From positions 1 to 58,245 of IMG/VR virus record IMGVR_UViG_3300022868_000022: 58,245 nt of DNA. The stretch is one strand, 5' to 3'. The notes below the pieces were generated by a model. It had not been told where the DNA came from, ran no database searches, and was given only the letters and a program-made list of their open reading frames with translations. The position numbers were made by a program, and so were the translations under genes. Below are positions 1 through 58,245 of this stretch, one piece after another. Origin of the DNA: a virus (lineage: Duplodnaviria; Caudoviricetes). Positions within the stretch are counted from its first letter, which is position 1, and every line of letters begins with the position of its first letter.

Positions 1-690
1 TGTTGTTCCGCTAGTACCTGTTGTACCACTTGTACCACTAGTTCCTGTAGTACCGCTTGATCCGCTAGTACCGCTTGTACCATCTGTCCCTGAAGTACCA
101 CTTGTTCCACTTGTTCCTGTTGTACCACTTGTTCCACTAGTACCTGTTGTACCACTTGTACCATCTGTCCCTGATGAACCGTTAGTACCGCTTGTACCAT
201 CTGTTCCTGAAGTACCAGATGTACCACTTGTTCCTGTTGTTCCGCTAGTACCTGTTGTACCACTTGTACCGCTTGAGCCGTCAGTACCGCTTGAGCCGTT
301 AGTACCACTTGAGCCATCTGTCCCTGAAGTACCGCTTGAACCACTTGTTCCACTAGTACCTGTTGTACCACTTGTTCCGGCAGTACCAGATGTACCACTT
401 GAACCGCTTGGCCCTTGTCTTATTATATCAACTTTATCATATGTTATGTCACTAACAACAATATCAAATAATTGTGATGTACTATAATCAGTATTATCAA
501 CATAGAATTGAAATAGTCCATAACTATCTGATTGTATCTGTGGAGCTACTTCAATAGCAATACCACCAGTATATGATGTATATACTTTAGCAGCATCAGT
601 AGTTCCTGTTAAATATATGGTTACATCAATACCAGATTTAATGTTGCCATATGAGTCTCTTGAGCGTCCATTAAAGCTATATCTACTCAT
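1..690 (-). CDS. Collagen-like (G-X-Y, mostly G-T-S/G-S-S/G-T-D) fibre protein with N-terminal virion-attachment domain; runs off the window edge
   Basis: Not in ORF track. Manual translation from ATG at 690: MSRYSFNGRSRDSYGNIKSGIDVTIYLTGTTDAAKVY...RQGPSGSSGTSGTAGTSGTTGTSG..., Gly every third residue from ~414 to 1. Confidence 0.85.
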   Translation of the reverse strand, partial: MSRYSFNGRSRDSYGNIKSGIDVTIYLTGTTDAAKVYTSYTGGIAIEVAPQIQSDSYGLFQFYVDNTDYSTSQLFDIVVSDITYDKVDIIRQGPSGSSGTSGTAGTSGTTGTSGTSGSSGTSGTDGSSGTNGSSGTDGSSGTSGTTGTSGTTGTSGTSGTSGTDGTSGTNGSSGTDGTSGTTGTSGTSGTTGTSGTSGTSGTDGTSGTSGSSGTTGTSGTSGTTGTSGTT

Positions 691-723
691 ATATTATCCC
701 GATTTTATTAAATATATTTTTCA

Positions 724-876
724 TTAGAAAATGTCACCTACCGTAAATGTTTCAATCCAATCCAATAATATCTTATATAAAGGATGGTCAGTATTATATG
801 TTCTTAATTCAAAATTTAAGATATCTGATGTATTATCAAAATTTAAGATATCTGATGTATTATCAAAATTTGGCAT
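724..876 (-). CDS. Small hypothetical protein (50 aa) with a 27-nt internal tandem duplication
   Basis: MPNFDNTSDILNFDNTSDILNFELRTY...; ATG overlaps the stop of the upstream gene; repeat copies 811-837 and 838-864. Confidence 0.55.
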   Translation of the reverse strand: MPNFDNTSDILNFDNTSDILNFELRTYNTDHPLYKILLDWIETFTVGDIF

Positions 877-1166
877 TATAATTCTTCCACATTTAATTTA
901 GTTTTATGATAATAGGTATAACTATCTTTGACTATACGCCACACTATCTCATATTCATCCACAGTAGCCGTAACTTCCGTATTAACTAAAGCATAAATTT
1001 TATTTTCAGTAACTAAGCAATCAGCTTCAGCTTTAACTGTTGTACCATCACTATCTACAACACTAAAATATGCTCCTGAAGGATCAAAATCATCATCATC
1101 CTGATCTCTTATAGTAATTTCAACTGCTCGAATTTCACCCTGATAAAATGTTATATATGTTTTCAA
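876..1166 (-). CDS. Small beta-sandwich virion protein (BppU N-terminal-like)
   Basis: FYQGE...ITIRD...Y.IVW pattern; acidic; next to fibre gene. Confidence 0.5.
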   Translation of the reverse strand: MKTYITFYQGEIRAVEITIRDQDDDDFDPSGAYFSVVDSDGTTVKAEADCLVTENKIYALVNTEVTATVDEYEIVWRIVKDSYTYYHKTKLNVEEL

Positions 1167-1190
1167 ATATTATACCTTCTATAAAGTTAT

Positions 1191-1709
1191 TTATACTTTT
1201 CCGCCAAAAATATCTTTAAGACTACCAAATAGACCTCTTTTTTTAACCTTTTTATATTTACTAGCAAGTCCTCTAAGAGCTTGTTTAGAAAAGTCTTTAT
1301 GAAAACTACCTACAACAGCTTTCTCTAAATCATCAAATGGCACTTCTTTAAGATTTTTTATGTAATATGTAGGGCTATAAAAATATCTTCTTACAGCAAT
1401 ATCCATAAAAGGATAATAAGTTTTAACAATACGCCATGTAAGCTTCATATCACCTTTAGTACGTTTAAGTACCTTTACCCATTCTTTTACAAACCTTTTT
1501 CTTTGAGATCTGGGAAGGTAATTAAGATTCACGCCCTGACAAAAACGCCACTGGCGACCTGTTTTTGGATGCGTGCCACTAAAACTATACATATGAAAAT
1601 ATAATGGTATTGGATCATTTTCCCATGCAGAATATCTGAAGACATACACATGACCTGACTTTAGAGTGACACCCTTTATTCTTTTTTTATATAGTACTCT
1701 TAATGCCAT
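1191..1709 (-). CDS. gp2: DNA end protector protein (T4 gp2-like)
   Basis: GHVYVFRY...DPIPL...GVNLNYLP...R..F...AVRRY motifs; adjacent to gp4. Confidence 0.8.
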   Translation of the reverse strand: MALRVLYKKRIKGVTLKSGHVYVFRYSAWENDPIPLYFHMYSFSGTHPKTGRQWRFCQGVNLNYLPRSQRKRFVKEWVKVLKRTKGDMKLTWRIVKTYYPFMDIAVRRYFYSPTYYIKNLKEVPFDDLEKAVVGSFHKDFSKQALRGLASKYKKVKKRGLFGSLKDIFGGKV

Positions 1710-1788
1710 AATATTTTTCGCTACCTTTTATATTACCATTTACCATCTTTTATATATTTTGTGATATATTTTTCTAACAATTCTTTTT

Positions 1789-2250
1789 TCATTTATATAA
1801 CTCTTTCTCTGTTATAATCTTAAATATGAATCCACGCTTTCTACAAAAATCTGCAGCTGCTTTCCATTTAGCATTATTTGTTGCATATATTGCATTTTCA
1901 GATATTATAGTTTTTTGCTTCTTATTCTTACTACCTTTAGGGGCCATTACTTGATTATATGGCTTTACTTCAACAATATAAATTTTATCATCATCATTTT
2001 TATCACGAACTTTTATCATAAAGTCAGGGAAATATCTCCTTTGCTTTCGTTTTACTGGATCGTAATAAGGAATAATAACATCCTCTGAATTCCATTTAAT
2101 AATGCTTGAATTATTATCACACCATTGGCAAAAAGTTCGTTCCCACGATGATCTTGCTATTAAAGGATATGACCCAACATATTTATCTTTATTTATAGGA
2201 TTATATATTGTATGCTTTTTTGGATTAAACTGGGTTTTCATAAAGTTCAT
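1789..2250 (-). CDS. gp4: Head completion nuclease (T4 gp4, TnsA-like)
   Basis: N.DKY.G...RSSWE..F..WCD.N..I.KW.SE...IPY..P...RRYFPDF...EVKP..Q...N.AKW.AA...F.IITEKEL. Confidence 0.93.
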   Translation of the reverse strand: MNFMKTQFNPKKHTIYNPINKDKYVGSYPLIARSSWERTFCQWCDNNSSIIKWNSEDVIIPYYDPVKRKQRRYFPDFMIKVRDKNDDDKIYIVEVKPYNQVMAPKGSKNKKQKTIISENAIYATNNAKWKAAADFCRKRGFIFKIITEKELYK

Positions 2251-2366
2251 ATAATTTCTCTTTTGATATAGAACATTTAGATCTTTTTATATTATTTTTT
2301 ATAGCTGTTATCATTTCAAGATTATATATACTACTCATAATTTCAATTGGTATATTATAAGACATA

Positions 2367-2633
2367 TTAATAATTTAGCATTGAAGCATCTCTTAATCTT
2401 TCATATAAACCTTTTGATATAGATATTATTTTTTTACTGTTTTGGTCTTTTTTTTGCATATCATCAAGTTTTTTAATAGCTATTTTCAAATCTTTCATTT
2501 CACCATCAATTAATTTTCTAATTCTTTTATATTTAACAGATAAATCATTATTATCATCTTCACTTATACCAACATTGCTTAAGCTTCCTTTGTCTAAATT
2601 ATATCCTTCAAGTCTATTATATTCTTGTGCCAT
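2367..2633 (-). CDS. Hypothetical protein, leader paralogue of 2643..2888
   Basis: Identical first 22 aa MAQEYNRLEGYNLDKGSLSNVG. Confidence 0.75.
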   Translation of the reverse strand: MAQEYNRLEGYNLDKGSLSNVGISEDDNNDLSVKYKRIRKLIDGEMKDLKIAIKKLDDMQKKDQNSKKIISISKGLYERLRDASMLNY

Positions 2634-2642
2634 AATTACTCC

Positions 2643-2888
2643 TTATATTTTTTTAATTAAACTATCTATAACCCTTTTAACATTACTTAATATTTTTTTT
2701 CCTAATTTTATATTGTCACTATTAATAGCTGTTTCAGCACTTTTAGTATATCCTGTTATTGTATTAAAAAGACTGTTAATTTCAGCTTGATATCCAGGCA
2801 ATCCAGTATTTTCTTCATTAACACCTACATTACTTAAGCTTCCTTTGTCTAAATTATATCCTTCAAGTCTATTATATTCTTGTGCCAT
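2643..2888 (-). CDS. Hypothetical protein, leader paralogue of 2367..2633
   Basis: Identical first 22 aa; AGGAG RBS; late promoter upstream. Confidence 0.75.
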   Translation of the reverse strand: MAQEYNRLEGYNLDKGSLSNVGVNEENTGLPGYQAEINSLFNTITGYTKSAETAINSDNIKLGKKILSNVKRVIDSLIKKI

Positions 2889-2918
2889 AATTGCTCCTTA
2901 TAAAATTATTATCATTAG

Positions 2919-2926
2919 TATTTATA
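2919..2926 (-). promoter_or_regulatory. T4-type late promoter TATAAATA
   Basis: Exact consensus in the intergenic gap upstream of 2888. Confidence 0.65.
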
Positions 2927-2945
2927 ATTATTTATGATATTTTTG

Positions 2946-3251
2946 TTAAATTATTTTTATTAAACTGGATTTATCGAAAAAATCTTTGTGGGTGTTGTAC
3001 CATTTGTTAAGTTTAGGAAGGTATAATTTGCTTATTTTATCGAAGGTTTCATCTTCTTTAATTTCTTCTGTATCTGTATGCATATCAAATGCTAAAATTA
3101 TATTAAGAATATTATTTCTTTGTTGTTCTGTTAATGTTTCTGGATCAAATGATACTATAAGATCAACAATTTTTTTAAAAATCTTTTTGTCAAATCCTAC
3201 CTTAGTGCCTGGTGGTATGCCATATTCTGTTATATAATTTTTAAATCTCAT
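2946..3251 (-). CDS. Putative internal head protein (capsid-targeting leader)
   Basis: Starts MRFKNYITE. Confidence 0.65.
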   Translation of the reverse strand: MRFKNYITEYGIPPGTKVGFDKKIFKKIVDLIVSFDPETLTEQQRNNILNIILAFDMHTDTEEIKEDETFDKISKLYLPKLNKWYNTHKDFFDKSSLIKII

Positions 3252-3272
3252 AATTACCTGATATACTTATAT

Positions 3273-3662
3273 TTAATGGTACTTTACGATTTTCCGACCC
3301 GTAGCAGTTTTCCCAGATTTAGCCATTCTATTTGTCATTCTTGACCGTTGCTTACCTGCAGCACTTCTTTTAAATCTGGATTTCTTTCTTTTTATAGCTG
3401 ATTTATGAGTTCTGTAATATCGTTTAGTCTGCATTCGTTTTTGTGACTTGGTTCTTTGAGCTAGTCTAATCTCATGCATATCAATATCATCAAAATCAAG
3501 CTCATCATATATAGATTCAAGCATCATACGTTGTTCATCTGACATCATATCTTCTTGCTCATTAGTCAAAGATATTAAGAAATCAGCCATCTTACTAAAT
3601 GTCTCATCGTCATAGTCTTCATCACCATCAATATAATTGTCAATTTGTTCTAATATGCTCAT
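3273..3662 (-). CDS. Acidic-N/basic-C putative prohead core or DNA-binding head protein
   Basis: D/E-rich first half, K/R-rich second half after MHE (possible protease site). Confidence 0.5.
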   Translation of the reverse strand: MSILEQIDNYIDGDEDYDDETFSKMADFLISLTNEQEDMMSDEQRMMLESIYDELDFDDIDMHEIRLAQRTKSQKRMQTKRYYRTHKSAIKRKKSRFKRSAAGKQRSRMTNRMAKSGKTATGRKIVKYH

Positions 3663-3664
3663 AG

Positions 3665-4030
3665 TTAATCCTTTATACCAGCTTCTTCTTCCATCTTTTT
3701 AAGTCTAGTATAGTAATCTTTTATTTCTGCCAAATGGTCTTTAGCTATACGCTCAGCAATAACAGGGCTTGAAGTATGCTCTTTTTCAATATCTATACCT
3801 AAACTCAATTCATTGTCATCATATGTTCCTTTAAAGTCTTTAGACCTACCTGATCCAAAGAATGAACCTAATAATTTATATATTACTTCTTCAAATTTAT
3901 GCTTATTTATCCCTAATTCATCAGCTAGATTATGAATTTCATCATCTTTTGGATTAGAATTTTTTAAGAAAAATTCTATTATATCGGCTGTAACATCCTT
4001 TTCTTCATTCAAATACTCATAAAATTTCAT
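3665..4030 (-). CDS. DUF5661-like protein with capsid-targeting leader
   Basis: MKFYEYLNE; GIDIEKEHT...A.RIAKDHL.E..DYYTRLKKME. Confidence 0.7.
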   Translation of the reverse strand: MKFYEYLNEEKDVTADIIEFFLKNSNPKDDEIHNLADELGINKHKFEEVIYKLLGSFFGSGRSKDFKGTYDDNELSLGIDIEKEHTSSPVIAERIAKDHLAEIKDYYTRLKKMEEEAGIKD

Positions 4031-4037
4031 ATAACAC

Positions 4038-4331
4038 CTATTTTAAGCTTAATCTCTTTCTTAATTCATTCTTAATAAATAGCATATCAGGCCCTTTAAG
4101 ACCTTTATTTTCAATTTCATAGATAATGATATTATATTTTTCTCTATTAGAAATATCCTTTTCTCTTTGTTGATCTACAGCACTTTTATCAATCTCTTTT
4201 AAATAAATTGAAATTAAAAAATTGATAATCTTTTTGTCAATCTTTTTCTTAATAGCATCTTTAATACCACTTTCCATAATAATATCTTTATCTTCCAAAT
4301 ACCTGGCTATTTTATTTTCAATGCCTATCAT
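4038..4331 (-). CDS. Hypothetical protein (long-type leader)
   Basis: MIGIENKIARYLE...IME. Confidence 0.6.
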   Translation of the reverse strand: MIGIENKIARYLEDKDIIMESGIKDAIKKKIDKKIINFLISIYLKEIDKSAVDQQREKDISNREKYNIIIYEIENKGLKGPDMLFIKNELRKRLSLK

Positions 4332-4332
4332 A

Positions 4333-4518
4333 TTAATCCTTGTCTTTAGTCCATTCTTTTTCGATCTGATTAAAAAATTCTTTTTTCTTATCGGCTGAAA
4401 GTTTTGCAGGTGATGTTACATTAAATTCTTTAAGTTTTTTCTTAAAAAACTTTTGATAAGCTGTTTCCTCTGTTAATGTACCCATAGTTAAATCTATTTT
4501 ATCAATAATATCATTCAT
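4333..4518 (-). CDS. Small T4-like-phage hypothetical protein
   Basis: LTE then YQKFF...L....V.SP..L....KKEFF..I...W; AGGAG RBS. Confidence 0.6.
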   Translation of the reverse strand: MNDIIDKIDLTMGTLTEETAYQKFFKKKLKEFNVTSPAKLSADKKKEFFNQIEKEWTKDKD

Positions 4519-4552
4519 TATACGATCTCCTTTATTTTATTTATCACATTGA

Positions 4553-4585
4553 TATTTATATTTTTATTGCTATTATTTATAAATA
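4553..4585. promoter_or_regulatory. Divergent late promoters: TATAAATA on - (4553-4560, 4574-4581) and + (4578-4585)
   Basis: Exact consensus copies at the strand switch. Confidence 0.75.
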
Positions 4586-4595
4586 ATATTAAATT

Positions 4596-5219
4596 ATGGA
4601 CAAAATAATTATATTAGGTAAAGGCAAGTCATTAGAAAGATTATCAGAAGTAATAAAATATGCTAACAATTGTGTATTTGTAGATAATTTTAGCCCAGAG
4701 ATTGAATATTTTTGGGATATCCTAAAAGATAAAAATGTTTATCATTTCACTAATGGTATGATTAAAGGGGCTTTAGATAAAAAATATTATGATTTATTTA
4801 ACATTAAAGAATCTTATGCTAGGTCCACTATATTTCCAAAATTAAAATATGCTGATAATCAAATAAAGTTATATACCGATTATTATGAAAATATATTAAA
4901 TGTTAAAATGATACATGTTTCTGAAGAATATCATATAAAATATAAGACCATAAAGAATACAGGTATATATGCTGTATTGTGGGCATCAGAAACTTTAGGA
5001 CTTCATGATATATGGATTTGTGGATTTGATTTTCATCAGGACAATTATTTTTTAAATGATAACAAAGGTATAAGAATGATGAAAGGTAGATATGATGATG
5101 CTATAAGTGATTTTATTGATATAATTAAAACATTTCCTAATATAACATACCATATAGTGTTATCAAAAAAGATTAATAAAAATACTTTTAAAGGTTTACA
5201 GAATATAAATATTATATAA
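4596..5219 (+). CDS. GT42/CstII-like (sialyltransferase/Maf-like) glycosyltransferase
   Basis: IIILGKGKSL ... NTGIYAVLWA..LG..DIWICGFDFH, matching the CstII IAGNGPSL...TSG...LG.KEIYLSGIDF pattern. Confidence 0.65.
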   Translation: MDKIIILGKGKSLERLSEVIKYANNCVFVDNFSPEIEYFWDILKDKNVYHFTNGMIKGALDKKYYDLFNIKESYARSTIFPKLKYADNQIKLYTDYYENILNVKMIHVSEEYHIKYKTIKNTGIYAVLWASETLGLHDIWICGFDFHQDNYFLNDNKGIRMMKGRYDDAISDFIDIIKTFPNITYHIVLSKKINKNTFKGLQNINII

Positions 5220-5222
5220 ATA
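5215..5222 (+). promoter_or_regulatory. T4-type late promoter TATAAATA
   Basis: Exact consensus immediately before ATG 5228. Confidence 0.55.
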
Positions 5223-5227
5223 GAGAT

Positions 5228-5899
5228 ATGAGACTTAAAAATTATTTAACGGAATTAGCATCTAATTATGGCAAAGGAATCACAATGGTTGATATTGATG
5301 AAACATTGTTTAACACGTTTGCTAAAATTAAAGTAATTAAAAATGGTAAAGTAATTAAAGAGCTTGATAATCAAGAGTTTAATACATATGAACTTAAACC
5401 AAATGAATCATTTAATTTTGATGAATTTAGAAGTGCTGAAATATTTAATAAGACATCAATACCAATTCCCCAAACAGTTAATAGAATAAAAAGAATGATT
5501 AAGAACATTAAAGACAGAGGGTCCAAAATAGTATTTTTAACAGCTCGTGCAGATTTTGATGATAAAGAAGTATTTTTAAATACATTTCGTAAACATGGTA
5601 TACCAATAGATCAAATATATGTAGAAAGATCTGGTAATGATATAACAGGTACAGTTTCACAAAGGAAAAAGAAAATAGTATTAAGGTATCTTTTATCAGG
5701 TATGTATAGACGTTGTAGGCTCATAGATGATGATTTAAAAAATCTTAAAGATTTTTTATCAATAGAGAATGAATTACCACAAAATATAATAAATAAGATT
5801 AAAGAAATACATCATATATCTGATGATGAAACAATACCTGTTATAGAATTTTTTGCTTTGTTAGTAAAAAAAGACGGGTCATTAAAAAGAATTAAATAA
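5228..5899 (+). CDS. HAD-family phosphatase (Pnkp 3'-phosphatase/Swiss-army-knife-like) with capsid-targeting leader
   Basis: MRLKNYLTE; DIDETL, LTAR, K, IDDD..NL HAD motifs I-IV. Confidence 0.8.
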   Translation: MRLKNYLTELASNYGKGITMVDIDETLFNTFAKIKVIKNGKVIKELDNQEFNTYELKPNESFNFDEFRSAEIFNKTSIPIPQTVNRIKRMIKNIKDRGSKIVFLTARADFDDKEVFLNTFRKHGIPIDQIYVERSGNDITGTVSQRKKKIVLRYLLSGMYRRCRLIDDDLKNLKDFLSIENELPQNIINKIKEIHHISDDETIPVIEFFALLVKKDGSLKRIK

Positions 5900-5915
5900 A
5901 TAGGATAAGGATCTC

Positions 5916-6194
5916 ATGATAGTATATTCTGGAAGTAGATTAAAAGCAACAGATACAAATGGTGATACACAAAACGTATCTGATGCTGTAGTATATGCTA
6001 TATTGACTAAGAAATTAATAAATGGTGGATGGGATGCGGTATATATTGATGATGATAGAAAGATAGCTAAAAAAGGTAGTACAAAGAACTGGAATCCAAA
6101 ACCTACTATTTATAAATCATCAAATGTTCCACCAAAATTAAAAGAAAAGATAAAAAAGAAATTAAAGCAACTTAATATTGATATAATGGTGTAA
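5916..6194 (+). CDS. Hypothetical protein
   Basis: ORF with RBS inside the operon. Confidence 0.6.
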   Translation: MIVYSGSRLKATDTNGDTQNVSDAVVYAILTKKLINGGWDAVYIDDDRKIAKKGSTKNWNPKPTIYKSSNVPPKLKEKIKKKLKQLNIDIMV

Positions 6195-6195
6195 T

Positions 6196-6714
6196 ATGAG
6201 ACTTGAGCAATATTTAAATGAATCTAAATCAATTATTTTTGTTCGTTATGGTGGATTATCAAAAATAGATCAAAAGAAATATGGTATTAGCCAGAATTTT
6301 CATAAAGCTCCAGCCAATAAAGGTATATTTGCTTTTACATGGCCTTATATTGAAGATTTTTTATGGGCATGGAAAGTGCCATTTAAAAAAGGTGAAACAG
6401 AAGATGAACAAAATAAAAGATTAAAAAAATTTATAAAAAATAATAGAAAAAAATTTACATATTCTGGATGGATATGGACACATTTTGAAAATGTTCCAAA
6501 TAATATGATAAAAAGAAGAAGTGGTTCATGGATTGAGATACATACAAGTGATTTTCAAAAATTATTCAAAAAACAAAAACATACAGATATGAAAGGATTG
6601 GATAAAAATCTTTATGGAATATCAAAAGATATTGTAAAAGACCCTTATAAAAGAGGTCTTGGTGGATTTATAAGTCGTGATCATTTAGAAGTATTTATTG
6701 AAAAAATAAATTAA
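6196..6714 (+). CDS. Putative internal head protein
   Basis: MRLEQYLNE leader, nucleotide-identical to that of 6722. Confidence 0.7.
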   Translation: MRLEQYLNESKSIIFVRYGGLSKIDQKKYGISQNFHKAPANKGIFAFTWPYIEDFLWAWKVPFKKGETEDEQNKRLKKFIKNNRKKFTYSGWIWTHFENVPNNMIKRRSGSWIEIHTSDFQKLFKKQKHTDMKGLDKNLYGISKDIVKDPYKRGLGGFISRDHLEVFIEKIN

Positions 6715-6721
6715 GGATAAT

Positions 6722-7270
6722 ATGAGACTTGAGCAATATTTAAATGAAGAAGTTATCAAATTAAGACATAGTTTTAAATTTGATAAGCTAAAAAAAGATA
6801 AGAAGTCTTTTTATAATGACCGTCAAATGGTTGGCCATGATAGAGCTATAGAAAGAGTAGATCAAATAGAAAATCTTTTTGCTAAAGTTACTAAAACAAG
6901 AAAGCAAAAAATGTTAGCATCATTGTTAATAGACTTTGACAGTACCGATTGGCATTATTTTGTAATACAAACATCAAAAAAAGATTTACAGATTTATAGC
7001 TACATATTAAGACGTATAGATAAAGTCATGCCATATAATTTATTAGCATGGCTTGATAACAAATCAGGGATATTAAAAACTCAATTAACTCATATATTAG
7101 AATATATGTCTTATTTAAGTAATGATAAAGCTTTATATCTTAAAAATTATTGTAAATCATTTAGTTTTTATGGTCTGAAATCAGATGAATCTGAAGAAAG
7201 ATTTAATAAATATCATAAAGGACTAGAAAAATATCCTTATATAAAATTTATAAAAAAGAATTGGAGATAG
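6722..7270 (+). CDS. Putative internal head protein
   Basis: MRLEQYLNE leader. Confidence 0.7.
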   Translation: MRLEQYLNEEVIKLRHSFKFDKLKKDKKSFYNDRQMVGHDRAIERVDQIENLFAKVTKTRKQKMLASLLIDFDSTDWHYFVIQTSKKDLQIYSYILRRIDKVMPYNLLAWLDNKSGILKTQLTHILEYMSYLSNDKALYLKNYCKSFSFYGLKSDESEERFNKYHKGLEKYPYIKFIKKNWR

Positions 7271-7271
7271 C

Positions 7272-7639
7272 ATGCGATTTAAACAATATATAACAGAACA
7301 GATGGTGTCATTATTTAATGTAAAAGTTGCTGGTGATATTAAAAAAAAGACTTATTAAAAAATATTAAAGCTCCTTTTGTAAATGTTAAGATTTCTACAT
7401 TGGGTGGTGATGATAGGACTTCTATAATATTAAATTTATCTCTTGATGATAAAAAAGATTGGCCAAATGGTATATTACAAAATTCAAGATATGCAATGTT
7501 TCATATTAATGCTGATGGTGTAATAGAACAGTTTACTAAATCATTTTCAATAAAAAAGAAATTTAGAAAATCAAAATTTAAGAATATATCAGATATAACT
7601 AAAAAAATTAATAAATATTTACAAACTATAAAAGGATAA
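7272..7639 (+). pseudogene. Leader-bearing gene interrupted by a -1 frameshift at an A8 tract (7341-7348)
   Basis: MRFKQYITE...DIKKKTY* (stop 7356-7358); the -1 frame continues KKDLLKNIKAPFVNVKISTLGGDDR... to 7639. Confidence 0.7.
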
Positions 7640-7641
7640 CT

Positions 7642-8736
7642 ATGAGATTTAAAAGATATTTAATATTTAAAGCTTCAAAAAATGCTTCAAAAACAACCAG
7701 ATTACAGGAATGTTTACATTGTATTGGTCTAGGTATATATCAAATTAAAAAGAAAGCAATTACTATACAAGATATACAAGATGAGGCTCTTTTTAGAAAG
7801 GCGTTTGATAGATATGTTGATATTGATACTGGATACAATGAGTTATATAAATTTGTATTAGACAATCCTAATAAATGGGTTGAAGCTGTTGTAAGATCTA
7901 CAAATGCTTTAAAAAAATCAAAATGGATGAAGAAAAATAATTATACTTTTTATAGAGGTGTGTCCTTTATGAATATAATATATAATGAATTCAATAAATT
8001 AAAGAAAAGAGATAACATTAGTCTTGCTAATGACAAATGGAATCCTTCAGATATATGGGCATCATCTAAAACATCTATACCATCATTCGATTCATTAATT
8101 GAATTAAATCAATACATATCAAAAAGTTTAAAAAGTGGTGCTGTTGTTGGTATATCATTAAAAAAATCAACTTCTTCACCTGTTGTTGAGTGGTATGGAC
8201 CTGATGAAAACCCAGAGATAATAAAATATAAAGGAATAAGTAAACCAAAAGGAAAAAATGCTCCATTTCCTACAGGTATAATAATAAATACATCAAAAGC
8301 TAATATAAATTTCAGAAGTTTTAGAATTATTAAAGCTGCTCCAATAACAGGAGAAATTATAGGTGGTGGTAAAGCTGCTCGTGGTGGTAAAGTGCCATCA
8401 AGTATTAAAAAAGATGTAATTGATAAATATAAAATATCACAAATGAGTAAAAGTCGTATATCATCAATAGATGACAATAAATTAAAAGAATATGTTTCTA
8501 GTTTATGGAAACAATGTGGCCATAATTTTTCAGAAAATGATATAGCTAAGGGATGGTCTGATAGAGAGAAAAATATTCAAGATCGTACAGGATATTGGAT
8601 GTCAATAATAAATTCATTAGAAATAGGATCTTTTCTTAATCAAAACAAAAGCTTAGCTGATAATATTATAACAAAGTTTTATACAGGATCATCATCAAAA
8701 GGAAGTAATTCATCAGAATTTATAAAAGTATCATAG
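7642..8736 (+). CDS. PD-(D/E)XK restriction-endonuclease-like protein with leader variant
   Basis: TRLQE, DKWNPSDIW, VGISLKK motifs; starts MRFKRYLI. Confidence 0.65.
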   Translation: MRFKRYLIFKASKNASKTTRLQECLHCIGLGIYQIKKKAITIQDIQDEALFRKAFDRYVDIDTGYNELYKFVLDNPNKWVEAVVRSTNALKKSKWMKKNNYTFYRGVSFMNIIYNEFNKLKKRDNISLANDKWNPSDIWASSKTSIPSFDSLIELNQYISKSLKSGAVVGISLKKSTSSPVVEWYGPDENPEIIKYKGISKPKGKNAPFPTGIIINTSKANINFRSFRIIKAAPITGEIIGGGKAARGGKVPSSIKKDVIDKYKISQMSKSRISSIDDNKLKEYVSSLWKQCGHNFSENDIAKGWSDREKNIQDRTGYWMSIINSLEIGSFLNQNKSLADNIITKFYTGSSSKGSNSSEFIKVS

Positions 8737-8746
8737 AGGAGATTAT

Positions 8747-9115
8747 ATGAAAATAACAAAAATAATAGCTAAGTACTTGAATGAATCTAGTATTTTAAAA
8801 TCAAATATAAAGAAAAAAATTAATGGTGAAATACAGAAATTCTTAAAACCAACGTACTTTAAAAAGATACCATTACAACCTTTATTTGATATACTTGAAA
8901 AATATAGCATTGTACCATTACAAGAAGATGATACTATATGGGATGGTCTTCTTCTTGGTGGTATAAAAAAGACAGAAAGAGTTGATTTTACTCTAGGTGA
9001 TTTATCATCAAAAGATAGTAAAAATAGATACCTTGTAATAACGAATGCTAAGCTTTCATTGTCATATTATAAAATGGAATCAGGCAAATATGAAGTTATT
9101 GCTTATATAGGATAA
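8747..9115 (+). CDS. Putative internal head protein
   Basis: MKITKIIAKYLNE; C-terminal YKMESGKYEVIAYI. Confidence 0.65.
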   Translation: MKITKIIAKYLNESSILKSNIKKKINGEIQKFLKPTYFKKIPLQPLFDILEKYSIVPLQEDDTIWDGLLLGGIKKTERVDFTLGDLSSKDSKNRYLVITNAKLSLSYYKMESGKYEVIAYIG

Positions 9116-9116
9116 T

Positions 9117-9272
9117 ATGAAATTTAAACAATATATAGAATCAATAGTAGCCGGCGACGTAGAATCCGAACCAGTTAAGAATGGTAAGATATTAAGACGA
9201 AAGAAAAAGAAAAAGAAATCTGAGATTGAAAAAATATTAGATAAAGCAAGAGGTATGAGTGATGAAATTTAA
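9117..9272 (+). CDS. Small basic leader-bearing protein (51 aa)
   Basis: Manual translation MKFKQYIESIVAGDVESEPVKNGKILRRKKKKKKSEIEKILDKARGMSDEI. Confidence 0.6.
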   Translation: MKFKQYIESIVAGDVESEPVKNGKILRRKKKKKKSEIEKILDKARGMSDEI

Positions 9273-9308
9273 AATTATTTAACAGAAAAATATTGCCTGT
9301 TGTATTAA
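9262..9308 (+). pseudogene. Remnant capsid-targeting leader
   Basis: atgaaatttaaaattatttaacagaaaaa reads MKFK(N)YLTEK if one base is restored. Confidence 0.45.
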
Positions 9309-9349
9309 AAGAAATATCTGAAGCTATATAATAAAAAAGAGGAGTTAAT

Positions 9350-9610
9350 ATGAGATTTGAAAAATATTTAACAGAAAAGGATATTAAAACAACACCAATA
9401 GAAAATGCTATTATAAAGGGTATAGAACGATATGGATTTTTTTTTGATGAAAAGACAAAAAAATCTTTAGAGTTTATATCAAATGGTGGAAGTACATATG
9501 ATCAAGCTAAAAAAGCTATATCTAAAATAAAATCAGCATATAAAGAGATTAAAAAGACTAACATTACAGAAGTTGAAGATGAATATGTTATAGAAATAAT
9601 ATTAAAATAA
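9350..9610 (+). CDS. Putative internal head protein
   Basis: MRFEKYLTE; AGGAG RBS. Confidence 0.65.
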   Translation: MRFEKYLTEKDIKTTPIENAIIKGIERYGFFFDEKTKKSLEFISNGGSTYDQAKKAISKIKSAYKEIKKTNITEVEDEYVIEIILK

Positions 9611-9621
9611 GAGGGGATAAT

Positions 9622-11052
9622 ATGAATATAATAGAAAAATTAGAACAGTATAGTACTGATAAACTTGATGAATCAGGTATAAGAAACATGAAAAAATGGG
9701 CAAAGACTTTTAATAAAGCTGTATGCTATTATCATCAAGATACTGATGGTGTTACATCTGCAATATGCATGAAAGCTTACTTAGAACAGTATAAAATAAA
9801 GACTGTAGATTGTCATATGATACAATATGGAGGTTTAGAATTTGCAGTACAAGCACCACAAAAGGGTATGCTAGTTTATGCGGTTGATTTTGCTCATGCT
9901 AAACCTATATTTCAAATATGGACCGATCATCATGATTCTGAACATATAGGAGCAACAAAAGATATGTCAGTATCTTTTATTAAATCACCAGCTAATGTAT
10001 CACATATATCAATGACTATATCACCTAGAGATATATTTCCATCAAGAGATATACAAATTATATCAACAGTTGATTCAGCCGATTTTGCATCACAAGATTT
10101 AACTCCTGATGATATTATGAGAGCAGCATTTAAAGTAGATAAAAAAATATCAATAGAGAAAAATCATAAAGCAATGGGTCTTGTTGTTAATAAATTGCTT
10201 CTTTCTTATAAAAATAAAAAAGGATTTCTTGATAAATTAGTAATGACAGCTAAACCATCTCTTATATCAATATATACTACAATAGTCAATTTAGCTAAAA
10301 AAGAGGGGTACAATCCTCCTGAAGAAATAGAAAGAAATCAAGCAGCATATAACGCACAACAAAAAGGAAAATCAAAAGTAGGCAAATTAAGCGATATAAA
10401 GAATATTAAATGTGGTGAGTCTATTGAAGTAGGTAACACAGTTTGCCAATACGGTGGTGGTGCAATGGGAAAAGGTAAGCAATACGACAGGTATACAGTA
10501 TTTAAAAATCACCCTACAGTGGACTTCCTTTGCATAGGATGGCCTATGGGATTAATTCAAGCTTCTAAAAATCCATTTAAAGGCGGAGATACGCCAGTTC
10601 ATTTAGGTAAACTTGTATTAGGTAAAGTAATGTTGAAATATAAAAGTGCACTATCTAAAGATATTAATTTATCATATCTAAAAAGAACTTATGAATCTGA
10701 TATACTTAAAAAAGGTTTAGTTGGTTCTATAGGATATACATTTGATGACCTTATTAATTCATTTACTAATGATCAAATAAAAGGAATTGATTTAGAGAAG
10801 ACAGGTAAATGGAAGGATATTATAAAAGATATTACTAATAAACAATATAAAGATCTTAGTTTCAAACAAAAGAAAATATTAGATACAATAAGTATTAGTG
10901 CATGGGATATTGTTATGAGTCAGAGCGGTGGCCACAAGGCAATAACTAATGTGACTAATTTAAATTTTCTTGGTAAAGGTTATACAGATATAATGAAAAA
11001 AATTATGACGGATATAGTAACTGAATTACAGAAGTATAAATTAGAGGGTTAA
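9622..11052 (+). CDS. DHH/DHHA1 phosphoesterase
   Basis: HQDTDG.SA, VDFA, TDHH, SGGHKA motifs; leader-like MNIIEKLEQY..KLDE. Confidence 0.82.
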   Translation: MNIIEKLEQYSTDKLDESGIRNMKKWAKTFNKAVCYYHQDTDGVTSAICMKAYLEQYKIKTVDCHMIQYGGLEFAVQAPQKGMLVYAVDFAHAKPIFQIWTDHHDSEHIGATKDMSVSFIKSPANVSHISMTISPRDIFPSRDIQIISTVDSADFASQDLTPDDIMRAAFKVDKKISIEKNHKAMGLVVNKLLLSYKNKKGFLDKLVMTAKPSLISIYTTIVNLAKKEGYNPPEEIERNQAAYNAQQKGKSKVGKLSDIKNIKCGESIEVGNTVCQYGGGAMGKGKQYDRYTVFKNHPTVDFLCIGWPMGLIQASKNPFKGGDTPVHLGKLVLGKVMLKYKSALSKDINLSYLKRTYESDILKKGLVGSIGYTFDDLINSFTNDQIKGIDLEKTGKWKDIIKDITNKQYKDLSFKQKKILDTISISAWDIVMSQSGGHKAITNVTNLNFLGKGYTDIMKKIMTDIVTELQKYKLEG

Positions 11053-11055
11053 TTA

Positions 11056-11063
11056 TATAAATA
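11056..11063 (+). promoter_or_regulatory. T4-type late promoter TATAAATA
   Basis: Exact consensus, intergenic. Confidence 0.65.
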
Positions 11064-11079
11064 TAATAAGAGGTGATAA

Positions 11080-11379
11080 ATGAGATTTAAAAAATATATA
11101 AATGAAAGTTCTTCAACAGTATATACTGAAAAGGTTAAGAAAAGTGATCTATCAAACGCTGATTGGAAAAAATTAGATAAATATGGTAACTTTGATGAAT
11201 CACTTCCATTTTTGATTAAGATACTTAAAAAGAAAGGATATACATATAAAGGTAAAACACCTGGTAAATATAGTTCAGAGTATTGGACAAAAAAAGGAGA
11301 GAAGTGGAGAAATACTGGTGATTTTGAATTATATGATGGTGGTTTTATAGATATGGAATTAATATTAATGCATAATTGA
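11080..11379 (+). CDS. Putative internal head protein
   Basis: MRFKKYINE; GAGGTG RBS. Confidence 0.65.
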   Translation: MRFKKYINESSSTVYTEKVKKSDLSNADWKKLDKYGNFDESLPFLIKILKKKGYTYKGKTPGKYSSEYWTKKGEKWRNTGDFELYDGGFIDMELILMHN

Positions 11380-11398
11380 TAAATTAATGGAGAATAAT

Positions 11399-11593
11399 AT
11401 GAACATAACAGATAAGATAACAGACTATTTGAATGAAAATAAAATTGATGATTTTGTTAATAAATTTAAAAATAAAATGGGCAAAGATACCACAGAACAA
11501 ACAGCAAAAGGTTGGGTTGATGGTATAGGTGAATTAAGTAAATCAGATAAAAAGAAATTATTAGGTAAAATTTTAAATTATATAGAGGCTTAA
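11399..11593 (+). CDS. Putative internal head protein
   Basis: Start after GGAG gives MNITDKITDYLNE. Confidence 0.6.
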   Translation: MNITDKITDYLNENKIDDFVNKFKNKMGKDTTEQTAKGWVDGIGELSKSDKKKLLGKILNYIEA

Positions 11594-11599
11594 TAAAAT

Positions 11600-11815
11600 A
11601 TGAAAATAAAAGAAACTACAAATAAATATTTAACAGAAAAACTAAAAGCAAGAAGTAGTAAATCAAATAAAATAGAAGATAAAGTTTATGATATGCTGTC
11701 TGGATCAGATTTTGAGAGATGGTATCCAAAAGATTATATAGACCATATAGAAGGAGCTCCTAAAGCTAAATCAAGAGATGATATCATCTCTGATATTAAA
11801 ACTATGTTGAGATAA
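11600..11815 (+). CDS. Putative internal head protein
   Basis: MKIKETTNKYLTE. Confidence 0.6.
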   Translation: MKIKETTNKYLTEKLKARSSKSNKIEDKVYDMLSGSDFERWYPKDYIDHIEGAPKAKSRDDIISDIKTMLR

Positions 11816-11820
11816 AAATA

Positions 11821-12282
11821 ATGAGATTTAAAAAACTAATAGAAGCTACTATAACTAAAGGATATCCAGATACAGGTGGTATAGCAAGTGATGATGACTA
11901 TCCACCAGGAAATATTATTATTGGTCCTAAATATAAAAAGATTTATGTAGAACAGCCAAAAACAGGTGTTAAAATTGTTAAATATATTGAAGTTGATGAT
12001 TTTATGTGGGATGAATTTGATGGATGTGTTGGTATGCATAGAATGTCTAATTATGACAAGACTTTATTAACAATGATTCCTGTATATGGTGATAGAATGT
12101 TTAAGCATATGAGATGGACTGATACTAAAGGATTTGATACCGATCCTGAAAATATAGCACGAAAAAAAATTAGTCATGTTGATCAAAGAAGGGGTTTTGG
12201 TAGAAATGATGTAAATAAAAAAGAATACAAGACTACAAAAGCTAAAGATATAACTGAAATGGTTGATAAATATATAAAATAA
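11821..12282 (+). CDS. Putative internal head protein
   Basis: MRFKKLIE. Confidence 0.6.
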   Translation: MRFKKLIEATITKGYPDTGGIASDDDYPPGNIIIGPKYKKIYVEQPKTGVKIVKYIEVDDFMWDEFDGCVGMHRMSNYDKTLLTMIPVYGDRMFKHMRWTDTKGFDTDPENIARKKISHVDQRRGFGRNDVNKKEYKTTKAKDITEMVDKYIK

Positions 12283-12285
12283 GAA

Positions 12286-12882
12286 ATGGTAATTTATAAA
12301 GTAACAAATAAAATAAATGGCAAATGTTATATTGGTCAAACAATATTAACAATTAATAAAAGAAAATCTGGGCATATTTATAAAAGTTTGAAAAAAAGTG
12401 ATAATTGTTATTTTCATAAAGCTATTAGAAAATATGGTAAAGATAATTTTTTATGGGAAATTATTTGTGAATGTAAAACTAAAAAAGAATTAAATGAAAA
12501 AGAAATTTATTATATAAAACAACAAAAATCATATGTTAAAGAAAATGGTTATAATTTAACTCATGGTGGTGAAGATAATCCAATGAATTATCAAAAATAT
12601 AGAGATAAAATTTCAAAAGCAAATAGTGGTGAATTAAATCCATTTTTTGGTAAAAAACATACACAAAAAACAATAAATAAAATTAAATCTTTTACTCAAA
12701 GTGATAATCATCCATCTATTAAGAAATGGATTTTAAAACATAAAGATGGCAGATCTTTAATTATTGAAAATCTAGAAAAATTTTGTAGAGAAAATAAATA
12801 TTATTCTGGAAATTTTAGAAATGTTAAAAGTGGTAAATATAAACAATATAGAGGATGGTATTTTTGTGATAATGTATCATAA
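12286..12882 (+). mobile_element. Free-standing GIY-YIG homing endonuclease with NUMOD3 motif
   Basis: VIYKVTNKINGKCYIGQT...R...H...AIRKYG..NF...E..YI...GYN...GG; NPFFGKKHT. Confidence 0.9.
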
Positions 12883-12888
12883 GAAACT

Positions 12889-13719
12889 ATGAGACTTGAA
12901 AATTACTTAAATGAAAATAATATAAAAGATTGGACCGGATATATTAATAATAATAAGATGTTAAAATCCGCTGTAAAAGTATTACAGACTATTAATAAGA
13001 AAGGTTTTAAATGTTATATTGTAGGTGGATGTGTTAGAGATATTGTGTTAGGTATTCAGCCACATGATATTGATATATGTACTAATATGCCTATGGATAG
13101 AATAAGTAAATTATATAAAACTCATGATATAGGCAAATCAAAACAGTTTGGCATAGTCGTTATTAAGCAAGGGTCTTATAATTTTGAGATTGCGCAATTT
13201 CGCCAAGACGGCACATACAAAGATGGTAGACGACCTGATACTGTAAAAATATCAAGCTCTTTTAAAGATGATGCTAAAAGGAGAGATTTTCAAATTAATG
13301 CAATGGCAATTGATAAAGATGGTAATATTATTGATTATTTTAATGGTAAAAAAGATATTAAAAACAAAGTGTTAAAAACTGTAGGTGATCCTAATAAAAG
13401 ATTTGGCGAAGATTATTTAAGGATGTTAAGAGCAGCTCGTTTTTCAGCTAAATTGGATTTTGATATAGAACCAAAAACAAAGAAAGCTATTAAGAAATCT
13501 TCATATCGTATTCAAGATTTATCACCTGAAAGAATTAAAGATGAAATAATGAAAGCAGCATCTCAGTCAGGAGATGTCTTTGCTAAGTACCTAAATACAT
13601 TAGATGAATTGAATTTACTAAAATATATATTTCCAGAAATTATGAACTTAAAATGGTTTAAAGAAAATATGAAACATCATCCTGAAACATCTGGTTATGT
13701 AAGAAGAATTATAGAATGA
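12889..13719 (+). CDS. cca: CCA-adding enzyme/poly(A) polymerase family nucleotidyltransferase, N-terminal half, with leader
   Basis: VGGCVRD, DIDI, EIAQFR, DAKRRDFQINAMA, RFGEDYLRMLRAARF, SPERI.DE; ends HHPE+10 aa. Confidence 0.9.
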   Translation: MRLENYLNENNIKDWTGYINNNKMLKSAVKVLQTINKKGFKCYIVGGCVRDIVLGIQPHDIDICTNMPMDRISKLYKTHDIGKSKQFGIVVIKQGSYNFEIAQFRQDGTYKDGRRPDTVKISSSFKDDAKRRDFQINAMAIDKDGNIIDYFNGKKDIKNKVLKTVGDPNKRFGEDYLRMLRAARFSAKLDFDIEPKTKKAIKKSSYRIQDLSPERIKDEIMKAASQSGDVFAKYLNTLDELNLLKYIFPEIMNLKWFKENMKHHPETSGYVRRIIE

Positions 13720-14468
13720 GATTAATGAACTTTATAAATGAGCAATTAATAGCAGCAAGAAATAAATATGCTGAAGGGAAAAAATTAGGTGAATTAGAAA
13801 AATATGATCGTAATAATCCTGAACATGATGATCCTAAAAAATATTTGTATTTTTCAACAGGAGCTACAGTATATTCACATACCATAGAAGCAATAAAGCA
13901 AGTTAAGATTGATCAGCCATTACAAATGTTAGCTACTGCATTACATGATACAGGTAAAGGTGTTACTCTTAGTGATAAAAAAGGTTTACCTACATATTAT
14001 GGCCATGCTAAAGAGAGTATTGAATTAGTTAATAGCATAGCTGATAGATTAAAAATGAGTAATAAAGAAAGAAATGCTTTGTTGTTTGCTGTAGGCAATC
14101 ATATGAAATTTCATAATATTCTTGGTATGAAAACAAGCAAGATAGTCAAACTTGTTAATGATGATAATTGGGATGTTTTAGTAGCTGTATCTTTCGCAGA
14201 TAGTGCATCAAGAGGTTCTTCATTTATACATGCTGGTGAATTTGAAAAAATAGTTGATAAGTGTATAAAATTAAAAGATAAATACAATATAAAAGAAGTT
14301 AAAAAAAGATTAAAGCTTGTTGATGGTAATCGTGTTATGGAGTTATTAGGATTAAAACCCGGACCTAAAGTTGGCAAAATAATTAAAGAAATATCAGCAT
14401 GGGTTATTGATAATGATATAAAAGATACAAAATTAATAGATGAGAGGATATTAGAATATGAGACTTAA
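13716..14468 (+). CDS. CCA-adding enzyme C-terminal half (HD domain + tail) with its own leader
   Basis: MRLMNFINE; VYSHT, LHDTGKG, YYGHA, NHM, AD, LVDG..VM.LLGLKPGP.VG. Confidence 0.85.
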   Translation: MRLMNFINEQLIAARNKYAEGKKLGELEKYDRNNPEHDDPKKYLYFSTGATVYSHTIEAIKQVKIDQPLQMLATALHDTGKGVTLSDKKGLPTYYGHAKESIELVNSIADRLKMSNKERNALLFAVGNHMKFHNILGMKTSKIVKLVNDDNWDVLVAVSFADSASRGSSFIHAGEFEKIVDKCIKLKDKYNIKEVKKRLKLVDGNRVMELLGLKPGPKVGKIIKEISAWVIDNDIKDTKLIDERILEYET

Positions 14469-15234
14469 ACAATACTTAAATGAAAGTTATACTGCTGAAG
14501 AAGTGGTTGAAATAATTAAAAAAGATTGTCCTAGATCTTATATAGTACAAACTAAAGGAGAATTTTTTTATCGTGGAACTAAAGATTCAATAAATGATAT
14601 CAAAAAATTTAAATCAAGAACTGATAGAATACCAAAAGATACACCTCCTGAATTACATAACATGTTAGATAGTTTGTTTAAAAGGTATCTTGGATGGCAT
14701 GCTAGAAGTGAAGGAACATTCGTTAATGGAAAAAAAGATAATATTAGTGGATATGGTATATCATTTATGTTTTTTCCTATAGGCAAATATGATTTTGTGT
14801 GGTCGCCTAGTATAGAAGATTTATATTCTAAAATAGAACAAAATTATATGTTAGAAGAACCTGAATATTTATTTATAAGTGATTATGATTATGATTATGA
14901 ATATAATGAAGAATCTGGAAATGGAAAATATGAATATGAAGGTATATTATATAATAATATCAATGATATAGAAGATACTAAAAATATAACAGGTAATAAT
15001 ATAGAAAATGATGCTGTATGGATACCTAACATGACATTTGAAGAATATAGAGAAAAATCTATAGATGATTATGAAAACAATAGAGATACTTATTTACATG
15101 ACTTAATTAAAACATATAGTAAAACAAATCTTAATAAAGCAATGAAATCAGGACATGAAGTTATGTTTAGATGTAAAGAATACTATATGGTTGATGCAAA
15201 ATTCAGTAAAATTTTAAGAAAGGAATTATGGTAA
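14458..15234 (+). CDS. Leader-bearing protein, possible ADP-ribosyltransferase fold; paralogue of 16020..16679
   Basis: MRLKQYLNE; FFYRG, DR.P.DT, ARSEG.F, FFP, WS..I.DLY, GHEVMF. Confidence 0.55.
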   Translation: MRLKQYLNESYTAEEVVEIIKKDCPRSYIVQTKGEFFYRGTKDSINDIKKFKSRTDRIPKDTPPELHNMLDSLFKRYLGWHARSEGTFVNGKKDNISGYGISFMFFPIGKYDFVWSPSIEDLYSKIEQNYMLEEPEYLFISDYDYDYEYNEESGNGKYEYEGILYNNINDIEDTKNITGNNIENDAVWIPNMTFEEYREKSIDDYENNRDTYLHDLIKTYSKTNLNKAMKSGHEVMFRCKEYYMVDAKFSKILRKELW

Positions 15235-15243
15235 AGGATAAAT

Positions 15244-16023
15244 ATGAAAGGTTATTATTATTATAAGGCGTTAAGAAAGACTATTATACAATTTTTGGAT
15301 ATCTTTAATGACATTTATGTTGCAAGATATGATGCAGACGGTGTTCTTATTAAGACTTTTAAAGTCCCTCTTAAATTTGCTCCAAAAGAAAAAGTTTACT
15401 ATTATATTTTTGAGAATAATAAGAGAGAAGAAATGTTGCCTATAATGGCTGTAGATATTGCTTCTATTGATTTTGCTGAGGATAGGTTAGTTAATAAACA
15501 TAAAAGAATATCAGTGTCTAAAGATACAACAACAAGTTTAATGTCGTCATATTTAACACCTATACCTTATAACATAACATTCAATCTTAACATATGGTCA
15601 TTATATATTATTGATATTGATCAGATATATGAGCAAATACTACCATTCTTTACACCATATATTTTTATAAGAGTGTATATACCTGAATTGGATTCAACAT
15701 TTGATATAAAGGTTATATTACAAGGAAGCTCATCTGAGTCAACATTAGAGATGGGTGAGGAAGATGAAAGAATTATAAAATGGAATTCTTCATTTGTAGT
15801 TCAAACATACTTATTTAAACCATTATCAGATGTTGGTATAGTTAAAAAGGTATTTCCAAGATTGTTTACTAGTAAAACTGGATTTGGGAATAGAAATACC
15901 GAATCAATTTTTACATCAGGTGCAGCACCATCTGCTGCAGCGGAATCAATGTTTCTTGAAGGAACTGGCTATGATGCTGATGCTGCAATACTATATGATT
16001 ATGAGGTATTTCCTAAACAATGA
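15244..16023 (+). CDS. gp15: Tail sheath stabiliser/terminator (T4 gp15)
   Basis: YYY..LRK.I..F..IFNDI...KVPLKFAPKEK...PIPYN..F.L...QI.EQILPFF.P. Confidence 0.9.
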   Translation: MKGYYYYKALRKTIIQFLDIFNDIYVARYDADGVLIKTFKVPLKFAPKEKVYYYIFENNKREEMLPIMAVDIASIDFAEDRLVNKHKRISVSKDTTTSLMSSYLTPIPYNITFNLNIWSLYIIDIDQIYEQILPFFTPYIFIRVYIPELDSTFDIKVILQGSSSESTLEMGEEDERIIKWNSSFVVQTYLFKPLSDVGIVKKVFPRLFTSKTGFGNRNTESIFTSGAAPSAAAESMFLEGTGYDADAAILYDYEVFPKQ

Positions 16024-16679
16024 GACTTAAACGATATTTAAAAGAAGATGGTAATATTGACAGTATAATAGATAATCTTAAAAAAGATTGTAAGCCATTT
16101 CTTGATCAAGTTAAGAATTCATTCTTTTATAGAGGATATAAAGGTGATTTTGTTAAAGATATTAAGAAAGTTAAATCTAGAATAGATAGACGACCATCTG
16201 ATACTATAATTGATGTGCATAATACGTTAGATGATCTGTTCAAAAAAAAATTTGGATGGAAAGCAAGAAGTGAAGGAGTATTTGCTACAGGAAGTGAATA
16301 TCAAGCTTGTCAATATGGCATATCATATTTATTTTTCCCTATAGCAAAATTTAATTTTATATGGTCACTTGATATTATTGATTTATATATAAAAATAAGT
16401 AAAGATAATTTTAATGGTGCATACTCTGTTACAAGAGGTGAATATAAATATGATAAAGATAAAAAAGAATTTATAACATTTGAAGAATGGAAGCAAGAAA
16501 AATTTGAAGAGCATAATAAAAAGCAAGAAGAATTTTTTAACAAACTTGCTAAATTATATAGTAAAACAAATCTTAATAAAGCAATGAAATCAGGACATGA
16601 AGTTATGTTTAAATGTAAAGAATATTATTTAGTGAATACTAGTTTAAAAAAATATTTATTAAAGGAATTATGGAAATAA
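16020..16679 (+). CDS. Leader-bearing protein, possible ADP-ribosyltransferase fold; paralogue of 14458..15234
   Basis: MRLKRYLKE; FFYRG, FATGS, GHEVMF; 56-nt identical block shared with paralogue. Confidence 0.55.
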   Translation: MRLKRYLKEDGNIDSIIDNLKKDCKPFLDQVKNSFFYRGYKGDFVKDIKKVKSRIDRRPSDTIIDVHNTLDDLFKKKFGWKARSEGVFATGSEYQACQYGISYLFFPIAKFNFIWSLDIIDLYIKISKDNFNGAYSVTRGEYKYDKDKKEFITFEEWKQEKFEEHNKKQEEFFNKLAKLYSKTNLNKAMKSGHEVMFKCKEYYLVNTSLKKYLLKELWK

Positions 16680-17180
16680 ATGCCAAACATAGAATTAAAT
16701 AAAACCACTAGTGCTAATTTTGAATTAGTTTTTCCTGTATTACCATCAGAGACTACATTAGATGCTGCAGATGAATTTGTATTAAACATATCTAATACAA
16801 CAATACCTGCTACAACATTAGATGAAGAAGAGCATAGATGGCAAGCATTTAAAACAACAGTACATCAGGGTGGTGTAACTTTTGATCCATTAACAGTAAC
16901 ATTTATAGTTGACGCGTCTTATAAGAACTGGAAATTATTGTTTGAATGGCTGACATATATAAATAATAATTATAATAAAGCTGATGAAGAGCATGCTGCA
17001 TATGTTATAGACACCACATTAAATATAAAAGACAATTTTAATACATCTGTTTTATCATTATCATTTGTCAATATGTGGGTTCAATCTCTTGGTGATGTAA
17101 GTATAAGCTATAGAGAAGGTGAAGTTGTTACAGAATGTCAAGCTACCTTTAGATATGATAGATATGAGATAAAAGAATAA
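16680..17180 (+). CDS. gp3: Tail tube terminator/completion protein (gp3/gp19 fold)
   Basis: NFEL...IP...FDPLTVTFIVD...NW..L.EW...W...LG.V...ATFRY. Confidence 0.75.
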   Translation: MPNIELNKTTSANFELVFPVLPSETTLDAADEFVLNISNTTIPATTLDEEEHRWQAFKTTVHQGGVTFDPLTVTFIVDASYKNWKLLFEWLTYINNNYNKADEEHAAYVIDTTLNIKDNFNTSVLSLSFVNMWVQSLGDVSISYREGEVVTECQATFRYDRYEIKE

Positions 17181-17194
17181 AAATAGAATAAAAA

Positions 17195-17241
17195 TATAAA
17201 TAGAATTAAGAATACAAAAAATAAAGAGAAATGTATAAATA
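17195..17241 (+). promoter_or_regulatory. Tandem late promoters TATAAATA (17195-17202, 17234-17241)
   Basis: Two exact copies upstream of the sheath gene. Confidence 0.8.
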
Positions 17242-17275
17242 GTATTAAAGATTTTATATATTTAGGAGGATAAAC

Positions 17276-19009
17276 ATGGGATTTTATTTAAGTCCAATAG
17301 TAGATATTAATGAGGTTGATTTAAGCACAACAATACCTGCTGTTGCTACATCTATTGGTGTGATTATATTAAGAGGGACATATAAAGGCCCTGAAAGAAA
17401 AACAACATTGATAACAAATATTGATGATTTAATCACTACTTTTGGTAAGCCAACAAGTACAGCGGATTGTTATAGAGATATTTTATCAGCTGCAGGATTT
17501 TTAAAATATGGTAATAAATTATATTGTACTCGGTCAATGGCCGCAGGTGCAACATTTTCAGGTACTAAAGCAACAAGTGGTGCATCAGCAACATTTGTCC
17601 CATATACGGTAGATAATGCTTATAAATTAACAGATTTTAATAGTGAAGATCCTGATGAATTTGCTGATGAAGTAGCACCATCTGGAACAGACCCAATGTG
17701 GTTTATAGCTAATTCAAGAGGAACAAATGGTAATAATGTAAGAATAGCTGTAGTTGATTATACTACTTATACAGCAATGATACAAGAAGGTACGCATAGT
17801 GATTGGGCAACATATTCAGATATTGTAAGTATTGATAGCCCAATGGATGATACTACTGATTTTCTTGTTGTTGTATCAGCAAAAGATCAAGGTGAAACTA
17901 CATGGACAGTAAAAGAATCATGGAATGTATCAACAGATGAAGATAAAACAGATGATGAGGGTGTTAAAAAGTTTGCTGAAACCGTAATAAATGGTAGATC
18001 AAAATATATTGAAATAGCTCTTAATCCATTACAAGTTGATAATACAATAACATTAAGTACTGAAGATTATCAACAATTTGGTGGTGGTCAAATAGATGAT
18101 GCTGTAACTCCTTTAGGTATAACAGATGCTATTATAATGACTGACTTAGATTTATATTCAAATGCTGAAGATATTGATGTTAATATTTTTATAGATTCTG
18201 ATAAATCAACTACTATAAAACAGTATATAACAACTATATGTGGTACTACTAGAAAAGATTGTATAGGTATTTTAGATTGTTTATACGCTGATGTTGTAAA
18301 TAATAGTGGTAGTGAAGCAACTGATCTTAGATTATTTAGAAACACTACTTTAAATGAAAATGATAGCTATGTAAGTCTATATGGTAATTGGCTTAATGTT
18401 TATGATAAATGGAATGGTAGATATAGATGGGTGCCAGTATCAGGATATGTTGGTGGTATTTTTGCTAATACAGATGATGTAACCGATCCTTGGTTTGCAC
18501 CAGCAGGTCTTAATAGAGCCTTATTAACAAGTGTTAGAAAACTTGCATGGAATCCAACATTAGGTGAGAGGGATATACTTTATAAGAATGGTATTAATCC
18601 TATTGTAAGTTTTTCTGGACAAGGTAAAGTCGTGTGGGGCCAAAAAACATTATTAGATAAAAGTTCAGCTTTTAATAGAATTAATGTAAGAAGATTGTTC
18701 TTGGTTCTTGAAAAGGCTATAAGTACTGCTAGTAAATACTTCTTATTTGAACCAAATGATAATCTTACACGTTTGCTATTAATGAATATGATAGATCCAT
18801 TTTTGAGAGATGTAAGAAGTCGTAGAGGGGTTTATGAATATCTGGTAGTATGTGATGAAACTAATAATACAGGAGAACGTATAGATAGAAATGAATTATG
18901 GTGTGATATTTATATTAAACCAACTCGTGCGGCAGAATTTATTGTACTTAATTTTATAGCAACAAAGACTGGCGTATCATTTACTGAAATACAAAGTGGT
19001 TCTGCTTAG
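17276..19009 (+). CDS. gp18: Tail sheath protein (T4 gp18)
   Basis: LSP.V.I.EVD, FGKP, PWFAPAGLNR, RD.LY..GINP, WGQKT, RINVRRLF, LFEPND, IKPTRAAEFI.LNF. Confidence 0.97.
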   Translation: MGFYLSPIVDINEVDLSTTIPAVATSIGVIILRGTYKGPERKTTLITNIDDLITTFGKPTSTADCYRDILSAAGFLKYGNKLYCTRSMAAGATFSGTKATSGASATFVPYTVDNAYKLTDFNSEDPDEFADEVAPSGTDPMWFIANSRGTNGNNVRIAVVDYTTYTAMIQEGTHSDWATYSDIVSIDSPMDDTTDFLVVVSAKDQGETTWTVKESWNVSTDEDKTDDEGVKKFAETVINGRSKYIEIALNPLQVDNTITLSTEDYQQFGGGQIDDAVTPLGITDAIIMTDLDLYSNAEDIDVNIFIDSDKSTTIKQYITTICGTTRKDCIGILDCLYADVVNNSGSEATDLRLFRNTTLNENDSYVSLYGNWLNVYDKWNGRYRWVPVSGYVGGIFANTDDVTDPWFAPAGLNRALLTSVRKLAWNPTLGERDILYKNGINPIVSFSGQGKVVWGQKTLLDKSSAFNRINVRRLFLVLEKAISTASKYFLFEPNDNLTRLLLMNMIDPFLRDVRSRRGVYEYLVVCDETNNTGERIDRNELWCDIYIKPTRAAEFIVLNFIATKTGVSFTEIQSGSA

Positions 19010-19066
19010 AATAAGAGAAATAAAATAAAAATAAATGTATAAAAATATACATTAGGAGGATATATC

Positions 19067-19615
19067 ATGGCAAGTTTTGATATAGATAGTTTTAGAGCAA
19101 ATTTTAAAAGTGGAGCAAGAGCATATTTATTCTATGTTACACCAACATTTCCAACATCAATTGGTGCTGATACAGAGCAAGCAACTTATTTAGTTAAAGC
19201 TTCTTCTATACCAACACAAACATTAGAGGAAATTATAACAAATTGGCAAGGTTTTGATTATAAAATGGCTGGTAAGTATGCTTACGCTGATTGGACAGTA
19301 TCATTTAATGTTGATAAAGATGCTAAAATAATTCAATGGTATTATGATTGGCAACGATTGATACATGATCCAACAAGTAATGTTCATTCATCACCTGCAG
19401 ATTATATGGTAGATCAACAACTTGAAATGCTTGATCTTGATGGTACACCTATAGCTAAATACAAATTAGTAGGTGCATGGGCAAAAGAGATTGGAGCTAT
19501 AACATTAGATTACGCTACTAATGAAGTTGCTACATTTGATGTTACATTTACTTATCAATATCATGTAATTGATAGAGGAGCAGGATATGCGAAGGCTGTA
19601 TCATTTGCTGGATAA
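19067..19615 (+). CDS. gp19: Tail tube protein (T4 gp19)
   Basis: GAR..LF.V, W.V.F..D, Y.L.GAW, I.LDY, FDVTF.Y; follows sheath. Confidence 0.93.
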   Translation: MASFDIDSFRANFKSGARAYLFYVTPTFPTSIGADTEQATYLVKASSIPTQTLEEIITNWQGFDYKMAGKYAYADWTVSFNVDKDAKIIQWYYDWQRLIHDPTSNVHSSPADYMVDQQLEMLDLDGTPIAKYKLVGAWAKEIGAITLDYATNEVATFDVTFTYQYHVIDRGAGYAKAVSFAG

Positions 19616-19639
19616 AAATAAAATATAAGAGGATACAAT

Positions 19640-20368
19640 ATGTCAAATTTTAAAGATTATTTAAATGTGTATGAATTTGAAACCGTATTACCTGGTAGCG
19701 GTGAGACAGTAAAATTTAAACCAATAATAACAGGTCAGATCAAAAAACTTTTAACTTATGAAAATAGTACATCAGAAGAAGTTGATATAGCTTTAGATAA
19801 CCTTATTACTTCTTCTGTAATATCAGAAGGATTTGATATCAATAGACTTTATATACAAGATAGATTTTTTCTTTTAGTTGAATTAAGGAAAATGTCTAAA
19901 GGAAGTACTTATCAATTTTCTGCAATATGTCAGAAATGTAAATCACAGATGATAGTTAATGTTGATTTAAAAAATATAGAAGTCATTCCTTATAATGTTG
20001 AAAACGATACAATAAAATTAGATGATAATATATCAGTTAAATTAAAACATATAACAAGAGGTGATCAGAAGCAGTCTTTTGACTTTATTAAGAAAGGATT
20101 ATCTGATACTCAAAAAATGGCTGAGATGATGATAGGATCATACGCTTCATCCATAACATCTATAACAACACCAGAAGGTGAAGATGAAAATATTGATATA
20201 GCTGATAAAATTTATTTCATTAATAATTTACCTCAAGGTATGTATGAAAAAGTAACAACATGGTCCAAAGAAAATGATTTTGGATTAAATTTCTCTTATG
20301 ACACTGTATGTAGGTCATGCGGTAATAAAAAGACCATAGATATACCTCTAGAGAATTTTTTTTTCTAA
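19640..20368 (+). CDS. gp26: Baseplate hub/tail assembly chaperone (T4 gp26-like)
   Basis: LPGSG..VKFKP, D.FFL..LR..SKG, two CxxC, ends ENFFF. Confidence 0.8.
   Translation: MSNFKDYLNVYEFETVLPGSGETVKFKPIITGQIKKLLTYENSTSEEVDIALDNLITSSVISEGFDINRLYIQDRFFLLVELRKMSKGSTYQFSAICQKCKSQMIVNVDLKNIEVIPYNVENDTIKLDDNISVKLKHITRGDQKQSFDFIKKGLSDTQKMAEMMIGSYASSITSITTPEGEDENIDIADKIYFINNLPQGMYEKVTTWSKENDFGLNFSYDTVCRSCGNKKTIDIPLENFFF
20356..20365 (+). other. Candidate -1 ribosomal frameshift site (T9C)
   Basis: AAT TTT TTT TTC TAA; the -1 frame reads TTT CTA ATA AAA ATG into 20374..20547. Confidence 0.6.
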
Positions 20369-20373
20369 TAAAA

Positions 20374-20547
20374 ATGATATATTTCGATGATAATATATCA
20401 AATATCATGGAAGAGCAATACCAATTAGCTAGAAAAATTAATATATCAGTATCAGAATCTAATATGTTACCAATATTTGAGATGGAGTCTTATGTAGATA
20501 TGTTAATAAAAGAATTAAATCAAGAAAAAGAGAACTTAAAATTATAA
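20374..20547 (+). CDS. Small hub assembly protein (gp51-like) or frameshift extension of the chaperone
   Basis: Manual translation MIYFDDNISNIMEEQYQLARKINISVSESNMLPIFEMESYVDMLIKELNQEKENLKL; no SD. Confidence 0.7.
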   Translation: MIYFDDNISNIMEEQYQLARKINISVSESNMLPIFEMESYVDMLIKELNQEKENLKL

Positions 20548-20956
20548 GAATAAGAGAATGGAATGAATATAATAAAAACAATAGATAAATATTTAATGGA
20601 AAGTAAAAATTCTAGTAAAGTTGCTATTATTAATGCTATGGAAATATATTTTGATTATATGGGTGATGATCCAATATATAATAAACAATCTGAAATGGAT
20701 AAAGGCGAAAATATTATAATTAAATGGATTGATAAAAATTTAACAAAATCAATACTTGATGAAAAAGATTATTCAAAAAAAGTTACTAAAATTAAAATAA
20801 TGCTTAATAAAATTAAGAAAGAAAAAATTAAAAATAAACATCTTGAAATATTTAAAGAAATGTTAAGTGATAAAACAAAAAAAGAATATTTTGCTGAAGA
20901 ATTAGCTACACCCGATAAAATATAAAAATATGAATATATAGAACTTAAAATTATAA
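20531..20956 (+). repeat. 17-bp direct repeats (20531-20547, 20940-20956) flanking the 20563..20925 gene
   Basis: agaacttaaaattataa, exact in both places. Confidence 0.8.
20563..20925 (+). CDS. Putative internal head protein inserted in the tail operon
   Basis: MNIIKTIDKYLME. Confidence 0.65.
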   Translation: MNIIKTIDKYLMESKNSSKVAIINAMEIYFDYMGDDPIYNKQSEMDKGENIIIKWIDKNLTKSILDEKDYSKKVTKIKIMLNKIKKEKIKNKHLEIFKEMLSDKTKKEYFAEELATPDKI

Positions 20957-20959
20957 ATA
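20952..20959 (+). promoter_or_regulatory. T4-type late promoter TATAAATA
   Basis: Exact consensus upstream of the tape measure gene. Confidence 0.65.
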
Positions 20960-20999
20960 GATGTAAGTCTCACTTTAAGCTTAAAGCTTAATGGATCGT

Positions 21000-21044
21000 A
21001 AAGGTCTAAAGGACGGTTTAACCTCAATCCTTTAGACCTTTTTT
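21000..21044 (+). terminator. Intrinsic terminator-like hairpin
   Basis: 14-bp perfect stem aaaggtctaaagga/tcctttagaccttt, 14-nt loop, T run. Confidence 0.75.
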
Positions 21045-21059
21045 AATTTGGAGTAATAA

Positions 21060-23441
21060 ATGCCTGAAAAAACAATTAATATAGAAGATATAATAAATGA
21101 TTTAAGAAAATCCGTAGATGAAACTAAAAAAATTACATTATCTACAGATGATTTATATAAAAGAAATCAAGAAGCTATTGATAAATTATATAAAAAAGAT
21201 ACTTTCAAAAAAATGGATAATACTGTATCTAATTCAATGTCTGGTATATCTAATTCTATTAAAATGGCTTTTTCTGGTATGTCTGGAAGTATTAAAAATT
21301 TCTTTTCTAAGAAACCAATAGATGATCTAAAAGAAGAAGTAAAAAGTGGATTAGAAAATGTTGGAACTGTTACAGGTAAACACATGTCTGATATTATGGG
21401 ATCTACATTTATGAGTGTTTTTGATGATCTTAAATCTGTTGCTGGTTCAATATGGAATATGAGTAAAAATGCTTTGGGATTTTTTACTGGAAATGAAGAA
21501 GATGAAACTGATAGTGAAAAAGCTACACAAGAAATAAGAGATAGTATTGATGAATTAACTAGTGGTGGTAAACTTGAAACATATAGTCCTGATATACAAG
21601 AAGCCTTTAAATTTTTGAGTGAAAATTTAGGTGATGATGCTGAAAAAACACAAGATATTTTATCTTTATTAAATGAAAATTTTGAAGAAAATCAATTGGC
21701 TAGAACTAAAGCTGCTCTTAAAGATAAACAACCTAAAATTAAATCAACACCACTTATGATGGCTGTTATGGCATTAGGTGTTTTAATAGGTGCTGTTGTA
21801 AAAAGTCTTATTATACCATTTGAGTTATTATATCAAGGTCTTAATAAGTTAATGCCTATAGGTAAATGGCTTAGTGATTTAGGATCATCATTATTAAAAT
21901 TACCTGGATTAAAAACTTTTGGTAAAGGTGGTAAAGGTCTTGAAATACTTGGTAAAATTAGTGGTTTTTTTAAAGAACTTCCTAAAAGATCTAAATTAAT
22001 AGGAAAATTTGTTAAAGGATTTATGAAAGGATTTAAAATTCTTGGTTGGCCTTTGACTATATTACTTGGTGTTATTGATTTTATAAAAGGATTTATGACA
22101 ACTGAGGGTAGTATTATAGATAAAATTAAAGGTGGTTTAATAGGAGCTATTAAAGGATTTATAGAATTTCCTGTTAAGGTCATTGGTTGGATTGCTGATA
22201 AAATTTTAGGTCTTTTTGGTGTTGAAATAAAAGGCGGTGCTGGTAATGCGATGATGAAAGGCCTTATGTGGGTAGTTAGTAAAGCATTGGATGTAATATT
22301 ATGGCCATACAGAATGCTATATAAAGGTATTAAAAAAATTATAGATTTTTTTAGTTCAAGCAAAGAAGGAGAAGAAGGACCAGGTATATTAGATAAAATT
22401 AAAGAATATGCTATTTTAGGTCTTAAAATAGTATTTGCTCCATATTATCTTGCTTATAAAGGTATTAAAAAAATTATAGATTTTTTTAGTTCAAGCAAAG
22501 AAGGAGAAGAGGGACCAGGTATATTAGATAAAATTAAAGAATATGCTATTTTAGGTCTTAAAATAGTATTTGCTCCATATTATCTTGCTTATAAAGGTAT
22601 TAAAAAAATTATAGATTTTTTTAGTTCAAGCAAAGAAGGAGAAGAAGGACCAGGTATTTTAGATAAATTAATTGATGCGTCTAAACAGGCATTATATTTT
22701 ATAACATGGCCATATAGAATGTTATATAAAGGTCTTATATGGTTAGTTGGTAAAGCAACAGAATTTGCTGCATCTGATACAGGACAATCTGTGTTAGATA
22801 CTATAATTGATATGTCTAAACAAGCAATAGATTTTATAACATGGCCATACAGAATGTTATATAAAGGTATTAAAAAAATTATTGATTGGTTTGCTACATC
22901 AGAAGGCGGTGAACCAAGTATATTAGATCAACTTTGGACTTATCTTAAAGAACTTCCAGGCAAAGTTAAAGATTGGATTTTAGAAAATGTACCTGGTGCT
23001 AAATTAGCTGCTAAAGCGGGTGGTGCTATAGCAAGCGGTGCTAAAAAAGCTGCTGGTGGTGTTAAAAATGCTTGGAATTGGGCATGGGGTAATGATAAAG
23101 AAGAAGAAGAAAAAAATGTTGAAAAAAAGAAATCTATACAAGATTTAACAAAAACTAAAGTACCATCAACTCAAAATAAAATAGATGATATTGAAAAAGA
23201 AAAAGCATTAATGTTGGCAAAAGAAAAAAAAGATGTTGCTGATTTAAATAAAAAATCATCAGAACAATTAGAAAAAGCAAATAAATTAATTAAAGAGCAA
23301 ACTAAAGAAGGTAAAGAAGGTACTAAATCTATGGTTAATGTAATATCATCAACTTCAAATCAACAAAACATACAACCAGATGAAATTAAAGATGAAATAG
23401 AAAGTTTTGGTTTGTTGATTGGTAATAAAGGAATGTCATAA
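21060..23441 (+). CDS. Tape measure protein
   Basis: Long helical G/K/L-rich protein with hydrophobic segments and repeats; lies between chaperone and baseplate genes. Confidence 0.8.
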   Translation: MPEKTINIEDIINDLRKSVDETKKITLSTDDLYKRNQEAIDKLYKKDTFKKMDNTVSNSMSGISNSIKMAFSGMSGSIKNFFSKKPIDDLKEEVKSGLENVGTVTGKHMSDIMGSTFMSVFDDLKSVAGSIWNMSKNALGFFTGNEEDETDSEKATQEIRDSIDELTSGGKLETYSPDIQEAFKFLSENLGDDAEKTQDILSLLNENFEENQLARTKAALKDKQPKIKSTPLMMAVMALGVLIGAVVKSLIIPFELLYQGLNKLMPIGKWLSDLGSSLLKLPGLKTFGKGGKGLEILGKISGFFKELPKRSKLIGKFVKGFMKGFKILGWPLTILLGVIDFIKGFMTTEGSIIDKIKGGLIGAIKGFIEFPVKVIGWIADKILGLFGVEIKGGAGNAMMKGLMWVVSKALDVILWPYRMLYKGIKKIIDFFSSSKEGEEGPGILDKIKEYAILGLKIVFAPYYLAYKGIKKIIDFFSSSKEGEEGPGILDKIKEYAILGLKIVFAPYYLAYKGIKKIIDFFSSSKEGEEGPGILDKLIDASKQALYFITWPYRMLYKGLIWLVGKATEFAASDTGQSVLDTIIDMSKQAIDFITWPYRMLYKGIKKIIDWFATSEGGEPSILDQLWTYLKELPGKVKDWILENVPGAKLAAKAGGAIASGAKKAAGGVKNAWNWAWGNDKEEEEKNVEKKKSIQDLTKTKVPSTQNKIDDIEKEKALMLAKEKKDVADLNKKSSEQLEKANKLIKEQTKEGKEGTKSMVNVISSTSNQQNIQPDEIKDEIESFGLLIGNKGMS
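22290..22940 (+). repeat. 135-nt (45-aa) tandem repeats in the tape measure
   Basis: tataaaggt at 22320, 22455, 22590, 22725, 22860. Confidence 0.9.
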
Positions 23442-24409
23442 TGAATATAGGTACATCAGTCAAAGGATTAGCTGGGATAGGAGCAAATAGACTTGTTGAT
23501 GCTGCTCAAGAAAAATTACTTGGTCGTAATTTTATTAGAAGACCTCGTGGAATAGCTGTACCTCATGCATTTCATATAGGGTCTTTATGGATTGTTTTAG
23601 ATGTTTTTAAATTACCTGATAGTTCTGTTTGTCGTATCGAAAAAAATATTAATAGTGGTGATTTAACAACAAAAATACAATTTGCTTTCTTAGCACCTAA
23701 TTCTATAATAGAAGCTATAGGTCATACATGGGATAGTTATGAGACTATTTTATCTATGGCTCAACAAAAGGTTAAACAAGGAAAAACATTTGTTAAAAAA
23801 GGAGGCCAAATTTTTAAAACAGGAAAAGATGTTGTTAAAAGTTTTGGATCTTCTGAAAATATAGATTCAGCTATGACAAATGTTCGTCAAGGCATGGGTG
23901 TTGAATCTCCTGTAAAATATAAGGTAGATACACCTTTAGTATATCAAGATTCAAATAGGAGAAAATATGATTTTGAATTTAATTTAATTGATGAAGGTGA
24001 TCCTGGATGTGATATAATGATGCCAATAAGAAAATTGGAAGAATATTCTAGTGCTCAAGCAATAAGAGATGCTGCTGCTGGCCCAACAGGTAAAATTAAT
24101 TTTCCTTATGTGTTTAGAATATCATCATTTCCTAGTGATATGATAAAAGTTAAATACGCTGCTCTTGAAATGATAACAGCAACATATAATGGACCATATA
24201 AATGGGGATATCCTACATCAGCTACCCTTCAATTATCATTTGTTGATTTAGAACCTACATATAGTAGTACATTTACACAAACAAGTAAATTATCTATCAC
24301 ATTTAGTGGTAAAGCAGATATGATAACAAAAAAAGCAACTCAATTAAAAAAAGATATAGTTAGTTCACCTGCTTATAATGCTATATCACAAAAATTTACA
24401 AGAACATAA
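23441..24409 (+). CDS. Baseplate tail-tube cap/initiator (gp48/gp54-like)
   Basis: H.W, RR.Y.FEF.L, FP.VF, P...L.LSF.DLEP; position. Confidence 0.6.
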   Translation: MNIGTSVKGLAGIGANRLVDAAQEKLLGRNFIRRPRGIAVPHAFHIGSLWIVLDVFKLPDSSVCRIEKNINSGDLTTKIQFAFLAPNSIIEAIGHTWDSYETILSMAQQKVKQGKTFVKKGGQIFKTGKDVVKSFGSSENIDSAMTNVRQGMGVESPVKYKVDTPLVYQDSNRRKYDFEFNLIDEGDPGCDIMMPIRKLEEYSSAQAIRDAAAGPTGKINFPYVFRISSFPSDMIKVKYAALEMITATYNGPYKWGYPTSATLQLSFVDLEPTYSSTFTQTSKLSITFSGKADMITKKATQLKKDIVSSPAYNAISQKFTRT

Positions 24410-24416
24410 GGATATT

Positions 24417-24797
24417 ATGGCAGCAACAACTAAAGTAACAACTGATTTTTATACTCTAACTGATCATAGACTCAGCAATGTATCATTTTTAAAACTATTT
24501 AATATACTGGAAGAAAGTAATACTAAATACATGAATTTTTTTAGATCATATAGCATTAATGATGACATTCTTAATAATACTCTATATTACTTTACTTATG
24601 ATGTTGAAAACGAAGATTGGTGGGATATGATATCATTTAAAATTTATGGATCATCTAATTTATGGTGGGTTATATGTATGATGAATAATATTATTAATCC
24701 ATATGAAGAATTGTCTGAAGGTGATCAAATAAAAGTTCTTAAAGAAAGTTATTTGTATATGTTGTTAAAAGAAATAGAAAGTATATCGGAGTTATAA
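24417..24797 (+). CDS. gp53: Baseplate wedge subunit (gp53-like, LysM-like)
   Basis: YDV..ED.WD.IS.KIYG...LWW.I..MNNI.NP..EL. Confidence 0.8.
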   Translation: MAATTKVTTDFYTLTDHRLSNVSFLKLFNILEESNTKYMNFFRSYSINDDILNNTLYYFTYDVENEDWWDMISFKIYGSSNLWWVICMMNNIINPYEELSEGDQIKVLKESYLYMLLKEIESISEL

Positions 24798-24798
24798 T

Positions 24799-26064
24799 AT
24801 GTCAGTAGATACTAGTAAAAAACAAGATCATGGGTCGGTATACTCAATAATAATAGAGCTTGATAATCAAATGGTTACATTAAATAACAAAGATATCAAG
24901 AATTTTTATTTCATAGAAGATATAATGTCATTCTGTATTGTTGGTAAACTTGTATTTGATGATATGGTAGGACTTTTTGAATTTGGTCCTTTCACTGGTA
25001 ATGAAAAAATTCATCTTATTTATGGTGAAGATAGTGATATCATTAGAAAATTTGATATATATAAAGTTAATAATATAACTCAAAATATGGGATCACAAAT
25101 AACAAGTGCTAATACAATTGAATTGCTGATAGTTGATACCACTTTTATGAACTTGACTAATAAAAAATTTAGTAAGTCATGGAAGGATACTAAAATATCA
25201 TCTATAGTATCAGATGTAGCAACTGATATGTTAGATATTGAAGAATTTGAAGAATTTGAAGACACTAACGAAACACTTGATTATTTTTATATGCCTTATT
25301 GGACACCACAAGAAACTTTATTATGGTTGATGAGGCGTAGTTCTAGTAATCAATTAGATGAAGCAGGTTATTTATTTTATAATAACACCAAAGGAACTAA
25401 TTTTGTAACACTTGAAAAACTTTTACAACAAAAAAAATTAATGTCATCTTTTGGTACAGGTATATCTAAAGATAATGGTATATATGTATTTGAGAGCGCT
25501 AATCTTTATCTTAGAAATAAAATATTATCATGGAATATTAGCAGCATTGATCTAACAGGAGCTAGCGTTTTAAAAGGAAGTAATAGACTAGGCTATAATT
25601 TTAAAACTAAAACATTTATCAATAATAGTTATGATTATTCCACTTCAATATCTAAATATACTATGTTAGGTAAAAAAACCTTATTTACTGATATAAGTGA
25701 TAGTACTACAAGATATGTACTTGATGGTGAAAGTGATTCTAATATTATTGATAATATATATTATAGCAGATTCATTAAGAAATATTGTTTACAGCAATGT
25801 GTTTCAATTGTAACAAGAGGATGTGAAGGAAGATATGCTGGTGGTATGATAGAAATAAATTGGCTTAGTACTAGTGGTAAAGAGAAAACAAATTTATTGC
25901 TTAAGGGAAAATATCTTATTAAGTCTATAACTCATAGTTTTACTAATGGTACACCACAATATAAAAATAAAATGGTATTAATTAAAAATGCTTATAGTGA
26001 TATACATCATAAGACACTTGTTAAATCAGTTAAGACTAATATATCAGGTGTTAGGAGTGCATAA
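24799..26064 (+). CDS. Baseplate hub protein (gp27/gpD-like)
   Basis: P.WTP...L.WL, YLFY, G.YLI.SI.H; precedes gp5. Confidence 0.7.
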   Translation: MSVDTSKKQDHGSVYSIIIELDNQMVTLNNKDIKNFYFIEDIMSFCIVGKLVFDDMVGLFEFGPFTGNEKIHLIYGEDSDIIRKFDIYKVNNITQNMGSQITSANTIELLIVDTTFMNLTNKKFSKSWKDTKISSIVSDVATDMLDIEEFEEFEDTNETLDYFYMPYWTPQETLLWLMRRSSSNQLDEAGYLFYNNTKGTNFVTLEKLLQQKKLMSSFGTGISKDNGIYVFESANLYLRNKILSWNISSIDLTGASVLKGSNRLGYNFKTKTFINNSYDYSTSISKYTMLGKKTLFTDISDSTTRYVLDGESDSNIIDNIYYSRFIKKYCLQQCVSIVTRGCEGRYAGGMIEINWLSTSGKEKTNLLLKGKYLIKSITHSFTNGTPQYKNKMVLIKNAYSDIHHKTLVKSVKTNISGVRSA

Positions 26065-27257
26065 TGATAAAGAATGAACCACAAGATTATCAGTTAGCAA
26101 GACAAAAACTTGAAGGTATATATCGCGGTGTGATTGAAGCAAATGATGACACTTTAAAAGCTGGTAGATGTAGAATAAGAGTTTTTGGCGTCCATACAGC
26201 TACTAAAATCAAGACCGATATTGAAGGTATACCTACAGATGACTTACCTTGGGCTGAGCCTGTTATGGGTCTATTAGAGGGGTCTGTGTCGGGATTTGGT
26301 TTATGGTCTGTTCCTTTACAGGGATCACATGTAATGTTATTTTTTGAAAATGGAAATATAATGCAGCCAAGATATTTTGCTACTGTGCCTGGCATACCAT
26401 CTGTTGCACCAGATATAGAGCAAGGTTTTAATGATCCTGATGGCACATATCCAATATCAGAAATATTAGCACCTCATAAACCAAATGCATTAAATGAGGC
26501 TGATGTCCATAAATTAGCAAGAGATGTTACTACAAGTACTATAGTCGAATCTAAAAATGCTGCAAGAGATTTAGCAATATCAAAGGCTGGTGGTGGTACG
26601 TGGGACGAACCAGCATCAGGATATAATTCAGTATATCCAAATAACATAGTACTAGCAACACATGGTGGTCTGACTGTAGAAATGGACAATACACCAGATA
26701 ACAGAAGATTTCATATATATCATCCATCTAATACTTATATAGAAGTTTTTGAAAATGGAGATGTTGTAATTAAGAATAATAATAATAAATATGAGATAGT
26801 AACAAATGATAAAAATATTCATATTAAATCAAATGAAAATAAAACAATAGATGGGAACAAGACAAAAAAGATTGGTGGTAATGATACTATAAATATAGCT
26901 GGGAATAAGATAAAAGATGTTACAGGCAATGATAATATAACTATAAAGGGTGCTGTAACAAAAAGTGTTACAGGAAGTCATACTGAAACAATTGGTGGTA
27001 CAATGAATATCACTGTAACAGGAAATTGTACTATAACAGCTCCAACGATTACAGCAACAGGAAATTTTATATCAACAAGTGGTACGTCAGAATTATCAAA
27101 ACAAGGGCCACAAAAAAAATTAATGAATGAAGATCTTATAGATATATTTAACAATCATACTCATAGTGGTGTTCAAACTGGTACAGATACTACAGGAGCT
27201 GTAAATTCAACATCAGCATCATTGACGCAAGCGACAGCAAATTCAACAGCTAGTTAA
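26064..27257 (+). CDS. gp5: Central spike (gp5-like OB fold + beta-helix, no lysozyme domain, HxH apex)
   Basis: YRGV.E...D....GR.RIRVFGVH, LPWA, YP.N, E.DNTP...R..I.HPS, NNHTHSGV. Confidence 0.9.
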   Translation: MIKNEPQDYQLARQKLEGIYRGVIEANDDTLKAGRCRIRVFGVHTATKIKTDIEGIPTDDLPWAEPVMGLLEGSVSGFGLWSVPLQGSHVMLFFENGNIMQPRYFATVPGIPSVAPDIEQGFNDPDGTYPISEILAPHKPNALNEADVHKLARDVTTSTIVESKNAARDLAISKAGGGTWDEPASGYNSVYPNNIVLATHGGLTVEMDNTPDNRRFHIYHPSNTYIEVFENGDVVIKNNNNKYEIVTNDKNIHIKSNENKTIDGNKTKKIGGNDTINIAGNKIKDVTGNDNITIKGAVTKSVTGSHTETIGGTMNITVTGNCTITAPTITATGNFISTSGTSELSKQGPQKKLMNEDLIDIFNNHTHSGVQTGTDTTGAVNSTSASLTQATANSTAS

Positions 27258-27259
27258 TC

Positions 27260-27466
27260 TATGCCGTAGGGCTTAAACCCTAACTCAACCATTGATATTA
27301 AAGGATATACAATATTATGTTGGGATTAAAGAGAATGTTGTAAGACCTTATATATCAATAGTTTACAAAGATTTTATAAATATTATAGGATATATTATAA
27401 GATTTAAGATAATAAATCTTATGCCGTAGGGCTCAAACCCTAACTCAACCATTGATATTAAAGGAT
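27260..27466 (+). repeat. Two 47-bp direct repeats 160 bp apart with an internal hairpin
   Basis: tatgccgtagggct(t/c)aaaccctaactcaaccattgatattaaaggat at 27260 and 27420. Confidence 0.9.
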
Positions 27467-27489
27467 GTAAGAAAAAAGGAAAATAAAAA

Positions 27490-27870
27490 ATGCCAGTTTA
27501 TTCAGATATAGATATTGAATTATCAAGAGCAACAGATGGTGATATAACAAGAGATACGGAATTTGATGCTGTTGAAAATTCATTAAAGAACATAATAACA
27601 ACAATGCAGGGAAGTAGAAGAATGTTACCAGAATTTGCTGTTAATATATACCAAACTCTTTTTGAACCAATGGATGAGAATACAGCTTATACTATAGGTA
27701 CTAAAATTCTTGAAGCTATTGAGCAATGGGATGATAGAATTATTATTAGTAATGTAAATATTAATGCTAACTATGATTCAAATCAATATGAGGTAAAAAT
27801 AGATTATGGTATTAAAGACTTTCCACTTTCAGAAACAAGAACAGTAGATTATATATTAAGACAGGATTAA
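27490..27870 (+). CDS. gp25: Baseplate wedge subunit gp25
   Basis: YSDID, AV.NSLKNI..T..G.R.M.PEF, LFEP, W.DRI. Confidence 0.92.
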   Translation: MPVYSDIDIELSRATDGDITRDTEFDAVENSLKNIITTMQGSRRMLPEFAVNIYQTLFEPMDENTAYTIGTKILEAIEQWDDRIIISNVNINANYDSNQYEVKIDYGIKDFPLSETRTVDYILRQD

Positions 27871-27874
27871 TTAT

Positions 27875-29479
27875 ATGAGATTTATCAAATACTTACAAGA
27901 AGCATTAACTTTAAAGCAAGTCAAAGAAATCAAACCTGCTATACTGTCTAAAAAATATAAGACATATCTTAATAAAGTCTTTAAAGGTGAAGACAGGATA
28001 TACCTTGATTTTGATGCTAATAAAGAAGACATTAAACCTCCTAAGGCTATAGATAATTTTATTAAATCTAATAAGTTAAAGATTGTTAATTATAAGAAAG
28101 GTATTGTACAGTCGGGTAAAAAAATATTAAGACTTGGTAAAGTGTTGTCTAAAAATAAAGAACAAGATCTATTAAAAGTATTTATTAATGACAAGAGAAG
28201 AACTAGTGGTAAGAAAACTGATTTGCTTATAGTTATATCCAGACATCCATATGATTTAGCTGGCATGAGTACTGACCGTGGATGGACAAGTTGTATGGAC
28301 TTACAAGGTGGTATGTTTCAAAAATATATACATAAAGATATAAAATACGGTACTTTAGTAGCGTATATTATTAATACAAATGATAAAAATATTAATAAGC
28401 CTATAGGAAGGATTCTTATAAAACAATTTATAAATATAGATAATGAAAAGGATATGGTACTTTATCCAGAGAAAAAAGTTTATGGATCTGATGTCTCTGG
28501 ATTTAGAAAAAGAATTATAGCATGGCTTAAGACTTTTCAGAAGTTTAAAGGTACATATGAAATAAATCCTGAATTATATGTTGATACAGGGACAAATGTT
28601 ATAGGTTTAGGTTATAAAGATAGCTCTGACTTTAAAATAAGGGGATTATATTATCAAAATAATCCAGATGATAAAGATGCTAAAAAAGAATTTATTGATA
28701 TTATAAGAAAACAATATTATCAAAATCATCCAAATGACCCTGATGCTAAAACAGATAATGATTATGGTATTAAAAAAAGATATTATGATAACCATCCTGA
28801 AGATAAAGATGCTAAAACAGATGAATATCAAAGTATAAGAATGGAATATTATAAAAAACATCCTGAAGATAAAGATGCTAAAACAGATGAATATCAAAGT
28901 ATAAGAATGGAATATTATAAAAAACATCCTGAAGATAAAGATGCTAAAAAAGATAGTGATAATGATGTAAGAAGGATATATTATGACCATCATCCGAATG
29001 ATAAAGATGCAATAAAAGACGTTGATAGTGAAATAAGAATAACATATTATAAACATAATCCTAATGATCCTAATGCTAAAATAAATGACAATGTAAATAT
29101 AAGAAAGGCATATTATTTAAAAAATCAAGATGATAAGGATGCTAAAAAAGATAAAAGTCTTCATATAAGAAGATTTTATTATGACAATCATCCGAATGAT
29201 AAAGATGCTAAAACAGATGAATATCAAAGTATAAGAATGGAATATTATGAAAATCATCCGAATGATAAAGATGCTATGAAAGATCCTGGTAATATTGTAA
29301 GAAAACAATATTATCATAATAACCCTGAAGATAAAAATGCTAAGAAAGATGATAATACTCGCATAAGAGAATTATATTATTATAATCATCCGAATGATAA
29401 GGATGCTATGAAAGATGATTGGCATTATATAAGAAAACAATATTATGAAAATCATCCAGAAGAAGAAAAAAAGAAATAA
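27875..29479 (+). CDS. Leader-bearing protein with a globular N-domain and ~13 22-aa helical repeats
   Basis: MRFIKYLQE; ISRHPYD.AGMSTDRGWTSCM; (YYxNHPxDKDAKxDxxxxIRxx)n, with exact 66-nt copies at 28793 and 28859. Confidence 0.8.
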   Translation: MRFIKYLQEALTLKQVKEIKPAILSKKYKTYLNKVFKGEDRIYLDFDANKEDIKPPKAIDNFIKSNKLKIVNYKKGIVQSGKKILRLGKVLSKNKEQDLLKVFINDKRRTSGKKTDLLIVISRHPYDLAGMSTDRGWTSCMDLQGGMFQKYIHKDIKYGTLVAYIINTNDKNINKPIGRILIKQFINIDNEKDMVLYPEKKVYGSDVSGFRKRIIAWLKTFQKFKGTYEINPELYVDTGTNVIGLGYKDSSDFKIRGLYYQNNPDDKDAKKEFIDIIRKQYYQNHPNDPDAKTDNDYGIKKRYYDNHPEDKDAKTDEYQSIRMEYYKKHPEDKDAKTDEYQSIRMEYYKKHPEDKDAKKDSDNDVRRIYYDHHPNDKDAIKDVDSEIRITYYKHNPNDPNAKINDNVNIRKAYYLKNQDDKDAKKDKSLHIRRFYYDNHPNDKDAKTDEYQSIRMEYYENHPNDKDAMKDPGNIVRKQYYHNNPEDKNAKKDDNTRIRELYYYNHPNDKDAMKDDWHYIRKQYYENHPEEEKKK

Positions 29480-29488
29480 GGAGTACAA

Positions 29489-31177
29489 ATGACTACATTA
29501 GTCCCAGGTTATTTAGATATAGATTACAACACATATATACAAAAAATAAAAGAGCAACTTCAAGTTGACCCTGTATTTGCTGATTATAATTATGAAGGTT
29601 CTAATATAGCAATTCTTATAGAACTTATGGCATATCTTGCTGATATTAATACATTTCTTTTAAATAAATTAGCAAAAAATATTTATATTGATACTGCTGA
29701 TACATACGAAACAGTACATATGTTATCACATTTAAGAGGATATAATCCTAGTGGTTATAGATCAGCATCAACTACTGTTACAGTATCTATAGGCGCTTCT
29801 GCTGGTGTGTCTATAGGTGATACTATCTTAGTATCACCTTGGAAAACAATAACATGTCCAGATGCTACTGATACAGCAGGTAATGTTATAAAATTTTCTA
29901 CTACCGCAGAATATACAGAAACAATTCCTTTATCAGCATCATTTCCATATACCATTTCATTATATGCTAGACAAGGTGATGTTACTGAATATACATATAC
30001 TGGTGATGATATTATTAATTATAAATTGTTTTTACCTAATGAAAATTTTGATTATGATAATGATTTAGATGATCAATCACCTTCAATACAGGTTCAGATA
30101 GGTGATGATATATGGGACCGAATATCTGATTTTTATGATAATTTATCAGGTCTTTATACAGAAGATGATGTTTTTATGTTCAAATATGATAAATATGAAA
30201 AATATTTAATAGAATTTTCATCATTAAGAAATTATCCTGCTTCTACTGAAGATATTACAGTAACAGTATTAAAATCTTTAGGCGCTGCCGGTACTGTAGG
30301 TGCGGATAATATTACTTTACCGGAAACCAATTTTTTATATAATCAAACTACTTCAGCATGGTCTTCTAATGATTATTTAACAGTAACTAATACAGATGCT
30401 ACAGTAAGTTCGGCTGATCCAGAAACAATAACAGAGATTGTAAATGCTTCAACAGGTGTTATGCATTCACAATATAGAAATGTTACAGCAAAAGATTATA
30501 TATCTCATTTAGAATCAAGATCTGATGTAGATGTTGCTAACGTATGGGGTGAGCAAGAAGTAGCTCCATCTGGGAGTGTAACTGATTATAATAAAGTTTA
30601 TGTATCTGTTATACCTAATGAATGGGGAACAAGTACTATAGAAACATCAGCAGCAAGTGCTGGTATAGAAGAACCTTATGAATGGTCTGAAACATATCAA
30701 GATCTTCTTTCAGTATATCTTGAACCAAGAAAAATGCTAAGTGCTTATGAAGCTTATGAATTACCTGAATTGATTTATTTTAAAATTGATATGGGTATTA
30801 AAATTAAAAGAACGTATACATTTGCTAATGTATCTAATGATGTTAAAAATAAATTAACATACTTTTTTAGTACTACAAATAGAAGCTTTAATGAAACTAT
30901 ATCATTTATAGATATAATAGAATTCATAACAGATACTACTATTGAATCAACAACAGATGATTTTGATCAAACAAAGGGAATACAAACTCTTATAATAAGA
31001 AATATTGATGTTCTTAATGCTACAGTATATGAACCTAACACTATAGGTAATGATCCTCAATTTACTGTAGCATCATCAACATATACAGGTGAAAATAAGT
31101 TAAGAAAAATAACACTAGGTAGTAATCAATATCCTGCAATATCTATAGATGATTGTGTATTTACAGAGGAAACATAA
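29489..31177 (+). CDS. gp6: Baseplate wedge subunit gp6
   Basis: LDIDY, F.DYNYEGSN...LIEL.AY, GYNP, Q.R.VTA.DY, VWGEQE. Confidence 0.92.
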   Translation: MTTLVPGYLDIDYNTYIQKIKEQLQVDPVFADYNYEGSNIAILIELMAYLADINTFLLNKLAKNIYIDTADTYETVHMLSHLRGYNPSGYRSASTTVTVSIGASAGVSIGDTILVSPWKTITCPDATDTAGNVIKFSTTAEYTETIPLSASFPYTISLYARQGDVTEYTYTGDDIINYKLFLPNENFDYDNDLDDQSPSIQVQIGDDIWDRISDFYDNLSGLYTEDDVFMFKYDKYEKYLIEFSSLRNYPASTEDITVTVLKSLGAAGTVGADNITLPETNFLYNQTTSAWSSNDYLTVTNTDATVSSADPETITEIVNASTGVMHSQYRNVTAKDYISHLESRSDVDVANVWGEQEVAPSGSVTDYNKVYVSVIPNEWGTSTIETSAASAGIEEPYEWSETYQDLLSVYLEPRKMLSAYEAYELPELIYFKIDMGIKIKRTYTFANVSNDVKNKLTYFFSTTNRSFNETISFIDIIEFITDTTIESTTDDFDQTKGIQTLIIRNIDVLNATVYEPNTIGNDPQFTVASSTYTGENKLRKITLGSNQYPAISIDDCVFTEET

Positions 31178-33336
31178 TGAGTAAATTTATTGATATACCA
31201 TATTTTATAATGGAAGATTTTATAGATGTTATTAAACCATATGAATATGATTACCCAACAACAGGCCATCTTACAGGTCCTAAAACTGGAATAACAGCAA
31301 AGTATGGTTTTGGTCTTGATTTATGGATTAAAGATAAACAAGATGATAATATACCTGCAGCTACTAATAAATATGGTTATTATAAAATTAGAGGAATACC
31401 TATAAGTGGTACACCAACAGATAACATTTATCAATTTCATCTTGAAACTACTAATTATAGACCATCAATATTAACTGTAGATGAATTAGCATTATATGCT
31501 GGATATGATGTTTATTTTATAAAAAAAGAGCATCAAATTCGTGAATTTATTAATAATACATCTGAATATGAAGATTATGTTAATATTAATAAGATATTTT
31601 TATATTTTGGTAAATTATATCCTTTAAGCGATGGAAGTGGTAAATTTAATATAGTATGTAATAATTTTAATAATAATGCTTTAAAAGCTCTTCCTATAGG
31701 TAATAGAACAACTAATCTTAAACAATTATTTAGCTTATTTTTTGATAAGATATATAGTAAATGTTATAATTTGTCAAAAAATACATGGTCTATGGTTGAT
31801 CCAGATGAAGTTCCTGAAAAATATCTTGAATATATTTATGATATTTATGATATGAATTATTTAAGTGATTTGGATATTTTAGATAGAAGATCATATGCTG
31901 CTGCATTACCAGATTTACTTAAAAGAAAAGGAACATATTCATCATTATATATTGTTTTTAGATCTGTTATACCCTTTACATCTAATTATCTTAATGTATA
32001 TGAAAGATGGCATGATGTGTCAATAACAGAAAATATAAATGATAATTTTGAAGATCATTTATATACTTCTTATCCTGATTATGGATCAGCAACATTAAGT
32101 GCCGGAGCTGGTGCTGAATATTATGAATCATTTGGAACATATCCTGATATTGCAAGTAAAGTAATATCACCACATTATAGAACTGAAATAGATTTAAATA
32201 ATGAATCTTATGGTAATGACTATATTTTTAATGAAGATTTATCAGATCGTCTTGTAGCTGCATGGGAAGAAATAAGACCTGTATGTAAATATGCTCATTA
32301 TTCATTACTTTTATCACCAATATCAGATTTTACAGGGTCTTTTATAGCTCTTTATGATACTGGAGCTACAGTTGATACTAAATGTTGTAAACCAATAACA
32401 ATATTGGATGATAAAGTATTATATAGACGAGAAGGTGCTAGTATATCATGGGATGTTATACATAATCTTGATAGTAAAAATGTTGTAGTTCAATTTTTTA
32501 GCTTAGATTTAGAACAAATTATACCATCTAATATTGAATATTTAACAATGAATTCAATAAAAGTTACATTTGGATATGCTACATCTGGTCTTGCAGTAAT
32601 AACTTTACCAGATTATACACATACTCAATCTAGTGGTGCTTCAGCATGGTCTATAACACATTCATTAGCAGATAATTTTCCATTAATACAAATTGAAGAT
32701 TTAACAGATAGTCATTTCTTTCCATTAAATATAACATCTGATGATGCTAATAATATGACTGTAACATTTATAGAAGATACTACAGGATATGGTATTGTTG
32801 CTTCTGGTGAATACACACATACTCAATCATCTGCAAGTACTTTATGGACTGTTGAGCATGATTTAGATGCTTATGCTGTTCAAGTACAGTGTTATAATTC
32901 TAGTAATGAATTAATGTATCCAGCTACTGTAACTATAACAACAAATAATATAGTAACATTAACATTTTTTACAGCCGAAGCAGGTCATGCTGTAATAAAA
33001 GCTATTAGTAAAAGTGCATTTAGTATGTCTTCTATAACAGAAAATATTAGTTACGCTAAAGTCGGCACATCTGGTAGTAATGCATGGGATGCTATAACTA
33101 ATAATGACTTAGAATCACCTGTAGGAACATATACATATACAGCGACATTAACTTCAGATGATAATTATTATTATGTTGAATCTAATATAAATACAGCAGA
33201 AGATATGGATATAACGGAAATTGGTATATTTGATACTTCTGATGACATAATATTCTATACATTTAATAACTTACTATTTAAAAAATCAACTATTGATCTT
33301 AAATTATGGTATAGAATAGAAAGAAAATCTAATTAA
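31177..33336 (+). CDS. Baseplate wedge/tail protein (gp7/P2 gpI-like) with W-x-I-x-H-x-L repeats
   Basis: DPD.VP.KYL, L.KRKGT, IRPV; WDVIHNL/WSITHSL/WTVEHDL; ITEIGIF. Confidence 0.7.
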   Translation: MSKFIDIPYFIMEDFIDVIKPYEYDYPTTGHLTGPKTGITAKYGFGLDLWIKDKQDDNIPAATNKYGYYKIRGIPISGTPTDNIYQFHLETTNYRPSILTVDELALYAGYDVYFIKKEHQIREFINNTSEYEDYVNINKIFLYFGKLYPLSDGSGKFNIVCNNFNNNALKALPIGNRTTNLKQLFSLFFDKIYSKCYNLSKNTWSMVDPDEVPEKYLEYIYDIYDMNYLSDLDILDRRSYAAALPDLLKRKGTYSSLYIVFRSVIPFTSNYLNVYERWHDVSITENINDNFEDHLYTSYPDYGSATLSAGAGAEYYESFGTYPDIASKVISPHYRTEIDLNNESYGNDYIFNEDLSDRLVAAWEEIRPVCKYAHYSLLLSPISDFTGSFIALYDTGATVDTKCCKPITILDDKVLYRREGASISWDVIHNLDSKNVVVQFFSLDLEQIIPSNIEYLTMNSIKVTFGYATSGLAVITLPDYTHTQSSGASAWSITHSLADNFPLIQIEDLTDSHFFPLNITSDDANNMTVTFIEDTTGYGIVASGEYTHTQSSASTLWTVEHDLDAYAVQVQCYNSSNELMYPATVTITTNNIVTLTFFTAEAGHAVIKAISKSAFSMSSITENISYAKVGTSGSNAWDAITNNDLESPVGTYTYTATLTSDDNYYYVESNINTAEDMDITEIGIFDTSDDIIFYTFNNLLFKKSTIDLKLWYRIERKSN

Positions 33337-33350
33337 ACAAGGAGCATATA

Positions 33351-33965
33351 ATGTCAAGAGCACATTATTGGAGTTATTTATTAAATGAAGAAGGACAGCC
33401 TGTTGATGCAGCTAATATAACAATATATTTAGCTACTACATCTACTGCTGCTTATGTTTTTAGTGTTGAAAGTGGTGGTATAGCATCAAATACAGCACCA
33501 CAAACAACAACAAATGATGAAGGATTTTTTGAGTTTTGGATAGGAGCATCTAATGAAATTAATGGATATGATGCTGGTCAAAAATTCAAAATCACATGGT
33601 CAAGTCCTGGTACAATAAGTGATGGTGAAATAGATAATATGGAAATATTAACTGTTCCAGGTGAAGTAGATGAAACTGATACAGATACCTTAAAAAATAA
33701 ATTTGTTAGTAATTTACTAGCAAAAGGATGGTCTGCTAAAACAGATACCCTGACATCAGCTATAGCATCTGCTAGTTGGCAAGTTTCTGGAGGTGATAAT
33801 TATTATGAATTAACTCATAATCTTAATAATAGCTATCCTTTGGTAATGTTATACAATGATGCTGACAATAAAACTGATACCATAGAAGTTGAAACATTAA
33901 CAATTAATTCAGTAAGATTATGGAAGACCGATACTCCAACATGTCATGTTACAGTGATAGGATAA
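33351..33965 (+). CDS. Fibre/adaptor protein sharing its N-domain with the collagen-like protein
   Basis: ITIYLATTSTAAYVF..SGGIA...APQ...GFFEFW vs VTIYLTGTTDAAKVY..TGGIA..APQ...GLFQFY. Confidence 0.65.
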   Translation: MSRAHYWSYLLNEEGQPVDAANITIYLATTSTAAYVFSVESGGIASNTAPQTTTNDEGFFEFWIGASNEINGYDAGQKFKITWSSPGTISDGEIDNMEILTVPGEVDETDTDTLKNKFVSNLLAKGWSAKTDTLTSAIASASWQVSGGDNYYELTHNLNNSYPLVMLYNDADNKTDTIEVETLTINSVRLWKTDTPTCHVTVIG

Positions 33966-33975
33966 GAGGTATAAT

Positions 33976-34329
33976 ATGAGATTTTTAAAATATTTATCAT
34001 ACTCAGGACTAGATGAGAATACTAATAAATTTAGAATATTACGAATCAATCTTGTTAATGATAACACATGTTATAAAGACATAATACAAGAGACATGCAA
34101 AAAATATGATATAGATTCTAATAAAATATATGGTATATTGAACAGTCTTAATGATGATTTTAAAAATATTTATAAAGGTAAATTTAGATTTGAATTTTGT
34201 CTTGAAGAAGGTACTACTATAGATAATATTAAGATAAATAAAAAATATGTTAAGAGATTTAAGATTATGTTATTTGAAGCTAACAATAAATTAGCTAAAA
34301 TAAAAAAATGTGTAGAAAAGATAATATAA
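33976..34329 (+). CDS. Hypothetical protein with leader variant
   Basis: MRFLKYLSYSGLDE. Confidence 0.6.
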   Translation: MRFLKYLSYSGLDENTNKFRILRINLVNDNTCYKDIIQETCKKYDIDSNKIYGILNSLNDDFKNIYKGKFRFEFCLEEGTTIDNIKINKKYVKRFKIMLFEANNKLAKIKKCVEKII

Positions 34330-34330
34330 T

Positions 34331-34361
34331 GTTTACAATATTATATAGTATGTTGTATAAT
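34331..34361 (+). promoter_or_regulatory. Early/sigma70-type promoter
   Basis: GTTTACA-N18-TATAAT upstream of gp55. Confidence 0.6.
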
Positions 34362-34374
34362 CTAACAATACTTT

Positions 34375-34785
34375 ATGAGTAAAGAACATGCAAAATATTA
34401 TGTAAACAACAAAGACCTCCTCAAAGAAGTTATTGATTTTAAAAAAAAGGGCATTGCTTCAAATGCCCTTGCTTTAATGTTAATCAATATAGCTAAACGA
34501 TATTCTTCTAAAGGCAGTTTTGCCAGATACACATGGCGGGAAGATATGGTAAGTGAAGCGGTACTGACCTGCATCAAATACTTAAAGAATTTCAATTCTG
34601 AAAAATCTGATAATGCTTTTGCATATGTTACTCAGATATGTAAAAATTCTTTTAAAGCTTACATAAAAAAACAAACAAAACATAAAGAAATCAAAGACAT
34701 ATGTTATAAGAACAATGATATTATATTTGAAGATCAAAAAGATTATAATAAAAAAGCGATAAATTACGAATTATTGATAGGTTAA
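34375..34785 (+). CDS. gp55: Late-transcription sigma factor (T4 gp55)
   Basis: YYVNNK.LL, F..YTWREDM.SEA...C.KY..NF, N.FAY.TQI..N.F. Confidence 0.92.
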   Translation: MSKEHAKYYVNNKDLLKEVIDFKKKGIASNALALMLINIAKRYSSKGSFARYTWREDMVSEAVLTCIKYLKNFNSEKSDNAFAYVTQICKNSFKAYIKKQTKHKEIKDICYKNNDIIFEDQKDYNKKAINYELLIG

Positions 34786-34790
34786 TAAAA

Positions 34791-35804
34791 ATGTTAAATG
34801 ATAAAATGATTTTGTTTAGTGATATACATCTTGGTCTATATCAATCATCTGATATATGGCATACTGTTGTTATAGATCTTATTAATAGTATAATAGATAC
34901 ATGTGAACGTAACAATATAAAAACAATAACATTTCTTGGTGATTGGTTTGACAACAGAAAATCAATCAATGTTAAAACTCTCCAATATTCCAATGAAATA
35001 ATGGCCCTCCTTAAAGACTATCAAGTTAATATAATAGTAGGTAATCATGATACATTTTATAAAGACAGGATAAAACCATGTAGTGTTTCTATCTATAACA
35101 AATGGGATAACATTAACATAATAGATGATGCTTATGCTAATGGCAACATAATTATGTTGCCATGGTCATGTTACAAATCAGATGATATAAAAAAATATAA
35201 GAAATTTGATATAGTCATGGCACATCTTGAGCTTAATGGATTCCCGATGTCAAGTAATTATATTTTTAAAGAGCATGATAGATTAAGTGCTAAAGATTTT
35301 GAAGACTTTCATATGGTATATAGTGGGCATTTTCATATACCATCAGTCAAAAAAAATATAACGTATATTGGAGCACCATTCCAACAAACATTTAATGATA
35401 TTAATGGCATCAGAGGGTACTATATATATGACAATGGTGAAACAGAATTTATAGAGTTTACTAAATACCCAAAGTTTGTTAAAATATATAGTGATGATAT
35501 CATTGAATCTGATATTAAAGACAATATTGTTAATTTTGTATTTACTAAAGACTATGGTAAAACAGATAACAATAATATGATAGAAAAAATACAGTCTTTT
35601 GGTCCATTACAATTTAATGCTGATTTTAGTAATGTTACTGAAAAGGTTGATATAAAAGATGATGAATCTGATATGACAGTAAAAGACAATAAAGAGATTT
35701 TATTTGATACAATAAAAAATGTGGATGTTCCTGATCATATTAAAGTAAACACTCTTAAAAAAATAATTGATCATTTAATGGATGAAATGATGTATGGAAA
35801 ATAA
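34791..35804 (+). CDS. gp47: Recombination nuclease subunit (gp47, Mre11/SbcD)
   Basis: SDIHLG, LGDWFDNR, VGNHD, AHLE, SGHFH. Confidence 0.93.
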   Translation: MLNDKMILFSDIHLGLYQSSDIWHTVVIDLINSIIDTCERNNIKTITFLGDWFDNRKSINVKTLQYSNEIMALLKDYQVNIIVGNHDTFYKDRIKPCSVSIYNKWDNINIIDDAYANGNIIMLPWSCYKSDDIKKYKKFDIVMAHLELNGFPMSSNYIFKEHDRLSAKDFEDFHMVYSGHFHIPSVKKNITYIGAPFQQTFNDINGIRGYYIYDNGETEFIEFTKYPKFVKIYSDDIIESDIKDNIVNFVFTKDYGKTDNNNMIEKIQSFGPLQFNADFSNVTEKVDIKDDESDMTVKDNKEILFDTIKNVDVPDHIKVNTLKKIIDHLMDEMMYGK

Positions 35805-36204
35805 TGAAAATTTAACAGATGAAGATTATTATTTAGATAATCCTGACGGTACATTTGTTAATTCACCAAATCGTGAATTAAATGATGATGTTAATATTGC
35901 TGACTATGTCATAACAGAAAATCCGTCATGTATTACTTATACTGATAGTACTATTACTGGTACAAGTTATATTAATCCAAGTTCATATACCTATAATTAT
36001 TCTGTTTTAAGCGTTTTAGAAATATGTATGAATGTTATAATTAAAGATGGTATGTCTACATTTATGGAAAGGATATTAAAAATATTATCATCAAAAGAAA
36101 CACTAGATGATTTTAATATTATTGATATGATTAATAAGAAAGAAAAGAAAGAAAAAAAAGATAGAATAATACCTGAAAAATTATTTAAATTAGAGGATAT
36201 ATGA
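35794..36204 (+). CDS. Hypothetical protein with C-terminal IIPEKLFKL motif
   Basis: ORF overlapping neighbours. Confidence 0.6.
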   Translation: MENNENLTDEDYYLDNPDGTFVNSPNRELNDDVNIADYVITENPSCITYTDSTITGTSYINPSSYTYNYSVLSVLEICMNVIIKDGMSTFMERILKILSSKETLDDFNIIDMINKKEKKEKKDRIIPEKLFKLEDI

Positions 36205-36776
36205 GTAATAATACTACTAATAATACTACTAATGCTGTTAATCCCTTTTATTTTTTAAATAGATATGGTAGAGGTGATGCCAATATATCTGAATATCCGT
36301 ATCAATCAAATGATACTGCTAATATAAAAAAATATGATGTATGTTGCTTATTTTGTGATTACGCTACAACAAATGTTATACAAGATGATATAATATATAA
36401 TCCATTTTATATATGCGATAGATGTAAAAGATCGTGGAGACAAGAAGATAAAATTATATTATTAGAACGTATGCTGTACCATATTCATAAAGCATCATAT
36501 AATATTGATAAATTATCTAATAAGTTATATAATACAATGTATTTTCTTAAAAATGAAAAATTTATACATGATTTTCAAATAAAAAGAGATGAAATATTAA
36601 TATATATGGAAAATAATATAATAGATGGATATAATGGATATAATACTCGTTATAATACAAATGATCATAATAGTTCTTATGTATTTAAATATTATTTTGA
36701 TTTGAGATTTGGCAAAAGATTTGATATACCAAAAAAGAAGAGATTAGTACCTGATGAATTGTTTAAAATAGAATAA
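36201..36776 (+). CDS. Zn-finger-like hypothetical protein with C-terminal LVPDELFKI motif
   Basis: CLFC...CDRC. Confidence 0.6.
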   Translation: MSNNTTNNTTNAVNPFYFLNRYGRGDANISEYPYQSNDTANIKKYDVCCLFCDYATTNVIQDDIIYNPFYICDRCKRSWRQEDKIILLERMLYHIHKASYNIDKLSNKLYNTMYFLKNEKFIHDFQIKRDEILIYMENNIIDGYNGYNTRYNTNDHNSSYVFKYYFDLRFGKRFDIPKKKRLVPDELFKIE

Positions 36777-36788
36777 AGAGGATATATA

Positions 36789-37781
36789 ATGAAAAAATAT
36801 TTAGTAACTGGAAGCTCGGGTTTTATAGGATATCATCTATGTAAGAGATTATTAGATGAGGGTAAATTTGTTGTTGGAATAGACAATCAGAATGATTATT
36901 ATGATGTAGATCTTAAAATAGATAGAAATGAACAATTACAAAAATATAATAATTTTTCATGCTATTATAATGACATATCTGATAAAAAGCATGTTGATAA
37001 TATATTTAATATAGAAAGACCTGATATAGTATGTAATTTAGCAGCATATGCTGGCATACCATATTCTATGGAAAACCCTTATATATTTGAGCATGTAAAC
37101 TGTGAAGGATTCCTTAACATTATAGAAGCATCAAAAAAATATGAAGTGTCTAATTTTATATATGCTTCATCTAGTAGTATTTATGGTAAAAGTAAGTCGC
37201 CTACTAAAGAAGAAGATGATACAGAACATCCTCTTAATATTTATGCTGCATCAAAGAAATACAATGAAGTGTTAGCATATTCTTATAGTGAGTCATTTGG
37301 TATGAATTGTACAGGTCTTAGATTTTTTACATGCTATGGGCCATGGGGCAGACCAGATATGTCAATATATATCTGGACAAAGGCTATATTTGAAGATAAA
37401 GAGTTAATAATAAACAATAATGGTGAAATGTTTAGAGATTATACATATGTTGGTGATATTGTTGATGGTATAATAAGAGTTATGGATAAGCCTCAAAAAT
37501 ATGCAATATATAACTTAGGCAGAGGTGAGACAGTAAAGATTTTAGATGTTATTGAAATCATTGAAGATATTACTAATTTACAAGCAAAGAAAAAAATGGT
37601 ATCTTTACCTAAAGGTGAATTATTAACATCTTTAGCTACTATAGATAAGGCAAGTAAAGAAATTGGATATAATCCCAAGATAAGTATATCAGAAGGTGTA
37701 CAAAATTTTATTGAATGGTATGTAAATTATTTTAAGGAGAAACAATATGTTAAGATTCGAAGATGTCCCAACAGAGATTAA
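36789..37781 (+). CDS. NAD-dependent epimerase (UDP-glucuronate 4-epimerase-like)
   Basis: GSSGFIG, YASSSSIYG, YAASKK, LRFFT.YGPWGRPDM, RDYTY..DIVDG. Confidence 0.92.
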   Translation: MKKYLVTGSSGFIGYHLCKRLLDEGKFVVGIDNQNDYYDVDLKIDRNEQLQKYNNFSCYYNDISDKKHVDNIFNIERPDIVCNLAAYAGIPYSMENPYIFEHVNCEGFLNIIEASKKYEVSNFIYASSSSIYGKSKSPTKEEDDTEHPLNIYAASKKYNEVLAYSYSESFGMNCTGLRFFTCYGPWGRPDMSIYIWTKAIFEDKELIINNNGEMFRDYTYVGDIVDGIIRVMDKPQKYAIYNLGRGETVKILDVIEIIEDITNLQAKKKMVSLPKGELLTSLATIDKASKEIGYNPKISISEGVQNFIEWYVNYFKEKQYVKIRRCPNRD

Positions 37782-38214
37782 TGATATTTTTAGAGAAGTT
37801 AGAGCAGAACATTTCCCAGAACTTAGAAATGCTAATATTAAGATTCTTTATGATTTGAAAAAAAGGCAATCAAATGGTAAGATTACATTAGCAAGGATAC
37901 AAAAGACAAATGACTTATTAAGATATTTGACTATAGATGAGTCGGCAGAAAATGAAGGTCATGATTATATTATTTTTATTGATAAAAAGATTTTTGATAA
38001 TATAACAAGAGAAGAAAAAATAAAAATTTTACGTCATGAATTGAGGCATACATTAGTTGATATTGACAGTAATACGCCATATAAATTAATTCCACATGAT
38101 ATAGAAGATTTTCATGAAGAAATTGAGCTTAACAAAAATGAGCCTATGTGGAGACAAAGGCTTGCTAATTTATGTCAAGATTTGTATGGCCAAGAAGCTG
38201 ATGATAGAGAATGA
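37747..38214 (+). CDS. Putative phage metallopeptidase
   Basis: HELRH...PHDIEDF. Confidence 0.75.
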   Translation: MLRFEDVPTEINDIFREVRAEHFPELRNANIKILYDLKKRQSNGKITLARIQKTNDLLRYLTIDESAENEGHDYIIFIDKKIFDNITREEKIKILRHELRHTLVDIDSNTPYKLIPHDIEDFHEEIELNKNEPMWRQRLANLCQDLYGQEADDRE

Positions 38215-38473
38215 TTATCATAAAATAGCAGATAATATAGCCTCTCTTGTTATAGAAAAACAGATAGCTTATGGTGATTCTTTTGGTCGTTCTGGTACAG
38301 TACTTAAAGAAATGTATCCTAATGGTATAAAACCAGAACAATATAATGATATGTTGACAGTTGTAAGAATAATTGATAAATTATTTAGAATAGCTAATCA
38401 AAAGGATGCATTTAATGAGAATCCATATAATGATATTATTGGATATGGTATTCTTGGAGCCAGTACAAAATAG
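38201..38473 (+). CDS. DUF1599/nucleotide-modification-associated (MazG-like) protein
   Basis: K...YGDSF, RIIDKLFRI, DIIGYGIL. Confidence 0.65.
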   Translation: MIENDYHKIADNIASLVIEKQIAYGDSFGRSGTVLKEMYPNGIKPEQYNDMLTVVRIIDKLFRIANQKDAFNENPYNDIIGYGILGASTK

Positions 38474-38483
38474 AGAGGTTATA

Positions 38484-39002
38484 ATGAAATTATTTAGATC
38501 GCTTGTAATTATAGTATCAATAGGCATCTTGTTTATTTTTTTAACATCTGTATATGGTGTAGTGAGATTATGTGATAGAGCTGATAGATTGGATTTAGTA
38601 AAACAGCAACAGATTACAATAGCTTCTAAAAATTTTATAATTAATTATAGACTTAATCAAATTAGGGCTTTAGAAAGAGAATTAAATAGAACTCAGGTGG
38701 TAACAATTTCATTTTACCACCCTGCCTCAGGCGGTATAAACAGTGATAGTGATCCAGATAATACTGCTTTTATGAGAAAGCCTGTACCCGGTAAAACAGT
38801 AGCAATATCACCTGAATTAACTAACATGGGTTGGGGTGATGCTAATGTCTATATTCCGGGTTATGGTGTATTTATTATGGAAGATAAAATGGATAAATCT
38901 GTTAAGGGACTACAGATTGATATTTGTGTAGCATCTAAAAAAATAGCAAATAAATTGGGTATCAAACGTAATATAACAGTAACAAGGCTTATACATGGAT
39001 AA
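38484..39002 (+). CDS. Membrane-anchored 3D-domain cell-wall hydrolase-like protein
   Basis: N-terminal TM; TVAISP, G..VYIPGYG....ED, IDI. Confidence 0.7.
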   Translation: MKLFRSLVIIVSIGILFIFLTSVYGVVRLCDRADRLDLVKQQQITIASKNFIINYRLNQIRALERELNRTQVVTISFYHPASGGINSDSDPDNTAFMRKPVPGKTVAISPELTNMGWGDANVYIPGYGVFIMEDKMDKSVKGLQIDICVASKKIANKLGIKRNITVTRLIHG

Positions 39003-39366
39003 ATATAAAAAAGTATCAAATAATTATTATGCTCATAAACAAAAAGATTATGGTAAAGAATATGAAAAAGTTGATGGCCATTTTGTAAAAAATAATTATG
39101 AATTAGATCTTTTTTCTTATGTTAATAATAATAAACAATATTACATATGTGAAGGAAGAACAGGTGCTTCTATATCAGGTACAGGTGAAGAAACAATTTA
39201 TGATGCTACAAATCGAATGATATATAATATGAGAGATGAAAGAAAAAATAGGATAGAAAATCAAATGAAAAAATATATAGAAAAATATGGTCTTACACCA
39301 AGATATTGTAAAGTCGGAAATTATTCTAAACCATTGATACCTAAAGAATTATTTATGATTGATTAA
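38995..39366 (+). CDS. Hypothetical protein with C-terminal LIPKELFMI motif
   Basis: ORF in operon. Confidence 0.6.
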   Translation: MDKYKKVSNNYYAHKQKDYGKEYEKVDGHFVKNNYELDLFSYVNNNKQYYICEGRTGASISGTGEETIYDATNRMIYNMRDERKNRIENQMKKYIEKYGLTPRYCKVGNYSKPLIPKELFMID

Positions 39367-39400
39367 CATTATATAATATATGTAGTATAAAGGATTTATT

Positions 39401-39550
39401 ATGAATTATGAAATTTTAGGAATGTGTATTTTTTTAGGATCATATCTTTTTGCATGGTATTATCATGAAGGATTAAAACGTACTATGCATCCAGCTATAT
39501 TATATTTTTGGGGTTGTATATCTGGATTTATTTACGGGATAAAAATATGA
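39401..39550 (+). CDS. Small membrane protein (49 aa)
   Basis: Manual translation MNYEILGMCIFLGSYLFAWYY...; ATGA overlap with gp46. Confidence 0.5.
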   Translation: MNYEILGMCIFLGSYLFAWYYHEGLKRTMHPAILYFWGCISGFIYGIKI

Positions 39551-41739
39551 AAATTGAATTTGAAAATGTTGAGTTTAAAAACTTTTTGTCTTATGGTAAA
39601 ATACCACAAAATATTGAATTTAGACCAGGTGTAAATCTTATTCTTGGTACTGATGAACTAAGAGGAAGATCAAATGCTAGCGGTAAAAGTTCATTTTTTG
39701 AAACAATACCCTTTGCCCTTTTTGGTAAAACCAATAGAGGTATTAACAAAAAACAGATTATAAATTGGAAAAATAAAAAAAATTGTGAAGTAGTGTTAAA
39801 TTTTAAAAAAGGATCTGATAATTACAGGATATTAAGAGCTTTAAAGCCTGATAAATTAGAGATATATAAAAACACGGTTTTAATTCCACCACCATCTGAT
39901 GTAAGAGTATATCAAAAAACCTTAGAGAATGAAATTCTTAACATGGATTTTAATTCATCTATGCCTCTATTATATGTCAATCTAAATGCATTTACACCTA
40001 TATTTAAGATGGATAAACCACAGAAAAGAAAATTCCTTGAGCGCGTCTTTAATCTTGGATTTTTTTCAAGTCTTAATGAAAAAAGTAATAGCAAACTGAA
40101 GAAAACAAATGATAACATATATAAGATAACTGTCAATAATGATAAAGATAAAAGTACTATAAAAGAGATTGAAAGTCAAAATTTATCATTAACATTAAAG
40201 TTGGATAATATTGTATCATCACAGAATGATATTGATGTATTACAAAATAGTTTAGATACAGATGATACAATAGATAGTGATATTGTAGACTTTAAAATAA
40301 AAAAGAATGAAATATTAGAGGATCTACAGGACATTAAAGAAGAATATAATACTCTATGCACTACATTATCTGTTAAAAATAATGAGCTTAAAAATATTAA
40401 AAAGTATATGGATGAATACAAAGTAGATGAAAATATTTTAAATCAATTGAATACAAAGCGTGATGAATTAAAGATTTTAGGGGCTACCAAAGATATTGAA
40501 GAACTTATAAAAATAAAAGAGAATGAAATCAATATCTTAGAAAATAGTATTAAAGATTTTAGGACCAAAAATGAAGATATGGTTATAACTATATCAAGTC
40601 TTATGACCACATTAAAATCTACTAAAGATAGATATAACAAACTTAAAGATAACAATAAATGTCCTTTATGTGGATGTCCTTTATTGCTATCAGGTAATGA
40701 TGTATTAAAAAATCTTGACAATGAATGTATATCATTATCTAAATCTATCTTAAAATTAAAAGATGATAAATTAATTTTAACTAATAAAATTAATAATTTA
40801 ATGAAGGATAAATTAATATTAACTGATAGCATAAAAGACCTTAATACTAAAATGTTTAAAATATCAAAAATGTTAGTTGATGTAACTAATCTTGAATCTA
40901 AAACTGGTGATATTACTAAGTATAATGATTTTAAAGATAAATATATTGCATTATTTGATATAACCAAAAATATTATTAAGCAAAAAATAGAGCATGATGT
41001 TGTTATTAAAAAGAAGAAGGTAGTTATAGATGATATAGATGAAAATATTATATTGTGCCAGCTTAAGATAGACAAACAACAAGAGATTAAAAATAAAATT
41101 GATATACTATATGAGAGAGTTAAACAAGAACAGGTTATACGAGATGAATTAACTTTACTTATTAATGATAATATTAATAAAATCAAAGAGTTAAAGAAAG
41201 GTTCTGTAATTTATACAAAGAAGATTGATAAGCTTAATGAGATTATTGATTATTTTGACTACATTAAAATTTTATGTAAAGACGAAAATGTTAAACAGCA
41301 TGCTATAAAGTCTAAGATACCGTATATTAATAAACAGATAAATCATTACTTAGCAGAGAGTGGCATGAATTTTTATGTTAAGATAAGCAATTGGCTTGAA
41401 GATGAGATATTAGGGCCTGGTATAACCAATTGTTCTTATGGTAATTTAAGTGGTGGTGAGAGTCGAAGTATTGACTTATCTTTACAATTTGCATTTTTAG
41501 ATATATCAAGACTTCAATTTGGTGTATATCCAGATATATTGTTACTTGATGAATTATTAGATTCATCTGTTGATACAAAAGGACTTGTGAGTATTTTAAA
41601 CATTGTTAAAACAAGGCAGCAAGAAGATAATAGTAAAGTGTTCTTAATAACACATAGACAAGAGATAGAAAATATAGATGTTGATAATATTTATTTGGTT
41701 ACAAAAAAAGATGGGTTTAGTAATATACAATTACAATAA
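39547..41739 (+). CDS. gp46: Recombination ATPase (gp46, Rad50/SbcC)
   Basis: FKNFLSYG, NASGKSS, CPLCG zinc hook, LSGGE, LLLDE, ITH. Confidence 0.95.
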   Translation: MKIEFENVEFKNFLSYGKIPQNIEFRPGVNLILGTDELRGRSNASGKSSFFETIPFALFGKTNRGINKKQIINWKNKKNCEVVLNFKKGSDNYRILRALKPDKLEIYKNTVLIPPPSDVRVYQKTLENEILNMDFNSSMPLLYVNLNAFTPIFKMDKPQKRKFLERVFNLGFFSSLNEKSNSKLKKTNDNIYKITVNNDKDKSTIKEIESQNLSLTLKLDNIVSSQNDIDVLQNSLDTDDTIDSDIVDFKIKKNEILEDLQDIKEEYNTLCTTLSVKNNELKNIKKYMDEYKVDENILNQLNTKRDELKILGATKDIEELIKIKENEINILENSIKDFRTKNEDMVITISSLMTTLKSTKDRYNKLKDNNKCPLCGCPLLLSGNDVLKNLDNECISLSKSILKLKDDKLILTNKINNLMKDKLILTDSIKDLNTKMFKISKMLVDVTNLESKTGDITKYNDFKDKYIALFDITKNIIKQKIEHDVVIKKKKVVIDDIDENIILCQLKIDKQQEIKNKIDILYERVKQEQVIRDELTLLINDNINKIKELKKGSVIYTKKIDKLNEIIDYFDYIKILCKDENVKQHAIKSKIPYINKQINHYLAESGMNFYVKISNWLEDEILGPGITNCSYGNLSGGESRSIDLSLQFAFLDISRLQFGVYPDILLLDELLDSSVDTKGLVSILNIVKTRQQEDNSKVFLITHRQEIENIDVDNIYLVTKKDGFSNIQLQ

Positions 41740-41750
41740 TAAGTGGTATT

Positions 41751-41975
41751 ATGAATAATGAAGAATTTAATAATATAAAAGAATTTAATAATATAAAAGA
41801 AGCTTTAATTGATTCTATTAAAGATATGGATAAATTAAAGCTGTTACCAGTTTTTTTACAAAAATATTATTTTGGACATAATATGCTTGAAAATACTTAT
41901 TTTCAAGCATTAATAGATCATTTTGCATATCATATTGTTATGTATCTAAAAGAAAGAGATTTAAAAAATGAATAA
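41751..41975 (+). CDS. Hypothetical protein
   Basis: ORF; 18-nt duplication EFNNIK x2. Confidence 0.55.
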   Translation: MNNEEFNNIKEFNNIKEALIDSIKDMDKLKLLPVFLQKYYFGHNMLENTYFQALIDHFAYHIVMYLKERDLKNE

Positions 41976-42187
41976 AGTATTCATTCGTCAATACAGTCTT
42001 GTAAAATTTAATATTGATGGTCTTGATCCATTGTGGCAAAATAAATATCCCTTTGAAAAGGATAGGATATATATTTTCTTCGGAGAAATACCAAACATGT
42101 TAGGTCATTGTATTGTAATGGATTACTGGTAAAATTCATTCAGGATACCATGTTGATAATTTTATGGAGGTAGATGATGTGGAGTAA
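41968..42187 (+). pseudogene. Frameshifted small phage protein
   Basis: ...FFGEIPNMLGHCIVMD then a frame change near 42124 to TGKIHSGYHVDNFME. Confidence 0.55.
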
Positions 42188-42460
42188 AAAGGATATAGAA
42201 TTAAATAAGGATTTTCATGTATGGTGGGATGATATGGGATATCATTATCAACCTCTAAATGAAGAAGAAGCTGATTGGCTGATTGTAGTGAAGTGGTGGG
42301 CATGGAAATCATATCAAAAAGGAAGAACTGAGAATAATTAGATTTATATTTTGTTTTATATTTACTTTATTAACATTAAATGTATTTAGTTTTGAAATAA
42401 AATATAATGATGGATTAATTATAAAATCAATAGGTTGGCCAGAAAAAATAAAAAATAGAT

Positions 42461-43042
42461 ATGGGAGAAAATAAATTGAAAAGAAAAAAATTGAAATATC
42501 TTGTTCAAAAAAGAATGGATAAAAAAACACCTGGTTCAAGTGATTTTATGAACACTCAAATTGAATCATTAATTGATGTTATAGCACCATTAATACAAGA
42601 TGAAGATGATAGAGCTAGATTGGGTATAAGTAAATCAAATACTAATGAAGTACCTGAAGATAAATTAAAACCTAAAACAGGGTATATATCCGATATATTA
42701 GATAAAATAGATTTAATAGATAAAATTAATAAAGAAGATATTTTTAATAATGATGTTGAAGGATATGATATACCTGATATAATAACACAAGATAGAAACC
42801 ATATTTATCGTATTATGAGTGAAATGTTAGATAATCCAGATAGTTGTGGGTTATATCAAACAACTAAAGCTTTTAATGAGTTAGAAAAATTAGTAAATGA
42901 TGCTAGGTTAGAAGCTGCAGGTTGGACTTGGGCCCTAGCTTGTACTCAATTGGATTCTAATATTGATCCAAGGGAATACAATCAAGTTAATATAATTGAA
43001 CAAATACAAAAAGATCTTAATCCACCATATAAAAAGAAATAA
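42461..43042 (+). CDS. Hypothetical protein
   Basis: 193-aa ORF. Confidence 0.6.
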   Translation: MGENKLKRKKLKYLVQKRMDKKTPGSSDFMNTQIESLIDVIAPLIQDEDDRARLGISKSNTNEVPEDKLKPKTGYISDILDKIDLIDKINKEDIFNNDVEGYDIPDIITQDRNHIYRIMSEMLDNPDSCGLYQTTKAFNELEKLVNDARLEAAGWTWALACTQLDSNIDPREYNQVNIIEQIQKDLNPPYKKK

Positions 43043-43053
43043 TAGGAGATAAC

Positions 43054-44163
43054 ATGTCATTAGAAGATATCTTAAAATCAATAAACAAAAATGTTAAAGG
43101 TGTTCATATGTCAACTTTAACTGATAGTGATGTATCAAAAACAGAAGGATGGATAAAAACACCATCATTAGATCTTAATAGAATATTATCAGGTAGTTTA
43201 CATAAAGGCATTTCAGATAAAAATCTTGTTGGTATAGTTGGTCCAGAACATACTATGAAAAGTAGTTTTATGATTTTATGTATGTCTGAAGCAATAAAGC
43301 AGGGATTTAAGCCTATAATAATTGATACTGAACGTGGTGTTAATGATGAATTTTGTAAACGATGGGGTCTTGATTTAGATAAAACAGGATATATTTATAC
43401 GCCCTGGGTAGATAAAGTGAAAAGTATTTTGGCTAGCATTAAAGAATCGGGTGAGGAAAAACTTATCATTGGTATAGATAGCATAGGTGGCCTGGACTCG
43501 TATAAGATGTATACAGACGCTCTTAAAGATGATCCTAAGTCTGACCAAGGCCAACTTCAAAAACGTATCAGATCCCTCTTAAAACTACTTCTTAATATAA
43601 CTATTGAGCAAAAATCAATAGCTATTGTAACAGGTCATATGTATAGCTCACCAGATATGTTTACACCAGATCAAATTGGTGGTGGTAAAGCTATGAAATT
43701 ATTTCCAAGTATTTTGATAAGCCTAAAGAAAAAACTTATCAAAGATGGTACTACTAAAGATAGCAATATTGTTGGTAATGAGATTACAGCAACTACTGTT
43801 AAAAATAGAACATATCCACCTTTCCAACAAGCTACTGTTGCTATAGATTATAAAAATGGTATTAATCCTTATGCCGGTTTATTAGACTTGATGGTAAAGG
43901 CTAATATAATTGAAAAATCTGGTGCATGGTATTCATATAAAGAGCAACGATTAGGACAGGGTGCTATAAAAGCATCAGAAGCATTAAAAGACTTTCCAGA
44001 ATGTATAGAAAGTCTTGAACAATGGTTAGAAGCTACTGGATATTCTAATATTAATGAAAATTTTAAAGAAGCTGAAGAATTAGTATTTAAACCAGAAATA
44101 GTTGAAGAAAATAAATCGACTGTTAAGAAAAATGGTAAAAAAATAAAAATTACTAAAAAATAA
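43054..44163 (+). CDS. uvsX: RecA-like recombinase UvsX
   Basis: LNRILSG, GPEHTMKS (UvsX-type Walker A), IDTE, IDSIG, GGGK, GAWY. Confidence 0.93.
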   Translation: MSLEDILKSINKNVKGVHMSTLTDSDVSKTEGWIKTPSLDLNRILSGSLHKGISDKNLVGIVGPEHTMKSSFMILCMSEAIKQGFKPIIIDTERGVNDEFCKRWGLDLDKTGYIYTPWVDKVKSILASIKESGEEKLIIGIDSIGGLDSYKMYTDALKDDPKSDQGQLQKRIRSLLKLLLNITIEQKSIAIVTGHMYSSPDMFTPDQIGGGKAMKLFPSILISLKKKLIKDGTTKDSNIVGNEITATTVKNRTYPPFQQATVAIDYKNGINPYAGLLDLMVKANIIEKSGAWYSYKEQRLGQGAIKASEALKDFPECIESLEQWLEATGYSNINENFKEAEELVFKPEIVEENKSTVKKNGKKIKITKK

Positions 44164-44186
44164 AACATATTATACTAAGGAGTATT

Positions 44187-44387
44187 ATGTTAGAAAGTAC
44201 TTTTTTGAATCTACCTGAGAGCCTTCCAGATAGAAAACAAATTGGTCAAATATATTTAGAAGGTGAACATATGATATCCCAAAAAACATCAAAGCATAAA
44301 GGTGATATAGTATCATATTATGAAATCATTACTGTATATAATCCTAAAAAATATGAATTTGTTCCAAAATATGAAAAACTAGAATAA
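44187..44387 (+). CDS. Hypothetical protein
   Basis: AGGAG RBS. Confidence 0.6.
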   Translation: MLESTFLNLPESLPDRKQIGQIYLEGEHMISQKTSKHKGDIVSYYEIITVYNPKKYEFVPKYEKLE

Positions 44388-44398
44388 GGGAGAGTAAA

Positions 44399-44737
44399 AT
44401 GGAAAAGAAAAAAATAAGTATATTTAGAGTAGAGTATGATAGAGTTGGTATGGAGCAGTCATGGACAGCTTTTATTGCTGCATATAGTGCTGATGAAGCT
44501 GTGGATTATATTCACGCTACAGTAGGCGGTAATTTAAGAATTAATACATGTGGTTTTACATGTAGATTAGATGCTATATCTAATAGTCTAAGGTCTGTTA
44601 TAGTTGGTTCTGCTGGATCTGTTGGTGTTAAACAAGTAAAAGGCAAACCTGATGAAAAAGTACCAGAAGCACCAACACCAAAGCAAAAATCAAAGACAAT
44701 CAAGAAAGTTAATATTGGTAATATTGGTAAAAAATGA
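44399..44737 (+). CDS. Hypothetical protein
   Basis: GGAG RBS. Confidence 0.6.
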   Translation: MEKKKISIFRVEYDRVGMEQSWTAFIAAYSADEAVDYIHATVGGNLRINTCGFTCRLDAISNSLRSVIVGSAGSVGVKQVKGKPDEKVPEAPTPKQKSKTIKKVNIGNIGKK

Positions 44738-45606
44738 TAATTGATACATTTAATATAGACAATTTACTTAAATCTTGGTTATCTAAAGACTTTACTGTTA
44801 TTAGCACAAAAGAGAGACAAAATATAGCTATTAACGCATCTGATACACAATTAGATGCGTTAATAATAGATTGGATTCCTAGTGAATGGCCTGGAAAAGA
44901 GAAACAATTAATAGACCAGACTAAACTTGTTGAAAAGTATATTAAAAAGAATAAAAAAGTTATAATTTTTGATAGATATCTTGGTATTACTGTTAATGAA
45001 TTTAAATGGTTTACAAAAAGGAATGTTGTATTATTTGAACCAGCTTTAAATTATAGATCCGGGTTTACATATATGCCATTTCCTGTTAAAATAAAAAATA
45101 TTAATGATGATTTTATAACCAAAGAAAAAAGAAAATATGATCTTATATATAAAGGAAATCTAACAGATAAGACTAAATGGTTTGAAAATTATTATATAGA
45201 GTTTAAGAAGAAATATCCTGAAAAAATAATATCATATGATGCTATAATTGATAGAGAATGTGGACAGAAATATAAAACATTTGATGTTATAGAAAATAAA
45301 ATATCTTATATAGATGCTAAATCTACTATTATTATAGGGTCTAAACAAGAGTATAATATAGGGTATTTAAATCAAGGGTTTGTAGAAGCATTAGCATTAG
45401 ATTGTTTACCTTTAATACCAGCAGAACATAGGTATTATAATGGTATGATTACTGTAAATAATATAAATGAAGCTGAACTTTATACTTCATTGTATGATGA
45501 ATTGGATATAGGATTATTGATAGATTGTCATGATCGTATTAAAAAATATTATCCTGAAATGATGATAGAGTATGCTGTTGATATGATTAAATTTTTTATA
45601 AAATAA
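44734..45606 (+). CDS. GT-B glycosyltransferase, T4 beta-glucosyltransferase-like C-domain
   Basis: YDLIYKG ... STIIIGSKQEYN.GYL...FVEALA.DCLPLI resembles BGT DVIYGG...ALIIGDKNYN..F.T.R.WETMASD. Confidence 0.5.
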   Translation: MIIDTFNIDNLLKSWLSKDFTVISTKERQNIAINASDTQLDALIIDWIPSEWPGKEKQLIDQTKLVEKYIKKNKKVIIFDRYLGITVNEFKWFTKRNVVLFEPALNYRSGFTYMPFPVKIKNINDDFITKEKRKYDLIYKGNLTDKTKWFENYYIEFKKKYPEKIISYDAIIDRECGQKYKTFDVIENKISYIDAKSTIIIGSKQEYNIGYLNQGFVEALALDCLPLIPAEHRYYNGMITVNNINEAELYTSLYDELDIGLLIDCHDRIKKYYPEMMIEYAVDMIKFFIK

Positions 45607-45700
45607 GGAGATGGGATATGTATCATATATGGAATAGATCCTATAGAATCTAGAATAGTTTTTAGTAGTAAATCAATTATCAAAAATAAGAGGGATAATA

Positions 45701-46012
45701 ATGAAAAATAATGTAAATGATAAAAAAATGGATATTTCGTTATCAAGAACATATACTATAAACACAGGAAATTATAGTAGTATTAAACCATCTGTTACAA
45801 TAACAAAGACTTCTATTGACAGAAAGGATTTTCAAGAAGAATATGAGGAATTGACTGAATTAATAGATTCTGTTATAGCATTAGAGACATTAAAAATATC
45901 TGATGAAATGTCCACAATTAATAACATAGGATATAAAGACTATACTGATATCATTAGAAAAGATGAAGATGATATAGGTATGTTTATTAAAAAATTCTCT
46001 GAAAAGGACTAA
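45701..46012 (+). CDS. Hypothetical protein
   Basis: SRTYTINTGNYSSIK. Confidence 0.6.
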   Translation: MKNNVNDKKMDISLSRTYTINTGNYSSIKPSVTITKTSIDRKDFQEEYEELTELIDSVIALETLKISDEMSTINNIGYKDYTDIIRKDEDDIGMFIKKFSEKD

Positions 46013-46013
46013 T

Positions 46014-46319
46014 ATGAAAAAAGTTACTAAAAAACAATACAATCAAACTGTTATGCCTCCAATATATGATATTATTGAAGGTAAATATAAAGTATTATAT
46101 ATAAATTATGGTAAGTTACGATTTACTGCATCTTATGTTGATAAAGCACCAAATGTCGGGTCTAGTATGATATGGGATAGTATACAATATAAAGTATCTT
46201 ATGTTAATGAAAAGGAAAAAAGATTTTCTGCTGTATTTGTACAGATAATAACAGAACCACAAGACGTGCCGTTACCAGAAGATACTATAAAAACAAAGAA
46301 TGTAGCAACTTTGATATAA
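46014..46319 (+). CDS. Hypothetical protein with an internal two-fold repeat
   Basis: YKVLYIN..K.RFTA / YKVSYVN..KRFSA. Confidence 0.6.
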   Translation: MKKVTKKQYNQTVMPPIYDIIEGKYKVLYINYGKLRFTASYVDKAPNVGSSMIWDSIQYKVSYVNEKEKRFSAVFVQIITEPQDVPLPEDTIKTKNVATLI

Positions 46320-46488
46320 GGATGTATTTATGATTAGTTTTATTTGTGATTTTCTTTTTGTATTTATTATAATAGTAGCATTAGAAAATCTTTAATAGTC
46401 AAATAATTTTAAAGGCTGTGGGATTAGAAAACCTTATGTCCCTGGATGATATCTTAAAGGGATAGCATAAAAGGCCCAACCACATATT

Positions 46489-47151
46489 ATGCTTAAAATA
46501 ATAAAAAATAATAAAAATGCTGATATATTAATTGTAACACCTTTATATACAGGTCATAAAATATCTAAAGAGACAAAAAAATCTCTTAAACATAATAATG
46601 CAAATTATATATGGATATCTTATGAAAGTACTATGAAGCATGCTGCAAATGTACAAGGTGCTTTAGATAGTTATGAAAAGGATCATATTTTACCACCATA
46701 TATTTTTGTACTTGATAGGGATATCATTCTTGGTAAAAATTGTATAGATAAGTTATATGATACTATGATAAAAGAAGCTGTTAAATCAGATAAAATTATA
46801 GCATTTGTATATACACCATTTGAATATAAAGGTCATATTAATATGAAGTTCCCACCAATAGAATATGATATTAACAGATTGGTTAGAGGAAATTATATAT
46901 CATCTAATAGCTTATATAATACAGAGTGTATTAAAAAAGTTGGTGGGTTTGTTATAGAGGAAAAATATCATCGCTTATCAGATTGGGCGATGTGGCTAAA
47001 AATGTTTAAGTATGGTTTTTATGGTAAGTTATGTAAGGATGGATATTTTACAGCAATAAGTACTAAAAATGATATATCTTGTGGAACAAATGAAGAATAT
47101 GTTATTACTCATAAACATGTAGTACAAGATTTTATTTATCCACTAAAATAA
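46489..47151 (+). CDS. Family 2 glycosyltransferase
   Basis: IVTPLY, VLDRDI (DxD), NYISSNSLY, VGGF, LSDWAMWL. Confidence 0.8.
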   Translation: MLKIIKNNKNADILIVTPLYTGHKISKETKKSLKHNNANYIWISYESTMKHAANVQGALDSYEKDHILPPYIFVLDRDIILGKNCIDKLYDTMIKEAVKSDKIIAFVYTPFEYKGHINMKFPPIEYDINRLVRGNYISSNSLYNTECIKKVGGFVIEEKYHRLSDWAMWLKMFKYGFYGKLCKDGYFTAISTKNDISCGTNEEYVITHKHVVQDFIYPLK

Positions 47152-47237
47152 TCTTAAAACAAATGGTACAATAAAATTTAAGTCTTCTTCTATCATCTAT
47201 ACCAATTAAATCCATTGTTTTACCACAACATTTAGGT

Positions 47238-47498
47238 TTAACTACGTCTTTTATTTTCATCACATGTCCAATCATTATTTCTTTTTTTATCTGTTTTTAT
47301 CATATTATCTAGTTGATACTGAGCATCTTTTTTAGTATTATAACAATATTGTTTATAACAACATTGTTTATAACAACATTGTTTATAACAACAATCTATC
47401 CATTTACTATATAATACAATACTAAATATTCTATACACAACTTTCATTTGAATCTTGAAATATCCATATTTGTTTTCACATATTCTATATTCAGACAT
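47238..47498 (-). CDS. Hypothetical protein with a 15-nt tandem repeat
   Basis: CCYKQ x3. Confidence 0.55.
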   Translation of the reverse strand: MSEYRICENKYGYFKIQMKVVYRIFSIVLYSKWIDCCYKQCCYKQCCYKQYCYNTKKDAQYQLDNMIKTDKKRNNDWTCDENKRRS

Positions 47499-47743
47499 TA
47501 TATTTTACCTTCCCAAGCACATCCTTTCCAACCACCCTTTCCCTTAGCGTTCATAGTACCTTCTTCAAGTCTTGACCAAATAGAGCCATTTGTTGGATAT
47601 GACATTCTAATGCATTCAAATCCAGTTGATGACATTGTTAAGAAAGCACAACATTTATCTCCTTGTCCTAAGCGACAAATACTTTTTGCTTTATTTACTG
47701 ATAACTTATATTCTGTTGCGTGATCATCTATAATTTTTTCCAT
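47498..47743 (-). CDS. Cys-rich hypothetical protein
   Basis: C.LGQG..CC.FL...GFEC; AGGA RBS. Confidence 0.65.
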   Translation of the reverse strand: MEKIIDDHATEYKLSVNKAKSICRLGQGDKCCAFLTMSSTGFECIRMSYPTNGSIWSRLEEGTMNAKGKGGWKGCAWEGKI

Positions 47744-47767
47744 ATTTTATCCTTTAAATATGATTGA

Positions 47768-47964
47768 TGGGGTTTTGGATAGCAAATAACAAGTCTCGGA
47801 TTAACCGTATCTATGTCGCCACTTCCGCCGCCTACTTGCCAATGACAAACCAGCAAATCATTTTCCTATTCTGTTTTGTCAATTCCGCCACTTCCGCCGC
47901 CTACTTGCCAATGACAAACCAGCAAATCATTTTCCTATTCTGTTTTGTCAATTCCGCCACCCCA
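47768..47964 (-). ncRNA. Candidate structured ncRNA containing a perfect 69-nt tandem duplication
   Basis: GC-richer intergenic island; repeats 47817-47885 and 47886-47954; closing stem UGGGGU/ACCCCA. Confidence 0.5.
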
Positions 47965-47977
47965 GTAATATTAAGTT

Positions 47978-48166
47978 TTATGATAATGAATCATCTACTA
48001 TATCATCAGGATCTATTCTTTTAGTTGACCATGCTTCACCATCAGTTGACCATACTTTACCAGTATTCCATACTTCATTATGTTCTTGTTTATATTCCTT
48101 ATTAGTTTTTGTTAATACAGGTTTATCTTCAATTTTTTTAACATTACCTAAAATATCTTCAAACAT
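47978..48166 (-). CDS. Hypothetical early protein
   Basis: AAGGAG RBS; WST repeats. Confidence 0.6.
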   Translation of the reverse strand: MFEDILGNVKKIEDKPVLTKTNKEYKQEHNEVWNTGKVWSTDGEAWSTKRIDPDDIVDDSLS

Positions 48167-48210
48167 TTTTACTCCTTAGTTAATATGTTTCTTTTCATTT
48201 TATCTTTTTC

Positions 48211-48239
48211 AATATAACATATAGCAATCAACTTGTCAA
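48211..48239 (-). promoter_or_regulatory. sigma70-type early promoter
   Basis: TTGACA-N17-TATATT with extended TG. Confidence 0.75.
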
Positions 48240-48314
48240 TAAATCTTTCATAATCATTACCTTTATATAATGTCTTAATTTGTTGTATAAAAGCATATAG
48301 TTTATTAAATTCCA

Positions 48315-48626
48315 TTATATCTCCCACATTTCTTTAGGTATTAACTGTCGCCTTAATCTTATATTTATATGTTCTTGTTCTGTAATTTTTTCACCATTAA
48401 TAAACCATAACATAGAACCATCAGATCCTTTTACTGCTGGGCCATTTGTACGATGTAACTTACCCATAACCCACCATTCTTTTTTACCATAGATATATTC
48501 TATAGCTGGTCCATCTGTACGATGTCGTGCACCTTCTTTATACCATAACATATCACCATTATTATATATTACAGCCGGTCCATCTATACGATGTAATAAA
48601 CCCTTTTCATTTCTATATTCTTTCAT
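48315..48626 (-). CDS. LHRxDGPA-repeat protein with C-terminal LIPKEMWEI motif
   Basis: Three HR.(D/N)GPA repeats. Confidence 0.8.
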   Translation of the reverse strand: MKEYRNEKGLLHRIDGPAVIYNNGDMLWYKEGARHRTDGPAIEYIYGKKEWWVMGKLHRTNGPAVKGSDGSMLWFINGEKITEQEHINIRLRRQLIPKEMWEI

Positions 48627-49195
48627 TTTATAGCTTCCATAAAAAGACTTCCTATACGATGCCTGTCAAACGCGGTAGTTCTTAATTCTTCTAGACTACT
48701 ATTTTTCCATCCACTCTGTACAATATTTTTAAATCCAACATTTTTTAATAAGAATGACATATATTCCATATCAAAACAATTAACATGTCCATTAGTAATA
48801 CTTGGTTGTTTTTTAATAGAATATACCCAATTACAAAATAATCCACCTATAGGTTCTTTAGGATTTCTATATGACATATCAGCCTTATGAAAAAATTCAA
48901 TATCATTTTTTACATAAGCTTCTGATGCTTGCTTTATATCAGGTACTATAATCCTTAATAGACCCTTTGGTTTAAGTACTCTATAAAATTCTGACAATAC
49001 AAAATTTATATCCTTTGGATATATATGTTCTAGCATATGTGACGTGAAGATGATACTTACTGTATCATCTTCAAATGGTAAAGCAGTACATGATATATTA
49101 ACTTTTACATCTGTATTAGGTCCACCAATATCTACTATAGTCCATCCTGGTACTACGGGGTGCCCCTTTCCGGCACCAATATTAAGTTTAATCAT
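48623..49195 (-). CDS. SAM-dependent methyltransferase (type 11-like)
   Basis: KLNIGAG, LPF.D, SHMLEH, RVLKP.G.LRI.VPD. Confidence 0.85.
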   Translation of the reverse strand: MIKLNIGAGKGHPVVPGWTIVDIGGPNTDVKVNISCTALPFEDDTVSIIFTSHMLEHIYPKDINFVLSEFYRVLKPKGLLRIIVPDIKQASEAYVKNDIEFFHKADMSYRNPKEPIGGLFCNWVYSIKKQPSITNGHVNCFDMEYMSFLLKNVGFKNIVQSGWKNSSLEELRTTAFDRHRIGSLFMEAIK

Positions 49196-49459
49196 CTATC
49201 TCCTTTTATATGTATTATAACAGAACTATAATTCAATTCTGTTATATAAATCTTCTATTTTTGTTATTATATTTTTAATATTTTTTTCACAATCTTTAAT
49301 ATTATTAACTATTTCTTTCATTGATAATATCATCGAGCTTTCAAAAAACTCAATTTATGCTAAAATTTGTGAATTATCGTACTTACTATTATCTGATAAA
49401 ATTTGCAGTTCATCCCTTAAATTATAATCTTCTATACAATTTTTCATTTTATCCTCCTT

Positions 49460-49837
49460 TTATTGACCATAATTTTGTAAATTATATTTAACTGAATCAA
49501 CTGCTTGTTGTATTGCACCACCAAATAATGAAGCTAATATATCACCAGACATTTCTTTCATCATTTCTTTCACAGCCTTACTTGCCATAATTTTTCCATT
49601 ATTTCCATATACAACATTAAATTCTGGTGAATTTAAATACTCTTTTATAATAGATTTAAATTTCTTTTGAACTTCAATTTTAATAATATTCGGTAAATCT
49701 GTTGTTATATAATTATCAATGGTTTCTTTAATTACTTTATCCCATTGTTCTGTTGGCACAATATTTATAAGACTTTGCTGTACATTTAATCTAATACGTT
49801 CAGCAATATCAGTTGATTTTATTATTAAATCTGACAT
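49460..49837 (-). CDS. Hypothetical protein
   Basis: 125-aa ORF with RBS. Confidence 0.6.
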   Translation of the reverse strand: MSDLIIKSTDIAERIRLNVQQSLINIVPTEQWDKVIKETIDNYITTDLPNIIKIEVQKKFKSIIKEYLNSPEFNVVYGNNGKIMASKAVKEMMKEMSGDILASLFGGAIQQAVDSVKYNLQNYGQ

Positions 49838-49838
49838 A

Positions 49839-50297
49839 TTATATCCTTTTATATTTTATTATAGTAATATCTTCATCACCTAACACATCATTAATAATTT
49901 GTAAAATTTTGTTCCAATCACCACCAGCTAAACCAGCACCTATAAGTGGTAGACCAAATCGTTTCCCTTTAAAATTATCTTTAATCCATTTCATACACTG
50001 TTCTATTGCATCATAATCAGCCATTTTACCATACCCATAATTAAATTGAGTATATGCATTAACTACAATAAAATTAAATCCATTTCTTTCTATATTTGCA
50101 AATGAGCAAGTACCTAATTTATCTTTAGATCCTTTTATTGTTTTTCTATCAGCATTAAATGCTTCTATAAATTCATTTTTAATTGTTTTTGCTATCCCAC
50201 CACCCATAGTACAAAAACAATTACAACCGTGAATTATTACATCAAATTCACCATTTTTTGCCTTTTCAATTAGATCCCCATAAATAGTATTAATCAT
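49839..50297 (-). CDS. Macrodomain (ADP-ribose hydrolase) protein
   Basis: GDL, HGCNC...MGGGIA, NAYTQ, P.IGAGLAGGDW. Confidence 0.9.
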   Translation of the reverse strand: MINTIYGDLIEKAKNGEFDVIIHGCNCFCTMGGGIAKTIKNEFIEAFNADRKTIKGSKDKLGTCSFANIERNGFNFIVVNAYTQFNYGYGKMADYDAIEQCMKWIKDNFKGKRFGLPLIGAGLAGGDWNKILQIINDVLGDEDITIIKYKRI

Positions 50298-50298
50298 T

Positions 50299-51114
50299 TT
50301 AAAATGATTCCATATTATTTTTAACATCATCTTTAACTTTTTGATGTATTTTTTCTAAAAAAATAACATACTTAGCTGTTAAATCTTTAAGATTATCATA
50401 ATTAAGATATATTAATGTAAATCTTTCATCGTTATTTATTAATATTACAGAAGTTTTATTATTACCCCATTTATAAATATGATAAGTCTGACTAATGTTT
50501 TTTCCAAACATATTATATACAGGTTCTAATATTAGAACGCCTTCACCATATTTTTTATTAAATTTATTTTTAACAAGATTAAGATTTTTATTACAACCAA
50601 AAATATGTATAAACAATAATTTTTTTGTTTTTTGTGAAAAATGAAAACTACCACCACTAAAAAGAGTAGTGTTAGTGTTAAAAATCATATAATCTTGTCT
50701 TAATATTGGATTTCCACTATATGGATATAATTTTAAATGTCCTGAATCAAAACCAACAAATCTATCATCTATACTAGTTGTGCCTGGAAAATAAAATCCA
50801 TTAGTAGATTCTATATAATACTTATCATAATAACGAACATGGCCATTCATTTTATATAAATCCTGACTTTCTATTCTTATATCATAATTTTTTTTCAATA
50901 ATATTTTTTTAATATCATTATATGACATATCCCATGATGTATTTGAAAATGTAATGATATCATCACAAGTTTTTTTAAATACAATATCCGATTCTAATGA
51001 TCTTGAACCTGTCATTTTATTCAATTTTTTTAAACTATCTTTAAGATTAAAAGCACTGGCTGAAATTGCACATAAAAAAATAACACAAATTATTGCCAAA
51101 CAAATTTTTTTCAT
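50299..51114 (-). CDS. Exported protein with signal peptide
   Basis: MKKICLAIICVIFLCAISASA after AGGAG. Confidence 0.65.
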   Translation of the reverse strand: MKKICLAIICVIFLCAISASAFNLKDSLKKLNKMTGSRSLESDIVFKKTCDDIITFSNTSWDMSYNDIKKILLKKNYDIRIESQDLYKMNGHVRYYDKYYIESTNGFYFPGTTSIDDRFVGFDSGHLKLYPYSGNPILRQDYMIFNTNTTLFSGGSFHFSQKTKKLLFIHIFGCNKNLNLVKNKFNKKYGEGVLILEPVYNMFGKNISQTYHIYKWGNNKTSVILINNDERFTLIYLNYDNLKDLTAKYVIFLEKIHQKVKDDVKNNMESF

Positions 51115-51125
51115 AATAACTCCTT

Positions 51126-51335
51126 TTATGTTCTTGTTAAAATATCCTGAGCAATAAGAACAGGACAATTAATGTCATGTATAAAATCATCAGGATTACC
51201 AAAATATTCTTCCAATTTACTATTACAAAATTCACAATACCAATATGAATCAAGATCTTTATCCACATATCTTAAAGGATTTTCTGTTACAGCTTTTGCT
51301 ACAATCAACACATCTTCTTTATTAAATTCACACAT
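51126..51335 (-). CDS. Small Zn-binding hypothetical protein
   Basis: CEFC...H...CPV. Confidence 0.6.
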   Translation of the reverse strand: MCEFNKEDVLIVAKAVTENPLRYVDKDLDSYWYCEFCNSKLEEYFGNPDDFIHDINCPVLIAQDILTRT

Positions 51336-51467
51336 TATTTAATTTTCCTCTATTTTATATTGAAATAGCTATAAAATCACCATCCTTACAATAATGAATA
51401 TCATGTTAAGATAGTTATCATTTGAGTGTTATTATGAGCCCTTTAAATGTCTTTATGGCATGTTTAA

Positions 51468-51704
51468 TTACTTATCTTTATCAACCAGCCAATAATTCCA
51501 TATTCCTTTTGCCCAACAGTAAGTGTACCAAAGAATAAGAAACATAATGCCCCATTGGTCATGTTTAAACGCTGTATAAACCCATGCAGGCTCAGATATT
51601 AACCCAAAAACAAAACCCCATCTGCTCCATTTTTCTTTGCGTGATAAAAACCATATTGAAATACATCCAAATATTATAATCCAAAACTGACAAAATGTTT
51701 CCAT
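51468..51704 (-). CDS. Small 3-TM membrane protein (PnuC/SemiSWEET half-like)
   Basis: WGFVFGL...W...GIWNW pattern. Confidence 0.55.
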   Translation of the reverse strand: METFCQFWIIIFGCISIWFLSRKEKWSRWGFVFGLISEPAWVYTAFKHDQWGIMFLILWYTYCWAKGIWNYWLVDKDK

Positions 51705-51733
51705 TTATTTCTCCTTAAAACATCTTTCTTTAT

Positions 51734-51988
51734 CTACGCATTTGTTTCAACATCAAAGCAAAGTTTCATAAACTTTGTTGCTGCTTCATTTCCTATTCTA
51801 TGTGCATCTTCAAATGACAATGAAGATGTTGCTTTATCCATACCTATTGCATCAAAACACATCATAGCTATATTACAATGCCATGAATGAGCATAAGAAC
51901 CTTGGACTGATGGTTCATCTTGTTCCATTGCTAATTTTAATGTTTTGAATGCTTTAGCAATACTTTCTTCTGATATTATTTTATTCAT
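51734..51988 (-). CDS. Hypothetical protein
   Basis: YAHSWHCNIAM...D; AGGAGG RBS. Confidence 0.65.
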   Translation of the reverse strand: MNKIISEESIAKAFKTLKLAMEQDEPSVQGSYAHSWHCNIAMMCFDAIGMDKATSSLSFEDAHRIGNEAATKFMKLCFDVETNA

Positions 51989-52155
51989 AGTACCTCCTTT
52001 AATGATTCAGATTTAACCATTTCTATTATAGAATTTTGAACCATATTCTTATAAAATAATTTATAACTTACTGTTTTTGCGATCCAATAACCCCCGTAAA
52101 TAAAAAAACCTAAAAATATAATCATTCCCAAATATATACAAATTTTTTTCATTTT

Positions 52156-53055
52156 TTATAACCTTTCTATTAATATTGATCTTACAATTTTTGGTGATAC
52201 TTCTGTACCATTAACAGGTTGATTAAATATACCTGACGCAAATTCTATAGCATGATCTTGCTTAATGTTATCATAAACACCTCTACTAAATTTACCTGAT
52301 GGAAAAACCTTTATTGGCTTATATCCATGCTCTTTAAATTTATCAGGTACAGCAACAGCCGCACTTGCAACATACTTTATTTTAAATCCTCTGTCAAGTA
52401 AATTATGTAATTGTTTTTTAAAATCTCTTTCTTTGTTATAGAATACTGGATGTACTTCTATCAGTATCTTACAAGGAAAATTATTATCAAACAAATCCAT
52501 GGCACCATCTAATATTTCTACTTCAGCTCCTTCTGTATCTGACTTAATAAAAAGTTTTTCAAATGGTTTATCTTTCATAAATTCAGTTAGCGTAGTACAT
52601 GGTACTGTTATACTACCAGATGTATGTTTAGTGGGTACTGTTGAATTAAGATTTGTAGCATCTGCTGTATAAAATGTTAAATCTCCTACAATATTACCCA
52701 TAGCAGTTTGATAAGAACTAACTATATCATCAAATTTATTAGCTTTTACTGACATATTTAATAATTCTATATTTCTTGGATCGGGTTCTATAGCATAAAC
52801 TTTACCACGTCCATTATGTTTCTTGATCATTCCTGCTGTAATAAATGTATTAATACCAACATTAGCACCAATATCAACAAATGTTGCATCTGTATCAGTT
52901 TCTTTTCTTTGTAAGAAAGCAAATTCAGGCTCTCTAATATCCATATTTCCGGTAGGCATATTTCTTAATGTACTATGGATACCTGCACCATTTTTTAACA
53001 AATACATTACATGCCCATTTACTACATTGGTTACTACATTGCTTTTATCTATCAT
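52156..53055 (-). CDS. FkbM-family methyltransferase
   Basis: FVDIGANVG, VYAIEPDP.N, IKSDTEGAE..IL.GA, IEVHP. Confidence 0.88.
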   Translation of the reverse strand: MIDKSNVVTNVVNGHVMYLLKNGAGIHSTLRNMPTGNMDIREPEFAFLQRKETDTDATFVDIGANVGINTFITAGMIKKHNGRGKVYAIEPDPRNIELLNMSVKANKFDDIVSSYQTAMGNIVGDLTFYTADATNLNSTVPTKHTSGSITVPCTTLTEFMKDKPFEKLFIKSDTEGAEVEILDGAMDLFDNNFPCKILIEVHPVFYNKERDFKKQLHNLLDRGFKIKYVASAAVAVPDKFKEHGYKPIKVFPSGKFSRGVYDNIKQDHAIEFASGIFNQPVNGTEVSPKIVRSILIERL

Positions 53056-53088
53056 AAGTCTCCTGTGCAATTTTATTTATTTTATTAC

Positions 53089-53406
53089 CTATACCTTTTC
53101 AAGTCTTTTCATACATTCTTTACAATCTATATTAACAGCTTTATCATCTATCCATAAGTCATAATATGGTTTATATAGTACCAAATCATGATACTTTACA
53201 CCCCATTCTTTAAATTGATTTAAAGTTTTTTCTTTCCAATCTATTTTAGTTACAGTACCCCTAGCAGTATAATAGATTATAATATGACCTTCATCATATA
53301 AATCATTAATCTTTTTTATATTATTAGGTTTAGGATCTGAATTATAATGTTTACCTTCTCTATCTTCAAAACATATAGTGTTATCAATATCACAATATAT
53401 TATCAT
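53089..53406 (-). CDS. Small HAD phosphatase (capsule-biosynthesis EcbF-like)
   Basis: DIDNTIC, YTARG, KP..DLWIDDKA. Confidence 0.85.
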   Translation of the reverse strand: MIIYCDIDNTICFEDREGKHYNSDPKPNNIKKINDLYDEGHIIIYYTARGTVTKIDWKEKTLNQFKEWGVKYHDLVLYKPYYDLWIDDKAVNIDCKECMKRLEKV

Positions 53407-53639
53407 ATTATTCCTTGTTTTATTTCATTTATTATACTCATAAAATATGGAGCACATTTTTCTCCATAAGTTTTAGCATTTTCTTTTAACAAATGGCATG
53501 CTTCTGATATAAATTGTTCTGGATTATCTCTATATCTTTGGTCCCATTCAGTAAATGCTTTTTCTAATTCTGTTATAGATATTAAACAATTTTTTCGTTC
53601 TGTTATTTTTATTGGTGGTGTATGATTATTTGTTGTCAT
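53403..53639 (-). CDS. Hypothetical protein
   Basis: ORF in operon. Confidence 0.55.
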   Translation of the reverse strand: MTTNNHTPPIKITERKNCLISITELEKAFTEWDQRYRDNPEQFISEACHLLKENAKTYGEKCAPYFMSIINEIKQGII

Positions 53640-53811
53640 TTTTATTCCTTTTCCTTTTCAAGAACTTCTTTCCAATGTTTTATCATTACTTCTTTACAAA
53701 GTTTTTCATGTTTTAACAATGATTTACCAGTTTTATTACAATCATCATCAAGTTTTGCTACTACAATTTTCCATTGATTTCGACTTAAAAATCTTCTTGC
53801 CATTTTAGGTT

Positions 53812-54114
53812 TCATTTATTTTTCTCCTCTATAAAATCATCAGGACGGTTTCCATCAGGATCGTTAATATTTAGCCCTACAGGATAATAACAAGTACTAT
53901 AAATCATAATTTCTCTACCATCCTCTAAATCAATCCTTGCCGGTATTTTACCATGTCCACAACAACTTGCTACTGTTATAATATTTGCAGCATTTAAAGC
54001 AGCCACAATATCAGCAATACAAAAATCAATCCCTTGTATTCTACCTTTAATTGGCATAGGTATTTGACACTCGTATGTTCCCATACCACAACATTTATCA
54101 GGTTTTTTCATCAT
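53812..54114 (-). CDS. SCCGH-motif protein (TYW3-like N-terminal motif)
   Basis: ID.CIA..V.ALN...I.T.ASCCGHG. Confidence 0.5.
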   Translation of the reverse strand: MMKKPDKCCGMGTYECQIPMPIKGRIQGIDFCIADIVAALNAANIITVASCCGHGKIPARIDLEDGREIMIYSTCYYPVGLNINDPDGNRPDDFIEEKNK

Positions 54115-54497
54115 CTTACTCCGCCTGTCCATTTCTTATCTGATACTATCTCAGCTTTAATTACTTTTAAATTCACATAAATAGTATTTTCAAGTGTTCT
54201 TATAATTCTATGAGTTTCTTCTTCAACATTATCTATAGTAACATCAAATCTATTTGATGCCATATTTGTTAATCTACCAAGTAACAATTCGCATACTTCA
54301 TGAAAAGCTGACTTCTTTATATTTTTATCATTTGCATTTTCTTCCCATTCCGTATTCAGTATTATAACTGCTATACCATCAACACAATTATATCTTATTT
54401 CAGCTCTTGCATCATTAAGTAATTCATGTTCATAATGTATTTGCCAACACTTTAAACCAAAATAATCAATCCATTTTATACATTCTGTTTTAAACAT
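54111..54497 (-). CDS. Zincin-like hypothetical protein
   Basis: AFHEVCELLL ... EE. Confidence 0.5.
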   Translation of the reverse strand: MFKTECIKWIDYFGLKCWQIHYEHELLNDARAEIRYNCVDGIAVIILNTEWEENANDKNIKKSAFHEVCELLLGRLTNMASNRFDVTIDNVEEETHRIIRTLENTIYVNLKVIKAEIVSDKKWTGGVR

Positions 54498-54525
54498 CTC
54501 AAATTGTTTTGTTGTTGTTTTAATA

Positions 54526-55560
54526 TCACATCTCCTTAAAAGCTTTTTTATATATTAATGGTAAAATATCTTTGTTGTCCATCTTAGCAAATAAATATGA
54601 TGCTATATCAGGATGGTATTTTTTAACCCACACAGCATATTCTTTTCTTGAAGTCTTTGGTGCTGTGTTATAACAGATATTAACATGTTCTGTAATATTT
54701 GTTATGGTATTTGTTATGGTATCAACCCAACCATCGAATTCACCATAAAATTCATCTGGTATAGATTCTTTTGCTTTATTAATTATACCAGACTTATGAC
54801 ATTCTAAGGCATATTTAAAAGATAATCCACTGATTAATTTATGTATTTTTTTATATTCATCACCTTTAAATTTAAATCTTTTGCCATTTTTAAATTCAAC
54901 AACCCATCCTTCTTGATTTGCTGGTAATATTTTTGATGCACCTATAATATCATCTACAGTATCAAATGTATACCTTTTTGGTAATCTAAATTTATATAAA
55001 TTAGCAATATCATATAATATGTTATAAGGTATATAAGATGCGGTGAATCTATCTCTAATACCAAGTAATGCTAAACCAGACCATTTGTTGTAATCTATAA
55101 CAATCCTATTATCAGGATAAATTATTTCAAATAACATGGTCCAATTATATGGTATATCTTTTATATTATGATGTTTATTTAAGTGCTCAGTAGCCCATAA
55201 TGCTTGATCACTATCAAATGAACCTCTTGTTGATATCATCATTTTATCTTTTAATCTATAATGGATACCCAAACTACCATCCATTTTTTCAGTGACATTT
55301 TTTATTTTAGATGTTGTTGTTTTATTATTTTCACCCCAATTAAAAAATTTATCAAAAGGTCTGGCTATAATCTCTGCAGTATTTTTATTTATTATCAAAC
55401 CACGACATGCAATTTCTAAATTAGTCCACATATTATCATATTGAACTTTTGGTCTGTAATTAAATAACAATAAATCATCCTTTTGGCGTATATATACTGT
55501 GTCTGGAAATTCTATATCATGTAATACATGATATTGTATGTTATCTATAGTGTTTTTCAT
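54526..55560 (-). CDS. rnlA: RNA ligase 1 (T4 RnlA family)
   Basis: CRGLI, RPFDKFFN.GE, EKMDGSL, TRGSF.S.QA, FEII...NRIV, EGWVV, K.K...Y. Confidence 0.9.
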   Translation of the reverse strand: MKNTIDNIQYHVLHDIEFPDTVYIRQKDDLLLFNYRPKVQYDNMWTNLEIACRGLIINKNTAEIIARPFDKFFNWGENNKTTTSKIKNVTEKMDGSLGIHYRLKDKMMISTRGSFDSDQALWATEHLNKHHNIKDIPYNWTMLFEIIYPDNRIVIDYNKWSGLALLGIRDRFTASYIPYNILYDIANLYKFRLPKRYTFDTVDDIIGASKILPANQEGWVVEFKNGKRFKFKGDEYKKIHKLISGLSFKYALECHKSGIINKAKESIPDEFYGEFDGWVDTITNTITNITEHVNICYNTAPKTSRKEYAVWVKKYHPDIASYLFAKMDNKDILPLIYKKAFKEM

Positions 55561-55921
55561 AAATTTTTATTGCCATATCAGCCATTTCTTGTAATTCATT
55601 TTTAGAAACATCTTTATTATTCATAAAATTGACCATACTATCAACCACATTATGATATAATATATCATTGTTATATTTTTCTTCTGATGGTATTGTATCA
55701 TTATTTTCATACAAGTCATCTGTATAAAGTCCTAAGTCACCGCCCTGTCCTTGAATTACAGTATTAACAAAATCAACTAACAAAGCATCTATTGTTTCCT
55801 GATATAATTCACCACCATTATAACAATTCATATGGCTATTTCTGGTAATAGACTCTAATGCTTTAAGATGATAATGCTTTACTTCATTTACTAATAAATT
55901 TATTAATTTATCGTTTATCAT
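55541..55921 (-). CDS. Hypothetical protein
   Basis: ORF in operon. Confidence 0.6.
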   Translation of the reverse strand: MINDKLINLLVNEVKHYHLKALESITRNSHMNCYNGGELYQETIDALLVDFVNTVIQGQGGDLGLYTDDLYENNDTIPSEEKYNNDILYHNVVDSMVNFMNNKDVSKNELQEMADMAIKIYEKHYR

Positions 55922-56169
55922 AATACTTCCTTATATTTTTTTAATATCGGTGGTGTTGGGAATTTATATTTCTTAAAATGAGCTTCTTCGGTTTCTGATT
56001 TATATAAAAATTGGCCATCTGCTTTAAACATTAAGCCATTAGCGGCTTTAAAAACACGAACAAAACAATATTCAGGATCACATTTAAAGCCACATGATAT
56101 TCTTCCATATCTATAGCCGTAAAACCAATATGTGCCTTCTTTTGTAGGCCATTCTTTTGACCATTCCAT
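55918..56169 (-). CDS. Hypothetical protein
   Basis: WSKEWPT.EG.YW start; AGGAG RBS. Confidence 0.6.
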   Translation of the reverse strand: MEWSKEWPTKEGTYWFYGYRYGRISCGFKCDPEYCFVRVFKAANGLMFKADGQFLYKSETEEAHFKKYKFPTPPILKKYKEVL

Positions 56170-56206
56170 AATACTCCTTTCTTATTATTTTAACATATTA
56201 TACCAA

Positions 56207-56545
56207 TTATTTATCATATACCCCAGATTTATTACTAAATAAATAATCATACAATTGTTCTACAGTATCTAATCGTACTTTTGAATCATCTTTCAAAATA
56301 ATATAACAACAATCTTCACATTTACCAGCATCAGGAGCATCATATAACCACCAACTTATTGTTTCATATTCATCTTCCATTTCAGATTCCAATACATCAA
56401 TTATACCATTTGTTAAATCACTTGTTATAAGCGGTACTAACCAACCATCAAAAAATGGTTCTAAAGCGTTACAAAAATTATGTTCTTTTTTATTTTGTTC
56501 TATAATACCACATATCATTTTCACAAAATTTTCTTTTTTCATCAC
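56207..56545 (-). CDS. Hypothetical protein
   Basis: ISWWLY...T.EQLYDYL. Confidence 0.6.
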   Translation of the reverse strand: MMKKENFVKMICGIIEQNKKEHNFCNALEPFFDGWLVPLITSDLTNGIIDVLESEMEDEYETISWWLYDAPDAGKCEDCCYIILKDDSKVRLDTVEQLYDYLFSNKSGVYDK

Positions 56546-56675
56546 ATACTCCTTTATAATTCATCACTTCATTTATAATATCCTTTATTAAACAATAAGC
56601 TTACACCGCCTTATCTAATTTGGACCACCCAAATCCACAGGTCTTTTTTCATTAACCCCTCAACTTATTGTTTGA

Positions 56676-56796
56676 TGATAAAGACAGGACTCGAACCTGT
56701 ATGGTACGTTTCTGTGTGACTCCAGGACATACTTAATCAAAATACCCCTGAAAAGTGTACCTTACATATTAGCGTCTACCATTTCGCCACTCTATC
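56676..56796 (-). ncRNA. Atypical tRNA-like RNA (121 nt), no assignable anticodon, CCA not encoded
   Basis: Acceptor GATAGAG/CTTTATC+A; D-arm GCG-AAATGGTAGA-CGC; T-arm ACAGG-TTCGAGT-CCTGT; ~70 nt between D and T arms. Confidence 0.8.
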
Positions 56797-57046
56797 ATAC
56801 ACTACATTCTTTAATTTGTAATTTAAAATCTGCTTTATTAGGAATGATTTCAAAATTTAATTGTTCAATCATTCCTAATAATAATTCTTTTGTTGTTATT
56901 TCTTTATAATTTCCTTGTAAAAGAATAGATTGATTTGATTTAAGTTTACCTGTTTTATTTTCTAAATCTTGCATTCTTTGATAAAGTCTGTGTAATTCAT
57001 CTCTTTGATTATCTTGTATTTCTTTTAATAATTTTTTGCTTATCAT
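56795..57046 (-). CDS. Hypothetical protein
   Basis: Ends IKECSV, like Rnl2. Confidence 0.6.
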   Translation of the reverse strand: MISKKLLKEIQDNQRDELHRLYQRMQDLENKTGKLKSNQSILLQGNYKEITTKELLLGMIEQLNFEIIPNKADFKLQIKECSV

Positions 57047-57086
57047 ATTATACCTTTTATAACTACATATTTATTAATTCTCTTTA

Positions 57087-58004
57087 TCATACACTACATT
57101 CTTTTATAACAGTCTTTTGTACTTGTTTGTTAATGTATTTAGAATAATGTTTTTCCCATACAATATCATCTTTTGCTGAATCTTTCTTAACATCTAATAC
57201 AATCTCCCTCATAACATCACCTATAAGTTTTTTTGTATATCCAGGAAATTTACTCATAGCTGACTGAATACGATTTTCATTAATATATGGATCTATATCA
57301 CTATAATCATATTCAATTCTTGGTTTTTTGTTCTTTGGTTTTCTTACCATCTCATCAAAATTTTGATGTTTTATTTTGAAAATGTATCGTGAAAGACCTG
57401 TTAATTTAGGTCTTGATAAACATCTAACAACATATCCCTCAATTATGTTACCCTCAATAGGATTAATAAATGAAACTATTTTAGTCTGATCACCTTCAAG
57501 ACTTGCTGTTAAAGTCTCTACAAGTTTATTAAATGTAGTTTTTACAATACTATGTACTGGAGCATATTGAAATGGTTTAAATTCACTAGCAATATCAATG
57601 GTATAATACTGAAATGTATGATATTTACCTTCATTGTCTTTAAAATCAAAGATATAAAAAGCTTTATCACCATAATCTACACCTTTTTGTATACCCTGAC
57701 CGGCAATCTCACCATAAGCAAAGTCAATATCAGTATTAAGATCAAAAAATGACTTCCAATCATACCCGTCCATAACTTCTTTATATTTTGTAGGTAAAAG
57801 ATGGCCATTTCGTGTAAAGTATCTTGGTCCATCTTTGTATTTATTGCTTATACAAATTGAAGAACCATGAATTTTTTCAGAAATATGAAATTCTTCAACA
57901 TCATTTGCTAAATCAATATCATCAGTATATTTATCTACAATTTTTGGTATATATTTATAATTTTCAATTTCAGAAAATCTAACAAATTTTTTATCTTCAG
58001 ACAT
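57087..58004 (-). CDS. rnl2: RNA ligase 2 (Rnl2 family)
   Basis: F.EIEN, SEKIHGS, YGEIAG.GIQKGVDYG, FDF, EGYVVR, K.K...F.E, Y.NENR..S..SK. Confidence 0.88.
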   Translation of the reverse strand: MSEDKKFVRFSEIENYKYIPKIVDKYTDDIDLANDVEEFHISEKIHGSSICISNKYKDGPRYFTRNGHLLPTKYKEVMDGYDWKSFFDLNTDIDFAYGEIAGQGIQKGVDYGDKAFYIFDFKDNEGKYHTFQYYTIDIASEFKPFQYAPVHSIVKTTFNKLVETLTASLEGDQTKIVSFINPIEGNIIEGYVVRCLSRPKLTGLSRYIFKIKHQNFDEMVRKPKNKKPRIEYDYSDIDPYINENRIQSAMSKFPGYTKKLIGDVMREIVLDVKKDSAKDDIVWEKHYSKYINKQVQKTVIKECSV

Positions 58005-58027
58005 AATATCTCCTTATTGTTTAATAT

Positions 58028-58056
58028 ATAATATCATAGATTTTTTGTTATGTCAA
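58028..58056 (-). promoter_or_regulatory. sigma70-type early promoter
   Basis: TTGACA-N17-TATTAT with extended TG, upstream of rnl2. Confidence 0.75.
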
Positions 58057-58244
58057 TATGAAATATAAAATCTAATTGTTTTTACACCTTCAGGTAAATC
58101 TGTAATATCTATTTCATATCCCTGGGCATTTTCATTAGACCATTCTTTTGGTTCAAAATTTATTTTGAGTGGATATTTTGGATCATTATCTATACCATTA
58201 CCACCAAAATATTTATCAACAATATCAGGCGGATTTATATCACA
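58053..58244 (-). CDS. Hypothetical protein, 5'-truncated by the window edge
   Basis: Open frame ...GYEIDITDLPEGVKTIRFYISY*. Confidence 0.6.
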   Translation of the reverse strand, partial: CDINPPDIVDKYFGGNGIDNDPKYPLKINFEPKEWSNENAQGYEIDITDLPEGVKTIRFYISY

Positions 58245-58245
58245 T

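What the first reader, a model, noticed from the sequence alone, without database searches (positions are those of the whole stretch)
2946..34329. ~25 unrelated genes share a capsid-targeting leader: a large co-injected protein arsenal
Seen: 13 ORFs start with strict M[RK][FL]xx[YF][LI]xE (3251-, 4030-, 5228, 6196, 6722, 7272, 9350, 11080, 12889, 13716, 14458, 16020, 27875). There are near-variants (7642, 9117, 11821, 33976) and a longer class M[NK]IxxxIxxYLxE or similar (8747, 11399, 11600, 20563, 4331-, 9622). All lie under TATAAATA late promoters; I saw none after 34.4 kb. Known: T4 internal proteins carry the ~10-aa capsid targeting sequence MKTYQEFIAE, removed by gp21 after (I/L)xE, and T4 packages only a few IPs plus Alt. 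Inference: this phage tags a much larger enzymatic cargo (nucleotidyltransferase, HD, HAD, DHH, nuclease, ART-like, repeat protein) for delivery with the DNA, likely for immediate counter-defence or host takeover.
Basis: partly seen in the sequence, partly recalled or inferred. Interest (0 to 1): 0.88.

Follow-up and report, generated by a model that had tools for sequence, protein, structure and literature searches.

The report
Capsid-loading leader on many phage proteins
A fragment of an uncultured T4-like phage puts the same nine-residue "load me into the head, then cut me off" tag on about twenty unrelated late proteins, several of them enzymes, so the phage probably carries a much larger set of injected proteins than phage T4 does.

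Summary
The pattern [RK][FL]xx[YF][LI]xE occurs 13 times in the six-frame translation. All 13 follow a Met at the start of an ORF; shuffles give 1.7 +/- 1.4. Four more ORFs carry a 13-residue form ending YLxE, and eight carry weaker variants. 17 of 43 ORFs inside 2946-34329 have the motif, against 0 of 52 outside. Among the 25 proteins, only one pair is paralogous.

The best reading is a T4-type capsid targeting sequence, removed by a gp21-type head protease after [LI]xE:
- Its key residues have the same spacing as in the T4 tag.
- The last residue is never Asp.
- Relatives encode the protease.
- Their capsid protein has a conserved [LI]xE-G at residues 14-17.
- The tag lies outside the predicted folds.
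- In the cultured Agrobacterium phage Atu_ph07, all 11 proteins with a related leader are in the published virion proteome.

Packaging, cleavage and injection have not been measured for this phage. Its head genes lie outside the fragment.

This is a new variant of a known kind. The scan has noted similar leaders on other uncultured T4-like phages. The TATAAATA claim holds only at operon level, and the one clear nuclease here has no leader.

The parts
2946..3251 (-). Class A leader MRFKNYITE, 101 aa, no family
   Evidence: no Pfam or PHROG hit
3273..3662 (-). Loose leader-like start MSILEQIDNYIDGDE, 129 aa. A protein in the same position in relative G001 starts MSILDRIDEHLNE
3665..4030 (-). Class A leader MKFYEYLNE, 121 aa, DUF5661
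   Evidence: Pfam PF18905 E 2e-13
4038..4331 (-). Loose long leader MIGIENKIARYLEDKDIIME (IME at residues 18-20), 97 aa
4333..4518 (-). Loose long leader MNDIIDKIDLTMGTLTE (LTE at 15-17), 61 aa. First gene of the leftward operon
   Evidence: phrog_28651
4553..4585 (.). Divergent TATAAATA sites (4553-, 4574-, 4578+) in the 77-nt gap 4519-4595. Probable late promoters of the two leader-gene operons
5228..5899 (+). Class A leader MRLKNYLTE on a HAD-type phosphatase, 223 aa. TATAAATA at 5215
   Evidence: PF03767 E 4e-7; phrog_415 polynucleotide kinase family
6196..6714 (+). Class A leader MRLEQYLNE, 172 aa, basic, no family
6722..7270 (+). Class A leader MRLEQYLNE, 182 aa, basic. Not detectably related to 6196 after the leader
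7272..7639 (+). Class A leader MRFKQYITE. Frameshifted at an A-run in the window, intact 121 aa in L008. phrog_3308
7642..8736 (+). Variant leader MRFKRYLIF (no Glu), 364 aa, phrog_1462. A relative in L007 starts MRFKQYLNE
8747..9115 (+). Class B leader MKITKIIAKYLNE, 122 aa
9117..9272 (+). Variant leader MKFKQYIES, 51 aa
9350..9610 (+). Class A leader MRFEKYLTE, 86 aa
9622..11052 (+). Long leader MNIIEKLEQYSTDKLDE (KLDE at 14-17, as at the start of the relatives' scaffold protein) on a DHH-family phosphoesterase, 476 aa
   Evidence: PF01368 E 2e-5, below Pfam's cut-off; scaffold N-termini
11080..11379 (+). Class A leader MRFKKYINE, 99 aa. TATAAATA at 11056
11399..11593 (+). Class B leader MNITDKITDYLNE (from the inner Met of the ORF starting at 11387), 64 aa
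11600..11815 (+). Class B leader MKIKETTNKYLTE, 71 aa
11821..12282 (+). Variant leader MRFKKLIE (one residue shorter, LIE at 6-8), 153 aa
12889..13719 (+). Class A leader MRLENYLNE on the nucleotidyltransferase half of a CCA-adding enzyme, 276 aa
   Evidence: PF01743 E 4e-35; phrog_2244 positions 2-226 of 392; PDB CCA enzymes E 7e-52, homology starts at residue 22-26; residues 1-13 pLDDT < 50
13716..14468 (+). Class A leader MRLMNFINE on the HD/C-terminal half of the same enzyme family, 250 aa
   Evidence: phrog_2244 positions 216-387 of 392, E 7e-12; PF13735 E 4e-6, HD E 0.004
14458..15234 (+). Class A leader MRLKQYLNE, 258 aa, phrog_11975. Possible ADP-ribosyltransferase fold. Homologue of virion proteins gp54-63 of phage Atu_ph07
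16020..16679 (+). Class A leader MRLKRYLKE, 219 aa. Paralogue of 14458 (41% identity)
20563..20925 (+). Class B leader MNIIKTIDKYLME, 120 aa, within the tail module
27875..29479 (+). Class A leader MRFIKYLQE, 534 aa, highly charged, no family. Lies between gp25 and gp6
33976..34329 (+). Variant leader MRFLKYLSYSGLDE (LDE at 12-14), 117 aa. Last leader gene before gp55
1191..2250 (-). Context: gp2-like DNA end protector (1191-1709) and gp4-like head completion protein (1789-2250), next to the leader cluster as in relatives G001 and L041
12286..12882 (+). Not a member: GIY-YIG homing endonuclease without a leader, inserted among the leader genes

Best explanation
The shared N-terminus is a capsid targeting sequence of the T4 type. 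The proteins are made late. The leader binds them to the scaffolding core while the prohead assembles. A gp21-type (Peptidase_S77) head protease then cuts after the Glu of [LI]xE and frees the mature protein inside the capsid. The cargo leaves the capsid with the DNA at the next infection.

Shown here:
- The motif, and its restriction to the N-termini of unrelated proteins in the late/structural half of the window.
- Its conservation at protein level across hundreds of metagenomic homologues.
- Its position outside the predicted folds.
- The same [LI]xE rule at the N-termini of the capsid protein, scaffold and protease of relatives.
- Published virion detection of the related leader family in a cultured phage.

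Inferred: binding to the core, cleavage at the Glu, packaging in this phage, ejection into the host, and any role after entry.

The likely cargo is a CCA-adding enzyme in two separately tagged halves, a HAD phosphatase, a DHH phosphoesterase, two possible ADP-ribosyltransferases and about 15 proteins of unknown function. This suggests RNA repair, nucleotide-signal removal and host modification ready at the moment of entry.
For: 1) N-terminal specificity. 13 of 13 six-frame matches sit at ORF starts, against 1.67 +/- 1.35 in shuffles.

2) It acts at protein level. Upstream DNA is not conserved and codons vary (AGA/CGA/AAA, TTT/CTT/TTA, TAT/TAC/TTT, GAA/GAG). The same peptide occurs in contigs of 24-40% GC.

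3) Same geometry as the T4 tag MKTYQEFIAE (passage read). In T4, residues 4 and 7 target and residues 8 and 10 direct cutting (passage read). Here a hydrophobic residue at 3, an aromatic at 6, [LI] at 7 and E at 9 give the same offsets of 0, +3, +4 and +6.

4) The last residue is E in 37 of 47 leader-like starts and D in 0 of 47. In T4, Asp blocks cutting but not targeting.

5) Relative G001 (sheath 57% identical) encodes Peptidase_S77 (E 9e-29). In G001, 35 of 279 ORFs have the core motif ending at residues 8-17, against 5.9 expected.

6) In 49 distinct capsid-protein N-termini of relatives, residue 14 is L/I in 49 of 49, residue 15 takes nine different residues, residue 16 is E in 48 of 49 and residue 17 is G in 49 of 49. 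The protease starts MKLITE. The scaffold has KLDE at 14-17.

7) The leader is outside the fold. pLDDT is below 50 for residues 1-8 of the 14458 model and residues 1-13 of the CCA model. Homology to solved CCA enzymes starts at residue 22-26.

8) Of the 120 best CCA homologues listed, 97 carry the class A leader. Of 15 homologues of 14458, 10 carry it.

9) Both halves of the split CCA enzyme carry their own leader.

10) Phage Atu_ph07 has Peptidase_S77 and 11 genes starting M[RK][WL]xQLxE, against 0 for the control pattern. These are gp54-63 and gp408. All 11 are in the published virion ESI-MS/MS table with 3-15 unique peptides (supplement read). By my count that table has about 140 rows, for 714 annotated features.

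11) Late context: 17 of 43 ORFs against 0 of 52, and sense-oriented intergenic TATAAATA sites head the operons. The same motif precedes the sheath, tube, terminase, scaffold and portal genes in G001.
Against: - There are no head genes (protease, scaffold, capsid protein) in the window, so the protease of this phage is inferred from relatives.
- There is no protein-level data for this phage or its clade. The closest cultured phages share under 45% identity in the sheath protein.
- The Atu_ph07 evidence concerns one paralogous family, with ten genes in tandem, and a somewhat different leader. Presence in a PEG-purified virion preparation shows neither location in the head nor cleavage.
- Several 'members' lack the Glu (7642, 9117, 33976).
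- Some leader genes lie inside the tail and baseplate modules (16020, 20563, 27875), so gene position does not point to the head.
- HTVC008M, a cultured relative of the wider group, shows no such leaders in its 30-80 kb stretch, which includes its head module. The system is therefore specific to a clade.
- The global TATAAATA count is not above chance.
Confidence: 0.75

Rival explanations
1. The leader does target proteins to the prohead core, but as assembly or scaffold components that the protease degrades and the capsid expels. They would not be delivered to the next host.
For: In T4 most core proteins are degraded and expelled (passage read). In G001, small leader-bearing proteins sit between the protease and scaffold genes. 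Many cargo proteins here are small and have no known family.
Against: At least six carry intact enzyme domains or families: CCA-adding enzyme, HD, HAD, DHH and phrog_11975 twice. The Atu_ph07 homologues persist in virions at 12-47% sequence coverage. Seventeen to twenty-five unrelated scaffold parts would be hard to explain.
Confidence: 0.08
2. The leader is a protein-level signal for something other than the capsid. Examples are a site for a different protease (zymogen-like activation or timed turnover), a docking tag for another assembly such as the tail or baseplate, or a chaperone tag.
For: Some leader genes lie in the tail and baseplate modules (16020, 20563, 27875, 33976). No direct evidence places any of these proteins in the head.
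Against: The motif fits the gp21 rule and the T4 tag geometry. The same rule is conserved at the capsid protein, scaffold and protease N-termini of relatives. Most leader genes lie next to gp2 and gp4, not next to tail genes.
Confidence: 0.07
3. The conservation is at nucleic-acid level: a translation-initiation region, or a short recombination cassette that shuffles genes, with no function for the peptide.
For: Two neighbouring genes (6196, 6722) have identical first 27 bases. In T4-type phages, mobile regulatory cassettes mediate shuffling (PMC2839356, seen only as a title and abstract start in the listing).
Against: Synonymous codons vary among leaders and upstream DNA is not conserved. Atu_ph07 leaders use CGT/AGA/AAA/AAG and CAA/CAG for the same residues. 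The peptide is kept across genomes of 24-40% GC. In class B the YLxE core sits at a different distance from the ATG. Glu is never replaced by Asp, although GAT or GAC is one base away from GAA or GAG.
Confidence: 0.03

Closest known systems
[quoted passage not shown]
   Same: A short N-terminal propeptide shared by otherwise unrelated proteins. It ends in [LI]xE, and its hydrophobic and aromatic residues have the same spacing as T4 residues 4, 7, 8 and 10. The genes are late genes near head genes. The lineage has a Peptidase_S77 protease.
   Different: The consensus differs and is one residue shorter (M[RK][FL]xx[YF][LI]xE). There are at least two or three leader classes. There are 17-25 tagged genes in 31 kb, and 35 in a 161-kb relative, against three Ips in T4 and at least 10 reported across T-even phages (passage read). 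The cargo includes enzymes of 220-530 aa, not only small inhibitor proteins. The mature parts hit no named internal-protein family. Nothing has been measured.
T4 Alt, the ADP-ribosyltransferase packaged in the head and trimmed by gp21
   Same: An enzyme is packaged through the same route and processed by gp21. 14458 and 16020 have conserved YRG, RSEG and E motifs. Their weak fold matches are nearly all to ADP-ribosyltransferases. Their Atu_ph07 homologues are virion proteins.
   Different: There is no sequence match to any ART family or solved structure. The fold match is weak (best Z 5.6, to a protein of unknown function). The proteins are far smaller than Alt as I recall it (about 70 kDa; recalled, not from a call).
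Ejection and inner-body proteins of giant phages (phiKZ, SPN3US) processed by their prohead protease
   Same: Dozens of different proteins are packaged in the head and ejected. SPN3US has more than 50 head proteins (abstracts seen).
   Different: As I recall, those propeptides are long and varied and are cut at A/S/G-x-E. They are not one short shared leader (recalled; only abstracts were seen here).
Cargo-loading peptides of encapsulins (analogy only)
   Same: A short terminal peptide suffices to load unrelated enzymes into an HK97-fold shell (recalled).
   Different: That peptide is C-terminal, is not cleaved and involves no injection. The host system is cellular.

Membership tests
T4-type capsid targeting sequence / internal-protein system | Short N-terminal propeptide (10-19 residues in T4) shared by otherwise unrelated proteins | tested here: met
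   13 class A and 4 class B leaders. Only 1 related pair among 25 proteins.
T4-type capsid targeting sequence / internal-protein system | Propeptide ends in the gp21 cleavage motif [LI]-x-Glu | tested here: met
   All 17 robust leaders end [LI]xE. E in 37 and D in 0 of 47 leader-like starts in the window and G001.
T4-type capsid targeting sequence / internal-protein system | Targeting residues equivalent to T4 CTS positions 4 and 7 | tested here: met
   [FL]3 and [YF]6 have the same offsets from [LI]7 and E9 as Y4 and F7 have from I8 and E10 in T4 (against passages). This is a match of sequence geometry only.
T4-type capsid targeting sequence / internal-protein system | The phage encodes a gp21-type prohead protease (Peptidase_S77) | tested here: inconclusive
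   The window is about 24% of a genome and has no head module. Relative G001 has the protease (E 9e-29), and 67 ORFs in the loci of MCP relatives match it.
T4-type capsid targeting sequence / internal-protein system | Late expression together with head genes | tested here: inconclusive
   Sense-oriented intergenic TATAAATA sites head the operons, and the motif precedes known late genes in G001. The global count is not above chance. There are no transcript data.
T4-type capsid targeting sequence / internal-protein system | Proteins physically present in the head, with the leader removed, and ejected with the DNA | not testable with these tools
   Indirect only: 11 of 11 proteins with a related leader in Atu_ph07 are in the virion MS table. 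N-terminal peptides are not reported there.
ADP-ribosyltransferase (Alt/Mod-like) for 14458 and 16020 | ART fold | tested here: inconclusive
   Model pLDDT 89. Foldseek gives no match at E <= 0.001. VIA-align gives a best Z of 5.6, and most rows at Z 3-4.7 are ART toxins, Arr, DarT or PARPs. This is below the tool's caution level.
ADP-ribosyltransferase (Alt/Mod-like) for 14458 and 16020 | Conserved R / S / E catalytic motifs | tested here: inconclusive
   Y38-R39-G40 (R39 nearly invariant), R83 followed by S-E-G, and E234 are conserved in 15 homologues. Assigning them to the ART triad is inference.
ADP-ribosyltransferase (Alt/Mod-like) for 14458 and 16020 | Sequence match to a curated ART family | tested here: not met
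   No Pfam family at E <= 0.01. A profile of 15 homologues has no PDB sequence hit at E <= 5.
Class II CCA-adding enzyme (12889 plus 13716) | Nucleotidyltransferase head domain and RNA-binding region | tested here: met
   PF01743 E 4e-35 and PF12627 E 4e-14. Solved CCA-adding enzymes match at E 7e-52.
Class II CCA-adding enzyme (12889 plus 13716) | C-terminal HD / body-tail region in the same polypeptide | tested here: not met
   This region is encoded by a separate ORF with its own leader (phrog_2244 positions 216-387). 114 of the 120 best homologues are full length and 6 are split.

The most novel reading that the evidence does not exclude
This clade of uncultured T4-like phages uses a nine-codon address tag that turns any late gene into injected cargo. 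With it, the clade has built a pre-made entry kit of 20-35 proteins per genome. The kit would include a CCA-adding enzyme, HD, HAD and DHH phosphoesterases and ADP-ribosyltransferase-like proteins. These would repair tRNA, remove nucleotide alarm signals and modify host proteins before any phage gene is expressed. The leader classes copy the N-termini of the phage's own capsid protein (class B) and scaffold protein (the KLDE type), so the cargo would enter the prohead by mimicking shell and core subunits.
Probability: 0.3. Interest if true: 0.85.

Novelty: new variant of a known kind. Interest (0 to 1): 0.66.

Why it matters
If the leader is a packaging tag, the injected proteome of uncultured T4-like phages can be read directly from sequence. 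In this clade it would be roughly ten times more diverse than in T4 and would include enzymes. That would make an old question directly testable: what phages deliver besides DNA, and how they pre-empt immediate defences such as tRNA cleavage, nucleotide signalling and restriction.

It would also provide a second, naturally diverged set of packaging tags for loading foreign proteins into phage heads.

The unnoticed leader on eleven virion proteins of the cultured phage Atu_ph07 offers a laboratory system for testing the rule.

Tried and rejected
- Complex prediction with the relatives' gp21 protease (alignment A2) and residues 1-60 of the 14458 family (A1) returned no verdict (score 0.00). It says nothing either way.
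- The search for related loci with the gp15-like protein alone found no relatives.
- Pelagibacter phage HTVC008M, 30-80 kb including its head module, has no class A leader. The system is not general to cultured marine T4-like phages. The rest of that genome was not read.
- tblastn of the CCA protein against cultured phages gave only hits under 45% identity, starting after the leader. No close cultured relative carries the tagged enzyme.
- Protein atlas searches for 7642 and 27875 returned only viral clusters without families.
- A PDB sequence search with the 14458 profile found 0 hits. Foldseek found no match at E <= 0.001.
- No tRNA genes and no Rfam family are in the window.
- The global TATAAATA count is not enriched (29 against 34.7). 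Only the placement of the sites is informative.
- Earlier scan notes searched by place, by relatives and by sequence gave nothing for this genome.
- Literature searches: 'capsid targeting sequence' (21 papers); 'capsid targeting' / 'internal proteins' / 'T4-like' (30 papers); 'internal head protein' / 'prohead core' / 'cyanophage' / 'virion proteome' (42 papers); 'pelagimyophage'. In the titles and abstract starts listed, I saw no report of dozens of leader-tagged enzymes in a T4-like phage. Full texts were not read except where cited.
- The main text of the Atu_ph07 paper has 0 occurrences of 'N-terminal', 'prohead' or 'paralog'.
- Chance as an explanation was rejected. A DNA-level element was rejected.

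Full report
WHAT THE WINDOW IS. The window is a whole IMG/VR virus record of 58,245 bases, classed as linear and about 24% complete, with 24-33% G+C. Its genes place it among T4-like myoviruses:
- gp2-like DNA end protector (1191-1709, - strand) and gp4-like head completion protein (1789-2250, - strand)
- gp15 tail sheath stabiliser (15244-16023), tail sheath (17276-19009) and tail tube (19067-19615)
- baseplate hub and wedge proteins (19640-33336)
- late sigma factor gp55 (34375-34785), gp47/gp46 nuclease (34791-, 39508-) and UvsX (43054-44163)
- a leftward block with methyltransferases and two RNA ligases (47-58 kb)

There is no portal, head protease, scaffold or major capsid gene in the window. 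The sheath protein is at most 43% identical to any cultured phage (Stenotrophomonas DLP_6, Pelagibacter HTVC008M and Mosig, Sinorhizobium phiM12 group).

CHECK OF THE OBSERVATION. The pattern without the Met gives the same 13 sites and no others. Each site lies 0-12 codons after an in-frame stop, so every occurrence is an ORF start. In 200 shuffles that keep local composition, the Met-less pattern occurs 1.67 +/- 1.35 times, with a maximum of 6.

Among the 95 ORFs I took as genes, [YF][LIM]xE occurs 37 times in 17,980 residues, and 17 ORFs have it within the first 20 residues. These are the 13 nine-residue leaders plus four 13-residue leaders:
- MKITKIIAKYLNE at 8747
- MNITDKITDYLNE from the inner Met at 11399
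- MKIKETTNKYLTE at 11600
- MNIIKTIDKYLME at 20563

Four further ORFs begin like class A but lack Glu at residue 9 (7642, 9117, 11821, 33976). Four more have looser long forms (4331-, 4518-, 3662-, 9622). The robust count is therefore 17, and about 25 is an upper bound. Inside 2946-34329, 17 of 43 ORFs have the motif. Outside, 0 of 52 do (Fisher p = 1.6e-7).

After removing the first 15 residues, BLASTP at E < 0.01 links only one pair among the 25 proteins: 14458 and 16020, at 41% identity. The ORF at 7272 is interrupted at an A-run in the window. It is intact, at 121 aa, in a 98-99% identical 18-kb contig.

PROTEIN LEVEL, NOT DNA LEVEL. The 60 bases upstream of the 13 starts share only a ribosome-binding site. 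Within the leader, codons vary: AGA/CGA/AAA, TTT/CTT/TTA, TAT/TAC/TTT, TTA/TTG/ATA and GAA/GAG. The same peptide heads ORFs in other viral contigs of 24-40% G+C.

PROMOTERS. TATAAATA occurs 29 times against 34.7 expected, so the count proves nothing in this AT-rich DNA. Placement is informative. Of the 25 hits in 1-46.5 kb, 11 are intergenic and in sense orientation just upstream of an ORF, although the intergenic gaps there total only about 1.7 kb.

These sites sit before the sheath gene (17195, 17234) and at the heads of the runs that contain the leader genes. The sites 4553 and 4574 (- strand) head the run 4518 down to 2946. On the + strand, 4578 and 5215 head the run from 5228 to 11052, and 11056 heads the run from 11080 to 17180.

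In the relative G001 (38% G+C), the motif lies upstream of the tube, sheath, terminase, scaffold and portal genes and of one leader gene. The leader genes therefore lie in probable late operons, but not each under its own promoter.

THE SAME SYSTEM IN RELATIVES. A degenerate DNA pattern for the leader found nine loci in the viral collection. One lies in a 161.6-kb contig, G001, about 71% complete, whose sheath protein is 57% identical to the window's. I read it in tiles.

Of its 279 ORFs, 35 have [YFW][LIM]xE ending at residues 8-17, against 5.9 expected from the motif's overall frequency. For 23 of them the motif ends exactly at residue 9. G001 encodes a Peptidase_S77 (gp21-type) protease (E 9e-29). 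The protease gene is flanked by portal, scaffold and capsid genes, with small leader-bearing ORFs between them. As in the window, leader genes also sit next to gp4 and gp2. A low-GC relative, L041, shows the same layout.

THE CUT-SITE RULE IN THE HEAD PROTEINS OF THE CLADE. A search with the G001 capsid protein returned 116 related stretches, of which 80 were kept. I used the 69 whose match began at residue 1 and dropped the 11 that began later. These gave 49 distinct N-termini:
- residue 14 is L or I in 49 of 49
- residue 15 takes nine different residues
- residue 16 is E in 48 of 49
- residue 17 is G in 49 of 49

This is the pattern expected of a conserved [LI]-x-Glu cleavage site. The protease itself begins MKLITE throughout, as T4 gp21 has a site near its N-terminus (passage read). 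The scaffold proteins carry KLDE at residues 14-17.

Two resemblances were seen but not tested statistically. The capsid N-terminus (M-[DN]-I-x-x-L-[VL]-x-K-W-x-x-V-L-x-E) resembles the class B leader. The DHH protein's start, MNIIEKLEQYSTDKLDE, resembles the scaffold start.

COMPARISON WITH T4. The T4 tag is MKTYQEFIAE. The internal proteins are cut once next to it, and any protein fused to it is retained in the head (passage read, PMC8442874). Truncation and suppressor work showed that residues 4 and 7 matter for targeting and residues 8 and 10 for processing, and that Asp at 10 blocks cutting but not targeting (passage read, PMC9026906).

The leader here has a hydrophobic residue at 3, an aromatic at 6, [LI] at 7 and Glu at 9. 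These are the same offsets (0, +3, +4, +6) as T4's Y4, F7, I8 and E10. Among 47 ORF starts of the form M[RK][FL]xx[YF][LI]xX in the window and G001, the last residue is Glu in 37 and Asp in none.

T4 has three internal proteins, and at least ten have been reported in T-even phages. They share only the leader (passages read, PMC12373910; PMC3012670).

THE LEADER IS AN APPENDAGE.
- An AlphaFold2 model of 14458, built on 15 homologues, has mean pLDDT 89 but below 50 for residues 1-8.
- A model of the CCA-enzyme half (12889), built on 36 homologues, has mean pLDDT 72 and below 50 for residues 1-13.
- Homology of 12889 to solved CCA-adding enzymes (E 7e-52) begins at residue 22-26, which aligns with residue 6 of chain 1miv_A.
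- Of the 120 best homologues of 12889 listed, out of 7,564 at E <= 1e-10, 97 begin with the class A pattern and 100 have the core motif. Most of the other 20 have close variants such as HLYE, and four start just after the leader.
- Of 15 homologues of 14458, 10 begin with the nine-residue leader and one more has it offset by one residue.
- 114 of the 120 CCA homologues are full length and 6 are split.
- In the window the enzyme is split at profile position about 220 (phrog_2244 positions 2-226 and 216-387), and each half has its own leader. That is what a per-polypeptide address would require.

EXPERIMENTAL LINK. 14458 and 16020 belong to phrog_11975 (E 1e-32). Their only homologues in cultured phages are in jumbo phages, chiefly Agrobacterium phage Atu_ph07, with six places. 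There a tandem array, gp54-gp63, begins MRWEQLTE, MKWHQLTE, MRWHQLIE or MRLFQLLE. This leader is one residue shorter and again ends L-x-Glu.

A degenerate DNA pattern finds 11 such starts in the 490-kb genome and none for the reversed control pattern. The eleventh is gp408. Atu_ph07 encodes Peptidase_S77 (E 2e-22).

In Supplementary Table S5 of Attai et al. 2018 (PMC6102473; supplement read), all 11 are listed among the proteins found by ESI-MS/MS in purified virions, with 3-15 unique peptides and 12-47% coverage. The molecular weights match the RefSeq gene numbers. By my count the table has about 140 rows, for a genome of 714 annotated features.

These 11 are paralogues, ten of them adjacent, so they are not independent. 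The table does not report N-terminal peptides. The paper's main text has no occurrence of 'N-terminal', 'prohead' or 'paralog'.

WHAT THE CARGO IS:
- CCA-adding enzyme in two halves (12889, 13716)
- HAD phosphatase of the polynucleotide-kinase-phosphatase kind (5228)
- DHH phosphoesterase (9622; Pfam E 2e-5, below the cut-off)
- DUF5661 (3665-4030)
- phrog_1462 (7642) and phrog_3308 (7272)
- two phrog_11975 proteins

For phrog_11975, the conserved Y-R-G, R-S-E-G and a late Glu, together with structure matches that are nearly all ADP-ribosyltransferases (PE-like toxin, Arr, cholix toxin, DarT, PARPs, OspC3), suggest an ART fold. The scores are weak: Foldseek E >= 0.025 and VIA-align Z <= 5.6. 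No sequence family matches. The remaining roughly 15 proteins have no family.

MECHANISM AND CONFIDENCE. I judge it about 75% likely that the leader is a capsid targeting and processing signal of the T4 kind and that these proteins are packaged in the head. That they are ejected and act in takeover or counter-defence rests on analogy with T4 internal proteins and Alt and on the enzyme content. I would put that part near 50-60%.

The rivals are:
- core components that are degraded (0.08)
- another protein-level signal (0.07)
- a nucleic-acid element (0.03)

NOVELTY. The principle is known from T4. The new elements are:
- the consensus
- several leader classes that echo the clade's own capsid and scaffold N-termini
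- the number of tagged genes per genome (17-25 in 31 kb here, 35 in G001)
- the enzymes among them
- the separately tagged halves of one enzyme
- the link to the Atu_ph07 virion proteins

In the listings of the four literature searches named under Tried and rejected I saw no report of this. Earlier notes of this scan (AI notes, unchecked) describe similar leader systems in other uncultured T4-like phages. One of them says relatives tag 25-40 proteins per genome. One was later marked 'part of it fell', without saying which part.

Noticed in passing
window 7272-7639: The leader gene at 7272 is broken by a frameshift at an A-run (28-aa ORF, then a second frame from 7400). It is an intact 121-aa ORF in the 98-99% identical contig L008. 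This is probably a sequencing or assembly error, or a recent mutation.
   Followed up: partly
window 9272-9350 against L008 10534-13465: The near-identical contig L008 carries about 3 kb more at this point, with three ORFs of 192, 361 and 350 aa that lack leaders. The leader region is a site of gene gain and loss.
   Followed up: partly
window 2367-2633 and 2643-2888 (- strand): Two tandem paralogues (88 and 81 aa) with identical first 22 residues (MAQEYNRLEGYNLDKGSLSNVG) and no leader. They lie between gp4 and the leader cluster, under a TATAAATA at 2919. No family matched.
   Followed up: no
window 12286-12882: A GIY-YIG/NUMOD3 homing endonuclease without a leader is inserted between two leader genes.
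   Followed up: partly
window 54526-55560 and 57087-58004 (- strand): Two RNA ligase genes (phrog_562 and phrog_548) lie in the leftward block. Together with the tagged CCA-adding enzyme and the HAD/PNK-like phosphatase, they suggest a tRNA repair theme.
   Followed up: no
window 16680-17180 and 19067-19615: Two tail-tube (gp19-family) paralogues flank the sheath gene. The first matches Pfam gp19 only weakly but matches phrog_45 well.
   Followed up: no
L023 (Atu_ph07 41844-50592) and L024 (304780-305556): Eleven virion proteins of the cultured Agrobacterium phage Atu_ph07 share the leader M[RK][WL]xQLxE. The paper's main text does not mention N-termini or paralogues.
   Followed up: yes
L025-L104 (capsid genes of relatives): The capsid protein of this clade has a strongly conserved 17-residue N-terminus (L6, K9, W10, [VI]13, [LI]14, E16, G17). 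The stretch resembles the class B leader.
   Followed up: partly
window 1-690 (- strand): An ORF that runs off the window end has collagen-like tail-fibre matches (phrog_5073 and others). It lies next to the gp2/gp4 genes.
   Followed up: no
proteins P0018-P0137: Hundreds of metagenomic CCA-adding enzymes at 61-69% identity carry the same leader. Some lie on contigs of 160-232 kb, so the tagged enzyme is widespread in large uncultured phages. Four full-length forms also have an internal leader-like motif.
   Followed up: partly

What the first reader, a model, noticed from the sequence alone, without database searches (positions are those of the whole stretch)
12889..14468. CCA-adding enzyme split inside the HD-domain entry motif, with a capsid leader on each half
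Known: in HD-type class II CCA enzymes (e.g. E. coli WHPEIDTGIHT...HDLGKG) HPE and HT are about 5 residues apart. Seen: ORF1 ends HHPE-TSGYVRRIIE*. ORF2 starts at an ATGA overlap with MRLMNFINE and reaches VYSHT about 50 aa later. The second leader argues for a selected split, not a sequencing frameshift. Inference: a two-chain tRNA-repair enzyme whose halves are packaged separately (e.g. for ejection size limits) and reassemble in the host. The split differs from the known CC-adding/A-adding pairs.
Basis: partly seen in the sequence, partly recalled or inferred. Interest (0 to 1): 0.82.

Follow-up and report, generated by a model that had tools for sequence, protein, structure and literature searches.

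The report
Phage CCA enzyme split by cassette
An uncultured T4-like phage makes its tRNA CCA-repair enzyme as two proteins because a mobile gene-splitting cassette, here without its endonuclease gene, sits at the entry to the HD domain and supplies a stop, a new start with a head-loading-like tag, and two short conserved peptides that probably hold the halves together.

Summary
ORF1 (12889-13719) ends HHPE-TSGYVRRIIE*. ORF2 (13716-14468) starts at an ATGA overlap with MRLMNFINE and reaches VYSHT at residues 52-56. Contigs from four other runs bridge the junction unchanged, so this is not a sequencing error.

The split is not a private invention of this phage. About 160 nt (c. 13696-13856) are absent from unsplit relatives. 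They encode a tail on piece 1 (YVRRIIE-stop) and a start, leader and adaptor (KLGxxExYxxxNxxHxDPxKY) on piece 2. The same peptide pair recurs in many phage cca genes:
- with a homing-endonuclease-like gene (at least three kinds) between the pieces in most loci where that interval is seen;
- at a second break point in the catalytic loop;
- twice in one three-piece enzyme;
- as a continuous insertion in three single-chain proteins.

Two near-identical contigs differ by a 1090-nt cassette with flanking co-conversion-like tracts, and the second leader lies inside that cassette. Split status is scattered over the gene tree (AU p 3.7e-7).

A complex model supports binding (ipSAE 0.77, best control 0.00). 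The closest precedent is the Aeh1 nrdA/mobE tails. The packaging role of the leaders is untested. The "ejection size" rationale is unsupported, because most relatives are leader-bearing single chains. This scan has already reported the same cassette on other genomes.

The parts
12286..12882 (+). Free-standing GIY-YIG/NUMOD3 homing-endonuclease-like gene, ending 6 nt before ORF1
   Evidence: Pfam NUMOD3 36.6 bits and GIY-YIG 34.1 bits. It is 35-48% identical (best BLASTP segments) to the GIY-YIG genes that lie between the two cca pieces in L015, L024, L051 and L062.
12889..13719 (+). cca piece 1 (276 aa): nucleotidyltransferase head plus RNA-binding neck
   Evidence: The family-invariant columns of alignment A2 (G46 G47 R50 D51, D60 D62, R131 R132 D133, E174 D175 R178; window numbering) are all held by the window's protein, the first row.
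12889..12915 (+). Leader 1, MRLENYLNE
   Evidence: M1, Y6 and E9 are at least 90% conserved in A2, including the unsplit homologues.
13675..13686 (+). HHPE motif, the last host-gene residues shared with unsplit relatives (followed by TSG)
   Evidence: Alignments.
13696..13719 (+). Cassette-encoded C-terminal tail YVRRIIE plus stop codon
   Evidence: Absent from unsplit relatives. The same tail, GYVRKI[LI]x*, ends 5 of 5 other split N pieces of the clade. G[A]xV[RQ]KII ends the two distant ones, L047 and L048.
13716..14468 (+). cca piece 2 (250 aa): leader, adaptor, HD phosphohydrolase domain and C-terminal tRNA_NucTran2_2 domain
   Evidence: AF2 gives pLDDT above 90 over most of residues 60-250.
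13716..13742 (+). Leader 2, MRLMNFINE
   Evidence: Leader-like starts occur on 14 of 31 distinct C pieces at this site. The leader lies inside the 1090-nt cassette that distinguishes L050 from L055.
13743..13784 (+). Linker QLIAARNKYAEGKK; the part NKYAEGKK is shared with one adaptor subtype
   Evidence: rows P0003, P0007, P0009, P0026, L024, L057, L058, L062.
13785..13844 (+). Adaptor core LGELEKYDRNNPEHDDPKKY
   Evidence: L24 G25 E28 Y30 N34 H37 D39 P40 K42 Y43 are invariant in 16 of 16 C pieces. Identical residues are often encoded by different codons (7 of 12 against L047). Residues 22-30, 37 and 41-57 lie in the modelled interface.
13869..13883 (+). VYSHT, with the first HD-domain histidine (H55), where homology to unsplit relatives resumes
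13944..13949 (+). HD dyad (H77 D78)
   Evidence: Invariant in A1 and A3.

Best explanation
The window holds an endonuclease-less copy of a mobile 'fracture cassette' inserted in a phage class II CCA-adding/HD enzyme gene, at the loop between the HHPE motif and the first HD helix.

Shown:
- The cassette gives piece 1 a short basic tail and a stop (YVRRIIE*).
- It gives piece 2 a start codon, a leader, and a conserved acidic, proline-rich adaptor (KLGxxExYxxxNxxHxDPxKY).
- In most relatives where the interval between the pieces is seen, a homing-endonuclease-like gene lies there, and the whole unit is gained or lost by recombination between related phages.

Inferred:
- The two pieces are translated separately, by coupled termination-initiation at ATGA.
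- They reassemble through the native neck/HD interface, helped by the tail-adaptor pair. The resulting two-chain enzyme adds CCA and heals 2',3'-cyclic or 3'-phosphate tRNA ends. This parallels phage Aeh1's NrdA-a/NrdA-b, which depends on the tails that came with mobE.
- In this lineage each piece carries an N-terminal leader resembling the T4 capsid targeting sequence. If the leader works that way, both pieces would be loaded into the prohead and clipped after Glu9.
For: Real split:
- Searches show the two ORFs.
- Contigs of 4 of 4 other runs bridge the junction unchanged.

Insertion relative to relatives:
- 10 of 10 loci are continuous at this point.
- 31 of the 37 loci are continuous here, 5 are split and 1 is undetermined.

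The tails are conserved and coding:
- There are 10 invariant adaptor residues in 16 of 16 C pieces.
- The GYVRKI[LI] tail is on 5 of 5 other N pieces of the clade.
- 7 of the 12 residues shared with GC-rich L047 use other codons.

Endonuclease-like ORFs lie between the pieces:
- GIY-YIG: L015 (= L054 and L056), L024, L051, L062.
- DUF7487: L050, L058, L059 by Pfam or BLASTP; L057's cut ORF has the same C-terminal motif by eye only.
- A third group of ORFs that match one another: NUMOD3-bearing L048 with L061 (46% identical, no Pfam hit of its own), and L052 (= L060), which shares their C-terminal part and has a marginal DUF559 hit.

Portability:
- The same pair is used at a second site in the head domain. 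13 representative proteins of 388-417 aa start with the adaptor there.
- L050 uses the pair twice, giving a three-piece enzyme.

Mobility:
- L050 and L055 are 100% identical over 993 nt on the left and 568 nt on the right.
- Mismatches are confined to the 35 nt and 84 nt next to a 1090-nt insertion that replaces 16 nt.
- Split status needs at least 11 changes on the C-domain tree. Monophyly of the 16 split rows is rejected, with delta lnL 323.6 and p-AU 3.7e-7.

Assembly:
- ipSAE is 0.77, 0.76 and 0.77, and the best of 3 controls is 0.00. That mark was reached by 58 of 80 solved complexes and 2 of 110 mismatched pairs.
- The runs agree in at least 92% of contacts, and partner pLDDT is 81.
- The interface includes ORF1 268-276 (the tail) and ORF2 22-30, 37 and 41-57 (the adaptor).

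No splicing element:
- There are 0 Rfam hits at gathering score in the window and 9 loci.
- There are no Hint/intein families on either ORF.

Precedent: Crona et al. 2010 (PMC3045599; abstract and discussion read).

Leader:
- 13 observed against 0.25 expected.
- A T4 gp21-type protease (PF03420) is found over cut-off in 2 of 4 related long contigs.
- The properties of the T4 CTS come from passages of PMC9026906 and PMC3012670.
Against: - No endonuclease gene lies between the pieces in the window, so here the cassette origin rests on homology of the tails.
- The complex pass may be memory of single-chain CCA/HD enzymes. My own alignments were used and they included unsplit homologues, so the calibration holds only roughly.
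- AF2 gives no confident fold for the adaptor alone (ORF2 residues 1-50, pLDDT 35-65).
- AF2 also gives none for the continuous tail-adaptor insertion of the single-chain protein P0185 (residues 58-116, pLDDT 45-69). The physical form of the 'clasp' is therefore unknown.
- Charge complementarity is modest here: tail pI 8.7, adaptor core pI 5.0.
- In the Aeh1 case the tails were not needed for the two pieces to bind each other, only for the next assembly step. 'Clasp' may therefore be the wrong picture.
- Each piece keeps a complete set of its own catalytic residues, so independent function is not excluded.
- 17 of 31 C pieces at this site, and all site-2 pieces, lack a leader.
- The window itself holds no prohead protease gene (searches cover only part of it).
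- There is no proteomic evidence.
Confidence: 0.7

Rival explanations
1. Gene fission into two independent enzymes. Piece 1 works alone as a minimal nucleotidyltransferase and piece 2 alone as an HD phosphohydrolase. The conserved tails serve folding or solubility of each piece, or expression of the cassette, not reassembly.
For: - The break lies at a domain boundary. The head and neck Pfam domains are wholly in ORF1, and the HD and C-terminal domains wholly in ORF2.
- Each piece keeps its own invariant catalytic residues.
- The adaptor is not confidently folded in AF2 models.
- In Aeh1 the tails were not needed for the pieces to bind.
Against: - The same cassette also cuts inside the catalytic head domain (site 2), where the pieces cannot plausibly act alone, and it uses the same peptide pair.
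- The complex model gives a large interface: 173-193 contacts, of which 146-149 are confident.
- In class II CCA enzymes the C-terminal part binds tRNA (established knowledge, not tested here).
Confidence: 0.15
2. The two ORFs are joined again, at the RNA level (intron, ribosomal bypass or frameshift) or at the protein level (trans-splicing by an unrecognised split intein), giving one chain.
For: - Endonuclease genes inside coding sequence usually ride in introns or inteins.
- The arrangement resembles the 'fractured genes' of Dassa et al. 2009 (PMC2677866, passages).
- ORF2's frame is open for 10 codons upstream of its ATG.
Against: - There are 0 Rfam matches at gathering score in the window and 9 loci.
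- The inserted stretch is conserved as protein with synonymous change, not as RNA.
- Here it is only about 160 nt.
- The tail is 7-8 residues, against roughly 100 for an N-intein. No conserved Cys/Ser/Thr lies at either junction, and there is no Hint family.
- Piece 2 has its own start and, mostly, its own leader.
- Three natural single-chain proteins keep tail and adaptor as an unexcised insertion.
Confidence: 0.05
3. The split is a decaying pseudogene or a sequencing or assembly frameshift.
For: - Most relatives are unsplit.
- One listed homologue (P0134) does look like a plain frameshift, ending GEGGTVFRMML.
Against: - The junction is identical in contigs of 4 of 4 other runs.
- No catalytic residue is lost.
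- The inserted peptides are the most conserved part of piece 2.
- The same architecture recurs at 42-65% identity and in GC-rich distant phages.
Confidence: 0.02

Closest known systems
Aeromonas phage Aeh1 nrdA-a / mobE / nrdA-b 'genes in pieces' with insertion-derived tails (Crona et al. 2010, PMC3045599, abstract and discussion read; Friedrich et al. 2007 known only through citations in PMC2677866 and PMC3045599)
   Same: - A conserved enzyme gene is cut into two adjacent co-oriented genes by a free-standing homing endonuclease insertion.
- The insertion contributes a basic C-terminal tail on piece 1 and an acidic N-terminal tail on piece 2.
- There is no RNA or protein splicing.
- The authors predicted that such tails could be a general remedy.
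   Different: - The host gene is a tRNA nucleotidyltransferase/HD enzyme.
- The tail pair is a conserved family that sequence search can find. It is reused at two break points and twice in one enzyme, and it is associated with at least three kinds of endonuclease-like gene.
- In the window the endonuclease gene is gone from between the pieces, which overlap at ATGA.
- Piece 2 also receives a leader.
- No biochemistry exists for this system.
'Fractured genes' with split inteins and a free-standing endonuclease gene (Dassa et al. 2009, PMC2677866, passages read)
   Same: - Pieces stay in the original order and locus.
- GIY-YIG or Vsr-like endonuclease genes lie between them.
- The end of the endonuclease gene overlaps the start of the downstream piece.
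- The sources are phage-like environmental sequences.
   Different: - There are no intein halves.
- The flanking peptides are far too short (about 8 and about 25-45 residues) and have no junction nucleophiles.
- Rejoining, if any, would be non-covalent.
Phage T4 capsid targeting sequence on internal proteins IPI-III (passages of PMC9026906 and PMC3012670)
   Same: - An N-terminal peptide of about 10 residues sits on otherwise unrelated proteins.
- It has hydrophobic positions followed by x-Glu, where the gp21 protease cuts.
- The phage is T4-like, and a gp21-type protease is present in relatives.
   Different: - The leader is nine residues, M[RK][LF]xx[YF][LI]xE.
- It is carried by at least 13 ORFs in 58 kb, including enzymes.
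- No packaging or cleavage data exist.
- Here one leader is delivered by a mobile cassette.
CC-adding / A-adding enzyme pairs of some bacteria
   Same: CCA synthesis is shared between two polypeptides.
   Different: Those are two full-length paralogues, each with its own head domain. Here one enzyme is cut between domains, and ORF2 has no nucleotidyltransferase head.

Membership tests
Class II tRNA nucleotidyltransferase (CCA-adding) with C-terminal HD domain | PolyA_pol head domain and RNA-binding neck | tested here: met
   ORF1 has PF01743 (E 4.4e-35) and PF12627 (E 3.9e-14). The head matches solved CCA-adding enzymes, for example 6ibp at E 5.6e-47, using the unsplit homologue P0059 as query.
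Class II tRNA nucleotidyltransferase (CCA-adding) with C-terminal HD domain | HD phosphohydrolase domain (H...HD...H...H...D) | tested here: inconclusive
   Pfam HD gives 17.9 bits, below the 22-bit cut-off. However, H55, H77, D78, H97, H129 and D162 are invariant across 16 C pieces, and many homologues carry PF01966 in the precomputed column.
Class II tRNA nucleotidyltransferase (CCA-adding) with C-terminal HD domain | CCA addition and 2',3'-cyclic phosphodiesterase activity | not testable with these tools
   Needs enzyme assays.
Endonuclease-fragmented gene with insertion-derived tails (Aeh1 nrdA type) | One ancestral gene present as two adjacent co-oriented ORFs, with unsplit orthologues in relatives | tested here: met
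Endonuclease-fragmented gene with insertion-derived tails (Aeh1 nrdA type) | Free-standing homing endonuclease gene between the pieces | tested here: not met
   In the window the pieces overlap at ATGA, and a GIY-YIG gene lies upstream of piece 1 instead. The feature is met in relatives L015, L024, L048, L050, L051, L052, L058, L059, L061 and L062, and probably in L057, whose ORF is cut.
Endonuclease-fragmented gene with insertion-derived tails (Aeh1 nrdA type) | Tail sequences at the break that unsplit homologues lack | tested here: met
Endonuclease-fragmented gene with insertion-derived tails (Aeh1 nrdA type) | Tails required for assembly or activity | not testable with these tools
   Only a model is available. 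ipSAE is 0.77 against a best control of 0.00, with tail and adaptor in the interface.
Split-intein 'fractured gene' | N- and C-intein halves (HINT fold) with junction nucleophiles | tested here: not met
   There is no Hint/intein Pfam family at E<=0.01 on either ORF. The tail is 7-8 residues, and there is no conserved Cys/Ser/Thr at the junctions.
Self-splicing intron carrying an endonuclease gene | Ribozyme core detectable by covariance model | tested here: not met
   There are 0 matches at gathering score in the window and 9 related loci, 100,760 bases in all. The insert is conserved as protein. A novel ribozyme class cannot be excluded.
T4-type capsid targeting sequence | Short N-terminal peptide shared by unrelated proteins, ending in hydrophobic-x-Glu | tested here: met
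   13 ORFs carry it, against 0.25 expected by chance. This includes both cca pieces.
T4-type capsid targeting sequence | Cleavage by a gp21-type prohead protease and presence in the capsid | not testable with these tools
   PF03420 protease is found over cut-off in 2 of 4 related long contigs. None is seen in this 58-kb fragment, which is estimated at 24% of the genome.

The most novel reading that the evidence does not exclude
The tail-adaptor pair is a self-contained, transferable heterodimerisation module, a non-splicing functional analogue of an intein. Homing endonuclease genes carry it with them, and it lets them settle inside coding sequence at more than one site without killing the host gene. 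In phages that load many enzymes into the capsid, the cassette has also picked up a capsid-targeting leader, so each fragment is loaded on its own.
Probability: 0.4. Interest if true: 0.8.

Novelty: new variant of a known kind. Interest (0 to 1): 0.6.

Why it matters
Endonuclease genes are known to survive inside essential genes by riding in introns or inteins. A third remedy is tails brought by the insertion that let the fragments reassemble. It rests on a single experimental case (Aeh1 NrdA), whose authors expected such tails to be hard to find by similarity.

Here a tail pair is conserved enough to be searched for. It is reused at two break points and twice in one enzyme, it occurs with or without the endonuclease gene, and it is caught in a recent gain or loss between near-identical phages. 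That makes the 'portable clasp' idea directly testable with recombinant proteins. It could also yield a small natural tag pair for split-protein assembly.

The finding adds a tRNA-repair enzyme to the list of fragmented phage genes. It also shows that a mobile element can deliver a putative capsid-loading leader.

Tried and rejected
- Sequencing error or pseudogene: rejected.
- Group I or other known intron: 0 Rfam hits at gathering score.
- Intein: no Hint family, and the tails are too short.
- Frameshift or bypass fusion: ORF2 lies in the -1 frame and is open for 10 codons upstream of its ATG. I saw no canonical slippery heptamer by eye in 13686-13716. Relatives with 750-900 nt between the pieces cannot use such a route.
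- 'Tail and adaptor are only vestigial duplicates of the local HHPE / first-HD-helix sequence': I held this reading. I dropped it when the same pair turned up at the head-domain site.
- Fused proteins longer than 438 aa carrying the extension: the word-based search found none (weak evidence). The profile search later found three.
- Adaptor on other host genes: 15 of 15 profile hits (E<=0.001 among 1.84 billion representatives) are CCA/HD proteins. 13 of 13 metagenome pattern hits lie in cca genes.
- Cultured phages with the cassette: none among the records looked at. GAP31, TH18, phiM7 and MT835498 are unsplit.
- Structure of the adaptor: AF2 of ORF2 alone and of the single-chain P0185 gave low confidence there.
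- No fold search was run.
- RNA evidence: no RNA holder was listed among the 24 runs, so expression could not be examined.
- Late promoter motif TATAAATA (recalled): within 10500-16500 it occurs only at 11056 and 16443, so neither piece has its own copy.
- Papers: two searches and passages of two of the three papers returned gave no description of a split phage cca gene.
- Supplementary files were not requested.
- Alignment A5 misaligned the head pieces and was not used.
Full report
THE OBSERVATION. The window is a 58,245-bp viral contig fragment with 27% G+C. CheckV estimates it at 24% of a genome. It comes from a T4-like myovirus: gp15 at 15244-16023, tail sheath at 17276-19009, and baseplate genes further on.
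- ORF1 (12889-13719, 276 aa) ends ...KHHPETSGYVRRIIE*.
- ORF2 (13716-14468, 250 aa) starts at an ATGA overlap with MRLMNFINE and reaches VYSHT at residues 52-56.
- ORF1 holds the nucleotidyltransferase head and the RNA-binding neck.
- ORF2 holds a weakly scoring HD domain and the tRNA_NucTran2_2 domain.
- A GIY-YIG/NUMOD3 endonuclease-like gene (12286-12882) ends 6 nt before ORF1.

IS IT AN ERROR? No.
- 24 public runs hold 13300-14100.
- Contigs from 4 of 4 runs laid, none flagged as a possible source, bridge the stop/start at 13716-13719 with no difference.
- All are salt-lake metagenomes of 2017-2018, so they may belong to one campaign.
- The exact ORF1 protein is recorded from 14 contigs.

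WHAT RELATIVES SHOW.
- Ten viral loci at 54-65% identity all read through the junction as one ORF of 469-478 aa where complete...HHPETRGxGGTV[YFW]SH... or ...HHPEGGVFQHT....
- Of the 120 best ORF1 homologues listed (4755 at E<=1e-40), 114 have unsplit length.
- Relative to these, the window carries about 160 extra nucleotides (c. 13696-13856). They encode YVRRIIE-stop and then Met-leader-linker-LGELEKYDRNNPEHDDPKKY-LYFS.

A search with ORF2 also found stand-alone C pieces of 229-264 aa at 42-65% identity with the same extension.
- Ten of its residues are invariant in 16 of 16 (L24 G25 E28 Y30 N34 H37 D39 P40 K42 Y43).
- Five other stand-alone N pieces of the clade all end HHPE[TG]xGYVRKI[LI]x*.
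- Two distant phages, one of them GC-rich, end WHPEGARVQKII... and WHPEGAMVRKII..., and restart with the same adaptor.
- The adaptor is conserved as protein. Against L047, 12 of 20 residues are identical and 7 of those use another codon.

ENDONUCLEASE GENES AND MOBILITY. In most relatives where the interval between the pieces is seen, an endonuclease-like gene lies there:
- GIY-YIG in L015 (= L054 and L056), L024, L051 and L062.
- A DUF7487 family in L050, L058 and L059 by Pfam or BLASTP. L057's cut ORF has the same C-terminal motif by eye only.
- A third group of ORFs that match one another. It comprises NUMOD3-bearing L048 with L061 (46% identical, no Pfam hit of its own), and L052 (= L060), which shares their C-terminal part and has a marginal DUF559 hit.
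- A proline-rich ORF of no known family in L047.

The window's upstream GIY-YIG gene is 35-48% identical (best BLASTP segments) to those lying between pieces.

The clearest evidence comes from two contigs.
- L055 is unsplit at this site. L050 carries a 1090-nt block here in place of 16 nt. The block holds tail, stop, DUF7487 gene, start, leader MKKLEKYLIE and adaptor.
- The flanks are 100% identical over 993 nt on the left and 568 nt on the right.
- All 11 left-hand mismatches lie in the last 35 nt and all 23 right-hand mismatches in the first 84 nt next to the block.
- That is the pattern expected of a recent gain (or loss) by recombination with a diverged donor, with co-conversion of the flanks. 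It also shows that the second leader is part of the cassette.

A tree of the C-terminal domain excluded the adaptor columns. It used 20 rows split at this site and 45 of 131 rows unsplit at this site.
- It needs 15 changes of state, and starred branches force at least 6.
- Starred split/unsplit sister pairs include P0070/L015, P0133/P0003 and L045/L024.
- After dropping six long rows, monophyly of the 16 split rows against 43 is rejected, with delta lnL 323.6 and p-AU 3.7e-7.

A PORTABLE PAIR. The same two peptides occur at a second break point, in the flexible loop of the head domain...FRGETYQKIKGVRKILN* followed by MKLGPLEPYNPNNPEHNDPKKYKIEY-ENTGRKPE... (L050, L053, L055).
- Thirteen representative proteins of 388-417 aa start with the adaptor at that site. 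They include P0027, which is L038-L040.
- L050 is cut at both sites, giving a three-piece enzyme of 117 aa, 192 aa and a C piece. P0180 is an independent middle piece.
- A profile of the adaptor alone, run against 1.84 billion representatives, found 15 proteins at E<=0.001. All are CCA/HD proteins.
- Three of those are single chains in which tail and adaptor form one continuous insertion (P0183, P0185, P0191). In P0185 the former start Met is still visible.

The peptides are therefore not relics of the local sequence. They are a module that goes with the break.

HOW IT PROBABLY WORKS.
- Shown: two ORFs; conserved, coding tails; cassette mobility.
- Inferred: separate translation (coupled at ATGA) and non-covalent reassembly.
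- A complex model scored ipSAE 0.77, 0.76 and 0.77, against 0.00 for the best of three controls. That mark was reached by 58 of 80 solved complexes and 2 of 110 mismatched pairs.
- The runs agree in at least 92% of contacts, and partner pLDDT is 81.
- The interface covers ORF1 213-259 and 268-276 (the whole tail) and ORF2 22-30, 37, 41-57 (the adaptor) and 60-114.

Caveats:
- My own alignments, with unsplit homologues in them, were used.
- The pass may reflect likeness to single-chain enzymes.
- AF2 gives no confident fold for the adaptor alone or within P0185.
- No known intron and no intein family is present.

The tail is basic (pI 8.7; 10.0 for GYVRKILA) and the adaptor core acidic (pI 5.0). 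This echoes the Aeh1 NrdA tails, with pI 10.4 and 3.8. Those tails originated with the mobE insertion and are essential for activity, though not for the first heterodimer (PMC3045599).

THE LEADERS. Thirteen ORFs in the window start M[RK][LF]xx[YF][LI]xE, against 0.25 expected.
- Every unsplit cca homologue examined has the leader.
- Two of four related long contigs encode a T4 gp21-type protease over cut-off. In one of them, leader-bearing small ORFs lie beside it.
- In T4, the first 10 residues of IPIII suffice for capsid loading, and processing depends on residues 8 and 10 (PMC9026906 passages; PMC3012670).
- The resemblance is good, but nothing here measures packaging.
- A leader-like start is on 14 of 31 distinct C pieces at this site. 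Where the N piece has a leader and the C piece is seen, 6 of 7 loci or contig pairs have it; the exception is L062. It is on none of the site-2 pieces.

The leader on piece 2 is therefore common but optional, and a leaderless piece might ride in with its partner.

WHAT IS KNOWN. The closest precedent is Aeh1 nrdA-a/mobE/nrdA-b. The locus layout also matches the 'fractured genes' of Dassa et al. (PMC2677866), but without inteins. I found no paper on a split phage cca gene.

Earlier notes of this scan already describe the same clasp cassette on other genomes, including the second break point and three-piece enzymes. I reached these points before reading the notes, and they are AI notes, not independent evidence.

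What this window adds:
- a copy at the HD-entry site with no endonuclease gene between the pieces;
- a homologous GIY-YIG gene just upstream;
- a leader on both pieces.

VERDICT. This is a new variant of a known kind. Interest 0.6.

Noticed in passing
L050 (oriented) 1355-4018; L055 2759-4348: A three-piece cca gene: 117 aa, then 192 aa, then a DUF7487 endonuclease-like gene, then the C piece. It uses the same tail/adaptor pair twice. Its near-identical relative L055 lacks the second break.
   Followed up: yes
P0183, P0185, P0191: Single-chain CCA/HD proteins that keep tail plus adaptor as one continuous insertion of about 40 residues. P0185 still has the former start Met (..YVRRIIREMRLGPLEP..), which suggests re-fusion of a split gene.
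   Followed up: partly
L038 1307-2781: IS200/IS605-like TnpA and TnpB-like ORFs (judged by eye from motifs, not by Pfam) lie just upstream of a site-2 C piece. They sit where other loci carry a homing endonuclease gene.
   Followed up: no
P0014, P0017, P0020, P0021, P0036, P0037: Six proteins of 251-256 aa all begin at the same internal Met (M[KI][KS]A[AGSV]QSG...). One is on a 32-kb contig. These may be truncated gene calls or a third break point in the neck.
   Followed up: no
window 7272-7358: A 28-codon ORF that starts with a perfect leader (MRFKQYITE) and then stops. It is possibly the stub of a broken leader-bearing gene.
   Followed up: no
window 14458-15234 and 16020-16679: Two leader-bearing ORFs (MRLKQYLNE, MRLKRYLKE) with similar N-terminal regions (..KKDC..) flank gp15. 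Homologous ORFs flank the cca gene in L008 and L009.
   Followed up: no
window 11056 and 16443: These are the only two TATAAATA motifs between 10500 and 16500. Genes 11080-16023, including the endonuclease gene and both cca pieces, may form one late transcription unit.
   Followed up: no
L064 (relative G001), about 348-1322, minus strand: Small ORFs with leader-like starts (MNFEKYLTE, ...IEKYLTP...) lie between the gp21-like protease gene and the scaffold-like gene, the position of internal-protein genes in T4-like head clusters.
   Followed up: no
L045 4229-5173: A 314-aa Cys-rich ORF with an HNH-like C-terminal motif (by eye) lies immediately downstream of an unsplit cca gene. This is a further kind of nuclease at the same locus.
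   Followed up: no
window 14442-14447: Contigs of two other runs differ here by four substitutions (E to I near the end of ORF2). This matches the cluster representative P0001 and indicates strain-level variation.
   Followed up: partly
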